Shown here: in pieces, positions 1-63,950 of the stretch
Position numbering within the stretch: the stretch's first letter is position 1
Layout: the number at the start of each line of letters is the position of its first letter
From: Malacoraja senta
Taxonomy: Eukaryota
DNA length: 63,950 bases
Assembly (NCBI GenBank): GCA_038087875.1
Contig: JAXLNO010003741.1
Span: forward strand, 310,001-373,950
Reading direction: 5' to 3'
Position numbers and translations under genes: made by a program
The notes under the pieces: model-generated
Seen by the model: the letters and a program-made list of their open reading frames with translations, nothing else
The model's database searches: none
Told to the model about the DNA's origin: nothing

Positions 1-65
1 TGCTGTTCTGTAAGTGTGGAGATTTAGCACCAGAATGCTAAAGGATGAATGGCCACTAAGAGTAG

Positions 66-434
66 GAAGGAACTGCAGATGCTAGTTTAAACCAAAGATA
101 GTTTGACTTCTCTAACTTCAAGTAACCCTTGCTTTCCCTCTCTCTCCACCCCTCCCCCTTCCCAGAACTCCGACCAGTTTGATTTTCCCTGATTACATTT
201 TATCTCTGTTTGCTTTGTTGTTACAATCTCCTAGCTAACTGATCTATTCAACATGTTCCTTGATCACCCCCTTTGATGTCTCGTTCACACACCTTACACT
301 TCCTTATCTCTGTACCCCCCCCCCCCACTCCCCTGACTCAATCTGAAGAAGGGTCTCGACCCGAAACATCACCCATTCCTTCTCTCCAGAGTTGCTGCCT
401 GTCCCACTGAGGTACACCAACATTTTGTGTCTAT
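66..434 (+). mobile_element. Penelope-like element 3' end / pseudo-LTR fragment
   Basis: Same sequence as the tails of the GIY-YIG-encoding copies at 25750-26370 and 28510-29620, including CTGAAGAAGGGTCTCGACCCGAAAC. Confidence 0.65.
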
Positions 435-809
435 CAATGGTGACTAAGATCCTGGTGCTTTTATAGGAACAGGGAAATCAGCTTGTGATGTGGCAAATTG
501 GATGCATCAGGATTTCCAAATAGTCAGAACGTGAAATAATAGAGGTTTACTGCACCAAAGAACCATTTCCTCATAGATCTGTGAGCTTCAATTTTAACAG
601 TTGGTTTTTCTGTTAATAGACCATAGAACTTGGGACATAGCACAGGAACTGACCTTTCAACCCACAATTTCACAGCTGAATATGATTCCAAACTAAACTA
701 ATCTCTTCAGTCCGTACATGATCCATATCCCTCCATGCCCTGCATATCCATGTGCCTATCTAAACGCCACTTAGATGCTGCTATTTTATCAACGTGCACC
801 ACCACCTAT

Positions 810-1103
810 GGCAGCACGGTGGCGCAGCGGCAGCACGACTGCCTCACAGCGCCAGAGACCCGGGTTCCATCCTGAAGACGGGTGCTGTCTGTACGGACTT
901 TGTACATTCTCCCGTGACCTGCGTGGGTTTCCGTGAGATCTTCAGTTTCCTCACGCACAGTTTGTAGGTTAATTGGCTTGGTAAAATTATAAATTGTTCC
1001 TAGTGTGTGTAGGGAGTGTTAATGTGCAGGGATCGGTGATCGGTGTAGACTCGGTGGGCTGAAGGGCCTGTTTCCGCATTGTATCTCTAAACTAAACTAA
1101 TAA
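810..1103 (+). mobile_element. HE1/V-SINE-type tRNA-derived SINE
   Basis: GGCAGCACGGTGGCGCAGCGG A-box head, GGTTCnATCC B-box, central GGGTGCTGTCTGTACGGA..TTTGTAC domain, (TAAAC)n tail. Confidence 0.8.
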
Positions 1104-1299
1104 ACCACCTCTGGCTGTGCGTTCAAGGTACCCACCACCCTCTGTGTAAAAAAAAAATTGTGCCCCCTTCACACTAGGCAAGCTGTGGTTGACAAGCAAA
1201 TGCAGAAAATCAAAAATAGAAACCTAAAATATTGCTGATATTTAGCACGTCCACAACAGTGAAGAAAGAAACAGAGTTAACATTATTAACCTGAACATT

Positions 1300-1765
1300 G
1301 GCTTGGTATCAGTGTAAATTGTCCCCAGTAGGATAGTGTTAATGTGCGGGGATCGCTGGTTGGTGCGGGCTCAGTGGGCTGAAGGGCCTGTTTCCGCATT
1401 GTATCTCTAAACTAAACTAAACTAAACATTAACTCTGCGTTGCTCTTGCCACCGATGCTGCCTGACCAGATGTGCTTGTCAATTTTCCTTAAGCTGTTTG
1501 AGCTTGGGCACTGTCTGTGCAGAGTTTGCATGTTCTCCCTGTGACCACGTGGGTTTTCTCCGGGTGCTCCTGTTTCCTCCCACATCCCAAAGTTGTGTCG
1601 GGTTTGTAGGTTTACTGGTTTCTGTAAAATTGCCAATAGTATGTAGGGAGTGGATGAGAAAGTGGAATAACTTAGAACTGATGCAAATGGGTGATCGATG
1701 ATCAGGATGGGCTTTGTGAGGCAATGGGCCTATTTCCGTGTTGTATGCCTAAACTAAACTAAACC
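1300..1765 (+). mobile_element. Two 5'-truncated HE1-like SINE copies
   Basis: 3' halves of the same SINE ending in TAAACTAAAC at ~1427 and ~1763. Confidence 0.65.
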
Positions 1766-1971
1766 CATCTATGCAATGTATCAACAGGCTTCTGATGAGA
1801 GAGCCACTGTTGAATTTTACATTATTAGTTCGGTATTGAATGTATTCTGTGTCCACATCTTGTGACTCAGTGGAAAGTCAAAACGCAGTTTTTACTCAAT
1901 AAAATTGGAAATGCATTTTTGCCATTGTTTAAGTTTCCGACAGATCTTTGGAATGCAATGTTGTAATAAAA

Positions 1972-2290
1972 GGCAGCACTGTGGTGCAGCGATAGAGTTG
2001 CTGCCTTACAGCACCAGAGACCCGGGTTCGATCCTGACTACGGGTACTGTCTGTATGGAGTTTGTACATTTTCCCCGTTACGTCTGTGGGTTTTCTCAGA
2101 GATCTTCGGTTTCTTCACACACTCCAAAGACGTACAATTTTGTAGATAATTGGCTTGGTTTAAATATAAATTGTCCCTAGTGTGTGCAGGATAGTGTTAA
2201 TGTGCGGGGATCGCAGGTCGGTGCAGGCTCGGTGGGTCGAAGGGCCGGTTTCTGTGCTGTATCTCCACAACTAAAAACTAAAACTAAAAC
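1972..2290 (+). mobile_element. HE1/V-SINE-type SINE, ending immediately before the micro-exon acceptor
   Basis: GGCAGCACTGTGGTGCAGCG...GGTTCGATCC head and CTAAAAACTAAAAC tail. Confidence 0.8.
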
Positions 2291-2310
2291 AATCTTCTTC
2301 TCTCTTTCAG

Positions 2311-2333
2311 GATATTAAAAATATTCGTGGCCG
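2311..2333 (+). CDS. TRIM/B30.2 gene, 23-nt linker micro-exon (DIKNIRG-R)
   Basis: Polypyrimidine tract TCTTCTTCTCTCTTTCAG acceptor and GTAAGT donor. A 23-nt phase 0/2 exon of this type (DVKSTLSR-like) is typical of B30.2 TRIM genes, and it joins in frame to 4485-4603. Confidence 0.75.
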
Positions 2334-4484
2334 GTAAGTGCTCTCTTGTCCATATTTGGCAGACAATTATATATTCAGTAAAGCAACTCATTCCACCTGT
2401 AGTCCTTTGCATTGTTGGATACAGATGCCTTGCAAAGTGACTGATTACTTGGTTAATTGGAGCAAAAAACTGTAGGGGCTGGAAATCCAGAACATAAAGA
2501 GGAGACACACAGAAATGCAGATGCTGAAATCTTCAGCAAAACACAGGGTGGTGGAGGAACTCAGCGGCATCTGTAGAGGGAATGGACAGGTGACATTTCA
2601 GGTCAGGACCCTTCTTCATACTGATTGTAGTAGCAGGGAGAAAGCTGAGAAGGAGTAGTGTGCGGGACAAAGCCTGGCGAGTGATAGGTAGATACAGTTG
2701 GGGTGGGGGGTTGATTGGCAGTGGAATAAGTGACACGGGCTCAATATAAAAGGCAACAAACATGTGTCGGATAAGAAGAGCAGATGGGTGAAACGCAAAG
2801 CAAAAGGGAGGGATCTAGATGGAAGAACAGGCATTTCAGCCCACAATGTCTAAGCCATAGATGATGCCAAGACGAACCCTTATCTGCTTGCACATAATCC
2901 ATATCCCTCCATTCCCTGTATATCCAAAAGTCTCTTCAATACCACCACCGTATCTGCGACCACCACTGCCCCTGGCAGCATTTCCAGGCCCACTGTGTAA
3001 AACAAAACTTGTCCCGTGGATCTCTTTTAAACTTTGCCCCTCTCACCTTAAAACTGTCTTCCAGTATTTAATACTTACATCCTGGGAAAAGGGTTCTCAC
3101 AGTCTAACGTATGTATGCTCCTCATAATTTTATTTAATTCTATTACGTCTCCCCTTAACCTCTGATGTTCCAGAGAAAATAATCCAAGTCTGTCAAACAT
3201 CTTGGCTATAGCCAATACCACCTAATCCAGGTATCATTCCGATAAACATTTCCAAAGCCTCCATATTCTCTGGGTAAAGGGATGAGCAGAACTGCATGCA
3301 ATACTTCATATGCGGCCAAACAAATGTCAAATAAAGCTGCATCATGACTTCACGATTGGAATTTATCTTGCACTAAACATTATTCCTATTATCATGTATC
3401 TACACTGTGGATGGCTCGTTTATAATCATCTATTGTTTTTCTGCTGACTAGTTAACATGCAAGAAAAGCTTTTCATTGAACTTCAGTGCATGTGGCAATG
3501 AAGTAAACGCACAATGAGTTGATCAATGAAAACAAAGTTATAATATGCTTTGTTTGCCACTCTATCCATTTGTGTTTCCGAGAATAAGGGAAGAAATGGG
3601 ATGTACTGGGTTGGGTGCGGAGAAGAGAGAGGCAGTAGGGAGGGTAATTACCTACTATTGGAGAAAATTCAATTGGAGAAACAAGAACTGCTCAGAGACC
3701 TCAACAGATCAAGCAGTATCCAAAGATGGGGAAACGGACAACATTTCAGGTCAATAACCCTTCATCAATACTGGGAAAGACAGGAAAAACGCTGCTTCTC
3801 TCTCCTATCCTGACCGTTACCTGGGAAGCCCACGGCTCCAGTCATTCTAATCACTGTAACCAAAGCACTGCTATTGTACATCTTTTCCACACCTTCAATA
3901 AAATATTCACACTTAATTCCTCTAACACACACAGTTCAGAAGGAATATCCATTACCCATGGAGAAGGTTAATAGCTGGTGGCTGTGAAGCAATGGATAAT
4001 AAAAACCAATGTCTCATGTGCAAGGGATGAGATATGATACAATATGATAGAACTTTACTCATCCCAGGAGGGAAATTGGTCTGCCAACACAAGATATATG
4101 GAACATGGAATTAAAGTGACAAGTGGAGTGTCCAGGATTTGGGATGCAGTACAGGGAGTACAATACTATCAGAAGTGCTGCATTTTGGTTGAAGTCTCCA
4201 GTTGTTTTCTGAGGTAGTCCTTGCAGAATACTATAAAAAAACAACTGAAAATTCCTCCTTGATATACCGTGGTCAATAACCATCCCCAATCAACGCATAG
4301 AATAACTTGATTTATATATTTCTCATATATGTTGTTCATATTTCCCTAAGACCTCAGTCTTGGATAGTAGTCTGTGAACAGTCAGAAGTTGCGGGCAGTG
4401 CTGATACGTATATAAAGTGAGATCATAGATAGGGTGTATCATTCTACTTTTACATCTCAGCGATACTTTATATTTCCAACACAG

Positions 4485-4603
4485 GTGTGAAAACATGCAG
4501 TTCCAGAAAACCGCCAGAGTTTCCATTGACCTCAGGCAAGATGATATCAGCGGCCCCTTTCAGTTCAACCTGTGGAAACGGATGCTGAAACGAATTAATC
4601 CTG
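4485..4603 (+). CDS. TRIM/B30.2 gene, penultimate coding exon (CENMQFQKTARVSIDLRQDDISGPFQFNLWKRMLKRINP)
   Basis: ACAG acceptor and GTAAAT donor, 119 nt, phase 2/1. The GPxQxxxWKxMLxxIxP motif is characteristic of the exon preceding PRY in fish/shark TRIMs. In frame with 9198. Confidence 0.8.
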
Positions 4604-5811
4604 GTAAATTTATCTTCCTGCAGCGTCGAGGAATTATGGTGAATGAAATATGGAAGAGATTTTGATAGAGGTTTGAGAAAAATTGACACTTTTGTCGAGT
4701 CTGAAGAAAAGGTTTGTCCTGAAACGTCACCTATTCCTTCTATCCAGAGATGCTGCCTGGCCAGCTGAGTTACTCCAGCATCTTGTGTCTCTTCAGTGTA
4801 AATTAACACCTGCAGCTCCTTCTTACACATTTGGGCCGGGCCAGCCCACAGGTCCAATAACGATACACCAGATATGTAACATGGCTGGTAATCCTGGGGC
4901 CTGAACTAACAGTTTAAAGATCTGAGTTCAGTACAGTACAGGAGCAGACCCTTCAGCCCACAATGTCCATGCTGACAATGAAGCCAAGATAAACTAAACT
5001 CCTCTGCCTGAAACCTATACCTCCATTCTCTGCATATCCATGTGCCTCTCTCAAACCCTCTTAAATCTCACTATTGTGTCTGCCTCCACCATCTCCCCCA
5101 GCAACATGTTCCAGGCATCCTCTTGTTAAAAACAACTTGCCCCGTACATATTTTTAAACTTCATCCCTGTCACCTTAAAGCCACGTCCTGTGGTCCTCCA
5201 CATTTTCACCCTGGGGAAAGAAGGTTATGAATGTCCACCCTCTCTCTGCCTTCCATCATTTTAAGCATTGCTACCAGCTTCAAATCACACTATGGAAACT
5301 GTAATTTAAATTCAGTTCATAAATTGGAATTTAGCAACAACTGGCCTCCATTAAGATGACCACAAAATAAATGCAGATTGTGCTAAAATCCCTTCAGGTT
5401 TGTTGATGCCCCTCAGCACAGTAGATCTGCCATCCTTTTCCAGCTTTCGTGACGCCAGACTGACTACCGAGGTTCAAATGAGAAAGTGCAGGAGTAACTC
5501 AGTGGGTCAACGGCAGCTGTGGAGGAAACGGACAGGTGACGTTTCTGGTCAGGACCCTTCTTCAGACTCATTCAGACTGATTCAACCAGTCTGTAGAAGT
5601 TTCTCAACCTGAAACATCGCCCGTCCATTCCCTTCACAAATGTTGCCTCATCTGCTCAGTTCCTCCAGTACTCTGTGCTCAGGTCAACATTCCACCATCT
5701 GTTGTTCCTTGTCTGGATGGTTCCTAAATGCAATGTGAGATGCTCTAGTAAGGGCAGTAAATGGTGGCCTTAACATCAATGCCGGAGTAGGTGAAATCTG
5801 CGATGCGACAT

Positions 5812-6120
5812 TGACACTGTCGCAGCTGGTAAGGCAGATGCCTCACAGCACCAGAGACCCGGGTTTGATCCTGTCCTCGGCTGCTGTCTGTGTGGAGTTT
5901 GCACGTTCTCCCTGTGACCACATGAGTTTCCTCCATCTGCGCTGGTTTCCACCCACATCCCAAAGACGTGCAGTTTGTCGGCTCGTTGACCTCTGCAAAT
6001 TGTCGTTAGTTTGTAGGGAGTGGATGAGAAAGTGGGATAACTAGAATTAGTGTGAACAGGTGATCGATGGTCTGCGTGGACACGGCAGGTCAAAGGTCAA
6101 TTTCCATGCTGTATCTCTTT
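5812..6120 (+). mobile_element. HE1-like SINE
   Basis: CACAGCACCAGAGACCCGGGTTTGATCC head and conserved central domain. Confidence 0.7.
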
Positions 6121-6300
6121 AACCTCTACGCTGTTGCAAGGTTATGTCAGTGAGTCAGTGAGTGAGCGATAGAGTCACATCAGCGCTCTCCCCAACCTCC
6201 AAGTGTTGTGCCTCAAGGGAGGGAAGTGGGAAGAGAAGGCAGGCGGGAATGCCTGATAACTAATGGCTATTCCTGACAGTATAGAAGATATATACATCTA

Positions 6301-7914
6301 CAGTGGCTTGCAAAAGTATTCATACCCCTTGAACTTTTCCACATTTTGTCACGTTACAACCACAAACGTAAATGTATTTTATTGGGATTTTATGTGATAG
6401 ACCAACACAAAGTGGCGCATAATTGTGAAGTGGAAGGAAAATGATACATGGTTTTCAGATTTTTTTACAAATAAAAAACTGAAAAGTGTCGCGTGCAAAA
6501 GTATTCAGCCCCCTTTACTCTGATACCCCTAAATAAAATCCAGTGCAACCAATTGCTTTCAGAAGTCATCTAATTAGTAAATAGAGTCCACTTGTGTGTA
6601 ATCTAATCTCAGTATAAATACAGCTGTTCTGTGAAGGCCTCAGAGGTTTGTTAGAGAACATTAGTGAACAAACAGCATCATGAAGCCCAAGGAACACACC
6701 AAACAGGTCAGGGATAAAGTTGTGGAGAAGTTTAAAGCAGGGTTAGGTTATAAACAAATATCCCAAGCTTTGAACATCTCACGGAGCACTGTTCAATCCA
6801 TCATCCGAAAATGGAAAGAGTATGGCACAACTGCAAACCTACCAAGACATGGCCGTCCACCTAAACTGACAGGCCGGGCAAGGAGAGCATTGATCAGAGA
6901 AGCAGCCAAGAGGCCCATGGTAACTCTGGAGGAGCTGCAGAGATCCACAGCTCAGGTGGGAGAATCTGTCCACAGGACAACTATTAGTCGTGCACTCCAC
7001 AAATCGGGCCTTTATGGAAGAGTGGCAAGAAGAAAGCCATTGTTGAAAAAGAGCCATAAGAAGTCCCGTTTGCAGTTTGCCACAAGTCATGTGGGGGACA
7101 CAGCAAACATGTGGAGGAAGGTGCTCTGGTCAGATGAGACCAAAATTGAAGTTTTGGGCCTAAATGCAAAACGCTATGTGTGGCGGAAAACTAACACTGC
7201 ACAACCCTGTACACGCCATCCCCACTGTGAAACATGGTGGTGGCAGCATCATGCTGTGGGGATGCTTTTCTTCAGCAGGGCAGGGAAGCTGGTCAGAGTT
7301 GATGGGAAGATGGATGGAGCCAAATACAGGGCAATCTTGGAAGAAAACCTGTTAGAGTCTGCAAAAGACTTGAGACTGGGGCGGAGGTTCACCTTCCAGC
7401 AGGACAACGACCCTAAACATACAGCCAGAGCTACAATGGAATGGTTTAGATCAAAGCATATTCATGTGTTAGAATGGCCCAGTCAAAGTCCAGACTTAAA
7501 TCCAATTGAGAATCTCTGGCAAGACTTGACAATTGCTGTTCACAGACGCTCTCCATCCAATCTGACTGAGCTTGAGCTATTTTGCAAAGAAGAATGGGCA
7601 AAAATTTCAGTCTCTAGATGTGCAAAGCTTGTAGAGACATACCCCAAAAGACTTGCAGCTGTAATTGCAGCGAAAGGTGGTTCTACAAAGTATTGACTCA
7701 GGGGGCCTGAATACTTTTGCACGCCACACTTTTCAGTTTTTTATTTGTAAAAAAATTTGAAAACCATGTATCATTTTCCTTCCACTTCACAATTATGCAC
7801 CACTTTGTGTTGGTCTATCACATAAAATCCCAATAAAATACATTTACGTTTGTGGATGTAACATGACAAAATGTGGAACAGTTCAAGGGGTATGAAAACT
7901 TTTGCAAGCCACTG
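6301..7914 (+). mobile_element. Full-length Tc1/mariner DNA transposon, IR/DR type, Passport-like
   Basis: TA target duplication at 6299-6300 and 7915-7916. ~210-bp TIRs begin CAGTGGCTTGCAAAAGTATTCATACCCC and carry an inner repeat (CAAAAGTATTCAGCCCC). A transposase ORF lies between them. Confidence 0.95.
6680..7696 (+). pseudogene. Tc1 DD34E transposase, 338-aa ORF with two compensating frameshifts
   Basis: Paired-like N-terminus, GRPPK, WSDETK, QQDND...NPIE (34-residue spacing), GGSTKY end. The conserved [19 protein letters not shown] block sits in another frame (ORF 7164-7355). Confidence 0.85.
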
Positions 7915-8039
7915 TATATAGTTTAGGATTAGAAAGGGTACACAGTCAGCACTTTTTCCAGTGGAAATATCACAGAGCTTGAAAGTATCTGTAGTGACCC
8001 CCCTCCCCCACCCTCTTCACCTATATCCGCCTATCACCT

Positions 8040-8345
8040 GGGCTGCATGGTGGCGCAGCGGTTGAGTTCCTGCCTAACAGCTCCAGAGTCCCAGGTTCGA
8101 TCCTCACGATGGATGCAGTCTGTACATAATTTGTACGTTCTCCCTGTGACCACGTGGAGTTTTTTGCGGGTGCTCCGGTTTCCAACCACATTACAAAGAT
8201 GTTCAGGTTTGTAGCTTAATTGTATTGTGTGAATTGTCCTTAGTGTGTAGGTTACAACTAGTACGGGTGACCAGTGGTTGGCGTGGACCTGTTGAGCCGA
8301 AGGGCCTGTTTCCATGATGTATCTCCAAAATAGACTAAACTAAAT
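8040..8345 (+). mobile_element. HE1-like SINE
   Basis: GGTGGCGCAGCGG...GGTTCGATCC head and ACTAAACTAAA tail. Confidence 0.75.
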
Positions 8346-8658
8346 CACTTGCTAGGCTCTGTGCCATTCCACCTCCCTCTTCCAGCCAGTGGGCATAACT
8401 GAATGGTGAAAGGGGCAACATTTAAAGGTGATGTGCAGGCCAAATATTTTACACGGAGGGTGGTGGGTACCTGGAATCTGCTGCCAGGGGTGGTGGAGAC
8501 AGATGTGACAGTGCGTTTTGGATGTGCACATGGATATGTAGGGATATGGATAACGTGTAGGCGGAGAAGCTTAGTTTAACTTGGCATCATGTTCAGCATG
8601 AACACGGTAGACAGTTCTTGTGCTGTACTGCTATATGTTCTAAATGATACATGTTCGG

Positions 8659-8986
8659 GGCGGCACGGTGGCGCAGTGGTATAGTTGCTGCCTTACAGTG
8701 CTTCCAGCGCCACAGACCCGGGTTCTATCCCGACTACGGGTGCTGTCTGTATGGAGTTTCAACATTCTCCCCGTGACCGCGTGGGTTTTCTCCGAGATCT
8801 TCAGTCTCCTCACACACTACAAAGACGTACAGGTTTGTAGGTTAATTGGCTTTGTGTATGTGTAAAATTATTCCTAGTGTGTGTAGGATAGTGTTAATGA
8901 GCGGGGATCTCTGGTCAACGCGGACTCGGTGGGCTGAAGGGCCTGTTTCAGCGCCATATCTCCAAACTAAACTAAACTAAACTAAA
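8659..8986 (+). mobile_element. HE1-like SINE
   Basis: GGGCGGCACGGTGGCGCAGTGG head and repeated AAACT tail. Confidence 0.8.
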
Positions 8987-9197
8987 GAGAAAACAGATAA
9001 CGTTTCAGAAATGAGCAAAAAGGAAACTGCATCTTCTGACATTATCCACTTTTATTTTAGATATCCAGCACCTGCAGTTTCCTGTTACATTTTCGTTTAC
9101 TGTGCATGAATGTATATTGACCAACCACTGAATGTGTCAAAATGTTTGATTGGCAAATCGCGTGGATTCACCATGCAGACTTTTTTCTCTTCTTCAG

Positions 9198-9721
9198 TCC
9201 CAATCAAACTGAAGCGGAATCCGGACACTGCGCATCCGAGACTCATCCTGTCCAGTGACCTGACAGCCATCAGACTCGGTGCTAAACAGAAGGTCCCTGA
9301 CAAACCAGAGCGATTTGTGCAGTGGCACGGTGTCCTGGCATCTCAGGGCTTCAATACTGGGAGCCACTACTGGGAGGTCGAGGTCGGAAGGAACACCATG
9401 TGGAGTGTGGGAGTGGTAAAAGCATCGGTACTGAGGAAAGCGGAGTTCACACCGGAACCAAAATCCGGTGCCTGGGTATTGTGGCGTCTGGGAGAGGAAT
9501 ATACCACTATGTCTTCACCACGTACTGCCCTCCCTGTTCCAGTCAAACCCCAAAGATTGGGCATCTACCTGAACTATGAGGCTGGCCAGGTAACACTGTA
9601 CAATGCCGATGACATGTCACATCTGTACACTTTCAGGGACAAATTCACTGAGAAACTCTATCCTTTCTTCTTAACGGGTTGCAACATTGATTCATTGCAA
9701 ATAGTCCACTTGCATATATAG
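9198..9721 (+). CDS. TRIM/B30.2 gene, terminal PRY-SPRY exon (TRIM39/TRIM27/TRIM35-like E3 ligase; 5' exons lie upstream of the window)
   Basis: ORF 9110-9721 carries PDTAHPRLILS, PERF, GSHYWEVEV, WSVGV, LGIYLNYEAGQVTLY and FTEKLYPFF. The true start is the TTTTTTCTCTTCTTCAG acceptor at 9197/9198 (phase 1). Confidence 0.9.
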
Positions 9722-10693
9722 GTTTATTTGGTGAACGTGCGGCCAACCTTTATGGGTAGACACTTGAAACGGCCCTACTTCCAGGAGTTATCAATGTTAA
9801 TCAGTGAGTTCCAACACCATCTCTACCTGCAAACTGTTATTAATAGTGTTTAACTCCATATTTAAATATCTACTAGATGGCCAGGGGACCCATTGGGTCC
9901 CTGTCACATGGAAGCCCCGTTCCGCCAACACAATATTCCACCACTCTGCGCATGCACGGCTGTAGGGCCCGCAACTGCTGTGTTCAAAGTTGTGCCGTTG
10001 ACGGCAGAAATTAAGTTAAAGTTAATAAAGTGAATAGAGAACCGATGGAGCATCTTGTAAAATAGAACAAAACGTACCCGTGGAGCCGTTGGCTCCCCGT
10101 TGTGAGGCCAGGCAAATGCGCGCGAACCCATTGGGATGTCAAGATGGCGGCGGGCCAACTGCGCAGGCGCGGACCCGTTGGGTTCCCATTGTGACGTTGT
10201 GACGTCGAACGCGGCTGATCGGCAGGGAAAGTGGAAAAGTGTTCTTTGTACATTTTAAAATGTCAATAACTTGTAAAATATAACATAAATCTGAATGAAA
10301 CTTGTTTCATTTACATCGCAGGACAATGGTGAATAAGGAGGGTCAAAAATTTGGACGCCTATTTTTCTCAACTTAAATATGCACAAATTCTGGAATGCTA
10401 ATAAAAAATCTGCAAATATATAGGCTTCAAAGCTAATTATACGAAGTTAACGTGAAGGAGACTTCACAGGCTAGTTAAAAGAAGGCTTTGAAGCCAATTA
10501 TAGAAAGTTAATGTGAAGAACTCTTTTAGCTCGTCTGATATTGAGTTACTATGTTCCTAAGCGTGTGTGTATAGGTGATCACAAATCGGCATGAACTATA
10601 TTGGCCGATGGGCTTGTTTCCGTGCTGTATCATTCAATTCAATTCAATAAATAATCTGCAACTTAGTCTAGGTTTTGTCCAAATTAATCATTG

Positions 10694-10960
10694 GCGGCAC
10701 AGTGGCGCAGCGGTAGTGTTGCTGCTTTATAGCGGCAGAAAGCCAAGTTTAATCCTGATTATGGGTGCTGTCTGTGTGGAGATTGTACATTCTTCCCGTG
10801 ACCGCATGGGTGCTCCAGTCTCCTTCCACGTCTCAATGACATGCAGGTTTGTAGGTTTATTGGCCTCTAAATTGTCCCTAGTGTGTAGGATAGAACTAGT
10901 GTATGGGTGATGGTGATCGGTATGGACTGTTTACACGCTGTATCTCTAAACTAATCTAAA
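10694..10960 (+). mobile_element. HE1-like SINE
   Basis: GGCGGCACAGTGGCGCAGCGG head and CTCTAAACTAA tail. Confidence 0.7.
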
Positions 10961-11340
10961 CATCACATTTCTCCATATTTCATTTCTAAATTCAGAGTTA
11001 ATTCTGATAACCTGCCAAGGTCCTCGTTAAACCTGTTACAAAATCCTCCTCATAGTTTAGCATATTAATTTCAAAGGAATGCTTTGAATTTTGACACGAG
11101 CAAATAAATCTACAAATTAATTTCTTCTTTGCGTTTGCTCCTGTTATCCAATTTGGTGACTGTGGTGCAAAATTAACTGACAATCTTGCCTCATAACTAT
11201 TTCATTTGTCATTCAAAAAAACTAAGTCTGCATGTGAAGGAACAATACATCAATTGAACGTAAACTATGAACAGATTTATCAATAAATGCATAATATTAG
11301 TTGCATTCGTTGCTTTCAAGTTTGGGAACAATCGTTTTAG

Positions 11341-12825
11341 ACATAGAAACGTAGAAAATAGGTGCAGGTGGAGGCCATTTGGCCCTTCGAGCCTCCACCT
11401 TCTTTTATTGTGATCATGGCTGATCATCCACAATCAGTAAACCGTGCCTGCCTTCTCCCCACATCCCTTGATTCCGCTAGCCCCTGGAGCTCTATCTAAC
11501 ACTTTTAAATTCATTCAGTGAATTGACCTCCACAGCCTTCTGTGGCAGAGAATTCCACAAATTCACAACTCTCTGGGTCAATAAGTTTTTTTCTCATTTC
11601 AGTTCTAAATGGCCTCCCCTTCATTCTTGGACTGTGGCCCCTTGTTCTGGACTTCCCCATCATTGGGAACATTTTTCCTGCATCCAGCTTGTCCAGTCCT
11701 GTTATAATTTTATACATTTCTATAAGATCCCCTCTAATCCTTCTAAATTCCAGTGAATACAAGCCCCCTCTTTCCAATCTTTCTTCATATGACAGTCCCG
11801 CCATCCCGGCATTAACCTCGAGAATCTAGCTGCACTGCTTCAGTATCAAGGACGTCCTTCCTCAAATTAGGAGATCAAAACTGCACACAATACTTCAGAT
11901 GTGGTGTCACCAGGGTCTTGTGTAACTGCAGTAGGACCTCCTTGGTCCTAAACTCAAATCCTTTCGCAATGAAGGCCAACATGCAATTGGCTTTCTTCTC
12001 TGCCTGCTGTACCTGCATGCTTACTTTCAGTGATTGATGTACAAGCACACATGGTCTCGTTGTACCTCCCCTTCTCCTAATCTGTCACCATTCAGATAAT
12101 AATCTGCCCTCCTGTTCTTGCCACCAAAGTGGATAACCTCGCATGTATCCACATTATGCTGCATCTGCCATGCTTCTACCCACTCACCCAACCTATCCAA
12201 GTCACCCTGCAGCCTCATAGCATCCTCCTCGCACCTCACACTGCCACCCAGCTTTGTGTCATCCGCAAAGTTAGAAATGTTACATTTAATTCGCTCGTCT
12301 AAATCGTTAACATATATTGTAAACAACTTGGGTCCCAGCACCGAGCCTTGCGGCACCCCACTGGTCACTACCTGCCATTCTGAAAAGGACCCGTTAATTC
12401 CTACTCTTTGCTTCCTGTCTGCCAACCAGTTTTCTATCCATGTCAATACCCTAGCCCCAAAACCATGTTCTCTCATTTTGCACACTAATCTCCTGTGTGG
12501 AACCTTGTCAAAGGCATTTTGAAAGTTCAGATACACCATGTCCACTGGCTCTCCCTTATCCATTCTACTTGTTACGCCATCAAACAATTCCAAAAGATTA
12601 GTCAAGCATGATTTCCTCTTTTTAAATCCATGCTGACTTTTCAGATCCCGTCACTGCTTTCCAAAAGCGCTGCTATAACATCTTTAATAATCGACTCCAG
12701 CAGTTTCCCACTACCGATGTAAAGCTAACTAGTCTATAATTCCCCGTTTTCTCTCTCCCTTCTTTCTTAAAGAGGGGAGTTACATTGGCTACCCTCCAGT
12801 CCACAGGAACTGATCCAGAGTCGAG
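11341..12825 (-). mobile_element. CR1 (HER1-like) LINE, 5'-truncated, RT domain plus 3' end
   Basis: ORF 12027-12605 has YLNFQNAFDKVPH, GVPQGSVLGP and FADDTKLG. ORF 11511-11804 has the CR1 C-terminus (LSYEERL, RRIRGDLIE, RTRGH). The TTTCTATGT-type tail is at 11341. Confidence 0.92.
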
Positions 12826-13045
12826 ACGCATCCTAGCATCAACACACAGTAAATTCCGTAAATATACATTAAAAATTCCAGAAGTTAAAGCTTGATATTA
12901 CTTCTGTGCATCGTAGGAGCATTGTGACAAACAGATGAAGTGACCATTAGTTATCGGGTTGAGTACAATGTTAGACATCTTACCCGGCTGACGTTTCAGA
13001 TCTCTTCACACATTAATCGCGGTAATTGAAGAGTTAAATTAATTC

Positions 13046-13060
13046 GCGCCATCTAGTGGC
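13046..13060 (-). promoter_or_regulatory. Putative CTCF insulator site
   Basis: GCGCCATCTAGTGGC is the reverse complement of GCCACTAGATGGCGC, a near-consensus CTCF core. It lies between the TRIM gene and the GPCR array. Confidence 0.55.
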
Positions 13061-14212
13061 ATCGAGGATGTGATGGACGCACCAACAGACCAGTTCGCCA
13101 GAATTTGGAAAAGACAAACGAATCTGATTACGTTGCAAGGAGGCCGGGAAATATTAGCTCTGTCTCCTTTCCCACGGGTGTAGCCTGGTCGGCACCTTTA
13201 TATCAGATTTTATATTTCAGATTTCATATTTACCGCATGTAACTTGTTCTATTATTTTCACCCAACATCCTCCCGGCGCTAAGCACCTATCAGTGTAATT
13301 AGAAACTAATCGCACTTTATTCTTGCCTCAATACAATCAATTCGCTCTCTAGATGCAACCACGCACTACTGACATCTTGCCTGTTAATTTACTAATCCGC
13401 ATGTCTCTAGGATGCGAGGGACGGACGGAAGCGAAACTCCCGGGAAAACCCACGCATTCACATGGAGAAGGTGCAAACTTCATGGAGACAGTCGGAGGTC
13501 AGGATCGAAACTGGGTCGCTGTACCTGTGTGGTGACATCACTTGGAGTTATGTAGCTCGACTAGCTGACAAATACTACCGTCGTTCTATCCGTGGCATTT
13601 GAAATGCTAATGGAACTGAAATGTTGTCATGCTATGTGTATCCACGACCACCTCTACAATGCATCCAGATTTTGCGCATTATATTCCTGAAATCCACTTT
13701 AAATGTCCCACACCTCACGATAAACCTTTACTCCCTAGTAATAGACATATCTGTCCTCTGCCACTTCTGTTCATAACCCCCACCCCGCGCCGTTCCAATT
13801 TTACATAGGTCTAAGAGCCTCCCCCAGCATAATCCACTCTAAAGGAAACGCCGCTGCTTATCCACCTCCCCTCATAGACGAGATAATCTACCCTAGGCAA
13901 ACAACTTGGTAAATGACCAAAACTACATCTTCATTCAGAGTGGCGACCAGAACTGTGCACGGAATTCCACCGGCGGCCTACACACGTGTTATATATTTGC
14001 TCCATATCCTACTTCCATTCATATTCTGCGGCTGGTCTACGAACCCCAAGCACCTCCCTACTTTCTTATGTGCTGGGAGGAACTGCGGGTGCTGATTTAA
14101 ACCGAAGATAGACACAAAATGCTGAGGAACTCAGCGGGACAGGCAGCAACTCTGGAGAGAAGGCATGGGTGACGTTTCGGATCGGGACCCTTTGTCAGAC
14201 TGGGGTCAGTCC

Positions 14213-14645
14213 NNNNNNNNNNNNNNNNNNNNNNNNNNNNNNNNNNNNNNNNNNNNNNNNNNNNNNNNNNNNNNNNNNNNNNNNNNNNNNNNNNNNNNNN
14301 NNNNNNNNNNNNNNNNNNNNNNNNNNNNNNNNNNNNNNNNNNNNNNNNNNNNNNNNNNNNNNNNNNNNNNNNNNNNNNNNNNNNNNNNNNNNNNNNNNNN
14401 NNNNNNNNNNNNNNNNNNNNNNNNNNNNNNNNNNNNNNNNNNNNNNNNNNNNNNNNNNNNNNNNNNNNNNNNNNNNNNNNNNNNNNNNNNNNNNNNNNNN
14501 NNNNNNNNNNNNNNNNNNNNNNNNNNNNNNNNNNNNNNNNNNNNNNNNNNNNNNNNNNNNNNNNNNNNNNNNNNNNNNNNNNNNNNNNNNNNNNNNNNNN
14601 NNNNNNNNNNNNNNNNNNNNNNNNNNNNNNNNNNNNNNNNNNNNN
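14213..14645. other. Assembly gap (N run)
   Basis: Run of N. ORFs spanning it are artefacts. Confidence 1.
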
Positions 14646-14669
14646 GTATTGTGTGAGACTGTGTATCTA

Positions 14670-14965
14670 TGTTTCAAGGTTCAAGGTTTCAAGGTCAGTT
14701 TATTGTCACATGTACCAATTAAGGTCCAATGAAATTCGAGTTACCAAACAGCCAAACTGAGGGAAAAGCAACAAAACACACAACCACATAAAAGTTAACA
14801 GAAACATCCCTCACATTGGATTCCATATTCCTCACTGTAATGGAAGGCAATAAAGTTCAATCTGCTTCCTCTTGTTCACGCGCTCCCGGGGCAGTCAAAC
14901 CATTCGCAGCCGAGTCGGTCAAAGCCCCCGCAGCCGACGATAGAAGCCCCCGTCGGGGTGATCGA
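14670..14965 (-). mobile_element. 3' end of a GC-rich non-autonomous retroposon (same family as 31771-32465 and 37097-37970)
   Basis: TTCAAGG repeat tail followed by TTTATTGTCACATG, and a shared ATTCCTCACTGT.ATGGAAGGC.ATAAAGTTCAA block. Confidence 0.55.
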
Positions 14966-15923
14966 CTCAGGAGTGTGTATATTTCTCGATGTGTAAATGT
15001 GTGCGTGTTCCTCGTGCACATGTGTAGGGAAGACATGTAGCGCTATGGCAAGAAATGATGTTACATAAAAGCATTCATGAAGGAAATAGTACTGAATATC
15101 ACAAATGAGAAACAAAACAGAATTAGTACACTAGAAGCCTCTGGAGAAAAGTAGTTGGTGGCGTTTCGGTTGGAGACCCTGCTTCAGAAAAGAGACTGAA
15201 AAATATTCTCGACCCGAAATGTAATCTGTGCCTTTTCCCCCAGAGACGCTGCCTGACCCGTTGAGTTACACGAGCATGTCGTGTCTGTCTTCAGTGTAAA
15301 CCAGCACATGCAGTTCCTTCCTGCACATTGGAGACCTCGACGTCTTTCACCCTTCTTAGCACATAGAACAGTAAAGCATAGGAACAAGTCACTCAGCGAA
15401 AATGTTCCCTGCTGAACATGATGCCAAGCTGAACTAAACTCGCACGTGTGTCATATGCCTTTATTTCCTGCACATCCACCTGCCTATCTGAAAATAGTTT
15501 AATGCCCCATCATGTCTGTTACCACGACCATCAACGACAGCGCGTTTCAAACGCCTACCACTCTGCGTGGAAAACGTGCCCAACACATTTCGCTTAGACT
15601 TTGCCCAGAAGGCGAAACATTATTCAGTCATCAGAAAACAAAGAATGGATGTAATCTGATGTAATTTAAAAAACGCTGGGGCAGGTTTTCAGGTTCATTG
15701 ATTTTAATGCAACATCTTTATTTCTTGCAATGAGATGGAAATATGAAGATTACACTGTGTCGATCGCTTTATTTCACGGCAGCTTACAAACTGAACCGAG
15801 AAAATTGACGCAAAAATAGCAGGTAAACGAGGAGTCCTATTCCATGAGTCCACTCTGGGTGAAATCGAGAGCATAGAACAGCACGATCTTGTGGAAGAAT
15901 AAAGCGAAGGGCAGCGTCACATC

Positions 15924-16819
15924 TCATCTGGTTCCAGACCACTGCCGCGCCAGTTTCATAGGGTTACTAACCGCGTTTTTCACTTCCTGTCTGAACGTAC
16001 TCTGGGTCATCCCATAGATACAAGTGTTCGCGCAGGAGCTGATGCGCATGAGCAAGACGCCCACTTCATTGGCGAGGTAAGAGGGGCTTGTTTGATCCCC
16101 GCCCACGAAGTTCTCTGTGACACGAGTGGAAATGTAGGTCACAGTTGACGTTGTCCACAGCAGTATGTAGGCGCCGGACACCGTGAACAGTAAAATAATG
16201 GACTTTGTCCGTTTCTCTGTCTCAGTGTCCTTGCCATCCAGTGCCTTCAGGCGCCGGCGGACTCTGCTGGCCGCAACGATGTTCCTGACCGTCAACCCGT
16301 TAAACAATAAAACCAGAAGGAAGGGGAGGAAGGAGAGAGAGATGCTGCACATCCACGAGAAAGCCACCCACCAGATGGAGGTGAAGTAGGCGGGTTTGGG
16401 TCGGCACCCCCACTTGACACTGTCCATAGTGAAGCGTGACTCGTACATGAAGTTAAAGGGGATGTACTTTATGCAGCACAGCGCGCACATGGACACAATG
16501 ACCACGGCGGCCGTCCTATCCGTGCAATAGATGAGTCTCAGCTTCGGGCAGCAAATGCTGACAAAACGGTCAAAGGTGAAGGACACTGTTAACCAGACGG
16601 AATAGTCCACGATGACGATCCGCAGGTACACATTAGAAGGACAAACTGCGCTGAGGGAGAGGAAGGAGTTAGGGACGTAGTAAATGTAGATTTCCCGGAG
16701 TAACACGTGTAAGATTATAACGAGAAGGTCGGAGATTGCCATCGCCACCATGTAACGGGTGATTCCTCTGGAGAGCCCGCACTTTCCCCGGTGTAGGATC
16801 GCAGCCGTCAGCACGTTCG
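15924..16819 (-). CDS. GPR139/GPR142-like class A GPCR, copy A, exon 2 (spliced protein 321 aa with exon 18956-19025)
   Basis: Open 7TM frame: MVAMAISDLL (TM2), VCP, FTFDRFVSICCP (DRF), KYIP, WGC (ECL2 Cys), SCANTCIY (TM7). Acceptor TTCTTCCTTCAG|CG AAC GTG, phase 1. Confidence 0.9.
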
Positions 16820-17009
16820 CTGAAGGAAGAACAAAAATGCAATGGAATTAATATTTGAATGGAACCATCATTTAATGGAATTAAGATTAGGTTTGGGGGC
16901 TGCAAGAAAGCATGAGGGGATCAGATACGGTGAATGGACAAGAGCCACGTGATATCGAGTTAGAGTCGAGAATAAATGGGGCATTGGGGTAAAGTCTATT
17001 TTAATGGGG

Positions 17010-17262
17010 AGTCTTATTCCACGAGTCCGTTCTGGGTGAAATCGAGAGCACAGAACAGCACGATCTTGTGGAAGAATAAAGCGAAGTCGGCGTCACATCC
17101 CAAGTCTGGTTCCAGGCCACTGCGGCGCCAGTTTCTTGGGTTTACTAATAACCCCGGTTAAATATTTAAGCGCGTTCTTCACTTCCTGTCTGAACGTACT
17201 CTGGATCATCCTATAGATATACGCGTTGGAACACGGGCATAAACAAGGGATGTACTTCACAT
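17010..17262 (-). pseudogene. Internally deleted GPCR exon-2 remnant (TM4 KYIP fused to TM7/C-tail and 3'UTR) inside the intron of copy A
   Basis: ORF 17093-17389 ends VKYIPCLCPCSNAYIYRMIQSTFRQEVKNALK...QWPGTR. DNA 17010-17225 aligns to 15832-16030. Confidence 0.8.
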
Positions 17263-18955
17263 GAAGCTTTACCACAGAGAGGGCGGTGGGTGTAAGGAAT
17301 GGGCTGGTAGATGAGGTATTTGAGGTAGATAATAAAACATCATTTGAAACGCATTTGGGCAAATTCGAAGACAGGAACGTTTCCGACAAATGTGAGTTAA
17401 AAGCGTGTCAATGGGACAAGTGTAGATGGGGCATCGTGGACGGAATGAACAAATTGGATCGAAGGCTCTACTTCCGCGCTGTATTACTTTATGAATGATG
17501 ACATTCAACGAGACGGACCACAAAAGGTGCTCAATTGGAGTTCAAAGCGTTCGTTGCCGCACGTCATTCAATACCATTTTGCATAGGCAGAGTGATTATA
17601 TCAGCTTCATTTAAAAAACAGTGTAATCATGTCGCCAGTCCCAAAATACTCTCGAAACTCCAATATAAGGTCATCAATCTGAAAAGAAAACTCTGTATCT
17701 TTGCAAGACAAGAAAAAAAGCTAAACAATCTGGAAACGGGCTTTAGGTCCAAGATCTCAATCTGTAAAATGCTCACGCTTTAGCTCCAAGACTCATCAGC
17801 TGGTCTGACGGTGACCATCAGAGATTGAAGGGATGGTCTTTGAACTGAAACACCAACCCGTGATCTGCCCCTTTCTGTTTTCTAGCACATCCTATTTCTA
17901 TTTCAGGTTTAGGCAATCTCTCGCGTTCTAATTAAACCACTTCAATTTCTCCTTCTGCTCTTTAAAATCATTTTGGTTTCGTTATCAATCAAATTGGCAA
18001 GCAGAGAGAAAACTAAGGGATCTGGATAACTGAAATGGGAAAGGTATTGCTGAAAATACTCGGGCTGTAGGTGATGGAGAGTGAGACGAGGTGCAGCATT
18101 TCGGCGAACTCGTTTTACGATGCAGTGAAGAGGGTGGCTTTGGAGAGATTTAAGTGGTGCCTGCGTTGACAACCGACAAGGGAGCCGGAATAGACGGAAG
18201 CAGTTGTGCTGTCTGAGCGAGGGTGAAGGTTTATTATTGGCTGGTGATAGTGGAGGAGGACAGGACACAGAAGGCAGATTAAGATTCCTTCACCTATAAT
18301 CAGCGGCATCATCACCACTTTGTCCTTTTGTCTCACTTGGTCACCAACTTGTACCCCACACTCACCACTCGCCTATTCGTTAACAATCAACTCCAATATG
18401 TTGGAAGCACGAATAACTGCAGACGTTGGAGTAGCTCATTCGGTCATGGAATCTGAAGAAAGATCCTGACCCGAAACGTCGGCTATCCATGTCCGCCAGA
18501 GATGCCGCATGACCCGCTGACGTACTCCAGTACTTTAGGATCCAATGTAATGTTCTCGGTCTTTTTACAAACACTTCCTTATCAATATCTCCTTCTCCGG
18601 CGCTACAGACCTGTGAGCCCCACCATCCTTGAATTCTGACCTCTTGAAAAACTTATCAGTTTAGTTATTCCAATATTCCGTTCTTTGGAGAGTCAAGTTC
18701 CCGTTTACCCCCATTTACGAAGCTGCTTTCATTCAACCCGCTGTCCAACCGTTCTACGTCTATCCGAATATCTTCTATTCTGTTCCCTGTCCATTTGATT
18801 GTGCATTGCGACGCTACGGCGATGCGTATTCGGATGATTTGGCTGTACTGATCGGAGTACAGTTTGTTGTTGTGCAGGGGGTTACGAAAAAGTACTCACG
18901 CCCGGTAGAGTTGAATCAGAGCAGCAACGCATTAAGCGACTCAATCACAGCTTAC

Positions 18956-19025
18956 CAGGGATACCAAACGCCGCCAGGATCGGATAGATGATTTCATTGA
19001 CGTACAGAATTGCTGCCCGTCCCAT
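18956..19025 (-). CDS. GPCR copy A exon 1 (MGRAAILYVNEIIYPILAAFGIP)
   Basis: 70 nt from ATG to CCT G|GTAAG donor. Homologous 70-nt exons at 38145, 41354 and 47458. Completes TM1 in frame (GIP-A-NVLT). Confidence 0.85.
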
Positions 19026-19084
19026 CTGGAAGAGTCCCAGTGTCGGCGTTAAGTCCGGGGAGCACAATTGAGCAACAGCGCGCT

Positions 19085-19215
19085 TCAGATGTTCATTAAT
19101 ACTCCCGCCAATTCTCCAGTGGGGTCCGGGGAATGACGGAACCCAAATATTAGTCACACTCTCTTGAACAAACACGTTTCTTTCCACACAATATGAAGTA
19201 ATTTCACATCCCGTG
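19085..19215 (-). promoter_or_regulatory. Conserved GPCR proximal promoter block (copy A)
   Basis: TGTTTGTT..GTGACTAAT..CCACTGGAG..GAGTATTAATGA order is shared upstream of all four exon-1 copies. Confidence 0.55.
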
Positions 19216-20989
19216 GTGGAGGAATGCTTGATGTGTAGATTAATGTATCGCTCTAGATTTAAGTTACAACGTGAAGCGCCTTTGGCGGGTCATGAGTCAC
19301 TTGGTTCACGCGGCGAACGGCTAAGCTGAAGTTGGAGGCCGTTAACACAATTAAATCCGAAATATAACCCGCCATTTATCACAGGCGAATCCACAGAAAA
19401 TGGAAAGGGATAAAGACAATGGTTTGCTTAAATTGTAAATTCAAAAGTACTAATCAGTATTGGAATTCGACGATTCAGAGCGTGAAAGTCACGCGGTGGG
19501 AGTAATGCCGACCAAATCCAAGTCCGAATTCGAGATGTGTCACAGTGGCCAATATATGTATTGTTCCTGGTAACATCGCCTCATTAAATCTGTGTGTTGT
19601 CCATTTCAAGGAAAGGGGACACATTTTCGTTCAAAAGCAAAACAAACACACCGTGGTAGGTTTAAAATTAAATCAGAATGACTAAAAATATTCAGCTGAT
19701 CGGGCACCATCTACAGAGCGAGATGAGATTTCAAGCTGAATATTTTCCATTCTGTAGAAGGGTACCGAACATTCTCCAGGCTTGACCGGCCCGTTTCCAA
19801 GCTGTATCTCCAAACAAACAAAGAACAATAGGTCGTGATTCACTCGAGGAACTAATCTCTTGGCCTCCAGTGAGCGGGAAACTTTCCGCTGTGCACGTCT
19901 GGAGGGAAGCTGATAAGATGTACAGAAGTTCTCGGGGTGGGGGGGGGAGTATTGACTGGGAAAGTCGGAAAGTATGCACCGAAGATAAGACAAATATGTG
20001 ACGCCTTGGACGAGCGCGCGTAACGGGAAGGGTTCTGCGCTGAGTCTCTTTCTCAAGGTTAACCGACGCTAGTTTACGAAGTTTGTGAAAGATGTTTAGG
20101 AAATCTTTCTTCGGTGGTGTGTTTCTGGTCAACGCGGTCGAGTTGCTGCAAATGGTTCTGGGAAACAAGCCAGGTAAAGGGGGGAGAGGGTCGCTGGAAC
20201 ATGTGGAAAGAGAGGTAAAAATGCAAAGCGTATAATAGACCGAAAAGAGCATGTCATAGCAAAGTACAATAAAGAAGATAATAAAACCATGCAATGGCTG
20301 CAACGCAGAATGGGGGAATTCGGTTATCGTATCCACGTTGGGTCTTTCTGGGCAATTTGGAAACATGCCGTTTTCAATGGAATGGAAATAGGTTCGACTA
20401 GGGAAATTTGTAATGTAAGCTTGCCGTGCGAAATAGGAATCGAACAATGGAAAGCCTTCAAGACTAACTTCCTTCAGAGAATCATATTTGTCTCCACTCA
20501 TAGAGTGATAGAGACAGTTACACAGCAGATAGACAGGCCTTTAGCCGCAGCATACGTGTGCCGACCAAGCTTCCTTCATGATAGAGTCACATTTGCCTGT
20601 TCTGGGCCCACATCCTGCAATTGTTTTCCAATCCATGACACTGCCAAATGCCTTTTAAACGTTGTAATTGCATTTACCTTCAACACTTGCTGGCACCTAT
20701 TTCCGTACACAAATCACAATATCTGCATCAATTTGCATTAAACATTCCCCAACCCAATTGCCCAAATGATCAAGATCCTGCTGCAATTTCTGATAACCAT
20801 TTTCACTGTCTACCATAAAACTATTTTCGTGTCGAGATTGCAGAAACCTCCATCAGATCATCCCTCAGTCTTGTTCGCTCAGGGAAAACAGTCCCTGTAA
20901 TCAACTCTCTCCTCATAACTCAAGCACTCCCATCCCGGATAAATTTTCCTGAATATTTCCACATCCTCTCTACCTTAATTTCATCATTC

Positions 20990-21880
20990 TTGTATTATGG
21001 CTGGACCTACTCATGATATTGTGAAATACAAATGACTGAAGTGTTGGTGAGCAAACCTTCTGGGAGGAGCGATCACTGTTCTAATACATTCATGATATTT
21101 ATGGATAAAGACAGTGTAGGCCCACGAGTTAACTTTTAGAATATTGGCAAAGCTAATATTGATGGTATTAGATAATACATTGGTCAAATGGCCTATTTGT
21201 CGTCAAAAGAACGGCCGTTAAGCGGGATGTTCTCAAATGTGTGGTGGAAAGAGTTCAGGACATTCACCATCCTGGTAGAGTGACGGACAAACAGATGGGA
21301 ATGTGGAAGCCTGGATGGCAAGAGAAGTTGAGGCTCTAGCCGAGGAAAAAGTAGGAGTCAGGGAAACGAAGATTGGACCAACTGTATCCGACAGGAGGAG
21401 TTTGGGGAACTGAGGGGCATAGTTAAGGAAGCCAAGTTAACTACCGTGAACTGACATTGTCTTTCCAAATGCAGGTAGATCATATGTAACAGTAACGTTG
21501 CCACCACGGCTATGGATCGTTAGCCTTTGGATCACCGGATTGTCCTTGCAGCCGTTCTTAAATTATGGCGCAATCTTCCAATTGTCCAGTAATTCACCAT
21601 GACCAAGGGAGATAAGCAAATATCTGCCGGAGCACAAAGAATTGCTTTGCTTGCTTCCCAAAACGACTTGGAATGCATTTGGCCAGGCCCGGGAATTTGT
21701 GCATACTTATACTTCTCAAGATTGCAAACACCTCCTCTCCGGTAATAACAATATATTTGTTATGACACGACATCATCAGTCTCTTCCTTGAATCGCCTTG
21801 CTTCCATGAACTGCAAACAACACAGGGACAAACTATAATTGTTTAGGAGCAAGGACATATTCCGCAGCTCCATACACAGA
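20990..21880. mobile_element. Old degraded CR1 fragments (both orientations)
   Basis: Remnants of the CR1 endonuclease end (GGGAGGAGCGATCACTGTTC, GxSDH-like) and a minus-strand linker fragment (ORF 21594-21776). Confidence 0.5.
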
Positions 21881-21884
21881 TGAC

Positions 21885-23280
21885 CACACGTTTATTACGT
21901 CTACTGCAACCATTTCTCCTAATTTATTTACTGAGTCACGTGGGATTTTACTGCACCATATCTGCCAGGAATATCACATATTACAACTATATGCCGATGA
22001 TGCGGTGCTATATACATCTAGTACTAACAAGTCTGAAATTGAAAGAACCCTTCAATCAGATCTTACTTCTGTTCAGAAATGGCTATTATTTAACAAATTA
22101 ATTTTAAATAAAAATAAATCATGCAGTATGTTATTTGGTACCAGACAAGGCCTTGGTAATTCTGTAGATCTGACTATATCATTTAATGAAGGATCACCAT
22201 TAGAACAAGTATTGAACTTCAAATATCTTGGTGTTTGGCTCGACCCAACGCTTTCATTTACTAAAGTGAGACGATTACTAAAAAACGTAGCTCTAATCTA
22301 GCTATTCTTTACCGCCATATAAATTGTTTCACCTTTCAGATGAGAAAAAAAATTGTCTCTCAACTACTACTACCAACACTGGATTATGCTGATATTGTCT
22401 ATCAGAATACATTTGATATACATCTTCAACCCCTTAATGTAGTTTATAATAGTCTTTGCAGATTTATTTTAAGGTGTCCAGATATAACTCACCACTGTTC
22501 TATGTACGAAACTCTAAACTGGTTATCCCCCCACGCTCGAAGATGCTACCACTGCTTCCAGTTCATCTTTAAATGCATCCACCTTAATTACCCTTCTTAT
22601 TTAAAACAAGACCTATTACCATACACACCCTCATATTCACTAAGACATATTCAGCAACCCTTCTTTTTCATTCCAAGAACTAACAAAGAAATTGGGAGAC
22701 GTGCATTTAAATTCAAAGCTCCTTCTGACTGGAACACGCTGCCTAGTACCATAAGAACTATTAGCTCATTTCGTCTATTTAAAAATACACTTTTACTCTT
22801 CCTTATAAAACCATGTACCTGTTTCTAGTATTAGAGTCTTCGAGCTCCTTTATCTAGCTTGCTCTGAGTGTGATCAATTGGAATAACTATTGTATATGCA
22901 TGGCCATTACACTTATGTATTATTGTATTGCATAGTGTAACAAGGTCTTATATTGTATTATGTCACAATATCATGAAATAATATATTATATAATAATGTT
23001 GATAGTATGTATTAACGTATGATGTATGATAGGTGGTATATGGTATTGTGCACTAACATTATGCTGTAACACATAACTATTGTTATTTGGATATGTAAAG
23101 CTAATTAACAATTGTTATAAACTATAACAAGTGGGGATGGAGGGGTTTTGGGATTGGTGTGTGGGTAGGTGGGTCAAAGAGAGCCTCTATGTATGTTATG
23201 TCTTGTGCTGTATGTTCTATGTCGGACCCCCTCGAAAACGAGATGACTGTCCATCTCAAGGGGTTATCCATGAATAAACA
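21885..23280 (+). mobile_element. L2/Crack-clade LINE 3' part (RT C-terminal half plus 3'UTR)
   Basis: LYADDAVLY, LQSDL, NKLILNKNKS, FKYLGVWLD, LDYADIVY and GRRAFKFKAPSDWNTLP motifs, with frameshifts. A 3' stem-loop (CCCCTCGAAAACGAGATG..CATCTCAAGGGG) precedes AATAAA. Confidence 0.8.
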
Positions 23281-23568
23281 TTGCCCTTTTTGGCTCTCCG
23301 AAATTCCATCTTAAATGCAATCCTACGTGACTCTCAATGGATTCACGTGATGCCAGCTGCCGTTCCGTGACATATATTTCCTTCGTGTCCTGACCAGAGC
23401 TTCACTATACGAGGTCAGCCAGTGTTCTCACGTCCTGACTACATCGTCTTACGCTGTAGCACACGAATAGGGACTTACTGATCTCGAATTCTCTCTAACT
23501 CGCTTTTAAATTCCTCCAGTCAACATTCGCAGGTCGCCGGTGTAAAGTCATCAGAATTGGCCTCTCTC

Positions 23569-24156
23569 TGGGCTAATAATGGGAAAAAAGCTTATACTTA
23601 AATTCTGGAAAAATGCGCCCACACCAACAATAAAAATGTGGACATCAAATATGTTGGAAACATTACATCTGGAAGAGATGAGATTCCTCCTAGTAGGCAA
23701 AGTAGATCAATTTCAAAAGACGTGGTCTACGTTTTTGGACCTATTACAAGCATGAGGTGCAATAGTAATTTAGAAAAACAAATAAATAAATAAAAGGTAT
23801 CTGGACCTGGTAATGGGAGGTAAAATAAAAACAGACTTGGTTGGTAGTTCCTTCTCTATGAAGTATGGTATAAGAGTTATAATAGAGCGATTGTTCCTTC
23901 TTTCTTTCTCTTTTTTTTTCTAGGGTCTATTTTCTAACTTTACTTCCTTCTCTAACTTCTTTTCTAAGGGGCTTTCTTTTCCCAACACTCTTTTGCACTT
24001 CACAACCTTTGTGCACTTTCTTCACTTTTCTTACTTCTTTCTTTTTCTTTCTTAAAGTTTAAAAAAGTGAAGCGGTACAAAAAATGTATTAATATATACG
24101 TGTTGTACATTACTGTAATCTACCGTACTTCTAAAAAATAAAAAAAATAAAAAAAA
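23569..24156 (+). mobile_element. 5'-truncated L1 LINE with 16-bp target-site duplication
   Basis: Encodes GLIMGKKLILKFWKNAPTPTIKMW...WSTFLDLLQA*, homologous to the L1 C-terminus at 54285-54470. Poly(A) tail. TSD AGAATTGGCCTCTCTC at 23553-23568 and 24157-24172. Confidence 0.92.
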
Positions 24157-24539
24157 AGAATTGGCCTCTCTCCAATTTTCGTCTTTAACTTGTGGATGAG
24201 TTAATCTTTACATCACTATATTAAAATTAATAGAAGCATGGTAAACACAGAATAGGCCCTCGTCCACGATGTCCTTGCCGAACTTTATGCCAAGTTAATT
24301 TAACCTCTTCAGCCTTCACGTGTTCCATATGCCTCTATTCTTCCACATCTAGATGTATGTCTAAGAACATCTTAAATGTCAGCATCGTATTTTTTCCGCC
24401 GCCACCGTCGGCAGCACGTTGCAGTCTTTATAGAACAGAGAGCAGTACAGCGCGGGAACGGGCTCTGCGGCGCATAATGTTTGTGCCGAACATGATATCC
24501 CGCTGTAACTTCTGACAACCTATCCCATACATAGCACCG

Positions 24540-25745
24540 ATCCCATTGGAACTTCACAGACGTCCAGTCAGAATATGTATTTTCCACCACAACCCTCTGT
24601 CTTATGTGAATAAGCCAGTTCCAAATCCATATGAACAAGTCGTCGTAAATCCCATACTTCATCAATTTCAGGATCACCCTAGCTTGAGGGACATTGTCAA
24701 AAGTCTAGCTAAAATTAATGTGCAAAATCCACCGCTCGACCTTCATCAACCTCCTTCGTCACCTCCTCAAAAAACTCAATCAAATTAATGCAACATCACC
24801 AGTCGTCTGTGCAAAGCCACGTTGTCTATCTTTAATTAGACAATTTCTTCCAAATGGGGGTAAATACTATCTCCAATAATATCTCAAATAGTTTCCTTAC
24901 CAGTGGCATGTTTCCTGGATTTTCTCTACTTCCTTTCTTGAATGAAGGAATAACATTGGCGACTCTCCAGTCCTCCGGGACATGACCTGCTGCTAAAGAA
25001 TAAATACACATCCTCGCCAGGGCTCCGCAATGTCCTCTCTTGCCTCCCTCAATAACCTGGGAACGATCCAGTCAGGCCCTGGAACATTATTCACCATAAA
25101 GTTCTTCAATAGCATCAGCACCACCTCTATCTCAATCTCAAATTGCCTCAGCATATTTGTTGCTCTATACTGATATCACTTTCCTCCAAGTCCTCGGTGA
25201 ATACAGATGCAAGGTATTCATTAATTACCTCACCTACATTCTCCAACACGCATAAACTCCCTCCCATGTCTTTATTGTATCCTACCATTACCAATTTCAT
25301 TGTCACCCTCATATTTTTAACATACGTACAGAATGCGTTGGGATTTTATTCAATAAGCCTAAGTGTGCATGACATTTTGTGGTCCCTTCTGGCCTTTCTA
25401 ATTGCCCGCTTGAGCTTTGACCTACTCGCTTTATATTCCTAGTAAGTTCCGTCTGATTCCACCGGTATAAACTGCGTATAAACTTCCTTTTCTTCTGCAC
25501 ATAGTGAACGACCTCCTTAGTGAACAACGAGTCACTGACGCTCCGCAGTCGCCCAAATGTCGCCCAAGTGGGACAGGCCCTTTAGTTTGTCATCCTGATC
25601 CCAGCTTCTTACCGGAACATGCCGATCCTGCACCTTGATCAGCTGACATTTCAAATCCTCCCACATGACATCTGTGACTTTACCCAATAACAACGGATCA
25701 CAATCTCGCGTCCCTAACTTCTGCCCAATGATTCCGTCCAAGAAG
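24540..25745 (-). mobile_element. Degraded CR1 LINE fragment
   Basis: ORF 24372-24677 contains WIWNWLIHIRQRVVV (CR1 RT-like). Multiple stops. Confidence 0.6.
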
Positions 25746-25749
25746 ACCG

Positions 25750-26370
25750 ACAGTCCTTGCAAGTGAGGCAGAGATTCTCTTGCACCTCCTTCAACCTCAT
25801 TTACTGTATCCGATGTCCAGGTGTGAACTCCTATTTATCGGCGAGACCAAGCGCAGGCTCGGCGATCGTTTCGCTGAACACCACCGCTCAGTATGCCGAG
25901 ACCTACATGATCTCCGGGTTGCTAAACTGTTTAATTCCCCCTTCCATTTCCCATACTCCCATTTTTGTCCTGAGCCTCCTCCACTGTCAGAGTGAGGCAC
26001 AAAGCAAATAGTTGGAACAGCCCCTCATATTTCGCTTGGGCATCGGTGTGAAATTCGACTGCTCTAACTTCATAACCCTTCCTCTCCCTCTCTCTCCACC
26101 CCCCCCCCCCACCATCCTTGTTCTCCGACCAGTCTGAATGTCATCATGTTTAAATTTTACATAAGACGCCTCGTTGTCTGCTTCCACTTGCGAACAATTA
26201 TCCATTTTACATTTTCCTTAAACCTCATCGCCTTTGATCTCTCGTTTTCACACCTTACGCTTCCATGTAAATCGTCTGAAGTATTTCGACCCGAAACGTC
26301 ATCCTTTTTTTCCATTCATAGATGCTGCCTGTCCCGCTTAGTTACTTCCGCATTTTATGTATATATTTAG
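25750..26370 (+). mobile_element. Penelope-like element, GIY-YIG endonuclease end
   Basis: NLIYCIRC / LFIGETKRRLGDRFAEHHRS / VAKLFNSP, followed by the pLTR-type tail. Confidence 0.85.
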
Positions 26371-27377
26371 TGACAATGTAATCTATCTTGCCCCAATTAA
26401 CTAACTTCCCATAACATCCGGATCCGTCCCTATTCAAAACAACCTTCTACCAGCCTCTGCGTAAAATAGAACTTTCTCCGCACATCTCTTTTAACTTCAT
26501 AAACCGAGAATGGATTATTTATTATATGATTCGAGAAGAACTGGGGTGGGTTTTCAGGTTCACTGATTTTAATACAATGTCACTTTCTCTCAAAATATGG
26601 ATGTTAATGTGAACATTAATCAATGCCAATAGTTCCATTTCACCACTGCGTGCAATCTGATCCAGGAATATGACACAATGGATCGTGGATAAATGTTGCA
26701 GACACTTGTTACAGCGAACCGTTCAGCAAATTTGGCAGGAAGCCTGTGTTTTGCCAGGGTTGTTCCAGGGTTGTGCTTCCCGTATAAACACAGAAAAAAT
26801 GAACATTAAACGGATTCAGTTGAGGTGGTGGGGGGAGAGATGGGGGTCGGGTGGTGGGGTTTAATTGGCAGTTGGATGGAGAAAGGCCTGAGATGAAAAG
26901 AGGGAACGTTTAAGCGACATAGCTTAGGGCAGAGGAAACGTAAAATATCAATCCAGAGCAAGGACTATAAGTGGGAGGAGACAGGGGTGGGGATGGGGAT
27001 GCGGTATGGGAAAGGGATAAATGGGTGCACAACGCTAAGAGAGGGGACGCACATGGTTTGAGGCTAAAGTTGTAGAACATGTTGACTTCGAGCAAACAGG
27101 CTGTTCAGTCGCGCTTGAAATCATTTTGAAGAGGTGCTGGGCGCGCTAACTGGGGAAACATACCGGGACCTGAAAGTGAGAATAAATCGGACAATGGTAT
27201 ACAATCTATTTCCATGAAGATTCCTGTGCCCGCTGTGGATGGAATCGAACGCACATGATAGAGTCAACTTCTGAAAGAATACGACACGATACGATGCGAT
27301 AGAACTTTATATATCCCAGGATGGAAATTGATCGAATAGAGAGAGGGGCAGCAGCCTATCCTAACCCCATTTGCAGG

Positions 27378-28267
27378 CTACTGCCTCGCCGGTTTATTGG
27401 GTTTAATATCAGCCCGAGTTAAATGTTTAACCGCGTTCTTCACCTCCAGCCTGAGTTTCCTCTGTCATCCCGTAGATACAAGTGTTGCCGCAGGAGCTGG
27501 TGTGCATGAGCAAGACGCCCACGTCATTGGCGATGTAAGATGGTCTTGTTTGATTCCCGCCAACACAATTCTCAGTGACGCGAGTACAGACGAAGTGTCA
27601 CAGCTACCGTTGTCCATAACTGTATGTGGGCGCCGGGGACGGTGAAAAGGAAAACGACGGACTTTCGCCGATTCTCCGCCTCGTTGTCTTTGCGTTCCAG
27701 AGACATCAGACGCCGACGGACTCTGCTCGCTGCTACGATGTTCCTGACAGTCAGTCCGTTGAAGAAGATGATTAGAAAGAAGGAGAGGAAGGAGATAGAT
27801 ATCGAGGAAAAAAACATCCACCGGGTGGTAGTGAAGTAGGCGGATTTGGGCCGGTGCCCCCAGTTCACACTGTCCACGGTATAGCGGGGCGCGTCCATGA
27901 GGTGAAAGGGGATGTACTTTATGCAGCACAGCACGCACATGGATACAATGATCATGTCGGCCGTCCTGTCCGTGCAATAGATGAGTTTCAACTCTGGCAA
28001 CAAATACAGGCAAAACGGTCAAAGGTGAAGGCCACGGTTGTCCAGACGGAATAGTCCAGCGTGATGATCCGCATGTATATATTGGAAGGACAAATTGCGC
28101 TGAAGGAGAGCAAGGGATGAGGGACACAGTAAATATATATTTCCCGGATTAACACGTGGAAGATGAGAACGTGGAGGTCCGCGATTGCCATCGCCACCAT
28201 GTACCGGGCGATTCCTCTGGAGAGGCCACTATTTCCCCGGTACAAGATCGCAGCCGTTAGCAGTTCG
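27378..28267 (-). pseudogene. GPCR copy B exon 2, frameshifted pseudogene
   Basis: A 1-nt deletion right after the acceptor gives CG AAC TGC TAA. Further frameshifts at ~27995 and ~27590. Pieces are in ORFs 27988-28440 and 27572-28003. Paralogous ARQ-TAG end at 27378. Confidence 0.9.
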
Positions 28268-28509
28268 CTGGGGGAATAACAAGGTGTAGCAAAATTAACA
28301 TTTAAATGGATCCACTGATGTAATGGAGTTAAAGTTACAGTTGAGTATTGCAAAGTGCGATAGCACTTGACGAGACGAATCACAAGAGCACTTAGAAGTA
28401 ATAAAACGAGTCTCTTTCCAGAGCAACAATCACATGGCATTCAATGGCACTTTACGCTGGCGAGGGGTTGCAAAATAAATCATTCTTAAAAATTAAATTT
28501 GCCTCTCTC

Positions 28510-29620
28510 AGCGGAACTGGCAGCATTTCTGGAAACAAGGAATGGGTGACGTTTCGGGTCCAGACCCTTCTTCAGACTGGGTAGGGATAAGGGAAACGAG
28601 AGATATAGACGGAGATAAAGAACAATGAATGCAAGATATGCAAAAAAGTAACGATGGTAAAGGAAACAGGCCATAGTTAGCTGTTTTTAGGGTGAAAATG
28701 AGAAGCTAGTACGACTTGGGTGGAGGAGGGATAGAGTGAGAGGGAATGCCGGGGCTACCTGAAGTGAGAGAAAGCAACATTCATACCAGTGGGCTGTAAG
28801 CTGCCCAAGCGAAATATGAGATGGTGTTCCTCTAATTTGCGTTTAGCCTCACTCTGACAGCCGAGGAGACCTAGGACAGAAAGGTCTGTGCAGGAATGAG
28901 AAGGAGAATTAAAGTCTTTAGCAACCAGGAGATCAGGTAGGTTCAGGCAGGCTGAGCGAAGGTGTTCCACGAAACGATCGACCAGACTGCGTTTCGTCTC
29001 GCCAATGTATAAGAGTCCACATCTTGACCGACGGATACAGTAGATGTTGGAGGATGATACAAATGAACCTCTGCCTACTTGAAAGGACCGTCGGGTCCCT
29101 AGACAGAATTGAAGAAGGAGGTACAGCGATAGGTGTTGCATCTTCTGCGGCTGCAGGGGAAGGTACCTGGAGAGGGGCTGGTTTGGGTGGTAAAGGTTGG
29201 ATTAACCAGTTAGTTGCGGAGGGAACGGTCTCTGCGGAAGGAGGAAAGTGGTGGAGATGGGAAATGTGGCTAGTGGTGGAATCCCGTTGGAGCTGACGGA
29301 AATTTCGGAGGATTATGCGTGCTGATGGGCTGGATATTAAGGACGATGGGGGCTCTGTCTCTGTTGTGATTAGGGTGGGGGGAGCAAGAGCCAAGCTGTG
29401 GGGTACAGTGGGGACACTAGCGAGGGCCTTATCTATGATGGGAGGGGGGAACCCCCGTTCCTTAAAGATTGAGAACACCTCAGATGTCCTAGTATGGAAC
29501 ATTTCATATTGGGCGCAGATGCGGCGTAGACGGAGGAATTGGGAGTAAGGGATAGAGTCTTTGCAGGAAGCAGGGTGGAAAGAAGTGTAGTCGAGATAGT
29601 TGTGGGAGTCAGTGGGTTTC
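28510..29620 (-). mobile_element. Penelope-like element (RT C-terminus plus GIY-YIG), disrupted
   Basis: SNIYCIRRSRCGLLYIGETKRSLVDRFVEHLRS, plus upstream SIPYSQFLRLRRIC and FKERGFP motifs. Confidence 0.88.
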
Positions 29621-29899
29621 TGATTTAAGGTAATCGATCTGAACCTTTAACTCTGTTTCTTTACCAGATAACAATTTAAAAAAAACATTGTGGAATCACG
29701 CAGAAAGTCAGGTGGTATTTGCCAAAAGTTCGGACGTTAGGTCCAAGAACCATCAGCTGAACTAACGGTGCGCATCAGAGATAGAATGCATGAGGTCTGT
29801 CTTGTAACATTGACTCCGTTACTCCATGCAACGATGCTGCCTATTTTCCAACATATTCTGATTCGATTTCAGAACTAGAGCATTTGCCGCGTTCTGTTT

Positions 29900-30203
29900 C
29901 AGTCTAGTTTAGAGATACAGCGCGGAAACAGGCCCACCGAGTCCATGTCGACCAGCGATCCCGGCACATTTACTGTATCCTACACACACAAGGGACAATT
30001 TACAGTTATACCATGCCAATTAATCAACAACCCTTGTGGCTCTTTGGAGTATGGGAGGAAACCTGAGTTCTCGGAGAAACCCCACGCAGATCACGGGGAG
30101 AACGTACCAACTCCGTAGATTCATACAACATCCGTAGTCAGGATCAAACCCTGTTTTCTGACGGATATAAGGCAAGAACTGTACCGCTACACAACCGTCC
30201 CGC
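29900..30203 (-). mobile_element. HE1-like SINE
   Basis: Reverse complement of the SINE consensus (GTTTAGAGATACAGCGCGGAAACAGGCC...). Confidence 0.7.
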
Positions 30204-31214
30204 CTTATATCACCGCGACTCCATTTCCGTGCGGCGATTCCTCTTTTGGTTTGGCAACGAATCAAAAAATAAAGAAAAGGGAAAAAGATGGGATCTGAAA
30301 TTCGATCAATTAGTGCTGAGGACACTCGGTCATTCGCGCTGCATCTACGCAGGGAAAGCTGATTTAATACTTCAGTGCTTTACGATGCAGGGAAGGGGTC
30401 AACCTGCGAGAGAACAAAGTCGTGTCTGCTGGGACAAACAACAGGGGACATCGAATATACCGAGGTTAGTTGGGAAGTTGACAGTGAAAGTATATTATTG
30501 GCGGATGAACAGACTGGGGGCAAAGTACATAGAAGGGGGAGGTGATATAGATCATAATTCACCTCGTTATACTTACACGTTCAGGCCGATTAAGATTCGT
30601 TCACCCTCAGTCAGCCCCTACCCCCATCCCTTGCGAACATGTTAAATTCGAAACAATGTAATGTTGGAGGCAAAAAGAACTGCAGGTTCTGGAATCACGC
30701 GTAGAACGCAAGGTGCTCATGTGAGCCAACGGGCCAAGCAGCATCCACGGAAAACGTGGAAATGTTCTTTCGAGTTTGTAAAACATAAAGTGCTAGTATG
30801 ACACAGTGGCCCGACGAAAGTGTACCACTCGAGGCGACGCCTATTTATATCCTCCAGGGATGCTGCCTGACCCTTTGCATTACTCCAGCATTCTGCTTTC
30901 AAATGTAATGTTCTACGTCTCATACCAAGCACCTCTTTAAAGTTGTCTTCTGCAATCTCGATCTCATCCTCGAGCCCACAGAACCGAGATGCCAATTTTC
31001 ATTCCATGTTGCACTCTTCAGAAGGTCATCAAATTAATTATCCCAACATCCTGTGCTCCAGAATGTTGAGTTCGCGTTTATCTTCATTCAATCCTCCTTT
31101 GGAAACGCCGCTTTAAATCCAGGTGTTGTCCAAGCTTTGGACATCTGCTGCATATCTTCTATTCTGTTCCCTGTCTATCCATTTGTGCACGGTGACGGTG
31201 ATCCCGCAAAAGAA

Positions 31215-32845
31215 ATGAGTGTGCAAAATTGGAGCACATGGTATTTGGTGTAAGGCATTGACATGGATGGAGAACTGCTTGGCAGACAATAAGCAAAGCG
31301 TGGGAATTAATAGGTCATTTTCAGAATGGCAAGCAGTGATTAGAGGGGTGCCGCAAGGCTCGATGCTAAGACCCCAGTTATATCAGCGAATTAAACGAGA
31401 TAATTCAATGTAACATCTCCAGGTTTGGGGATGACAGAGAGCTGGGAGGCAGTGTGAGCTGCTTATGAGGATGCTATGAGGCTGCACGGTGAATTGGATA
31501 GGTTGGATGAGTGGACAGATGCATGGCAGGTGCAATATAATGTGGATAAATGTGAGGTTGTCCATTTTGGTGGCAAGAACAGGAAGGCAGAATATTTTCT
31601 GAATGGTGTCAGATTAGGAAAAGGGGAGTTGCAACGAGACCTGGGGGTGCTTGTAAATCAGTCACTGAAGGGCAGCATGCGGGTACACTAGGCTGTGAAG
31701 GAAGCTAATAGCGTGTTGGCCTTCATTGCGAGAGGATTTGAGTTTGGGAGCAAGGAGGTCCTACTGCATTTCAGAATCAGAATCAGAATCAGAATCACAC
31801 TTTATTCGCCAAGTATGTTTTGCAACATACGAGGAATTTCATTGGCCAGTCATACAATTAAAAGTAACAGCTCACACAAAAACACATTTTAACATGAACA
31901 TCCACCACAGTGACTCCTACACATTCCTCACTGTGATGGAAGGCGAAATAAAGTTCAAGTCCTTTCCCTTAGTTCTTCCACGGTCGTGGGCCTCGAGCCC
32001 CCGTTGACGCGATGATCTTGACTCCCGTAGCCGGCGGCGTTCGGGCCCTCCGCGTCAAGGCGATCCACTCTCGCATCGGGTGGATGTCAGCTCCCCCGCG
32101 CCGGGCGATCTAACCTCGCGTCGGGACTGGTCGAACCTTCTGCGGCGTTGGAGCTCCCGATTAGCCTTACCGGAGACTAAAAGCCCTTGATGGTAAGTTC
32201 GCCGTGGTCGCGGTGGGAGCGATCCCAGGCAAAGGATCGGCTCCGATGTTAAATCCGCGCCCCGCGATGGGGCTCACGACAGTCCGAGGAGCCTTCCAGC
32301 TCCAGCGATGGAAGGCCGCAGAGCCCAGAGAATGTGATCCGAAAATCAATCACATCTCCGGGAATGTAGGAACTTGAAAAAAAAGTTTCCCTCATTCCCC
32401 TCCCCCCACATAAAACAATCCGAAGAACATTAAAACAAATTTAACAAACGCTAAAAAAATTAAAAAAATCTTATAGTAACATACATTTCTTAAAGGATTC
32501 GACAGGCTAGATGCAGGAAAATGTTCCAGATGATGGGGGAGTCCAGAACCAGGGGTCACAGTTTAAGAATAAGAGGTAGGCCATTTGAGACTGAGGAAAA
32601 TAAAACAAATTTCACCCAGAGAGTTGTGAATCTGTAGAATTCTCCGCCACAGAAGGCAGTGGAGGGCAATTCACTGCTTGTTTTCAAGAGAGGGTAGGGC
32701 TAAATGAATCAAGGCATACGGGAAAAAGCAGGAACGGGGAACTGATTTCAGATGATCAGCCATGATCGTACTGAATGGCGGTGCTGGCTCGAAGGAGCGA
32801 ATGGACGACACCTGCACATATCTTGTCTATGTTTGTATGTTTCTA
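31215..32845 (+). mobile_element. CR1 LINE fragment interrupted by a second retroposon
   Basis: GVPQGSML, QYNVDKCEVVHFG and QRDLGVLV motifs at 31219-31691. The 3' end resumes at ~32470 and finishes CTATGTTTGTATGTTTCTATG. Confidence 0.8.
31771..32465 (-). mobile_element. GC-rich non-autonomous retroposon with (CAGAAT)n tail, nested in CR1
   Basis: (TCAGAA)4 followed by CACTTTATT. Shares its 3' block with 14670-14965 and 37097-37970. Confidence 0.6.
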
Positions 32846-33377
32846 TGCTGCAATGCGTATGAGGGTGCTTTGTTCTGTATTTATCGCACTGCGCGTTACT
32901 GTTAAGTGCAGGAGATGATGGAACAGGCTGCCATAGTATTTTGCTCGTTTCCAATATCTGTGTCTCTCCCATGAGTTATAATCGTAATGTACACATAAAA
33001 CCCCTTCAGCACACTGAGGCTGTGCCAACCATTGTATTTCTCTCCAGATGAAAAGTCTTGACTTGAAACATCGATTGCCCATTTTCCTCACATATACTGT
33101 CCCGCCTGCGGAGATCGTGCAGCACTTGGTTCTGGTTCCAGATTTCAGACTCTTAATTATTTTGTGTCTACGTTGTATGTACCTTTATCCGTGCCTCAGT
33201 CCAAGATTGAAATATTTGTTTGATACCTCTAAAATGGCGCTGGAGACTCCATCACCCACTTAAGCAGCACGTTCCTGATTTCAGGCACCCTATGAAATTA
33301 ACGTGGATGAGTCCAAACTTTTCCATAGCTAAATAAAAAGTAACAGAACTAATGTCACTGGTCAGTAGAATGACGAG

Positions 33378-33757
33378 CCCGCCCTCTCCACGCCCGCCGA
33401 GACTGACAATCTAGCAACTTACCCCCCCCCCCCACACCGCTGCGACACTATCATTATAGCCACTCCCCATCCACACACACAGCGCCGACATTGACACTCC
33501 AGCCATTTCCCTCCACCCCCCCCCCCCCACACTGCGCCGACAGACACTCTAGCTACTCCCGCCCCATCCACACCGCGCCGACACTGACTCTATAGCCACT
33601 CCCCCTTCCGCACTGCGGCGACACTGACACTATAGCCATTCCTCCCGCTCTCCAAACCTCGCGACACTGACACAATAGCTACTCCCGCCCTCTCCAAACC
33701 GCGCCGACACCGACACTGCAGCCACTTACCCACCGTACACAGCCACGTTTCTGGCGG
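33378..33757. repeat. C-rich minisatellite, ~45-55-bp unit (CCGCGCCGACACTGACACTATAGCCACTCCC...)
   Basis: About 7 degenerate copies running into an N gap. Confidence 0.85.
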
Positions 33758-33950
33758 NNNNNNNNNNNNNNNNNNNNNNNNNNNNNNNNNNNNNNNNNNN
33801 NNNNNNNNNNNNNNNNNNNNNNNNNNNNNNNNNNNNNNNNNNNNNNNNNNNNNNNNNNNNNNNNNNNNNNNNNNNNNNNNNNNNNNNNNNNNNNNNNNNN
33901 NNNNNNNNNNNNNNNNNNNNNNNNNNNNNNNNNNNNNNNNNNNNNNNNNN
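33758..33950. other. Assembly gap
   Basis: N run. Confidence 1.
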
Positions 33951-33955
33951 TAGCT

Positions 33956-34058
33956 TCGTGTATATGTATGGTTGTGCGGTGTTGTGCACGCGCGTGTGTG
34001 AGTGCGTGTGAGTGTGTGTATACGTGTGTGTAGACTCGTGTATGTGTATGGTTGTGTT
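33956..34058. repeat. Degenerate (TG)n microsatellite
   Basis: GTGTGTGAGTGCGTGTGAGTGTGTG... Confidence 0.75.
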
Positions 34059-34535
34059 TTCATCAATTACTACATTAATGAGTAATGGAAGTAGAATTAG
34101 TTAATTCAGCACAACGAGTCTACTCCGCCATTCAATCACGGCTGATCTATCTTTCTCTCTCAACCCCGTTCTCCTGCCTTCTCCCCATAACTTTTCCACC
34201 ATTACTAATCAAAAACCTGTCAATCTCCGCCTTAGAAATACCCGATGACATTGCCCTCCATAGCCGTCAGCACCCTCTGACTAAAGAATCCCTCCTCATC
34301 TCTTAACAAAAGGTACTGGATATCTTTTATTCCGATGCTGTGCCCTCTGATCCTAGACCCTCCCACTCGTGGAAAAGTCGTCTTCATATCCACTCAATCC
34401 AGACCTTTCGCTGTTCGGTCAGTTTCAATAAGGTCTCCCCTCATCCTTCCAAACACCATCGCGCACCCAGCCCAGTACATTCAAACGCTCATCACAAGCT
34501 CGGCGCCGGCATAGCCATCATCAGATATGGGGGCC

Positions 34536-34724
34536 NNNNNNNNNNNNNNNNNNNNNNNNNNNNNNNNNNNNNNNNNNNNNNNNNNNNNNNNNNNNNNNNN
34601 NNNNNNNNNNNNNNNNNNNNNNNNNNNNNNNNNNNNNNNNNNNNNNNNNNNNNNNNNNNNNNNNNNNNNNNNNNNNNNNNNNNNNNNNNNNNNNNNNNNN
34701 NNNNNNNNNNNNNNNNNNNNNNNN
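34536..34724. other. Assembly gap
   Basis: N run. Confidence 1.
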
Positions 34725-35569
34725 AATGCGCCGGCGCGTTTCTCTGACACTGGGGCACTGGAGGGCGTCGCGCAATGGGATGAATTGATGTTACACGAAA
34801 TCATTTGTAATAGAATGAGTGATCTGCATACTAAATGCGAAAGAAAACGGAATGGGCAATAGGAGCCGAAACATCATTAACGGTCCATAAAACATGGCCA
34901 GTGAAACATGGCCAAACATAATGCTACGTTAAATAAATCTCCTTTGGCTCCCCATGTTCCACATACCTCCATTCCCTACATATCAATGTGCCCATACAAA
35001 TGTCCCTTAATTGCCTTAATGTAATCCAATTCCGCCACCACCCTCGGCAAAACGCCTAGACTCCTCCGCCCTCTCTGTAAAAAAATAACGCCCCGCAACC
35101 TCCTATAAACACGAGACATTTACTCGCTCATCATACACTGGGTCAAAGAAAGAACTTTCACGTCGCGGCCCTGCTTTCACCAATCTTTCCACCACCACGT
35201 ACAAGAAGCCCAGGAATCGTAAGGCATTCACCATTGTATGCAGAGAAGTGCGTTCTGCTCTCGCTGAACAACTTCTATTCTTGCGTGTGGACTCGATAAG
35301 AAGAAGATCATACGCTGAAAAATTGTTAGATATGATGTGAATCGAAAAAAACTGGGTAGGGAATTCAGATGTAGTCATTTTAATCTATTGTCTTTTCTCT
35401 CTCAATATGTCGGTCAATATCGAATTTAATTATTGTTAATAGTTTTATTGCACATCAGCGTACATTCAGAACTAAGAAATATGACTTAAAGGCTTGTGGC
35501 GAGAGGACTGCAGGGCACTCGAGTAGAACCATTACGATCCCGGAAACACTGCGACATGAAGGACATGAT

Positions 35570-36095
35570 AACCCTTGGCTATCTGGACTACACTTCTTCC
35601 CATCCTGCTTCCTGTAAGGACTCCATCCCCTACTCCCAATTCCTCCGTCTAGGCCGCATCTGCTCCCAGGATGAGGTGTTCCACACCAGGGCATCGGAGA
35701 TGTCCTCATTCTACAGGAAACGGGTGTTCCCCTCTTCTACCATAGATGCGGCTCTCACCAGGATTTCTTCGATTACCCCGTGACGCAGCTCTCTCTCCCC
35801 ATCCCCCCCACTCGTAACAAGCGCAGAGTCCTCCTAGTCCTCACCTTCCACCCTACCGCAGAGTCCCTCTAGTCCTCCACTTCCACCGTCACGTACAACA
35901 AATAATCCTCCGTCATTTTCGCCACCCCCAAACGTGACCCCACCACTTGCCACATCTTCCCATCTCCTCCTCTGTCTGCTTTCCGCAGAGACCGTTCCCT
36001 CCATAACTCCCTGGTCCATTCGTCCCTTCCCACCGAACCACCCCCTCTCCGGGCACTTTCCCTTGCAACCGCAAGAAATGTTACACTTGTCGCTT
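35570..36095 (+). mobile_element. Penelope-like element fragment
   Basis: YLDYTSSHPASCKDSIPYSQFLRLGRICSQDEVF (PLE RT C-terminal motif). Confidence 0.82.
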
Positions 36096-37096
36096 TCCGT
36101 TCCTTTACCCGACAACAAATAACAAAAACAACATTGAGGAAAAACGCCGAAAGTCAAGGTGTACTTGTCAAAAGTTCGATTTCAAACCTAGAGCACTTGC
36201 CGCTCCGACTCAATTTCTTGCACCGCGCGGCGAATCCTCTTTTGGTTTAGCAACGAAATAAAAAGGGAAAACGTTGGGATCTGAAAGTGGCCCAATTAGT
36301 GCTGAGGACACTCGGCTATTCGGGCTGCGTCTACGCAGGAAAAGCAGATTTAACATTTCAGTGTTTTATGATGCAGGGAAGGGGACGACCTGAGAAAGAA
36401 CAAAGTTGTGTCTGCTAGGACAAACACCAGGGAGATCGAATATACCGAGGGTACACATGTTGGGTAGGTGAGGGTGAAAGTTTATTATTGGCGGATTTCA
36501 CCTCGTTTTATTTACACGTTCACGCCGATTAAGATTCGTTCACGCTCATTCAGCCCCCACCCCCATCTATTGCGTGCAAGTTAAACTCGAAACAATGTAA
36601 TGTTGGAGACAAAAAATAACTACAGGTTCTGATATCACGCGGAGGGCACAAAGTGCTCTTGTAAGTCAACGGGTCAAGCAACTTCCACGGAAGACGTGGA
36701 AAGTTTACGTTTCGAGTTTGTCGAGCACAGAAGTGCTGGAATAACACAGTGAGCCGACGATAGTGCAGAATTGTACGGCTCGTGGCGACCAGAGATGCTG
36801 CGTGTCCTCGAGAGATGCTGCATGACCATTTGCATTCAGCATTTTGCTTTCCAATGTAATGTTCTACGCCTCATACCAAGCCCCTCTTTAAGTTTGCCTC
36901 CTGCGATCACTATCACACCGTCCAGCCCACAGACCGAGATCCTAATTCTCCTTCAATGCTGCAGAAACCCATCAAATTAATTATTCCAAGATCATGTGTT
37001 TTTCCATTCTTCTTTTAAAAACGCCGCATTAAATCCACGTGATGTCCAAGCTTTGGACATCTGTCCACATACATCATATTATATTCCCTGTCTATC

Positions 37097-37970
37097 CGCT
37101 AGCCACCCGACGTCTCCATCGGGTGGCGCCATGGTAGTGGCTGCCTCGCCAGCAGCTGTTCGTCCTTTAACCCTTTTAGTTATTTTTAGTATGTCAAAAA
37201 GTATGTTCTAAATATTTCTTAGTCTTTTTTTATGTGGGGTGGGGGAGGGGGATACGGGGAAACCGTTTCCTAGTCACTTACCTGGACGGAGATGCGTCTT
37301 TTCTCCATGTCGCATCTTCGCCCCTCACCCATAGCGGCCTACCAACTGGATTGGCGCGGCCGTTCCAACCGGCGAGCGGCCAGAGCTTCAGCGACGGCGC
37401 AGCACTGAATTACCATCGCGGAGCGGGACGATGCCTTGCGGGGGATCGCCTGTGTTGGAGCTCCGGAGTGCTGGGCTTAGTGACTTTAACACGGTGGAGC
37501 TGTGGTTTGCGGAGCTTCCAGCCGCGGACGGCGCTGCCTTTAACATAGCGGAGTCCTGGGATCCCTCGCCGGGGTCGCCAATGTTGGAGCTCGGTCTGTA
37601 GACTCGGAAGCCAGTCTCCGGTTGGAAGCGGCCGATTACGAAACTCCAAGCCGCTGAGTGTGTTATTCTGTTCCGATGCCGGAGCTCCGAACATCCCTGC
37701 GAGAGGGACTGTATTTCGGGCCGTCCGCAGCGGCGACTGCAGAGCGTTCAAAGGCCCAGACCACGGGTGATCAAAGAGGAAGATGACTGAACTTTATTGC
37801 CTTCCCTCACAGTGGGAAACGTTGATTCAGCTGTGTGGGGATGTTCATGTTAAATTCTATCGTGTATTGTGTTCTTTTTATTCGCATGGCTGTATGGGAA
37901 ATCAAATGTCACTGTACCAATTGGTGCATGTGACAATAAATGTAACTTGAACTTGAACTTGAACTTGAAC
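37097..37970 (+). mobile_element. GC-rich non-autonomous retroposon with (CTTGAA)n tail
   Basis: Ends GACAATAAATGTAA(CTTGAA)n. The flanks rejoin as CTGTCTATCC|ACTTATGCACAGTGACG, matching the uninterrupted paralogous site at ~31172-31198. Confidence 0.7.
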
Positions 37971-38144
37971 TCCACTTATGCACAGTGACGCTATTGCAAT
38001 GCGTATGAAACTGCATTTTCTGTGTTGACCGCACAGCGGATTATTGTAAAGTGCAGAACATGATGGAACAGGCTGTCAGAATACTCACGGTCTGTCAGGA
38101 GGAAGCAAAGCAACAACGCATTAAACAATCTCATCACAGCTTAC

Positions 38145-38214
38145 CAGGGATACCAAACGCAGCCAGGATCCGATAGGTAATTTCATTGACGTACAAGATT
38201 GTGGCCCGTTCCAC
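38145..38214 (-). pseudogene. GPCR copy C orphan exon 1 (start codon ATG>GTG; VERATILYVNEITYRILAAFGIP)
   Basis: 70-nt homologue of 18956-19025 with an intact GTAAG donor and upstream promoter block (38270-38400). The start is GTG, the conserved YP is changed to YR, and no cognate exon 2 is visible. Confidence 0.8.
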
Positions 38215-41194
38215 CTGATAGTCCCAGTGTCGGCGATAGCGCAGTTCGGATGTTCATTAATACTCCCACCAACTCTCCAGTGGGGACCCGAGAATAACGG
38301 AACCCTAATATTAGTCACACTCTCTTGAACCAACACGTTACTTTCCGCACAGTGAAGTAATTTCACCTACTTCCTCAGTGGAGGAAGTTTGACGTAAAAA
38401 ATGAAAGAGGCTGCGAGCTCATTGATCTCTCAAGGGTTTAGCATCTTGAGGACAATGATCATAATTCAATACCTTCTAGATATATTATACGCTTTGTCAA
38501 AAAAAAGGAAGCGTATAAAAAGTTAGGAAACTGATATCAGCTGAATATAGAGGAAGCGATAAAGAAACGGAAAGAAACAATTGGGGGCGCTAAAAGAGGC
38601 CATGGAAGGTTCTTGTCAACTGGGAGTGAGGAAAAGCCCAAGGATTTTATGCATATATCATAAGCAAGAGGCGGAACTATTAATTGCTAATTGGAATAGC
38701 TAAACAGTGCTTACGGGAATTTTTAACGGCGATTATCAAGGCACGCTTTGATTTACACAGACCTGGGTGGACAGGTGGGAATGGAAAAGAAAAACAGTAG
38801 GTGTGAGATACCTGAAATGGGAGCATTCATTGTTAATACTATAGGATTGTAGGCTTTTCTCTTTACTATTTCTCACTGGAGCTTTTCTGTGTACAAGCGC
38901 TGATGTAAATGCTGTGTATTTCCATTCGCTTTATATTTGCATCTGGTAAATTCAGACCCGTGAGTTCAGCCGCAGCCTGTGAGGCGGGGGCACGATATTG
39001 TACTGAGTAGGTGAGCACCAGGCACCAATTCGGGCCCAGCGTTGAGGTAGTTGGCTCTGAAGGCTCGAAGCGAGCAATAAAGTGGACAGAGCGGTACGCA
39101 GTCTAGGTAAGGCCAAATGTAAACGCAAAGAACTGCAGATGCGGGAAATTTGAGCTAAACGACAAATGTTTCATTAAAACAGCGGGTAAGAAAGAATCTG
39201 CGAAGGATGTGGGTAGGCGAAGTTTCTGGTCTCTTTCCTGTCAGGTTCAGCACATAATCTGCCAATCCACCCAGTTCCTAATGATGAATAACCTCGTTGG
39301 TCGGTAAAGTGAAATATTTTGTGGAACCTCTTCTCTCCGATCCATATGCCTTAAACTTGAATAATCCGCGGATATGAACACCAAAACCGCCCTTAATGCC
39401 CACGTCGCTACATCTTGTCTCGCTTTGGGTATAGTTCTGATCTCCCAACCTACCGATTGGGATGCCAGCAATTTGTTAAATATTCACTTTCTCTGCAGAT
39501 ATAACATTGCAATATTGTAACACTGCATCCTTGCAGCCTGATTGTCCTTCCCTTTGCACTACCTGTTATATTTGTGTATAGTTTGATTGCTCTCATGAAT
39601 GGCAAGACTTAACGGCATCGCCCGCGAACGAAGTATCTGGTGACAATAATAAACCAACGCCGATACCAATCTCTCTGCCAGGATTGTGTGCTGTACTGAA
39701 ACATAACTATTGTTGGGGAGCAGTCTCTGCATTGAAAGTCAATGTGCGTACAATAGGGAAGCTAGTCAAAAGTGTTCCCTCTGAGTGGAAGTGTCAAAGA
39801 CTAGAGGATATCGCTTCAATATGTGCGAGTGGCAAATGGAGGCGTGCGGGACCAGTTACACATCGCATGTTAAGTCGCTGGGACGCTGTTAAAAGTGCTG
39901 ATAGAACCTACGATAATGGCATTTAAAATGCTTCTGGATAAGCACAAGTATATGTAGGTAATGGAGTAGAATGGATTGTTGGTAGACAAAAGTAATTAGT
40001 TTATCTTGCCATAGTTGACACAGATACTTTGGTCCGAAAACCAAGTTACTGTGGCATACGTTCTATGTTTAGCAGTTTTAAAAGGACTGAAACCGAACGC
40101 CTAACAGTTCTTCTGATTTGCAGTTCATTTTCAATTGCCCACCCGCTGGTCGTACAACCAATAGGCGTAGAAGTTGTCCACTCGGCCGTTCAAACCAATC
40201 CTGTCATTGAATTTGCTCATTCCTGATCTAGTCTGGCCATGTGTCCTATTATGTGCCAGTTCCCAATTGCACTCAATACCTCGATCTTTACCTAGCTTCA
40301 CCTTAAATACCACTGACGGGCGATTCCCCCTCTTCCCGCACCTGTAACTGAACAGGATAAACGGAGCACCGAGGATATCCCGTTTAACAAAGGCAGACGC
40401 GAGTATGGTGACCAGAGTGGAGGAAATGGTTAATTACTTCTTTCAGCGTAGGGGGGTGGAGTCTCGAGTGGATCGATGTGGGTGATAGGTAGACGACCCA
40501 ATTTGTCTGTTTGTGTGTGTGTGGGGGGGGGGGGGGCGTTATTAGACTATTAACGATGGATTGTAGATCCCATGGTTACCTTCCGGACGGGCTGCCTAAT
40601 TACCTAGTTATTCATTCTGATCCGTAAAATGCGATCACCTGCTGAATATTAACCGATATTTATCGTGTTTTATATCCTTTTCCGATTTCCCAACAAACTT
40701 GTGCCTTTTCAGGTCAATGTATTGCTGTTTGTAAGAAATAGGCATCGGCACAAAATAAAAAATCTAAGGAAAAAATCTAACTACGTTATTTGCAACGAGG
40801 TTACAGCTTGAACTGTGCGGTGAGATGAAAGAGCGACATGGAATTATTCAGTAACGCCAACGACAGGCCTGCATGATCCGCAGCGCCATGTTCAATGTTG
40901 CACACCTATTGTAGAACAAGAAAACGACGTGAGTGAAGAACTGTGATGCGCCTCAATTCCACTTCCGCAGATTTTAAAAAAAAGATAGAGTAGGGATGAT
41001 ATTTAGGATTCACAAGTGTTAATATTCGTAACATTAAACGCGTCTGTCGCCCTGTGAATGAGTGACTCCCGGCTCAGGAAAATACTATGAAATTGCATCT
41101 TGGGTCAACTGACTGGTCGGTAATACCAGTGGCCGGCCTTCTGTACGATTTTGCATTGAGTATTCCCACACCAAGAAGTGGGAAATGGCTTCAT

Positions 41195-41290
41195 TTGTCT
41201 GGAAATGTTTGTTAAAGGGTCCGTGACTAATGTAATTGCCCCGTCACTCCCAGGAGCCACTGGAGGATTAGCGCGGGTATGAATGAGGAG
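41195..41290 (+). promoter_or_regulatory. Conserved GPCR proximal promoter block (copy D)
   Basis: TGTTTGTTAAAG..GTGACTAATGTAATTG..TCCCAGGAGCCACTGGAG..GGTATGAATGAG. Confidence 0.55.
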
Positions 41291-41353
41291 AGGAGCCGCG
41301 CTCTTTGATCCACTGTGTCTCCGGTTTGCTGCCGACACTGCTACTCTTCTAGA

Positions 41354-41423
41354 ATGCGGCGGGCTCCGATTCTGTACGTGAAGGAGATCGTCTATCCGGT
41401 TATGGCGGCGTTTGGAATCCCTG
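41354..41423 (+). CDS. GPCR copy D exon 1 (MRRAPILYVKEIVYPVMAAFGIP)
   Basis: AGAATG start, 70 nt, CCT G|GTAAG donor. Confidence 0.88.
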
Positions 41424-41699
41424 GTAAGATCAATCATTTTTGGTTTAGGTTTATTATCTTCACGTGTGCCGACGTAAAGCGAAGGGCTATATTTTGCATG
41501 CTATCCAATCTGATCACAGAAAATTTACATAAATACAATCAAGTCAAACGCGTACAATCGGTAGCGAAATTAGATTTGAGGAGGTAAGGCGAATTTTATC
41601 TGACAATCGTAGAAACCTTCTCAGGGAACTGCACAATCGGACGCCATGTCCCATGTCGTTAGATGTGTAGCAAGGAACTGCAGATGCTAATTTCGACCG

Positions 41700-41905
41700 A
41701 ATATATTCACAAAATGCTGGAGTAACACGGCGGGACAGGTAGCATCTCTGGAGAGAAGGAAATGTGTGGCGTTTCGGGTCGAGACCTTCAGATTCTGAAG
41801 CATCTTCTGAAGAAGGGTCTCGACTCGAATCGTCACCCATTCCTTCTCTCCAGAGATGCTGCCTGTCCCGCTGAGTTACTCCAGCATTTTGTGTCTATCT
41901 TCAGT
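41700..41905. repeat. Inverted pair of Penelope-type terminal sequences (~90-bp arm hairpin); duplicated at 58095-58295
   Basis: CACAAAATGCTGGAGTAAC...TTCAGA is followed by its reverse complement CTGAAGAAGGGTCTCGAC...GTTACTCCAGCATTTTGTG. Confidence 0.8.
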
Positions 41906-43170
41906 GCGTACATATGAGTGAGATTAGATTTAAGTCTCCTCAGGCGTAAGAACTATTTCGTTCACAAGTTGGCAGACAGACCACGCAGAGCATGAAGAAG
42001 TAAACTGAAGAAAGAAAAGTCAATTCAAAACCCTGATTTCCATTTGGAGCTTGCGCGGGAGTTAATAACACAACGAAATGATAATTTAATCGGCGAGAAG
42101 CAGACGACTGAAGATAGCGGCAAGATATATATTTGTAATGCTCGAAAAAAACTAACTGGTCACGCATCATCAGTGTGCAATGGAACAACATCGTTGTTTT
42201 AGTTCAGAGGCCATGTTAATACAGCAAAAGACTCGCGTTATCGGTAGGTTAACGGGTCATTGTAAATTGTGCTTAGTACATTGGCCAGTGGCATCGTCTG
42301 GGACGGTAGAACAAAGAGGTTGGAGACAATGTGAAGTGATCATGTGGAGGGATTGGTGTTGGATGTTTGACTGGGAGTTTGAGGGTCGACGAGGAAGGGC
42401 TATAACGTGCGGTATGTCTCTATTTTAATGATGAATTTCTCACTGTGCAGCCCATTCGCTATATTATTTCCTTCATGGATCAGTCATGGTGTTATTGAAA
42501 CCATCCCGTGAATATTTCGGTCTAATTCACAAATATGTCCTCTAGTTTCGAGAGCCCAGAACATAGAATAGTACAGCACAAGCACATGCCCTTCAGCCCA
42601 GAATGTGCGTCAAACATAATGCCAAGACCATGTCTTATCTACGTGCATATAACCAATATACCACCATACCCAGCATATCCATATGCTTATCCTTTTACAT
42701 TCCACTACCGTATATGTGGCATTCACGATCCACGCAGTGATTTAGTTCAACTTTGACCCTTACCACATTGAAACTGGCCCTTCAACCCACCAGTTCATGC
42801 AAACCTGTTCGCGCTACTTTAATATAATCCTACTTTGACATCCCCTCCCTACACGTTGGAGACGATTTTCATGGAGACCAATTAACCAACAAATGTTCAC
42901 GTTTTTGAGAAGTGGGTGGATATCTGAGCGTCAGCAGGAAACCCATGTGTCACAGGGAGTACGTGCAAACTCCACTTAGCGAGCCCCCGAGACCAGGATC
43001 GATTCCTGTCGCTGGTGCTGTGAGGCAGCGGGTCCACCAGTTGCGCCACTAAGCTGGTCCCTCCAATGAGGTCTAATCGCAGCCTTTGTCGTCTCTATTT
43101 AGTATAATAGAGACGACAATAGAGTCGGGCAACTACCTGGTCATTATGCTCTTAATTCTGTCTTCTGCAG

Positions 43171-44072
43171 CCAACGTGCTGACGGCTTCGATATTGTACC
43201 GGGGACAGTGCGGACTCTCCAGAGGAATCACACGTTACATGGTGGCGATGGCAATGTCCGACCTGCTCGTCATCTTCTTTCAAGTATTGCTCCAAGGAAT
43301 CTACGTTTACTACACCCCTGACTCCTACCTGAGCCACACCACGGTGTGCCCTTCGTACGTATACCTACGCATCCTCACGCTGGACTATTCAGTCTGGTTA
43401 ACCTTGTCCTTCACCTTTGACCGTTTCGTCAGCATTTGCTGCCCGAAGCTGAGACTCACGTATTGCACGGATAAGGCCGCCGCCGTTGTCATTGTGTTCT
43501 TGATGCCATTGAGTTGTTTAAAGTACATCCCATTCTACTTCATGTACGAGCCACGATTCAACGTGGACAGTGTGAACTGGGGGTGCCAGCCCAAACCCGC
43601 CTACTTCACTTCCATCTGGTGGGTGGCTTTTTCTTGGATGTGTAACATCTCTCTCTATTTACTCCCTTTCGTCTTAACGCTGCTTCTGAACGGGCTGACG
43701 GTCAGGAACATCATAGCGGCCAGCAGGGTCCGCCGGCGCTTGAAAGGACCGGAAGGCAAAGACGCCGAGGTGGAGAATCGGCGCAAATCCATCGTCTTAC
43801 TCTTCACCGTATCCGGCACCACCATATTACTGTGGACGACTGGAGGGGTGACTTTTATCTGTACACGAATTACAATTAATTTTGTCGGCTCTGATCTCAC
43901 AAGTCCCTCGAACATTGCAAATGAGGCGGGGGTCTTGCTCATTCGGCTCAGCTCCTGCGCCAACACCTGTATCTACGCAATGACGCAAAGCAGGTTCAGG
44001 CAGGAGTTGAAGAATGGGATTAAAAGTTTCATTCGTTTTTTTATTAAACCCACGAAATGGTCGCGGCAGTGA
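43171..44072 (+). CDS. GPR139/GPR142-like GPCR copy D exon 2 (spliced 323 aa)
   Basis: TCTGTCTTCTGCAG|CC AAC GTG acceptor. Intact 7TM frame with DRF, WGC and SCANTCIY. Confidence 0.9.
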
Positions 44073-46364
44073 GCCGAATGCTGGAGTTGGAATACAACGC
44101 AGCTGTTCTCTCTATTCCCATCAGTAAAACACACCGCCCCATGCCCCCACTTGCGGTTAGAGCGGACTCGTTGAACGGGAGACCATAGTTTTTACCCCGG
44201 TGAATGTTAGAACCCGACTCTATCTACATCTATCGTCTATCGTCTGTCTATTTCCCTCCAGAGATGCTGCCTGGCCCAACTGAGTCTACCCACCACTTTG
44301 TATTTTGCTCAGGATTTCAACATTTATACACTCTTCAATCCCCTCTATCGTTTGCTACCTTATTTCTATCAAGTTCGGCTTATTCTCTACGATCCACCCA
44401 GCACCAATTAAAGAGTAACGTCGCGGTCGGGAAAGATAAATATTTCGTGGCCCTTCTTCCCCTCGACCTACTTGTCCTAAATTTCAAGCATCCGTGGACA
44501 GGAACACCAAAGCCCCTCTCAGTGTCCACCATTTGTCCACTACATCTTGCATCGCTGTTGACGTAGTCTTGATCTCCCAACCTACCTGTTGCGGTGTTTA
44601 TGCTTTCTGAAATCTTCACTGTCTCTGCAACTGTAATATTGTAACAATTTAACTGTACATTCTGCGCTCTGGTTTCTTTCTCTAGTCACCACCTGCTGTA
44701 TTTGTGTAAGGTTTTATTGTAGAAATGAATGGTAAGACCTGGCAGGATAGCACGCAAACAAAGTATCCCGTTACAATAATGAACCAATAACAATGTCTGG
44801 GCTCTCACGTTGCGCTGCACTGGAAACAAAACCATTGGCATCGAGCACTCTCTGCATTCAAAGTCAATGCACGTTACAATAGGATAGACAGTCAGAACAA
44901 TTCCTCCATGGTGGAAATGTCAAAGAGTATATGGCATAACGTCAAGCTGTGAAAGACAAGGTTGAATTGGGATGCGTGGGGCCTGTTAAACAGTGTGCGG
45001 TGTGTCCCTTCGTGCGAAGTGCGGTGGATTCAACTAAGATAGTGGTATTTAAAAGGCTTCTGGATAAGCACGTGGATATGCAAGGAATATTGATCCATAT
45101 GAATGAGATTAGTTTCCCTTGACATCATGTTCGGCACAAATACTGTGGGCCGCGTGGCATGTTCCTGTGTCATACTTCTCTGCGTTCCATGTTACTAGTT
45201 TAAAAACACTGATTCCGATACCACAACATCGATGTGGGAATTGCCGTTATTTTCAATTGTTTTCTCAATATGACCATCGAGAAGCAGGAGTGGGCCTCTC
45301 CACCACTCACGGCTATCCTGCCATTGAAGTTGATTATGGCTGATCTACACTGGGCTCATCTACTCTTCCGTGCCTGTTCACCATTTCCCCGAATTCCTCG
45401 CTCTTTACCCAGCTTCACATTAAATACCTCTTAGGATCTAACCAATCGCAACTTCTTGGCCTGTGTTGTGGTTATTTCTGAAATGCGCGGTGAAAAAAAT
45501 CAGCCCCTCGGATGTACTGTAGTTGTTCAACCTCCAGAATCCGGAAGTGGAGCTCCTCCCGCCGAGGACTCTTCCTGCACCGGCCAGGTCGGAGAGAGCA
45601 GCAACTAGGGAAATGCAGACGCGGGAACCTTGAGGATAATATAAACTGCTGGAGAAACTTAACGGGTCAGGCAGCATTTGTGGAGGATATCGCCAGGTGA
45701 CGTTTCGCGTAGTGACCCTTCTTCGTAATGTATTTCATGGATCAGCGGATGAGCTCTGCCCCATCGTTAGTACGCCAACTCGATTAACACGAAGAATGTG
45801 AAAATAAATCAAAATTATATTTATTTTACCAAATACTTTCCCTTCCTTTGTCTTGGTGCTTAAAGGCATACACATGGTTAGTTGAAAGGTACATCGCATG
45901 ATGTGAGAGTCTTTTAGATAGATCCGAACATATGTAGGAAATGAAGCAATATGTCCTAGAGATGTAGTCCGAGGAGATTGGTTTAACTTGGCATTATGTT
46001 CATCAAGGTCGGTCGATGGCTTGTTCTGTTCTCTTGTATGTTCTATTTCGAAATATATAATTTATTAGATGGGTACATCTGGAGCACGGTTTCTTTTTTT
46101 CTGACCAAACCTCTGCAGCGAGAATGTGATTGTACAGGAGAGGTGCAGAGGGGGGGGGGGGGGCTCCCAGTATATGGAACTGCAGAGTATGGAACTGCAG
46201 ATGCTGGAATCCTGATCAAAACAGAAACTGCAACTGGGGACCATTTAATGTTTCCGCCGTTTCTCTACATTCAGTTCCTAGAATTATAAAAAACGATTTG
46301 AACAAACCATTACGATATCGCCATTCCTACTCCGTGGATATAGATTTGACAAAGACTGGATTAT

Positions 46365-47090
46365 AGTTGAGTTGAGGTGAGTTGAGCTTAGTTTATTGTC
46401 ATGTTTACCGAGGTACTAAGAAACATTTTGTTGCGTGGTAACCAGTCAGCGGAAGAACAATGCATGATTACTATCTAGCCATTCACAGTGTACAGTTACA
46501 TGATAAAGGGAATACCATGAAGACCATTTAGTGGAAGATAAAGCCAGTAAAGTCCGATCAATGATAGCCCGAGGGGCTACAATGAGAAAGATAGTAGTTC
46601 AGGGCCGCACTCTAGTTGTGGCGGGATGCTTTGGTTGCCTGAAAACAGCTGGGAAGAAACTGGCCCTGAATCTGGAGGTGTGGATTTTCCTACTTCTTTA
46701 CCTTTTGCCCGATGGGATAGAAGAGAAGAGGGAGTAGCAAGGGTGCGACTAGTTCTTGATTAAGCTGGTGGCGTTGCCGAGGCAACACGGGATATAAATT
46801 GAGCCAATGGAAGTGAGGTTAGTGTTTGTGATGGTCTGGGTTGCGTCCACAATTCTCTGCAATTTCTTGCGGTCTTGGACGGAGCTGTTCCTAAACCATG
46901 CTGTGATGCATCGGGATAAAATGCTGCCTATGGCGCATCTGCAGAAGTGGCTGAGAGTTGTTGGGGACAGCCTTCCGAGGAAGTAGAGGCCTTGTTGTGC
47001 CTTAGTGGTCATTGCTTCAATAAGGGTGGTCCAGAAAGAAGTTGCATGTGATACTTCTGGGAATTTGCAGCTTTTAACCATTTCTACTTC
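46365..47090 (-). mobile_element. Rex1/Babar-like LINE 3' fragment
   Basis: ORF 46749-47081 has KAQQGLYFL, SILSRCITAWF and DRKKLQRIV. (AACTC)n tail near 46365-46390. Confidence 0.75.
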
Positions 47091-47274
47091 GGATAATTTT
47101 TATTTCGGATTTCACCGTGTCAAATACCTAAACATCCACCAGGTCCGTTGCCCTGTGATTGAAGCGATTCCCGCCACAGGAGAAGTTCGTCACACTGAAT
47201 TTTGGATACAGAAATGTAGCAGAAATGAGCCCGCTGCCTCCTCCACTCTTTGCACTGATTTGCTTCCCCCATGA

Positions 47275-47400
47275 AGTCGTTGAAATTAATTCATCTGTGT
47301 GGAAAAAAAGAGCCTGTTTGTTAAAGAGCCTGTCACTAATGTCATTGCCCCACCATGGCTCGGTCCCACCGGAGGATTTCAGCGAGTATTAATGAGGATC
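47275..47400 (+). promoter_or_regulatory. Conserved GPCR proximal promoter block (copy E)
   Basis: TGTTTGTTAAAG..GTCACTAATG..CCCACCGGAG..GAGTATTAATGAG. Confidence 0.55.
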
Positions 47401-47457
47401 GGATCCGCTCTCCTTGCTCCATTGTGTCACCCGAAAGTGCTGCTGAAATCTTCTAGA

Positions 47458-47527
47458 ATGGAGCGGGCTCCGATTCTGTACATGAAGGAGATCGCCTATC
47501 CGATTCTGGTGGCGTTTGGAATTCCTG
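47458..47527 (+). CDS. GPCR copy E exon 1 (MERAPILYMKEIAYPILVAFGIP)
   Basis: AGAATG start, 70 nt, CCT G|GTAAAT donor. Confidence 0.88.
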
Positions 47528-49099
47528 GTAAATCCTTTCACATTATTTAACGTGTTGAAGATTTGCCTCAATATTACCGTATGTTTTGTGTTCTGCTATT
47601 TTTGTAACCTATGTTCCCGCTTGGGTTCAGCAGTCTCGCTGCTGCTCATGTAATGTGTCCGTTCTTCTTTCCTTTCCCTGTCTTATAGTAACCTATGCTG
47701 TTCTAGGGTACGTTTATAAGTGATCATCCTGTTTCTCTTAATCTCACTCTCTCCCTGGTCAAAATGTCCTCGTCCGTATCCCGCGTGTTAGTCGTCTTTC
47801 GGCAAAGAAACCTTGGTTTCAGTTGTATGAAGGATCTGCAGATGCTGGTTTAAACCGAAGATGGACAAAGTGGAGTCACTCAGCGGGACAGGCAGAATCT
47901 CTGGAGAGAAGGAGTGAGTTACGTTTCGGGTCGAGACCCTTCTTCAGACTAATGCGTTTAAGCTGCTGGCTATGGAGCTCAGCGGCTCTGGGGAACGGAC
48001 TGAATCTCGGTGGCCGTGCGTGATCCGATTTATCCGTGCCCAACATTACCCTGTAGACAGACACGACAAACTGGAGTAACTCAGCTGGTCAGGTAGCATG
48101 TCCGGATAAAAGTAATTGGTGACGTTTCGTGTCGAGACCCTTCTTCGGACTGAGAGTCGGAGTAGAAATATGCGAAGGCACATAGAACAAATTAATTAAA
48201 GGTTTGCAGAAAGACAGATCAAAGCCAGCAACGATGATCTAGGCAAGTTGGAACGCATAATGGTTCATCGTTGGCTGTGGGGAAGGTAATAACGTGTATT
48301 GCAAACAGTAAAACTCAACAGAACGACATTGTGCTATGAATATGAAGTCCCCTTACTCCTGATACCTGGAGATATTTGGTAACAAACACAGGTGGCGCCT
48401 CCACGTCCCACGCACGAATTATCAATGGCAGCTCCCGCGCTGCTAGACCGGATGTTGTAACTACTGAACTCCAGATGGCATGACTCTTTAAACCACCGCC
48501 GCGCAGAACGGCTTAAAGGCATCGAAGACAGATGTCAAAGTGACCATAATTTAAAGAAAACACCGAACACAGAACATAGAAAACAGAAAACAGAACAGTA
48601 CAGGACAGGAAAGGGACCATGGCCCTATAATATCCGTGTCCCAAAATCAACATAATCTCCTGCACCCACTGCATCTCCGTCCATTCCTTGCATATCCAGG
48701 CCCCTTCGAACCCACTACATCTCTGTGTAAAATGTTGCACAGAGTGCGGCACGGTATAAAGGAGATATACGGGATCGTTTTTTTACATGGAGCGTGCTAC
48801 CGTGAGCGGTGTTGGAGTCAGATATGATAGTGGCATTTAAGAGGCTCTTGGAGAGACACGTTGATATTCAGGGAGTAAAATGTTATGGCGCGCGTGCAGG
48901 CAAAGGACATTAGTATAACTTGGCATGATATTCGATGTGGATATTTAGGGTGGAATGGCCTGTTCCTGTTCTCTACTGTTCTGTGTTGTCATTTGTAAAG
49001 TATTCGCTCCAATGAGGCCGTCGCTCTGAACGCAGCCTCTTCTCTCACACTTGGCTGCTGATTAACTGGTTATTTTGCTGCACATTGTTCTTTCTCCAG

Positions 49100-50001
49100 C
49101 TAACGTGATGACAGCTGCGATCCTGTGCCGGGGAAAGTGCGGTCTCACCAGAGGAATCACCCGCTACATGGTGGCGAGGGCAATGGCCGATCTGCTTGTG
49201 ATGATCTTACACGTGTTGCTCAAAGAAGTCTACATTCCCTACACCTATAATTCATTCCTCTCCCGCAGCACGACGTGCCCTTCATATGTTTACCTGCGCA
49301 TCTTCGCCCTGGACTGTTCCGTCTGGTTAACCGTGTCTTTCACCTTTGACCGTTTTGTCAGCATTTGCTGCCCGAAGCTGAGACTCGTCTATTGCACGGA
49401 TAGGACGGCCACCGTGGTCATTGTGTCTTTGTGCGCGCTGAGCAGCTTAAAGTACATCCCCTTTCACTTCATGTATGAGCCATACTTCACCATGGAGAGT
49501 GTGAATTGGGGGTGCCGGCCCAAAGCCGCCTATTTCACCTCCATCTGGTGGATGTTGTTTTCTTGGATGTGTAACATGTCATTATCCTTCCTCTCTATCA
49601 TTCTAATCCTGCTTCTGAATGGGCTGACAGCCATGAGTATCGTAGCAGCGAGCAGGATCCGCCGGCGACTGGAATCACTGGATGGTAAGGACTCTGAGGC
49701 GGAGAATCGACGCAATGCAACCGTGTTGCTCTTCACCGTGTCCGGCACCTACATATTACTCTGGACGACAGGGGCAGTGACTTTCATATTTACGCGAATT
49801 ACAATCAATTTTGTGGGCTCTGATCTCACAAGCCCCTCGACCATCGCAAATGAGATGGGAATCTTACTCATTCGTCTCAGTTGTTGCTCCAACACCTGTA
49901 TTTACGCAATGACCCAAAGCAAGTTCAGAGAGGAGGTGAAGAACGGGATTAAGATTCTAACTCGATTCATCGTTAAACCTGTGCAACTGGCGAGGCAGTG
50001 A
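49100..50001 (+). CDS. GPR139/GPR142-like GPCR copy E exon 2 (spliced 323 aa)
   Basis: TTGTTCTTTCTCCAG|CT AAC GTG acceptor. Intact 7TM frame with DRF, WGC and CCSNTCIY. TM2 has M>R (MVARAMADLL). Confidence 0.88.
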
Positions 50002-50580
50002 GCCTAGATTTGCAATTCGATTATCTGCTCGTTCTATGTATTTCCATAATCAAATCACTCCGTTCTGTGGAAGGGTCCCAACCCGAAACCTCGCCTGACT
50101 ATTCCCTCCACATATGCTGCCTGACCCATTGAGTTCCTCTTGCAATTTGTGGGTTTGATCAAGATTCCAGTATGTGAAGTTCCTTGTATTTACTTTCTTT
50201 CACCACGCTTTCGGCCGGAACGATCTCATTCAATACTAGTCATCATAGTTTTTAGCCCGGAATATCTCTTAGCGTGTTCAATCTGCCCCCACCCGTCGCT
50301 ATTTACCGTCGCTCCATTATACTTCATTATTTCAATGTGTGCAGTTGTGGTCTGCAGTTGGCAGGGCGTGTCCACTTATCCAAACCTTCAATGATCCATG
50401 GACATGAACACAAAACCCTTTACATTACCCATCATTTTTTTCGTAGCAACTTGCCGCTCTGGGGTTGTAGTCCCGATCAACCAACCTACCTATTGCGGTC
50501 CTTGCACTTCTTTTAACCTGCACTTTCTCTGTTGCTGTAATGTTGTGACCATGTAACGTTTTATTCAGCACACTGGTCAT

Positions 50581-50805
50581 GTATCTCTGCCTCAGAGGGC
50601 GGTGGAGGCAGGTTCTCTGGATGCTTTCAAGAGAGAGCTAGATAGGGCTCTTAAAAACAGCGGGGCCAGGGGATATGGGGAGAAGGCAGGAACGGGGTAC
50701 TAATTGGGGATGATCAGCCATGATCACATTGAATGGCGGCGCTGGCTCGAAGGGCCAAATGGCCTACTCCTGCACCTGTTGTCTATTGTCTATTGTCTAT
50801 TGTAT
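50581..50805 (+). mobile_element. CR1 3' terminal fragment
   Basis: GGCTCGAAGGGCCAAATGGCCTACTCCTGCACCT plus a (TCTATTG)n tail. Confidence 0.75.
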
Positions 50806-51275
50806 CCATTGTACTACATGTTGTGTTTGATGATGTTTGATTTTACTTGTGAAAGGTACGTCGTGACTGGATGCCACGCAAATACAATATCTTGTGACGA
50901 TAATAAACTAATACCAATTACAATTTCCAGGCTCGGACTGTGCTGCACTGAACCGTAACCACCGGCATCGAGAAATATTGTAATTAAACTAAATGAACGC
51001 TACAATAAAGTAGATGGAGGTACAGACTGTTAGGAAATTGGGAAGGCCAAGTGGCTGAAGTGCTTGCCGATGAACGTTTTAGGACCAGTGACCACTGTTC
51101 TATTAGCTTTAAAATTTTTATGAATAAAGACAGGCCGGTTCCGCGTTAAAGTTATGAATTCGGGCAAATTCAACTATGATTATAAGAGACAGAAACTCGC
51201 TCGTTTATTGGAATATGTTGTTTGCAGACGCAGAGACGCCCGAAACATATGATGCTTTTAAAAATGTGAAGACGT

Positions 51276-54200
51276 AATTCTATCACTTTTTTCACTTTAA
51301 ATATTTTTATAACTTAATTTTTGAATGGAAAAACAAGAATAATACAAGGAGATGTGTTCGGAAGAACGATGTATATGATTTTAAATTCATCTATTTGAGG
51401 TTCAGGAGCAAGGTCAGGTTTTATGTGTTGCACCTTCTGCTCGGTTATAGACCACCTTAGAAATAATATGCAAGATGTTAATATGACAAGAGGGGGTCAG
51501 GGAATAACATTTTGTAGTTGGAATGTCAAGGGAATCAATGAACCAATTAAGAGAGGTAAAGTCTTGGCACATCTAAATTTAATCAAAGCAGATATTATAT
51601 TCCTTCAAGAAACACACCTTAAAAAGGAATCCCAACACAGACTTAAAGCAAAGTGGATCGCTGAATCATATCATTCCTCCTTTTCCCATAAGTCCAGAGG
51701 AGTTTCAATATTAATTCGTAAAGGAATACCTTTTACGAATTTATCAACAATAGCGGATATTGATGGTAGATATATTATATTAGTTGGAGAGCTAAATGGA
51801 GAAAAAGTGATTCTTCTGAATGTATATGGGCCTAACTTTGATAACCCTATGTTCTTTAATAAAACATTTAATAAAATTCCTGAATCTACACAATATAAAT
51901 TAATAATTGGAGGAGACTTCAACTGTACATTAGATTCATACTTAGATAGATCATCAAGGCAAAAAAAAGTAAAATCTCAATCAAGTGTATTTCTAAATTC
52001 ATTTATTAATACCACTAATATTAAGGATGTCTGGAGAATAGAAAATCCAACTGGACGGGAATATTCATTTTACTCTCCAGTACACAAAACATACTCAAGA
52101 ATAGATTATTTTTTAGTTGACTCCACGTTTATCCCTTTTACTTATAACTCAAAATACCATAATATTATAATCTCAGACCACGCACCTGTAACATTTATGA
52201 TTAAATTAAATGGAATGTCCGAGAAACAAACATATTGGAGATTCAACCCGCAAATCTTGAACGAAAGATCATGCCAGGAATACATTATTAAACAGATTCA
52301 AATATTTTTTGAGGTAAATGATAACCCTGACACACCTACTTCTCTTATGTGGGAAACGTTTAAAGCGTTTGTTCGAGGTGCATTAATCTCTGCTCAAGTA
52401 TTTTATAATAAAGAGAACAGGATTAAACAACAAACATTGGAAAAGGAAATCAAACAACTAGATTTAGACAATGCGAGAACGCCATCTATTTCAAAACATA
52501 ATAAAATTGCTGTATTGAAATATAAATTAAATAAAATGTATTCAGAACAAGTAATAAAACTTTATCAAAAAACGAAACAATTACATTTTGAATTTGGAGA
52601 CAAACCACAAAAACTATTAGCACGTCAGTTACGAAAAATGGAAGGGGAAAAAATAATTCATAAAATTAGAACAGAGACAGGAGAATTATTAAAAATGCCC
52701 AAGGACATAAATGAAAGATTTCTCCAATACTATCATAACCTTTATTCAACTAAAACTGTAACACAAACGGAAGGAATAGCAGATTTTTTACTAAAATGTA
52801 ATCTAAAAGGTTTAGATTCAAATGATAGAGAATTATTAGAAAGGGAGATTACGATAAAGGATATTGAGGAGTCTATTGGCTCTTTAAAAAATGGTAAAGC
52901 AGTAGGACCAGATGGTTTAGGCTCTGAATTTTATAAAAAAATTTATGACTTGCTATGCCCACGTTTACAAAGGCTGTATGAGCATATCTATACTCAACAG
53001 AAACTCCCAGATACTTTAAATGAATCTATAATAACACTTATTCCTAAAGCTGATAAAGATCCGGAAGATCCGGGATCATATAGAGCAATTGCACTTTTAA
53101 ATACAGATCAGAAAATATTAACTAAAATACTAGCGCATAGATTTTTACCACAAATTTTATACCTATTTCAATCAATTCCTATATACTTACCTAAGAAGTT
53201 TTTTAAAAATCTCGACTCAGATATCACTAATTTTATATGGGATTATACATCACATAGAATACAAAAAACCCATCTGAATAAACCTAAAGTATTGGGGGGT
53301 CTAGCACTACCTAATTTTATGTATTATTATTGGTCAGTAAATATTAAAAACATGATTCAACTGATGGATAACTCCGCCCAGCAAGTAGACTGGATTGTAA
53401 TGGAGAAAGAGGATTGCTCCTCTAGAAACATTGGAGCGATCCTCCTCTCTCCAATGAAACTGAATAACATAAACTATAATAAGAACCCAATTATTCATAG
53501 TACAATCCGTATTTGGAAACAAATAAAACAAAATTTAAAATTAAGAAACTTATCACTTTTATTACCTATAGTCAATAACCCTTCGTTTAGTCCTTCTATT
53601 ATAGATAAAGCTTATACACAATGGGATAGACTAGGAATTAAAACGCTTGGTGACTTGTATGAAACTGGAAAATTACTTTCATTTCAACAATTACAAATAA
53701 AATATAAACTCGGAAATAATCAATATTTTAAATATTTTCAAATATGCGACTATTTGAAAAAATATACAAAAGATCATTATAATAATCCAGTAGATGTATT
53801 GGACGAGGCAATGCAGATAAAATCGGAATCAGCAAACTTAATATCATATTTGTATAATATTATTTTAAATGTACAAATACCACCTACGGAGGGTATCAGA
53901 AGAGACTGGGAACAAGAGTTAGCTATTAAAATTTCAAAGGAAAGTTGGAATGAATACTTATTAAACGTGCATAAATGCTCGATTAATGTAAGACACACTT
54001 TAATACAATTTAAAATTTTACATAGATTATATTATTCGAAAACTAAAATTCATAAAATTTTCCCAAACGTATCATCTATTTGTGATAAATGTCAATCCCA
54101 AGAAGCAACTATAGCGCACTCATTTGTCTTCTGTACAAAAATTCGAAAATTTTGGAATGAAATTTTTGAAATCTTTACAAAGTTATTTAAAACAAGACTG

Positions 54201-57200
54201 ATACCCAAAGCAGAATGGATTATCTTCGGAATAACGGAAGATGATCCAGAACTAAATGTGTTTCAAAAGAAATTAATGGACTATGGGTTAATAACTGGAA
54301 AAAAGCTAATTCTAAAATTTTGGAAGAAGGCTCCAATACCAACTATAAATATGTGGATTTCAAATATGTTTGAAACATTACACCTAGAAGATATAAGACT
54401 CCTCCTAGCAGGTAAACCAGATCACTTCCACCTGACGTGGTCTGCATTTATAGAATTATTACAAACATAGGGTGCAAAAGTACTTTAAAAAAATAAAAAA
54501 TTGAGGTCAGGTAAGGGGGGATGATAGTTGAAGAGTTGGTATGTCCTATTTACGTGATGCTCAAAAAAAAAACATTTGTTTCTCTTTTTTTCTCTTTCTC
54601 TTTTCTTTTCTTAGGGCCTATTTCTTAACTCTTTTTCTTTTTGTTTTTAATTTCGCTCTTATAGGGTCTTCGTCCTTTTTTGTTGTTACATTTTCTACAC
54701 TTTTCTACACTTGCACTTTTTCCTTCACTTTCTTCTTTCTTTCAATCTTTTCTTTTTCTAGTGTAAAAAAATAAATAAAGGGAGTACATTAATTGTAAGA
54801 AGATATAAATGACGAGTATTAATGTATGTGGTTGTAATGTAATGTACTTCTAATAAATAAAAATTTAAAAAAAAAAAAAAAAAGATTAAGTACAGTGATG
54901 AATAAAATAATACACCCTGACCAAACAGGCTTTATTCAGAAACGGTACTCATATTATAATCTAAGAAGATTATTCAATATTATTTATTCTAAGAGAATTA
55001 TTAATGAAGATCTGGCAATAATCTCACTCGATGCTGAAAAAGCATTTGATCAGGTTGAATGGTCTTATTTATTTTCAGTGATGGAAAATATGCAACTAGG
55101 GGAGAAATTCTGTACATGGATAAAACTGTTATATACAAATCCTACGGCTACAATATTAACAAATCAAAGGTTGTCATCAAAATTCAGCCTATCTAGAGGT
55201 TGTAGACAAGGATGCCCGTTATCTCCATTATTATTTGCTTTAGCTATTGAGCCACTTGCAGAAAGAGTTAGGGGTCATCCGGAAATATATGGGTATATCA
55301 CAAAGGACACAGTGAATAAAATTTCTCTATACGCAGATGATGTACTAATTTACATTACAAAACCAGAAATTAGTATTCCAAACTTATTAGAGCTAATAAC
55401 CCAATTTGGTTCACTCTCAGGATACAGAATAAATTGGAATAAAAGTGAAATTATGCCAATAAGGGAACATAACAAACACATAATACAACAATTTCCATTT
55501 AAAATAGGAAACGAAAAATTTAAATACCTAGGTATCTATGTAACTAAGATATATACATCATTATTTAAAGCAAATTTCCCCCCACTACTGAATAAACTAC
55601 ATAAGAATATTCAATACTAGAAAACACTTCCTATCTCAATGATTGGCAAAATTAATGCCATAAAAATGATTTTTTTTACCGCAAATATTATACCTTTTTC
55701 AGACAATTCCGATATATTTGTCAAAAAACTTTTTTTTTAAATTGGACTCTATTGTTAATGATTTTATCTGGGATTATAAGAATCATAGGATAAACAAAAG
55801 ACATTTGTGTAAATCAAAAATAAATGGAGGTTTGGTTTTACCCAACTTTCTGTTTTATTTTTGGGCAGTTAATATTAAAAATATGAATTTCTGGTTGGAC
55901 GAAATAGAACAACAACCAGATTGGTTAAAAATGGAAAAGGAAGATTGTTTGCCTTTTGATATCGGTTCGATATTATTTGCTACATCTAAATTAAACAAAA
56001 AAAATTATAGGGAAAACCCTATAATATTTAGTGCCATACGAATTTGGAAACAATTAAAAAAGACATTAAAATTAGATAATTTATCACTTTTTCTCCCAAT
56101 TGTGGATAACCCTTTGTTTAAACCCTCATGGTTGGACAGGGGTTTTACACAATGGAGGAATTATGGAATTAAAAATATGGGACAACTTTATAAGGAAGGC
56201 ACCTTTCTGACATTTCAGGAGTTGCAACAGACTTATGGACTTCGAGGAAATGATTATTTCAGATATCTTCAACTCAGAGATTATGTAAAATCGAATACTC
56301 AAAACTTTCGAATTAGAAATTCAGAAATTCTTGACGAATGTTGGAATAAACATCCTAATACAGAAAAATTAATATCTTATATATATAATATCTTATTAGA
56401 CAGTGACATTCCATCGACGGACTTACACAGACAAACATGGGAAAAAGAATTAAATCAAATAATAACGAAAGATACTTGGGAAGAAAGTTTACAACATATA
56501 CATCAATGTTCATTAAATGCCAGACATTCTTTAATACAATTTAAAGTAATACATAGATTACATTATTCAAAAACAAAATTACATAAAATCTTTCAACATA
56601 TCTCACCTATATGTGATAAATGTCAACATTTAGAAGCCACCTTATCTCATATGTTTGCAAACTGTACAAAAATTAAAAAATTCTGGGTAAATATTTTTAG
56701 TATAATATCTAAAGTGACCAGCACACAAGTGGACCCGGATCCAAAATTTATAATACTTGGAACATCAGAATTAAATCAAACATTTACAACAACACAAAGA
56801 AACTTTATTGATTATAGTATAATAACAGGAAAAAAATTAATTCTAAAATTTTGGAAAGGCCCTACGGCCCCCACAATCAAAATGTGCATTATAGAAATGA
56901 CGGAGACCTTAAACGTGGAAAGAATCAGATTTTCCCTGTTGGATAAACAGGAATTATTCGTTGGAACATGGTCTCCCTTTATTGATTATTTAAAGGGTCA
57001 GAATGGTTCAGCACGGGAACCTGACTAATGCTCGGGCTAAAAAATGGATGAAATGCTATATTCTGAAATGTACGAATATATCTCGAATGAAGTTTTTTTA
57101 TTTTAATAAATTTTTCCACTCTTCTTTAACTATCTTTCTCTTTTGTTTTTTTGTGTTTTTTGTTTTTTTTTTGTGTTTTTTTTTTCTCTTTTCTTCTTCT

Positions 57201-57391
57201 CTTTCTTTTCTTTCTTTACTTCATCTATCTTTTTAGTTCTATCTAGTTTAAAATAATAAAAAAAAGGTAATAAGTATTGGAGACAATGTAATAATAATTG
57301 ATAATATTATCATTTAAAAAATGTAAGACTGTAATGATGTTAATAGGTTGTGTACTTATCTCCAATAAAAAATATTTTCAAAAAAAAATAA
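51276..57391 (+). mobile_element. L1 LINE (outer element, ORF1-less, near-complete ORF2), inserted in an old CR1 remnant
   Basis: APE endonuclease (WNVKG, LQETH, GGDFN, SRIDY, SDH), RT (HPDQTGF, LDAEKAFD, RQGCPLSP, YADD, YLG) and CCHC C-terminus. Poly(A). 16-bp TSD AAAAATGTGAAGACGT at 51260-51275 and 57392-57407, at a TTTT/AAAA site. Premature TAG at 55618 and frameshifts at ~55670-55720. Confidence 0.93.
53144..54882 (+). mobile_element. Nested 5'-truncated L1 of a related subfamily inside the outer L1 ORF2
   Basis: Has its own 3'UTR and poly(A) ending at 54882. AGATT is duplicated at 53139-53143 and 54883-54887. Removing it restores ILAH-RLSTVMNKIIHPDQTGF in frame. Confidence 0.9.
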
Positions 57392-59294
57392 AAAAATGTG
57401 AAGACGTGAGTTCAGGGCATGCACGGTCCTGATAGAGTAACGGACAATGCAGGTGGGTGTAAGTAGATAAATGGAGGATGTGGTCAGGATGTAGGAGGCA
57501 TGCGACAGGAATGTGCAGTGAAATCAATTGTTTCCGTGCACGAGTTTCGGGAACTGAGGGGCGCACCTGAGAATGAAGTCAGGAGGGCAAAGGGGGACAG
57601 GAGATAGCTCCCGGCTAACTGGCTGAGAAATCCATGGGTAAGGGTAACTAGGGGAACTAGAGGGACAGGTAACTCTGCTGGTCGGGACTATTTTACAAAC
57701 AGGGTATTTAATGAATCCGGCGGCGCTGTCGGTCAGTAATAGTGGCGCCTCACTCGATTAACGAGAGAAATTAGCATAAACATATGTTTCAGTTACTTCA
57801 TATTTTCCTTACCCTGTAAAAAATGTTTAACTGGCCTGTTGTTTATAGCACGAGCTTGGTGAGCTGAGTGGTACTGTTCCTAAAAAATCCTACCCTTCCC
57901 AGCCGAGTGCCGCCTCACATCGGATAACACCGAGGTAATGACGGGCGTGTGATCGATGTTGCCCGTGGAATTCAGTAAGGCCTTTCGTAGAATCGTAGAA
58001 CCTTCTCTGGGAAGTGCACAATCGGCGCCATGTCCCAGCCATGTTGTTCGATGACTAGGAAGGAACTGCAGAGGCTATTTTAAACCGAATATAATCACAA
58101 AATGCTGGAGTAACACAGCGGGACAGGCAGCATCACTGGAGAAAAGGAATGGGTGGCGTTTCGGGTCGAGACCCTTCTTCAGATTCTGAATCATCTTCGG
58201 AATAAGGGTCTCGACCCGAATCGTCACCCATTCCTTCTCTCCAGAGATGCTGCCTGTGCCGCTGAGTTACTCAAGCATTATGTGTCTATCTTCAGTGCGT
58301 ACATATGAGTGAGATGAGATTTAAGTCGCATCAGGCTTAAGAACTATTTCATTCATAAGTTGGCAGACAGACCATGCAGAGCATGAAGAAATAAACTGAA
58401 GAAAGAAAAGTTAATTCAAGCCCTGATTTCCATTTGGAGCTGTCTTTTGCGCGGGAGTTAATTACACAACGAAATGATAATTTAATCGGCGAGAAGCAGA
58501 CGACTGAAGATGGCGACAGGATAGATATTTTTAATGCTGGAAAAAACCTAACTGGTCACGCATCATCAGTGTGCAATGGAACAACGTCGTTGTTTCTATT
58601 CAGAGGCCATGTTAATACAGCAAAATACTCGCGTTATCGGTAGGTTACAGGTCGTTGTAAATTGTGCTTAGTACATTGGCCAGTGGCATAGTCTGGCAAG
58701 GTAGAACAAAAAGGTTGGAGACAGTGTGAAGTGATCATGTGGACGGACTGGTGTTGGATCTGTTTGACTGGGAATTTTGAGGGTCGACGAGGAAGGCCCA
58801 TAACGTGCAGTATGTCTTTATTTTAATGATGAATTTCTCACTGTGCAGCCCATTCGCTATACTATTTCCTTCATGGATCGGTGACGGTGTTATTGAAAGC
58901 CCCCCGCGAATAAATATTTTGGTATAATTCAGAAATATGTCCTTCAGTTTCGAGAGCCCAGAACATAGAATAGTACAGCACAAGCACATGCCCTTCCGCC
59001 CAGAATGTGGCCAAACATAATGCAAAGACCATGTCTTATCTACCTGCACATAACCAATATACCGCCATACCCAGCATAATCATATGCTTATCCTTTTAAA
59101 TTCCACTACCGTATATGTGGCAACTTCGATCCCCGCAGTGATTTAGTTCAACTTGGCCTCACAGCATTGAAACTGGCCCTGTTCATGCTAACCCGTTCGC
59201 GCTACTTTAATATAATCCTACTTTGACATCCCCTCTCTACACGTTGGAGACGATTTTCATGGAGACCAATTACCCAACAAGCTTTCACGTTTTT

Positions 59295-59577
59295 GATGGC
59301 GACAGGATAGATATTTTTAATGCTGGAAAAAACCTAACTGGTCACGCATCATCAGTGTGCAATGGAACAACGTCGTTGTTTCTATTCAGAGGCCATGTTA
59401 ATACAGCAAAATACTCGCGTTATCGGTAGGTTACAGGTCGTTGTAAATTGTGCTTAGTACATTGGCCAGTGGCATAGTCTGGCAAGGTAGAACAAAAAGG
59501 TTGGAGACAGTGTGAAGTGATCATGTGGACGGACTGGTGTTGGATCTGTTTGACTGGGAATTTTGAGGGTCGACGAG
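59295..59577 (+). repeat. 283-bp apparently identical copy of 58509-58791, inserted into a SINE
   Basis: GATGGCGACAGGATAG...GAGGGTCGACGAG occurs twice. The paralogous site at ~42905-42930 lacks it. Confidence 0.9.
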
Positions 59578-59819
59578 CATCAGGAGGAAACCCATGTGTC
59601 ACAGGGAGTACGTGCAAACTCCACTTAGCGAGCCCCCGAAACCAGGATTGATTCATGTTGCTGGTGCTGTGAGGCAGCGGGTCCACCAGCTGCGCCACTG
59701 AGCTGGTCTCTCCAATGAGGTCAAATCGCAGCCTTTGTCGTCTCTACTTAGTGTAATAGAGACGACAATAGAGTCGGTTAACTACCTGGTCATTCTCCTC
59801 TTAATTCTGTCTCCTGCAG

Positions 59820-60763
59820 CCAACGTGCTGACGGCTTCGATCTTGTACCGGGGACAGTGCGGGCTCTCCAGAGGAAACACGCGTTACATGGTGGCGATGG
59901 CAATGTCCGACCTGCTCGCCATCTTCTTTCAAGTATTGCTCCAAGGAATCTACGTTTACTACACCCCTGACTCATACCTGAACCACACCACGGTGTGCCC
60001 TTCGTATGTATACCTACGCATCCTCACGCTGGACTATTCAGTCTGTTTAACCGTGTCCTTCACATTTGACCGTTTCGTCAGCATTTGCTGCCCGAAGCTG
60101 AGATTCACGTATTGCACGGATAAGACCGCCGCCGTTGTCATTGTGTTCTTGTTGGCGCTGAGTTGTTTAAAGTACATCCCATTTTACTTCATATACGAGC
60201 CACGATTCAACGTGGACAGTGTGAACTGGGGGTGCCGGCCCAAACCCGCCTACTTCACTTCCATCTGGTGGGTGGCTTTTTCTTGGATGTGTAACATCTC
60301 TCTCTACTTACTCCCTTTCGTCTTAACGCTGCTTCTGAACGGGCTGACGGTCAGGAACATCATAGCGGCCAGCAGGGTCCGCCGGCGCTTCAAAGGACTG
60401 GAAGGCAAAGACGCCGAGGTGGAGAATCGTCGCAAATCCATCGTCTTACTCTTCACCGTATCCGGCACCACAATATTACTGTGGACGACGGGAGCGGTGC
60501 CTTTCATCTGTACACGAATTATAATTAATTTTGTCGGCTCTGATCTCACAAGTCCCTCGAAAATCGCAAATGAGGTGGGGGTCTTGCGCATTCGGCTCAG
60601 CTCCTGCGCCAACACCTGTACCTACGCAATGACGCAAAGCAGGTTCAGGCTGGAGTCGAAGAACGGGATTAAAAGTCTCATTCGTTTTATTATTAAACCC
60701 ACGAGCGGTCGCGGCACTGATCCGAGTGCTGAGGTTGTAATACAACGCGGCTGTTCTCTCTAA
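59820..60763 (+). CDS. GPCR copy F exon 2, open but with no own exon 1 (recent duplicate of copy D; possibly incipient pseudogene)
   Basis: TCTGTCTCCTGCAG|CC AAC acceptor and near-identity to copy D. A 1-nt deletion near the C-terminus extends the tail. Substitutions W>C (SVCL), I>N (RGNT) and L>R in TM7 (VLRIR). Homology to the copy D locus starts only at ~57990 (=41605), downstream of exon 1. Confidence 0.65.
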
Positions 60764-60944
60764 TCCCATCAGTAAAACACACCATCCCATGCCCCCACTT
60801 GCGGTTAGAGGGGACTCGTTGAACGGGAGACCATCCGACTCGAAAGGTCGTCTGTCTATTTCTCTCCAGAGATGCTGCCTGGTACGCTGAGTCTACCCAC
60901 CACTTTGTATTTTGCTTAGGATTTCAACATATACACTGTTCAAT

Positions 60945-61408
60945 ACCCTCCGATGGCAGCGGAGAGATGAATGTTTGGCCAGGATGGTGTAGGTCCTTGA
61001 TGATGCTGGCAGCCTTTTTAAGGAAGCGACTGCGATAGATCCCCCGATTATAGGGAGGTCAGAGGCGATGATGGACTGGGCAATGTTTACGAATTTTTGC
61101 AGCCTTTTCTGTTCCTGGGCGCTCAGGTTGCCGTACCAAGCCACGATGCAACCGGTCAGCATGCTCTCTACTGTGCACCTGTAGAAGTTCGAGAGAGACC
61201 TCCTTGACAGACCGACTCTCCGTAATCTTCTCAGGAAGTAGAAGCGCTGATGAGCTTTCTTTATAATTGCGTGTTCTGGGACCAGGAGAGATCTTCAGAG
61301 ATCTGAACGCCCAGGAATTTGAAGTTCGTGATCCTTTCCACCATCGACCCGTTGATATAAACGGGACTGTGGGGCCCCATCCTACCCCTTCCGAAGTCCA
61401 CAATTAGT
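60945..61408 (-). mobile_element. Rex1-like LINE RT fragment
   Basis: MLTGCIVAWYGNLSAQEQKRLQK motif, with frameshifts. Confidence 0.78.
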
Positions 61409-61974
61409 TACTTGTTTTTTTTCGGGAATTCCCTAACAATCGGCACCTCCAGCATCGTTGCTGCTGCGAGATCCTGCCCGACGGCCTCGATTCCGGACTC
61501 ATTGAAATCCTCCCCGGTGTTTACAGGTAAGGTTCTTGCTGTACCTGGGCGCCTCCGCAATTCGGGGATTCCACTCCGATCGGGGATTCCCTTACCGTCG
61601 CTAACATCGGGAGATCGCAGTTGTGCTAATGCATTTAAATGCGTTAGCAGTTCGCTACTAACAACGTTGATTTCTGTGGATTCTCTGATGCAGGGTGAGT
61701 TCAAAAATACTGTATTTCACTATTTTTCGTTGTGCCGTTCGCAGAATGTCGCCGCAGGTAGGCGCCATCTTGAGCACCCAACGATTAAGTGAACAATTAA
61801 GTGAAAAATTAAGCAAACATTAAGTGAACTGAACTTGCTGACATGCATGACGTTGCGTGCATGAAATTTGTGCTAACCTTCTTGACGTGCTGCATATTTT
61901 TAAAACATATTCTTCTATTTTGAAGTTCTACAAGCATGCGATTTCTTTAATGTACTGATTTATTACAGGGGAGT

Positions 61975-63498
61975 TATTACAGGGGAGGAATCTGCCTACA
62001 GACAGGAACTGTCACAGCTGGCGTCCGAGTGCCGTGGCAACAACCTAGAGCTCAATGCTCTTAAGACAGTGGAATTGATTGTAGACTTTAGGAGAGCACG
62101 CCCTCCCCTCACCCCACTCACCATCAACAACACCACAGTCAAATCTGTAGAGTCTTTTAAGTTCCTGGGAACCATCATCTCCAAGGACCTTAAGTGGCGG
62201 GCTACCATCGACTCCACAGTCAAAAAGGCACAACAGAGAATGTACTTCCCGCGGCAGCTGAGGAAGCACAATCTGCCGCAGGCAATGATGGTCCAATTCT
62301 ACACGGCCATGGTAGAGTCTGTTCTCACCTTCTCCATCATGGTCTGGTTTGGCTCAGCCACCAAGCACGACACCTGGAGGCTGCAGCGAATCGTCCGATC
62401 AGCAGAGAAAATTATTGGCTGCAACCTTCCCTCCATTGATGAACTGTACACTGCAAGGTCCAGGAAGCGAGCGGGCAAGATGATCTCTGACCCATCTCAC
62501 CCTGGCCACGAACTATTTGAATCACTTCTCTCTGGAAGGCGACTCCGGGTTGTCAAAACTGCCATAGTCAGACATAAAAACAGTTTTTATCCATGAGTAG
62601 TTGCTCTACTCAACAGCCAAAAATCTGTAGCCTCCCTTTGATCTGGCATTTTGTTGGTTCACATGTTTGATCAATGGTGTTTTTATCAATAATGTCTTAT
62701 TATTAATAATGTTTAGTGTTTTCTGAGTCATTCGTAACTGTCACTTATAGCATTCATAGCAAAAGGATTTTAGTATAGGAGCAGGGAGGTTATACTGCCG
62801 TTATACAGGGTCTTGGTGAGACCACACCTGGAGTATTGCGTACAGTTTTGGTCTCCTAATCTGAGGAAAGACATTCTTGCCATGAGGAAGTACACAGAAG
62901 GTTCATCAGACTGATTCCTGGGATGTCATGACTTTCATATGAAGAAAGACTGGATATACTTGGCTTGTACTCGCTAAAATTTAGAAAATTGAAGGGGGAT
63001 CTTATAGAAACTTACACGATTCATAAGGGGTTGGACAGGCTAAATGCAGGAAGATTGTTCTCGGTGTTGGGGAAGTCCAGAACAAGGGGTCACAGTTTAA
63101 GTATAAGGGGGAAATCTTTTAGGACCGAGATGAGAAAAACATTTTTCACACAGAGAGTGGTGAATCTCTAGAATTCTCTGCCACAGAAGGTAGTTGAGGC
63201 CAGTTCGTTGGCTATATTTAAGAGGGAGTTAGATGTGGCCATTGTGGTTATAGGTATCAGGGGGTATGTAGAGGGCAGGTACAGGATATTGAGTTGGATG
63301 ATCAGCCATGATCATTTTGAATGGCGGTGCAGGCTCGAAGTGCCGAAAGGCCTACTCCTGCACCTATTTTCTATGTTTCTATGTTTCTATGTCACTGTAT
63401 GTAATGTTGTTACTTGAGGGCAGAGCACCAAGGCAAATCCCTTGTATGTGAATACTTGGCCAATAAACGTACTTATTACTTACTTACTTTACTTACTT
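61975..63498 (+). mobile_element. Rex1-like LINE 3' part, with (TTAC)n tail and a nested CR1
   Basis: ORF 62069-62596 has ELIVDFRR, SFKFLG, KKAQQRMYF, ESVLTFSIMVWFG and DPSHPGH. The 3'UTR resumes at 63390 and ends AATAAA..(CTTA)n. Confidence 0.85.
62746..63389 (+). mobile_element. CR1 3' fragment nested in the Rex1 3'UTR
   Basis: [15 protein letters not shown] and LKGDLIETY motifs, (TTTCTATG)n tail. TGTCACT is duplicated at 62739-62745 and 63390-63396. Confidence 0.85.
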
Positions 63499-63950
63499 AC
63501 AATGCTTGGTTCATCGTTGTTGATGTCCAGAATTCACTGGGACACAAGAGACTGCTGATGCGGCACATGCATGAGCTGGAAATAGTGGATAGACCCTCAA
63601 TGCAGGAGCGAGAAGTGAATTTCTGGTGAAAATAAATTGATCAAGAAGCATTTGTGGAAGCTATGAGCGGATCCACTTTGAGGGTAAAGACCCCCTAAAC
63701 ATGACGAAATTATACATTAATAGATTAATGCAATAGATTGTTGAATTTGGATAATTCGCACGACCAGTAAAATTCAGAAGAAACGAATAGCAAGATTGTG
63801 TTTATTGGAATGATGTGCTTGGTGCTTCTAATACAGCAATTGAAAGAAACCCACATCTATTTGGACTGTATCGCTTGCTTTTAAACTCTTTGTGAATGTT
63901 CCTGCAAACTGACTCCTGTATTGCAGTTGCTTTCCGTGGCTGCACTTCCA

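What the first reader, a model, noticed from the sequence alone, without database searches (positions are those of the whole stretch)
15924..60763. Expanded tandem array of short-N-terminus GPR139/142-like GPCRs: candidate undescribed chondrichthyan chemoreceptor/nutrient-sensor family
Seen: at least 7 paralogous units in ~45 kb (3 intact, 1 open orphan, 3 broken). All share a 70-nt exon 1, a phase-1 intron in TM1 at GIP|AN, an N-terminus of only ~10 residues with no N-glycosylation sequon, DRF for DRY, no CWxP proline in TM6 and NTxxY for NPxxY. Established: mammalian GPR139 and GPR142 are single-copy receptors activated by L-Trp/L-Phe, and GPR139 has the matching GLP-ANILT TM1 motif. Cartilaginous fish have few OR/TAAR genes. 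Inference: clustered birth-and-death expansion of compact receptors is the signature of sensory repertoires, so this may be an unrecognised amino-acid/odorant receptor family rather than true GPR139 orthologues.
Basis: partly seen in the sequence, partly recalled or inferred. Interest (0 to 1): 0.85.

Follow-up and report, generated by a model that had tools for sequence, protein, structure and literature searches.

The report
Skate cluster of GPR139-like orphan receptors
This stretch of skate DNA carries a tandem cluster of working and decayed genes from a large shark-and-ray receptor family. The family is a distant cousin of human GPR139, no paper I could search describes it, and what it detects is unknown.

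Summary
The window has three intact two-exon class A GPCR genes (A, C, D; 321-323 aa). It also has one open but exon-1-less copy (F), one frameshifted exon 2 (B), one dead exon 1 (X) and a C-terminal scrap. The 70-nt exon 1, the phase-1 intron at GIP|AN, DRF, W-without-P in TM6 and NTxxY are all real. Both assembly gaps lie in satellite-rich spacer outside every gene model.

The genes are not GPR139 orthologues: about 21-25% identity, phmmer E 1e-6. They belong to a family with dozens of copies per shark or ray genome, chimaera included. Public pipelines label them 'probable GPR139', and no paper I could search describes the expansion.

Two results are new here. The family's sister is a single-copy, well conserved gene of amphibians and sturgeon with the same intron. 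The window's genes sit in a ray-specific sub-expansion.

Family-wide, the ligand-pocket side is far more variable than the G-protein side. Within this subclade selection is purifying (omega about 0.3) with no excess at pocket positions, and GPR139's amino-acid-contact residues are not kept. F evolves neutrally and is best read as a young pseudogene.

A chemosensory role is plausible but untested. The scan has flagged this family on other DNA of the same genome: 18 notes, several placing it among TCR V segments.

The parts
18956..19025 (-). Gene A, exon 1. It is 70 nt and runs from the ATG to the first base of a split Ala codon, with donor G|GTAAG.
15924..16819 (-). Gene A, exon 2 including the stop codon. 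The intron is 2136 nt and the spliced product is 321 aa and intact. Its orthologue in Amblyraja radiata (P0008) is 94-95% identical.
   Evidence: terminal-branch nonsynonymous:synonymous codon changes 3:7
17105..17242 (-). C-terminal fragment of another family copy (38-44 aa, 46-60% identity) lying inside gene A's intron.
27334..28267 (-). Copy B, an exon-2 pseudogene. There is a 1-nt loss just after the acceptor, which gives a stop at codon 4 in the correct phase, and at least two further frame switches. No exon 1 was found.
33758..33950 (.). Assembly gap in the spacer between B and X. It abuts a 43/93-bp satellite at 33422-33724 and lies outside all gene models.
34536..34724 (.). Assembly gap in the same spacer, also outside all gene models.
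38145..38214 (-). Copy X, an exon-1 relic. The ATG has become GTG and YP has become YR, while the donor is retained. No exon 2 is detectable downstream.
41354..41423 (+). Gene C, exon 1 (70 nt).
43171..44072 (+). Gene C, exon 2 including the stop codon. The intron is 1747 nt and the spliced product is 323 aa and intact. Its orthologue P0013 in Leucoraja erinacea is 93% identical.
   Evidence: terminal-branch nonsynonymous:synonymous codon changes 5:8
47458..47527 (+). Gene D, exon 1 (70 nt).
49100..50001 (+). Gene D, exon 2 including the stop codon. The intron is 1572 nt and the spliced product is 323 aa and intact. Its orthologue P0001 in L. erinacea is 88% identical, and the locus is collinear with L001.
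   Evidence: terminal-branch nonsynonymous:synonymous codon changes 8:7
51423..57028 (+). AT-rich LINE sequences (endonuclease and reverse-transcriptase ORFs) lying where F's exon 1 and upstream intron would be expected.
59820..60763 (+). Copy F, an open exon 2 (313 codons) with an intact acceptor but no exon 1. It is a duplicate of C (91% identity), is absent from the collinear L. erinacea locus and evolves neutrally. It has lost the family-invariant Trp (SVW->SVC) and its C-terminal end is changed. It is best read as a young pseudogene.

Best explanation
The region is a tandem, birth-and-death cluster of an orphan class A GPCR family.

Shown:
- The window holds three functional-looking two-exon genes (A, C, D) and four decayed copies (B, X, F and a fragment).
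- The family is greatly expanded in cartilaginous fishes.
- It lies in the GPR139/GPR142/sex-peptide-receptor branch of rhodopsin-like receptors, but it is a separate orthogroup.
- Its nearest relative is a single-copy, conserved gene of amphibians and sturgeon that shares the same phase-1 intron in TM1.
- The window's genes belong to one subfamily. Sharks have 1-3 copies of it and rays and skates have multiplied it.
- The intact genes are under purifying selection.
- The intracellular face is nearly invariant across the family: the ICL1 motif GKCGLS, DRF-ICC-KL, the inner ends of TM5 and TM6, NTxIY and helix 8.
- The extracellular half and the generic pocket positions vary radically between paralogues.

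Inferred:
- The family works as a ligand-diversified receptor repertoire, with many different pockets feeding one common G-protein partner.
- New copies arise by local duplication and are lost through transposon insertion and frameshifts.
- The most likely use is sensory detection of small molecules or peptides. An external chemosensory role is the single most likely option, at roughly 35-40%, but it is unproven.
- The GPR139 ligands L-Trp and L-Phe cannot be transferred to these receptors.
For: - Gene models and motifs.
- Class A fold: Pfam 7tm_1 at E 1e-15 to 1e-18; AlphaFold2 pLDDT 90.8 with seven TM helices, helix 8 and an ECL2 hairpin.
- Superfamily placement: the family profile against PDB gives GPR139 2.4e-17, against 7e-13 for the next hit.
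- Intermediate sequences point the same way. Coelacanth P0227 gives 1.8e-18, P0261 2e-15, Xenopus P0291 5.6e-16 and amphioxus P0249 7e-28, each with GPR139 far ahead of other solved receptors.
- The Foldseek top hit is the Drosophila sex peptide receptor, with GPR139 at ranks 4, 9 and 12. The literature places GPR139/142 with the MIP/SPR receptors (PMC8514136).
- Family size and taxa.
- Sister orthogroup and tree: amphibian plus sturgeon clade 100/100; joined with the chondrichthyan clade at 100/99; window genes inside a batoid clade at 100/100.
- Same intron in Xenopus.
- Selection: pooled omega 0.30 over five sister pairs; branch counts.
- F branch: 17 nonsynonymous against 5 synonymous changes, compared with 15 against 24 on the C and outgroup branches (Fisher p=0.007).
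- Variability: mean entropy 2.08 on the outer side against 1.26 on the inner side (p=1e-14), and 2.42 at pocket positions.
- Turnover between skate genera.
Against: - No expression, ligand or coupling data exist for any member, so the function is pure inference.
- No true GPR139 or GPR142 sequence could be brought into the tree. 'Separate orthogroup' therefore rests on bit scores, identity and auto-annotation, not on topology.
- Monophyly of the chondrichthyan sequences relative to the amphibian/sturgeon gene has only 89/62 support.
- Within the window's own subclade, pocket positions are not more variable than the rest (p=0.36) and show no raised omega. That pattern fits a few conserved ligands better than an arms-race chemoreceptor.
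- My pocket positions come from motif anchors and a profile alignment, not from a solved complex, and they can be off by one residue in TM5 and TM7.
Confidence: 0.72

Rival explanations
1. One reading: the family is a true external chemoreceptor repertoire (olfactory, gustatory or solitary chemosensory cells). It would compensate for the very small OR/TAAR/ORA repertoires of cartilaginous fishes.
For: - The family has dozens of copies per genome in tandem arrays, with pseudogenes.
- The pocket side is variable and the signalling side conserved.
- The receptors are compact, with an N-terminus of about 4 residues.
Against: - There is no expression evidence.
- The catshark study found no GPCR among the 50 most specific 'brain & olfactory epithelium' genes. 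This is weak evidence, because chemoreceptors are lowly expressed in bulk tissue.
- The sister gene is single-copy and conserved in amphibians, which is typical of an endogenous-ligand receptor.
- There is no pocket-focused positive selection in this subclade, and one-to-one orthologues persist across skate genera.
Confidence: 0.35
2. The family is an internal receptor expansion. Candidates are immune-cell chemoattractant-type receptors, somatosensory or viscerosensory neuron receptors (like the MRGPRs), or receptors for a diversified endogenous peptide family.
For: - The fold has an ECL2 beta-hairpin, and its nearest structural neighbours are peptide receptors: SPR, ghrelin, orexin, opioid and chemokine receptors.
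- The ancestry lies in a neuropeptide-receptor branch.
- Overall selection is purifying and orthologues are stable.
- Unchecked scan notes place other family clusters among TCR V segments in this genome.
- A TRIM-type PRY-SPRY gene neighbours the cluster both here and in Rhinoraja.
Against: - No matching expanded ligand family is known.
- Genomic neighbours do not show function.
- This window has no RSS-flanked V segment.
Confidence: 0.3
3. The genes are extra copies of true GPR139 or GPR142 and keep that receptor's L-Trp/L-Phe sensing.
For: - Public pipelines name them 'probable GPR139'.
- The TM1 motif is shared and GPR139 is the best PDB match.
- Both lack the Pro of NPxxY.
Against: - Identity to GPR139 is 21-25%, and single-sequence phmmer E is 1.4e-6, barely ahead of the mu-opioid receptor at 1e-5.
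- GPR139 itself is described as highly conserved across vertebrates (PMC12208981).
- The residues needed for agonist action are replaced in the window's proteins. F109 becomes I, H187 becomes C, R244 becomes G or S, and N271 becomes V.
Confidence: 0.03
4. Exon modules are interchangeable: the orphan open exon 2 (F) is used by splicing from an upstream exon 1 (D's or C's). This is another first-stage note on the same stretch.
For: F keeps a good polypyrimidine tract and CAG acceptor and has an open frame of 313 codons.
Against: - The F branch shows 17 nonsynonymous against 5 synonymous changes, close to the neutral ratio. The C branch shows 6 against 9.
- F has lost a Trp that is invariant in the 50-sequence alignment, which includes amphioxus, and its C-terminus is altered.
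- D's exon 2 is a terminal exon lying between D's exon 1 and F.
Confidence: 0.05

Closest known systems
GPR139 (human and vertebrate orphan receptor; agonists L-Trp and L-Phe)
   Same: - Class A receptor.
- Best solved-structure match to the family profile.
- Shared TM1 motif G-x-P-A-N-(I/V)-L-T.
- No proline in the NPxxY motif (NFFLY in GPR139, NTCIY here).
- Conserved W6x48.
   Different: - Only 21-25% identity.
- DRF in place of DRY, and no proline after W6x48.
- N-terminus of about 4 residues.
- Agonist-contact residues 3x33, 5x43, 6x51 and 7x38 are not conserved.
- Dozens of copies per genome instead of one.
- Orthologues diverge much faster, at omega 0.2-0.5.
Single-copy 'probable GPR139' gene of amphibians and sturgeon (for example Xenopus tropicalis P0291; uncharacterised)
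   Same: - Sister clade in the tree (100/99).
- Same two-exon structure, with a phase-1 intron splitting the Ala codon after G-x-P in TM1.
- Shared motifs: WLTVAFTFDR, CC-x-KLK-x-x-YCT, NGLTV and SN-x-CIY.
   Different: - About 30% identity to the window's proteins.
- Single copy and conserved at about 70% across the three amphibian orders.
- DRY retained.
- No expansion.
Tentative 'GPR210A/B' orphans of coelacanth, gar and some teleosts (Rinne et al. 2019, PMC6504862)
   Same: - Extra GPR139/142-like orphans without a human orthologue.
- The coelacanth/teleost group P0227/P0243/P0261 in my tree probably corresponds to them. It is the next outgroup.
   Different: - About 28-32% identity.
- ERF and NMYLY motifs.
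- Low copy number.
- That survey contained no cartilaginous fish.
- I could not check the accessions, so the equivalence is an inference.
Sex peptide / myoinhibitory peptide receptor of protostomes
   Same: - Top Foldseek hit (E 5e-11, TM 0.74).
- The literature groups it with GPR139/142.
   Different: - 20% identity.
- Long N-terminus.
- Known peptide ligands.
- Single copy.
Vertebrate chemoreceptor and sensory GPCR repertoires (TAAR, OR, T2R, MRGPR)
   Same: - Tandem arrays, lineage-specific expansion and pseudogenes.
- Short N-terminus.
- Variable pocket with a conserved signalling face.
   Different: - No sequence kinship beyond class A.
- The coding region is split by an intron.
- Sensory expression is unknown.

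Membership tests
Rhodopsin-like (class A) GPCR | The 7tm_1 profile match exceeds the curated threshold and the protein has seven TM helices plus helix 8. | tested here: met
   Pfam PF00001 scores 55-65 bits against a cut-off of 30.5. The AlphaFold2 model has pLDDT 90.8 with 7 TM helices and H8.
Rhodopsin-like (class A) GPCR | Hallmark residues are present: N1.50, D2.50, C3.25 with an ECL2 Cys, (D/E)R(Y/F), W6.48, N7.49 and Y7.53. | tested here: met
   All are present in A, C and D. P6.50 and P7.50 are replaced by Thr, and D has also lost P5.50.
GPR139/GPR142/SPR branch (superfamily level) | The sequences are closer to GPR139 than to any other solved class A receptor, directly and through intermediate sequences. 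| tested here: met
   The family profile scores 66 bits against GPR139 and 51 bits against the next hit. The intermediates put GPR139 ahead of the next hit by 8 to 13 orders of magnitude in E-value. Foldseek ranks SPR first.
GPR139/GPR142/SPR branch (superfamily level) | A phylogeny including GPR139, GPR142 and protostome SPR/FMRFa receptors places the family in one clade with them. | not testable with these tools
   No true GPR139/142 or SPR sequence could be retrieved as a usable id. The amphioxus query returned only amphioxus paralogues.
GPR139 orthogroup (true orthologue) | Sequence conservation with vertebrate GPR139 is high, and there is one copy per genome. | tested here: not met
   phmmer E is 1.4e-6 at 31 bits. 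Identity is 21-22%. There are dozens of copies per genome.
GPR139 orthogroup (true orthologue) | The agonist-binding residues are conserved: F3x33, H5x43, W6x48, R6x51 and N7x38 (PMC5430874). | tested here: not met
   By the profile alignment, only W6x48 is conserved. The window's proteins have I, C, G or S, and V at the other four positions.
GPR139 orthogroup (true orthologue) | The intron sits at the same position as in the GPR139 gene. | not tested
   No GPR139 genomic sequence was available. The intron is shared with the Xenopus sister gene.
Vertebrate chemosensory receptor repertoire (operational definition) | The family is a large multigene family in tandem arrays with birth-and-death turnover. 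| tested here: met
   A. radiata, L. erinacea and P. pectinata each carry several members on a single contig.
Vertebrate chemosensory receptor repertoire (operational definition) | The ligand pocket is hypervariable or positively selected while the signalling face is conserved. | tested here: inconclusive
   Family-wide entropy at pocket positions is 2.42 against 1.26 on the inner side. Within the window's subclade there is no pocket excess (p=0.36), and pocket omega is 0.23.
Vertebrate chemosensory receptor repertoire (operational definition) | The genes are expressed in sensory cells, typically one receptor per cell, and respond to external chemicals. | not testable with these tools
   No expression data were reachable. 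The supplements of the catshark atlas are not held. The short Logan/ENA contigs are exon-2-only ORFs and say nothing about splicing.

The most novel reading that the evidence does not exclude
Cartilaginous fishes built their own large chemoreceptor family from a GPR139/sex-peptide-receptor-type orphan. That orphan stayed single-copy in amphibians and sturgeon and was lost in amniotes and most teleosts. If so, this would be a previously unrecognised vertebrate chemosensory receptor class. It would help explain how sharks and rays smell or taste with almost no OR, TAAR or ORA genes.
Probability: 0.3. Interest if true: 0.85.

Novelty: new variant of a known kind. Interest (0 to 1): 0.6.

Why it matters
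Sharks and rays are known for keen chemical senses, yet they carry only a handful of canonical odorant receptor genes. Apart from the V2Rs, no large receptor repertoire has been described for them.

A family of dozens of fast-duplicating class A receptors is therefore an obvious candidate to examine. It is present from chimaeras to skates and has a diversified pocket with an invariant signalling face.

Even if it proves not to be chemosensory, two things make it useful. It is one of the largest unexplained GPCR expansions in a vertebrate class. It also comes with a built-in comparison, the single-copy amphibian and sturgeon sister gene, which could be deorphanised first. The work here also shows that the 'probable GPR139' label on hundreds of public chondrichthyan proteins is misleading.

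Tried and rejected
- True GPR139/142 sequences for a tree. The amphioxus 'GPR139' query returned only amphioxus paralogues, and PDB hits give no usable ids. I did not type sequences by hand. There is therefore no tree with the named receptors.
- Intron check in other relatives. The salamander gene spans 105 kb and no DNA was returned. The coelacanth protein is not on record. Xenopus worked.
- Missing exons. Relaxed tblastn (E<=5, word size 2) and blastn found no exon 2 for X and no exon 1 for B or F.
- TCR V segments. Earlier scan notes suggested them, but a heptamer/nonamer RSS scan with a check for an upstream YxC found none in this window.
- Evidence of transcription from short Logan/ENA contigs. 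These proteins are exon-2-only ORFs, so they are uninformative.
- Tissue lists from the catshark atlas. Its supplements are not held.
- Pocket-focused positive selection. NG86 on five independent sister pairs showed none. No codon-site models (PAML or HyPhy) were available.
- F as a functional 'module'. Rejected because of neutral evolution and loss of an invariant Trp.

Full report
WHAT IS THERE

The window is vertebrate DNA, GC about 0.43-0.48 and rich in transposons. It comes from a skate. Its receptor proteins are 88-95% identical to proteins of Leucoraja erinacea and Amblyraja radiata. Window 40665-50366 is collinear with an L. erinacea contig at 82-91% nucleotide identity.

Self-comparison finds five copies of a ~0.9-kb receptor exon and four copies of a 70-nt first exon.

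Three pairs make complete genes:
- A, minus strand: exon 1 at 18956-19025, exon 2 at 16819-15924, 321 aa.
- C, plus strand: 41354-41423 and 43171-44072, 323 aa.
- D, plus strand: 47458-47527 and 49100-50001, 323 aa.

In all three, exon 1 is 23 codons plus one base. The donor is G|GTAAG or G|GTAAA and the acceptor is CAG|C. The phase-1 intron splits the Ala codon of GIP|AN, one residue before N1.50.

The remaining copies are decayed:
- B (28267-27334, minus strand) has a one-base loss right after its acceptor and at least two more frame switches.
- X (38145-38214, minus strand) is a lone exon 1 with GTG in place of ATG.
- A 38-44-residue C-terminal scrap sits in A's intron (17105-17242).
- F (59820-60763) is an open exon 2 whose upstream homology to C begins only at 57991, just after a LINE (51423-57028).

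- FDRF at the DRY position.
- LLWTT, a TM6 Trp with no Pro.
- NTCIY at the NPxxY position.
- No glycosylation sequon before TM1.

An AlphaFold2 model of the A. radiata family member P0004, which is 71-73% identical to A, C and D, has pLDDT 90.8 and pTM 0.86. TM1 starts at residue 5 and ECL2 forms a beta-hairpin.

THE GAPS

Both N runs (33758-33950 and 34536-34724) lie in the 9.9-kb spacer between B and X. They sit beside a 43/93-bp satellite. No family-like coding sequence lies near them, even at very relaxed thresholds, so no gene model depends on continuity across a gap. Gap sizes are only estimates, so X's missing exon 2 could in principle be hidden there.

WHAT FAMILY IT IS

Pfam sees only the generic class A profile.

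- Against solved structures, a single window protein barely prefers GPR139 (E 1.4e-6) over the mu-opioid receptor (1e-5).
- A 17-sequence family profile prefers GPR139 clearly, at 2.4e-17 against 7e-13.
- More slowly evolving relatives put GPR139 far ahead of every other receptor. These are coelacanth P0227, P0261, Xenopus P0291 and amphioxus P0249.
- Foldseek ranks the Drosophila sex peptide receptor first, with GPR139 at ranks 4, 9 and 12 at 21-22% identity.
- The literature groups GPR139/142 with the protostome MIP/sex-peptide, FMRFamide, proctolin and myosuppressin receptors (PMC8514136).

The family therefore belongs to that branch but is not GPR139. GPR139 is described as highly conserved across vertebrates (PMC12208981), while these proteins share about a fifth to a quarter of its residues.

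SIZE AND SPREAD

The word-indexed search returned 396 clusters at 90% identity with E<=1e-5. All 118 named proteins among the best 120 are from sharks and rays. Nearly all are auto-named 'probable GPR139', and 31 come from Heterodontus francisci alone.

The exhaustive HMMER search of 1.84 billion representatives found 86 clusters at 50% identity with E<=1e-30 and 147 with E<=1e-10. Every deep-branching representative I named is chondrichthyan, including Callorhinchus milii.

Earlier notes of this scan mention GPR139-like genes 18 times in this same genome, several among TCR V segments. Those notes are unchecked. This window has no RSS-flanked V segment.

WHERE IT CAME FROM

The nearest non-chondrichthyan hit, a salamander protein, turned out to represent a wider gene. 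It is single-copy, about 70% conserved across frogs, salamanders and a caecilian, and has a sturgeon orthologue at 46% identity.

In an IQ-TREE analysis (LG+C20, 60 sequences, amphioxus root) I found:
- The amphibian/sturgeon clade has 100/100 support.
- It is sister to the chondrichthyan sequences. The joint clade has 100/99 support, while chondrichthyan monophyly has only 89/62.
- A coelacanth/teleost group lies outside. This is probably the tentative 'GPR210' of PMC6504862.

The Xenopus gene has the same architecture. Its first exon is 73 nt and ends ...ATG CCA G|GTAAGC. After a 15-kb intron, the acceptor TTTAG|CA AGC resumes at the same Ala codon.

The ancestral jawed vertebrate therefore had this gene. 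It multiplied in cartilaginous fishes and was lost in amniotes and most teleosts.

Within the family, the window's genes fall in one subfamily (100/100) with two features:
- Sharks have one to three copies of it.
- Batoids have expanded it. The sawfish has ten members on one scaffold, and A. radiata has several members, four of them on one contig.

TURNOVER

- A, C and D each have a one-to-one orthologue in another skate genus.
- The collinear L. erinacea contig carries a frameshifted C-like copy and lacks the F-plus-LINE segment.
- F is thus a lineage-specific duplicate of C (dS 0.094).
- Polarised with the L. erinacea C orthologue, the F branch has 17 nonsynonymous and 5 synonymous codon changes, which is about the neutral ratio.
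- The C branch has 6 against 9, and C plus the outgroup branch 15 against 24 (Fisher p=0.007).
- F has also replaced the Trp of SVWLT, one of only five residues invariant in a 50-sequence alignment that reaches amphioxus. Its C-terminal end is altered too.

F is best read as a young pseudogene. That argues against the separate first-stage idea that its exon 2 is used as an interchangeable module.

SELECTION AND THE POCKET

- Pairwise NG86 omega is 0.20-0.36 between the older paralogues. It is 0.53 for D against its orthologue.
- Pooled over five independent sister pairs, omega is 0.30 overall. It is 0.26 in the extracellular half, 0.23 at 27 generic pocket positions and 0.36 on the intracellular side.
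- The genes are therefore constrained. In this subclade the pocket is not under stronger diversifying pressure than the rest.
- Across 139 full-length family members the picture differs. Mean column entropy is 2.08 on the outer side against 1.26 on the inner side (p=1e-14), and 2.42 at pocket positions (p=1e-5).
- Pocket changes are chemically radical, for example R/I/L/T/N at 3.32 and D/C/E/H at the position aligned to GPR139 H187.
- ICL1, DRF-ICC-KL, the inner ends of TM5 and TM6, NTxIY and helix 8 are almost invariant.

This is the pattern of a ligand-diversified repertoire coupled to one common transducer. It is compatible with chemoreceptors but not specific to them.

AMINO-ACID SENSING

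GPR139's agonists, including L-Trp and L-Phe, depend on F109(3x33), H187(5x43), W241(6x48) and N271(7x38). R244(6x51) forms the polar anchor (PMC5430874).

In the profile alignment the window's proteins have I, C, W, V and G or S at these positions, and R at 3x32. Only the toggle Trp is kept. The nutrient-sensor analogy is therefore not supported by sequence.

LITERATURE

Searches combined GPR139 or 'coupled receptor 139' with shark, skate, cartilaginous fish, expansion and GPCR repertoire. None found a description of this expansion.

The catshark sensory-genome paper lists tiny OR, ORA, TAAR and TARL repertoires and does not mention the family. The 2019 Ensembl cartography named related bony-fish orphans GPR210A/B but contained no cartilaginous fish.

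The library is incomplete, so 'undescribed' means 'not found'.

VERDICT

- This is a real, large, apparently unstudied, lineage-expanded orphan receptor family.
- It is distinct from GPR139.
- There is no sequence support for amino-acid sensing.
- There are no data on where it is expressed.

I put an external chemosensory role at about one in three.

Noticed in passing
window 9110-9721 (+); L007 1-3032: An ORF with PRY and SPRY domains, the last exon of a TRIM-type gene, lies about 6 kb from gene A. In Rhinoraja longicauda a RING/B-box/PRY/SPRY gene lies 7 kb upstream of a family member. The TRIM neighbour therefore seems syntenic.
   Followed up: partly
window 6680-7696 (+): There is an apparently intact 338-aa Tc1/mariner transposase of Sleeping Beauty type, with HTH_SB, HTH_Tnp_Tc3_2 and DDE_3 domains.
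   Followed up: partly
window 51423-57028 (+): A very AT-rich block (GC 0.29-0.30) holds LINE ORFs. They are a 1015-aa ORF with an endonuclease domain, a separate 241-aa reverse-transcriptase piece, and a 436-aa ORF that resembles the tail of the first. It looks like two nested or tandem LINE copies.
   Followed up: no
window 33422-33724: A satellite with 43- and 93-bp periods (C-rich, with a CGCCGACAC core) runs up to the first assembly gap. Similar GCCGACACTG strings occur just upstream of the receptor exon 1 copies.
   Followed up: no
L003 27876-28775 (-) and 18807-19727 (+): In Amblyraja radiata a member of a different, distant subfamily (about 45% identity) lies 8 kb from the orthologue of gene A, on the opposite strand. 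Distinct subfamilies therefore share clusters.
   Followed up: no
L001 2327-4590: The L. erinacea contig collinear with the window carries a frameshifted C-like copy. An intact C orthologue (P0013) sits on another contig (L005). This could be an assembly haplotype issue or a further duplication.
   Followed up: no
window 49100-50001 (gene D): D carries unusual replacements at otherwise conserved positions. Met becomes Arg in TM2, P5.50 becomes Ser, and Arg becomes Met after NGLT. Its terminal-branch nonsynonymous:synonymous codon changes are 8:7. It may be under relaxed constraint.
   Followed up: partly
window 12030-12605 (-), 62069-62596 (+), 14213-14645: There are further retroelement fragments, one with RVT_1 and one ORF with an ALKBH8_N-type hit. 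A third assembly gap lies outside the finding.
   Followed up: no
other windows of the same genome (scan notes): Eighteen first-stage notes mention GPR139-like genes elsewhere in this genome. Several report them interleaved and co-amplified with TCR alpha/delta V segments. I did not check these, and no V segment occurs in this window.
   Followed up: partly
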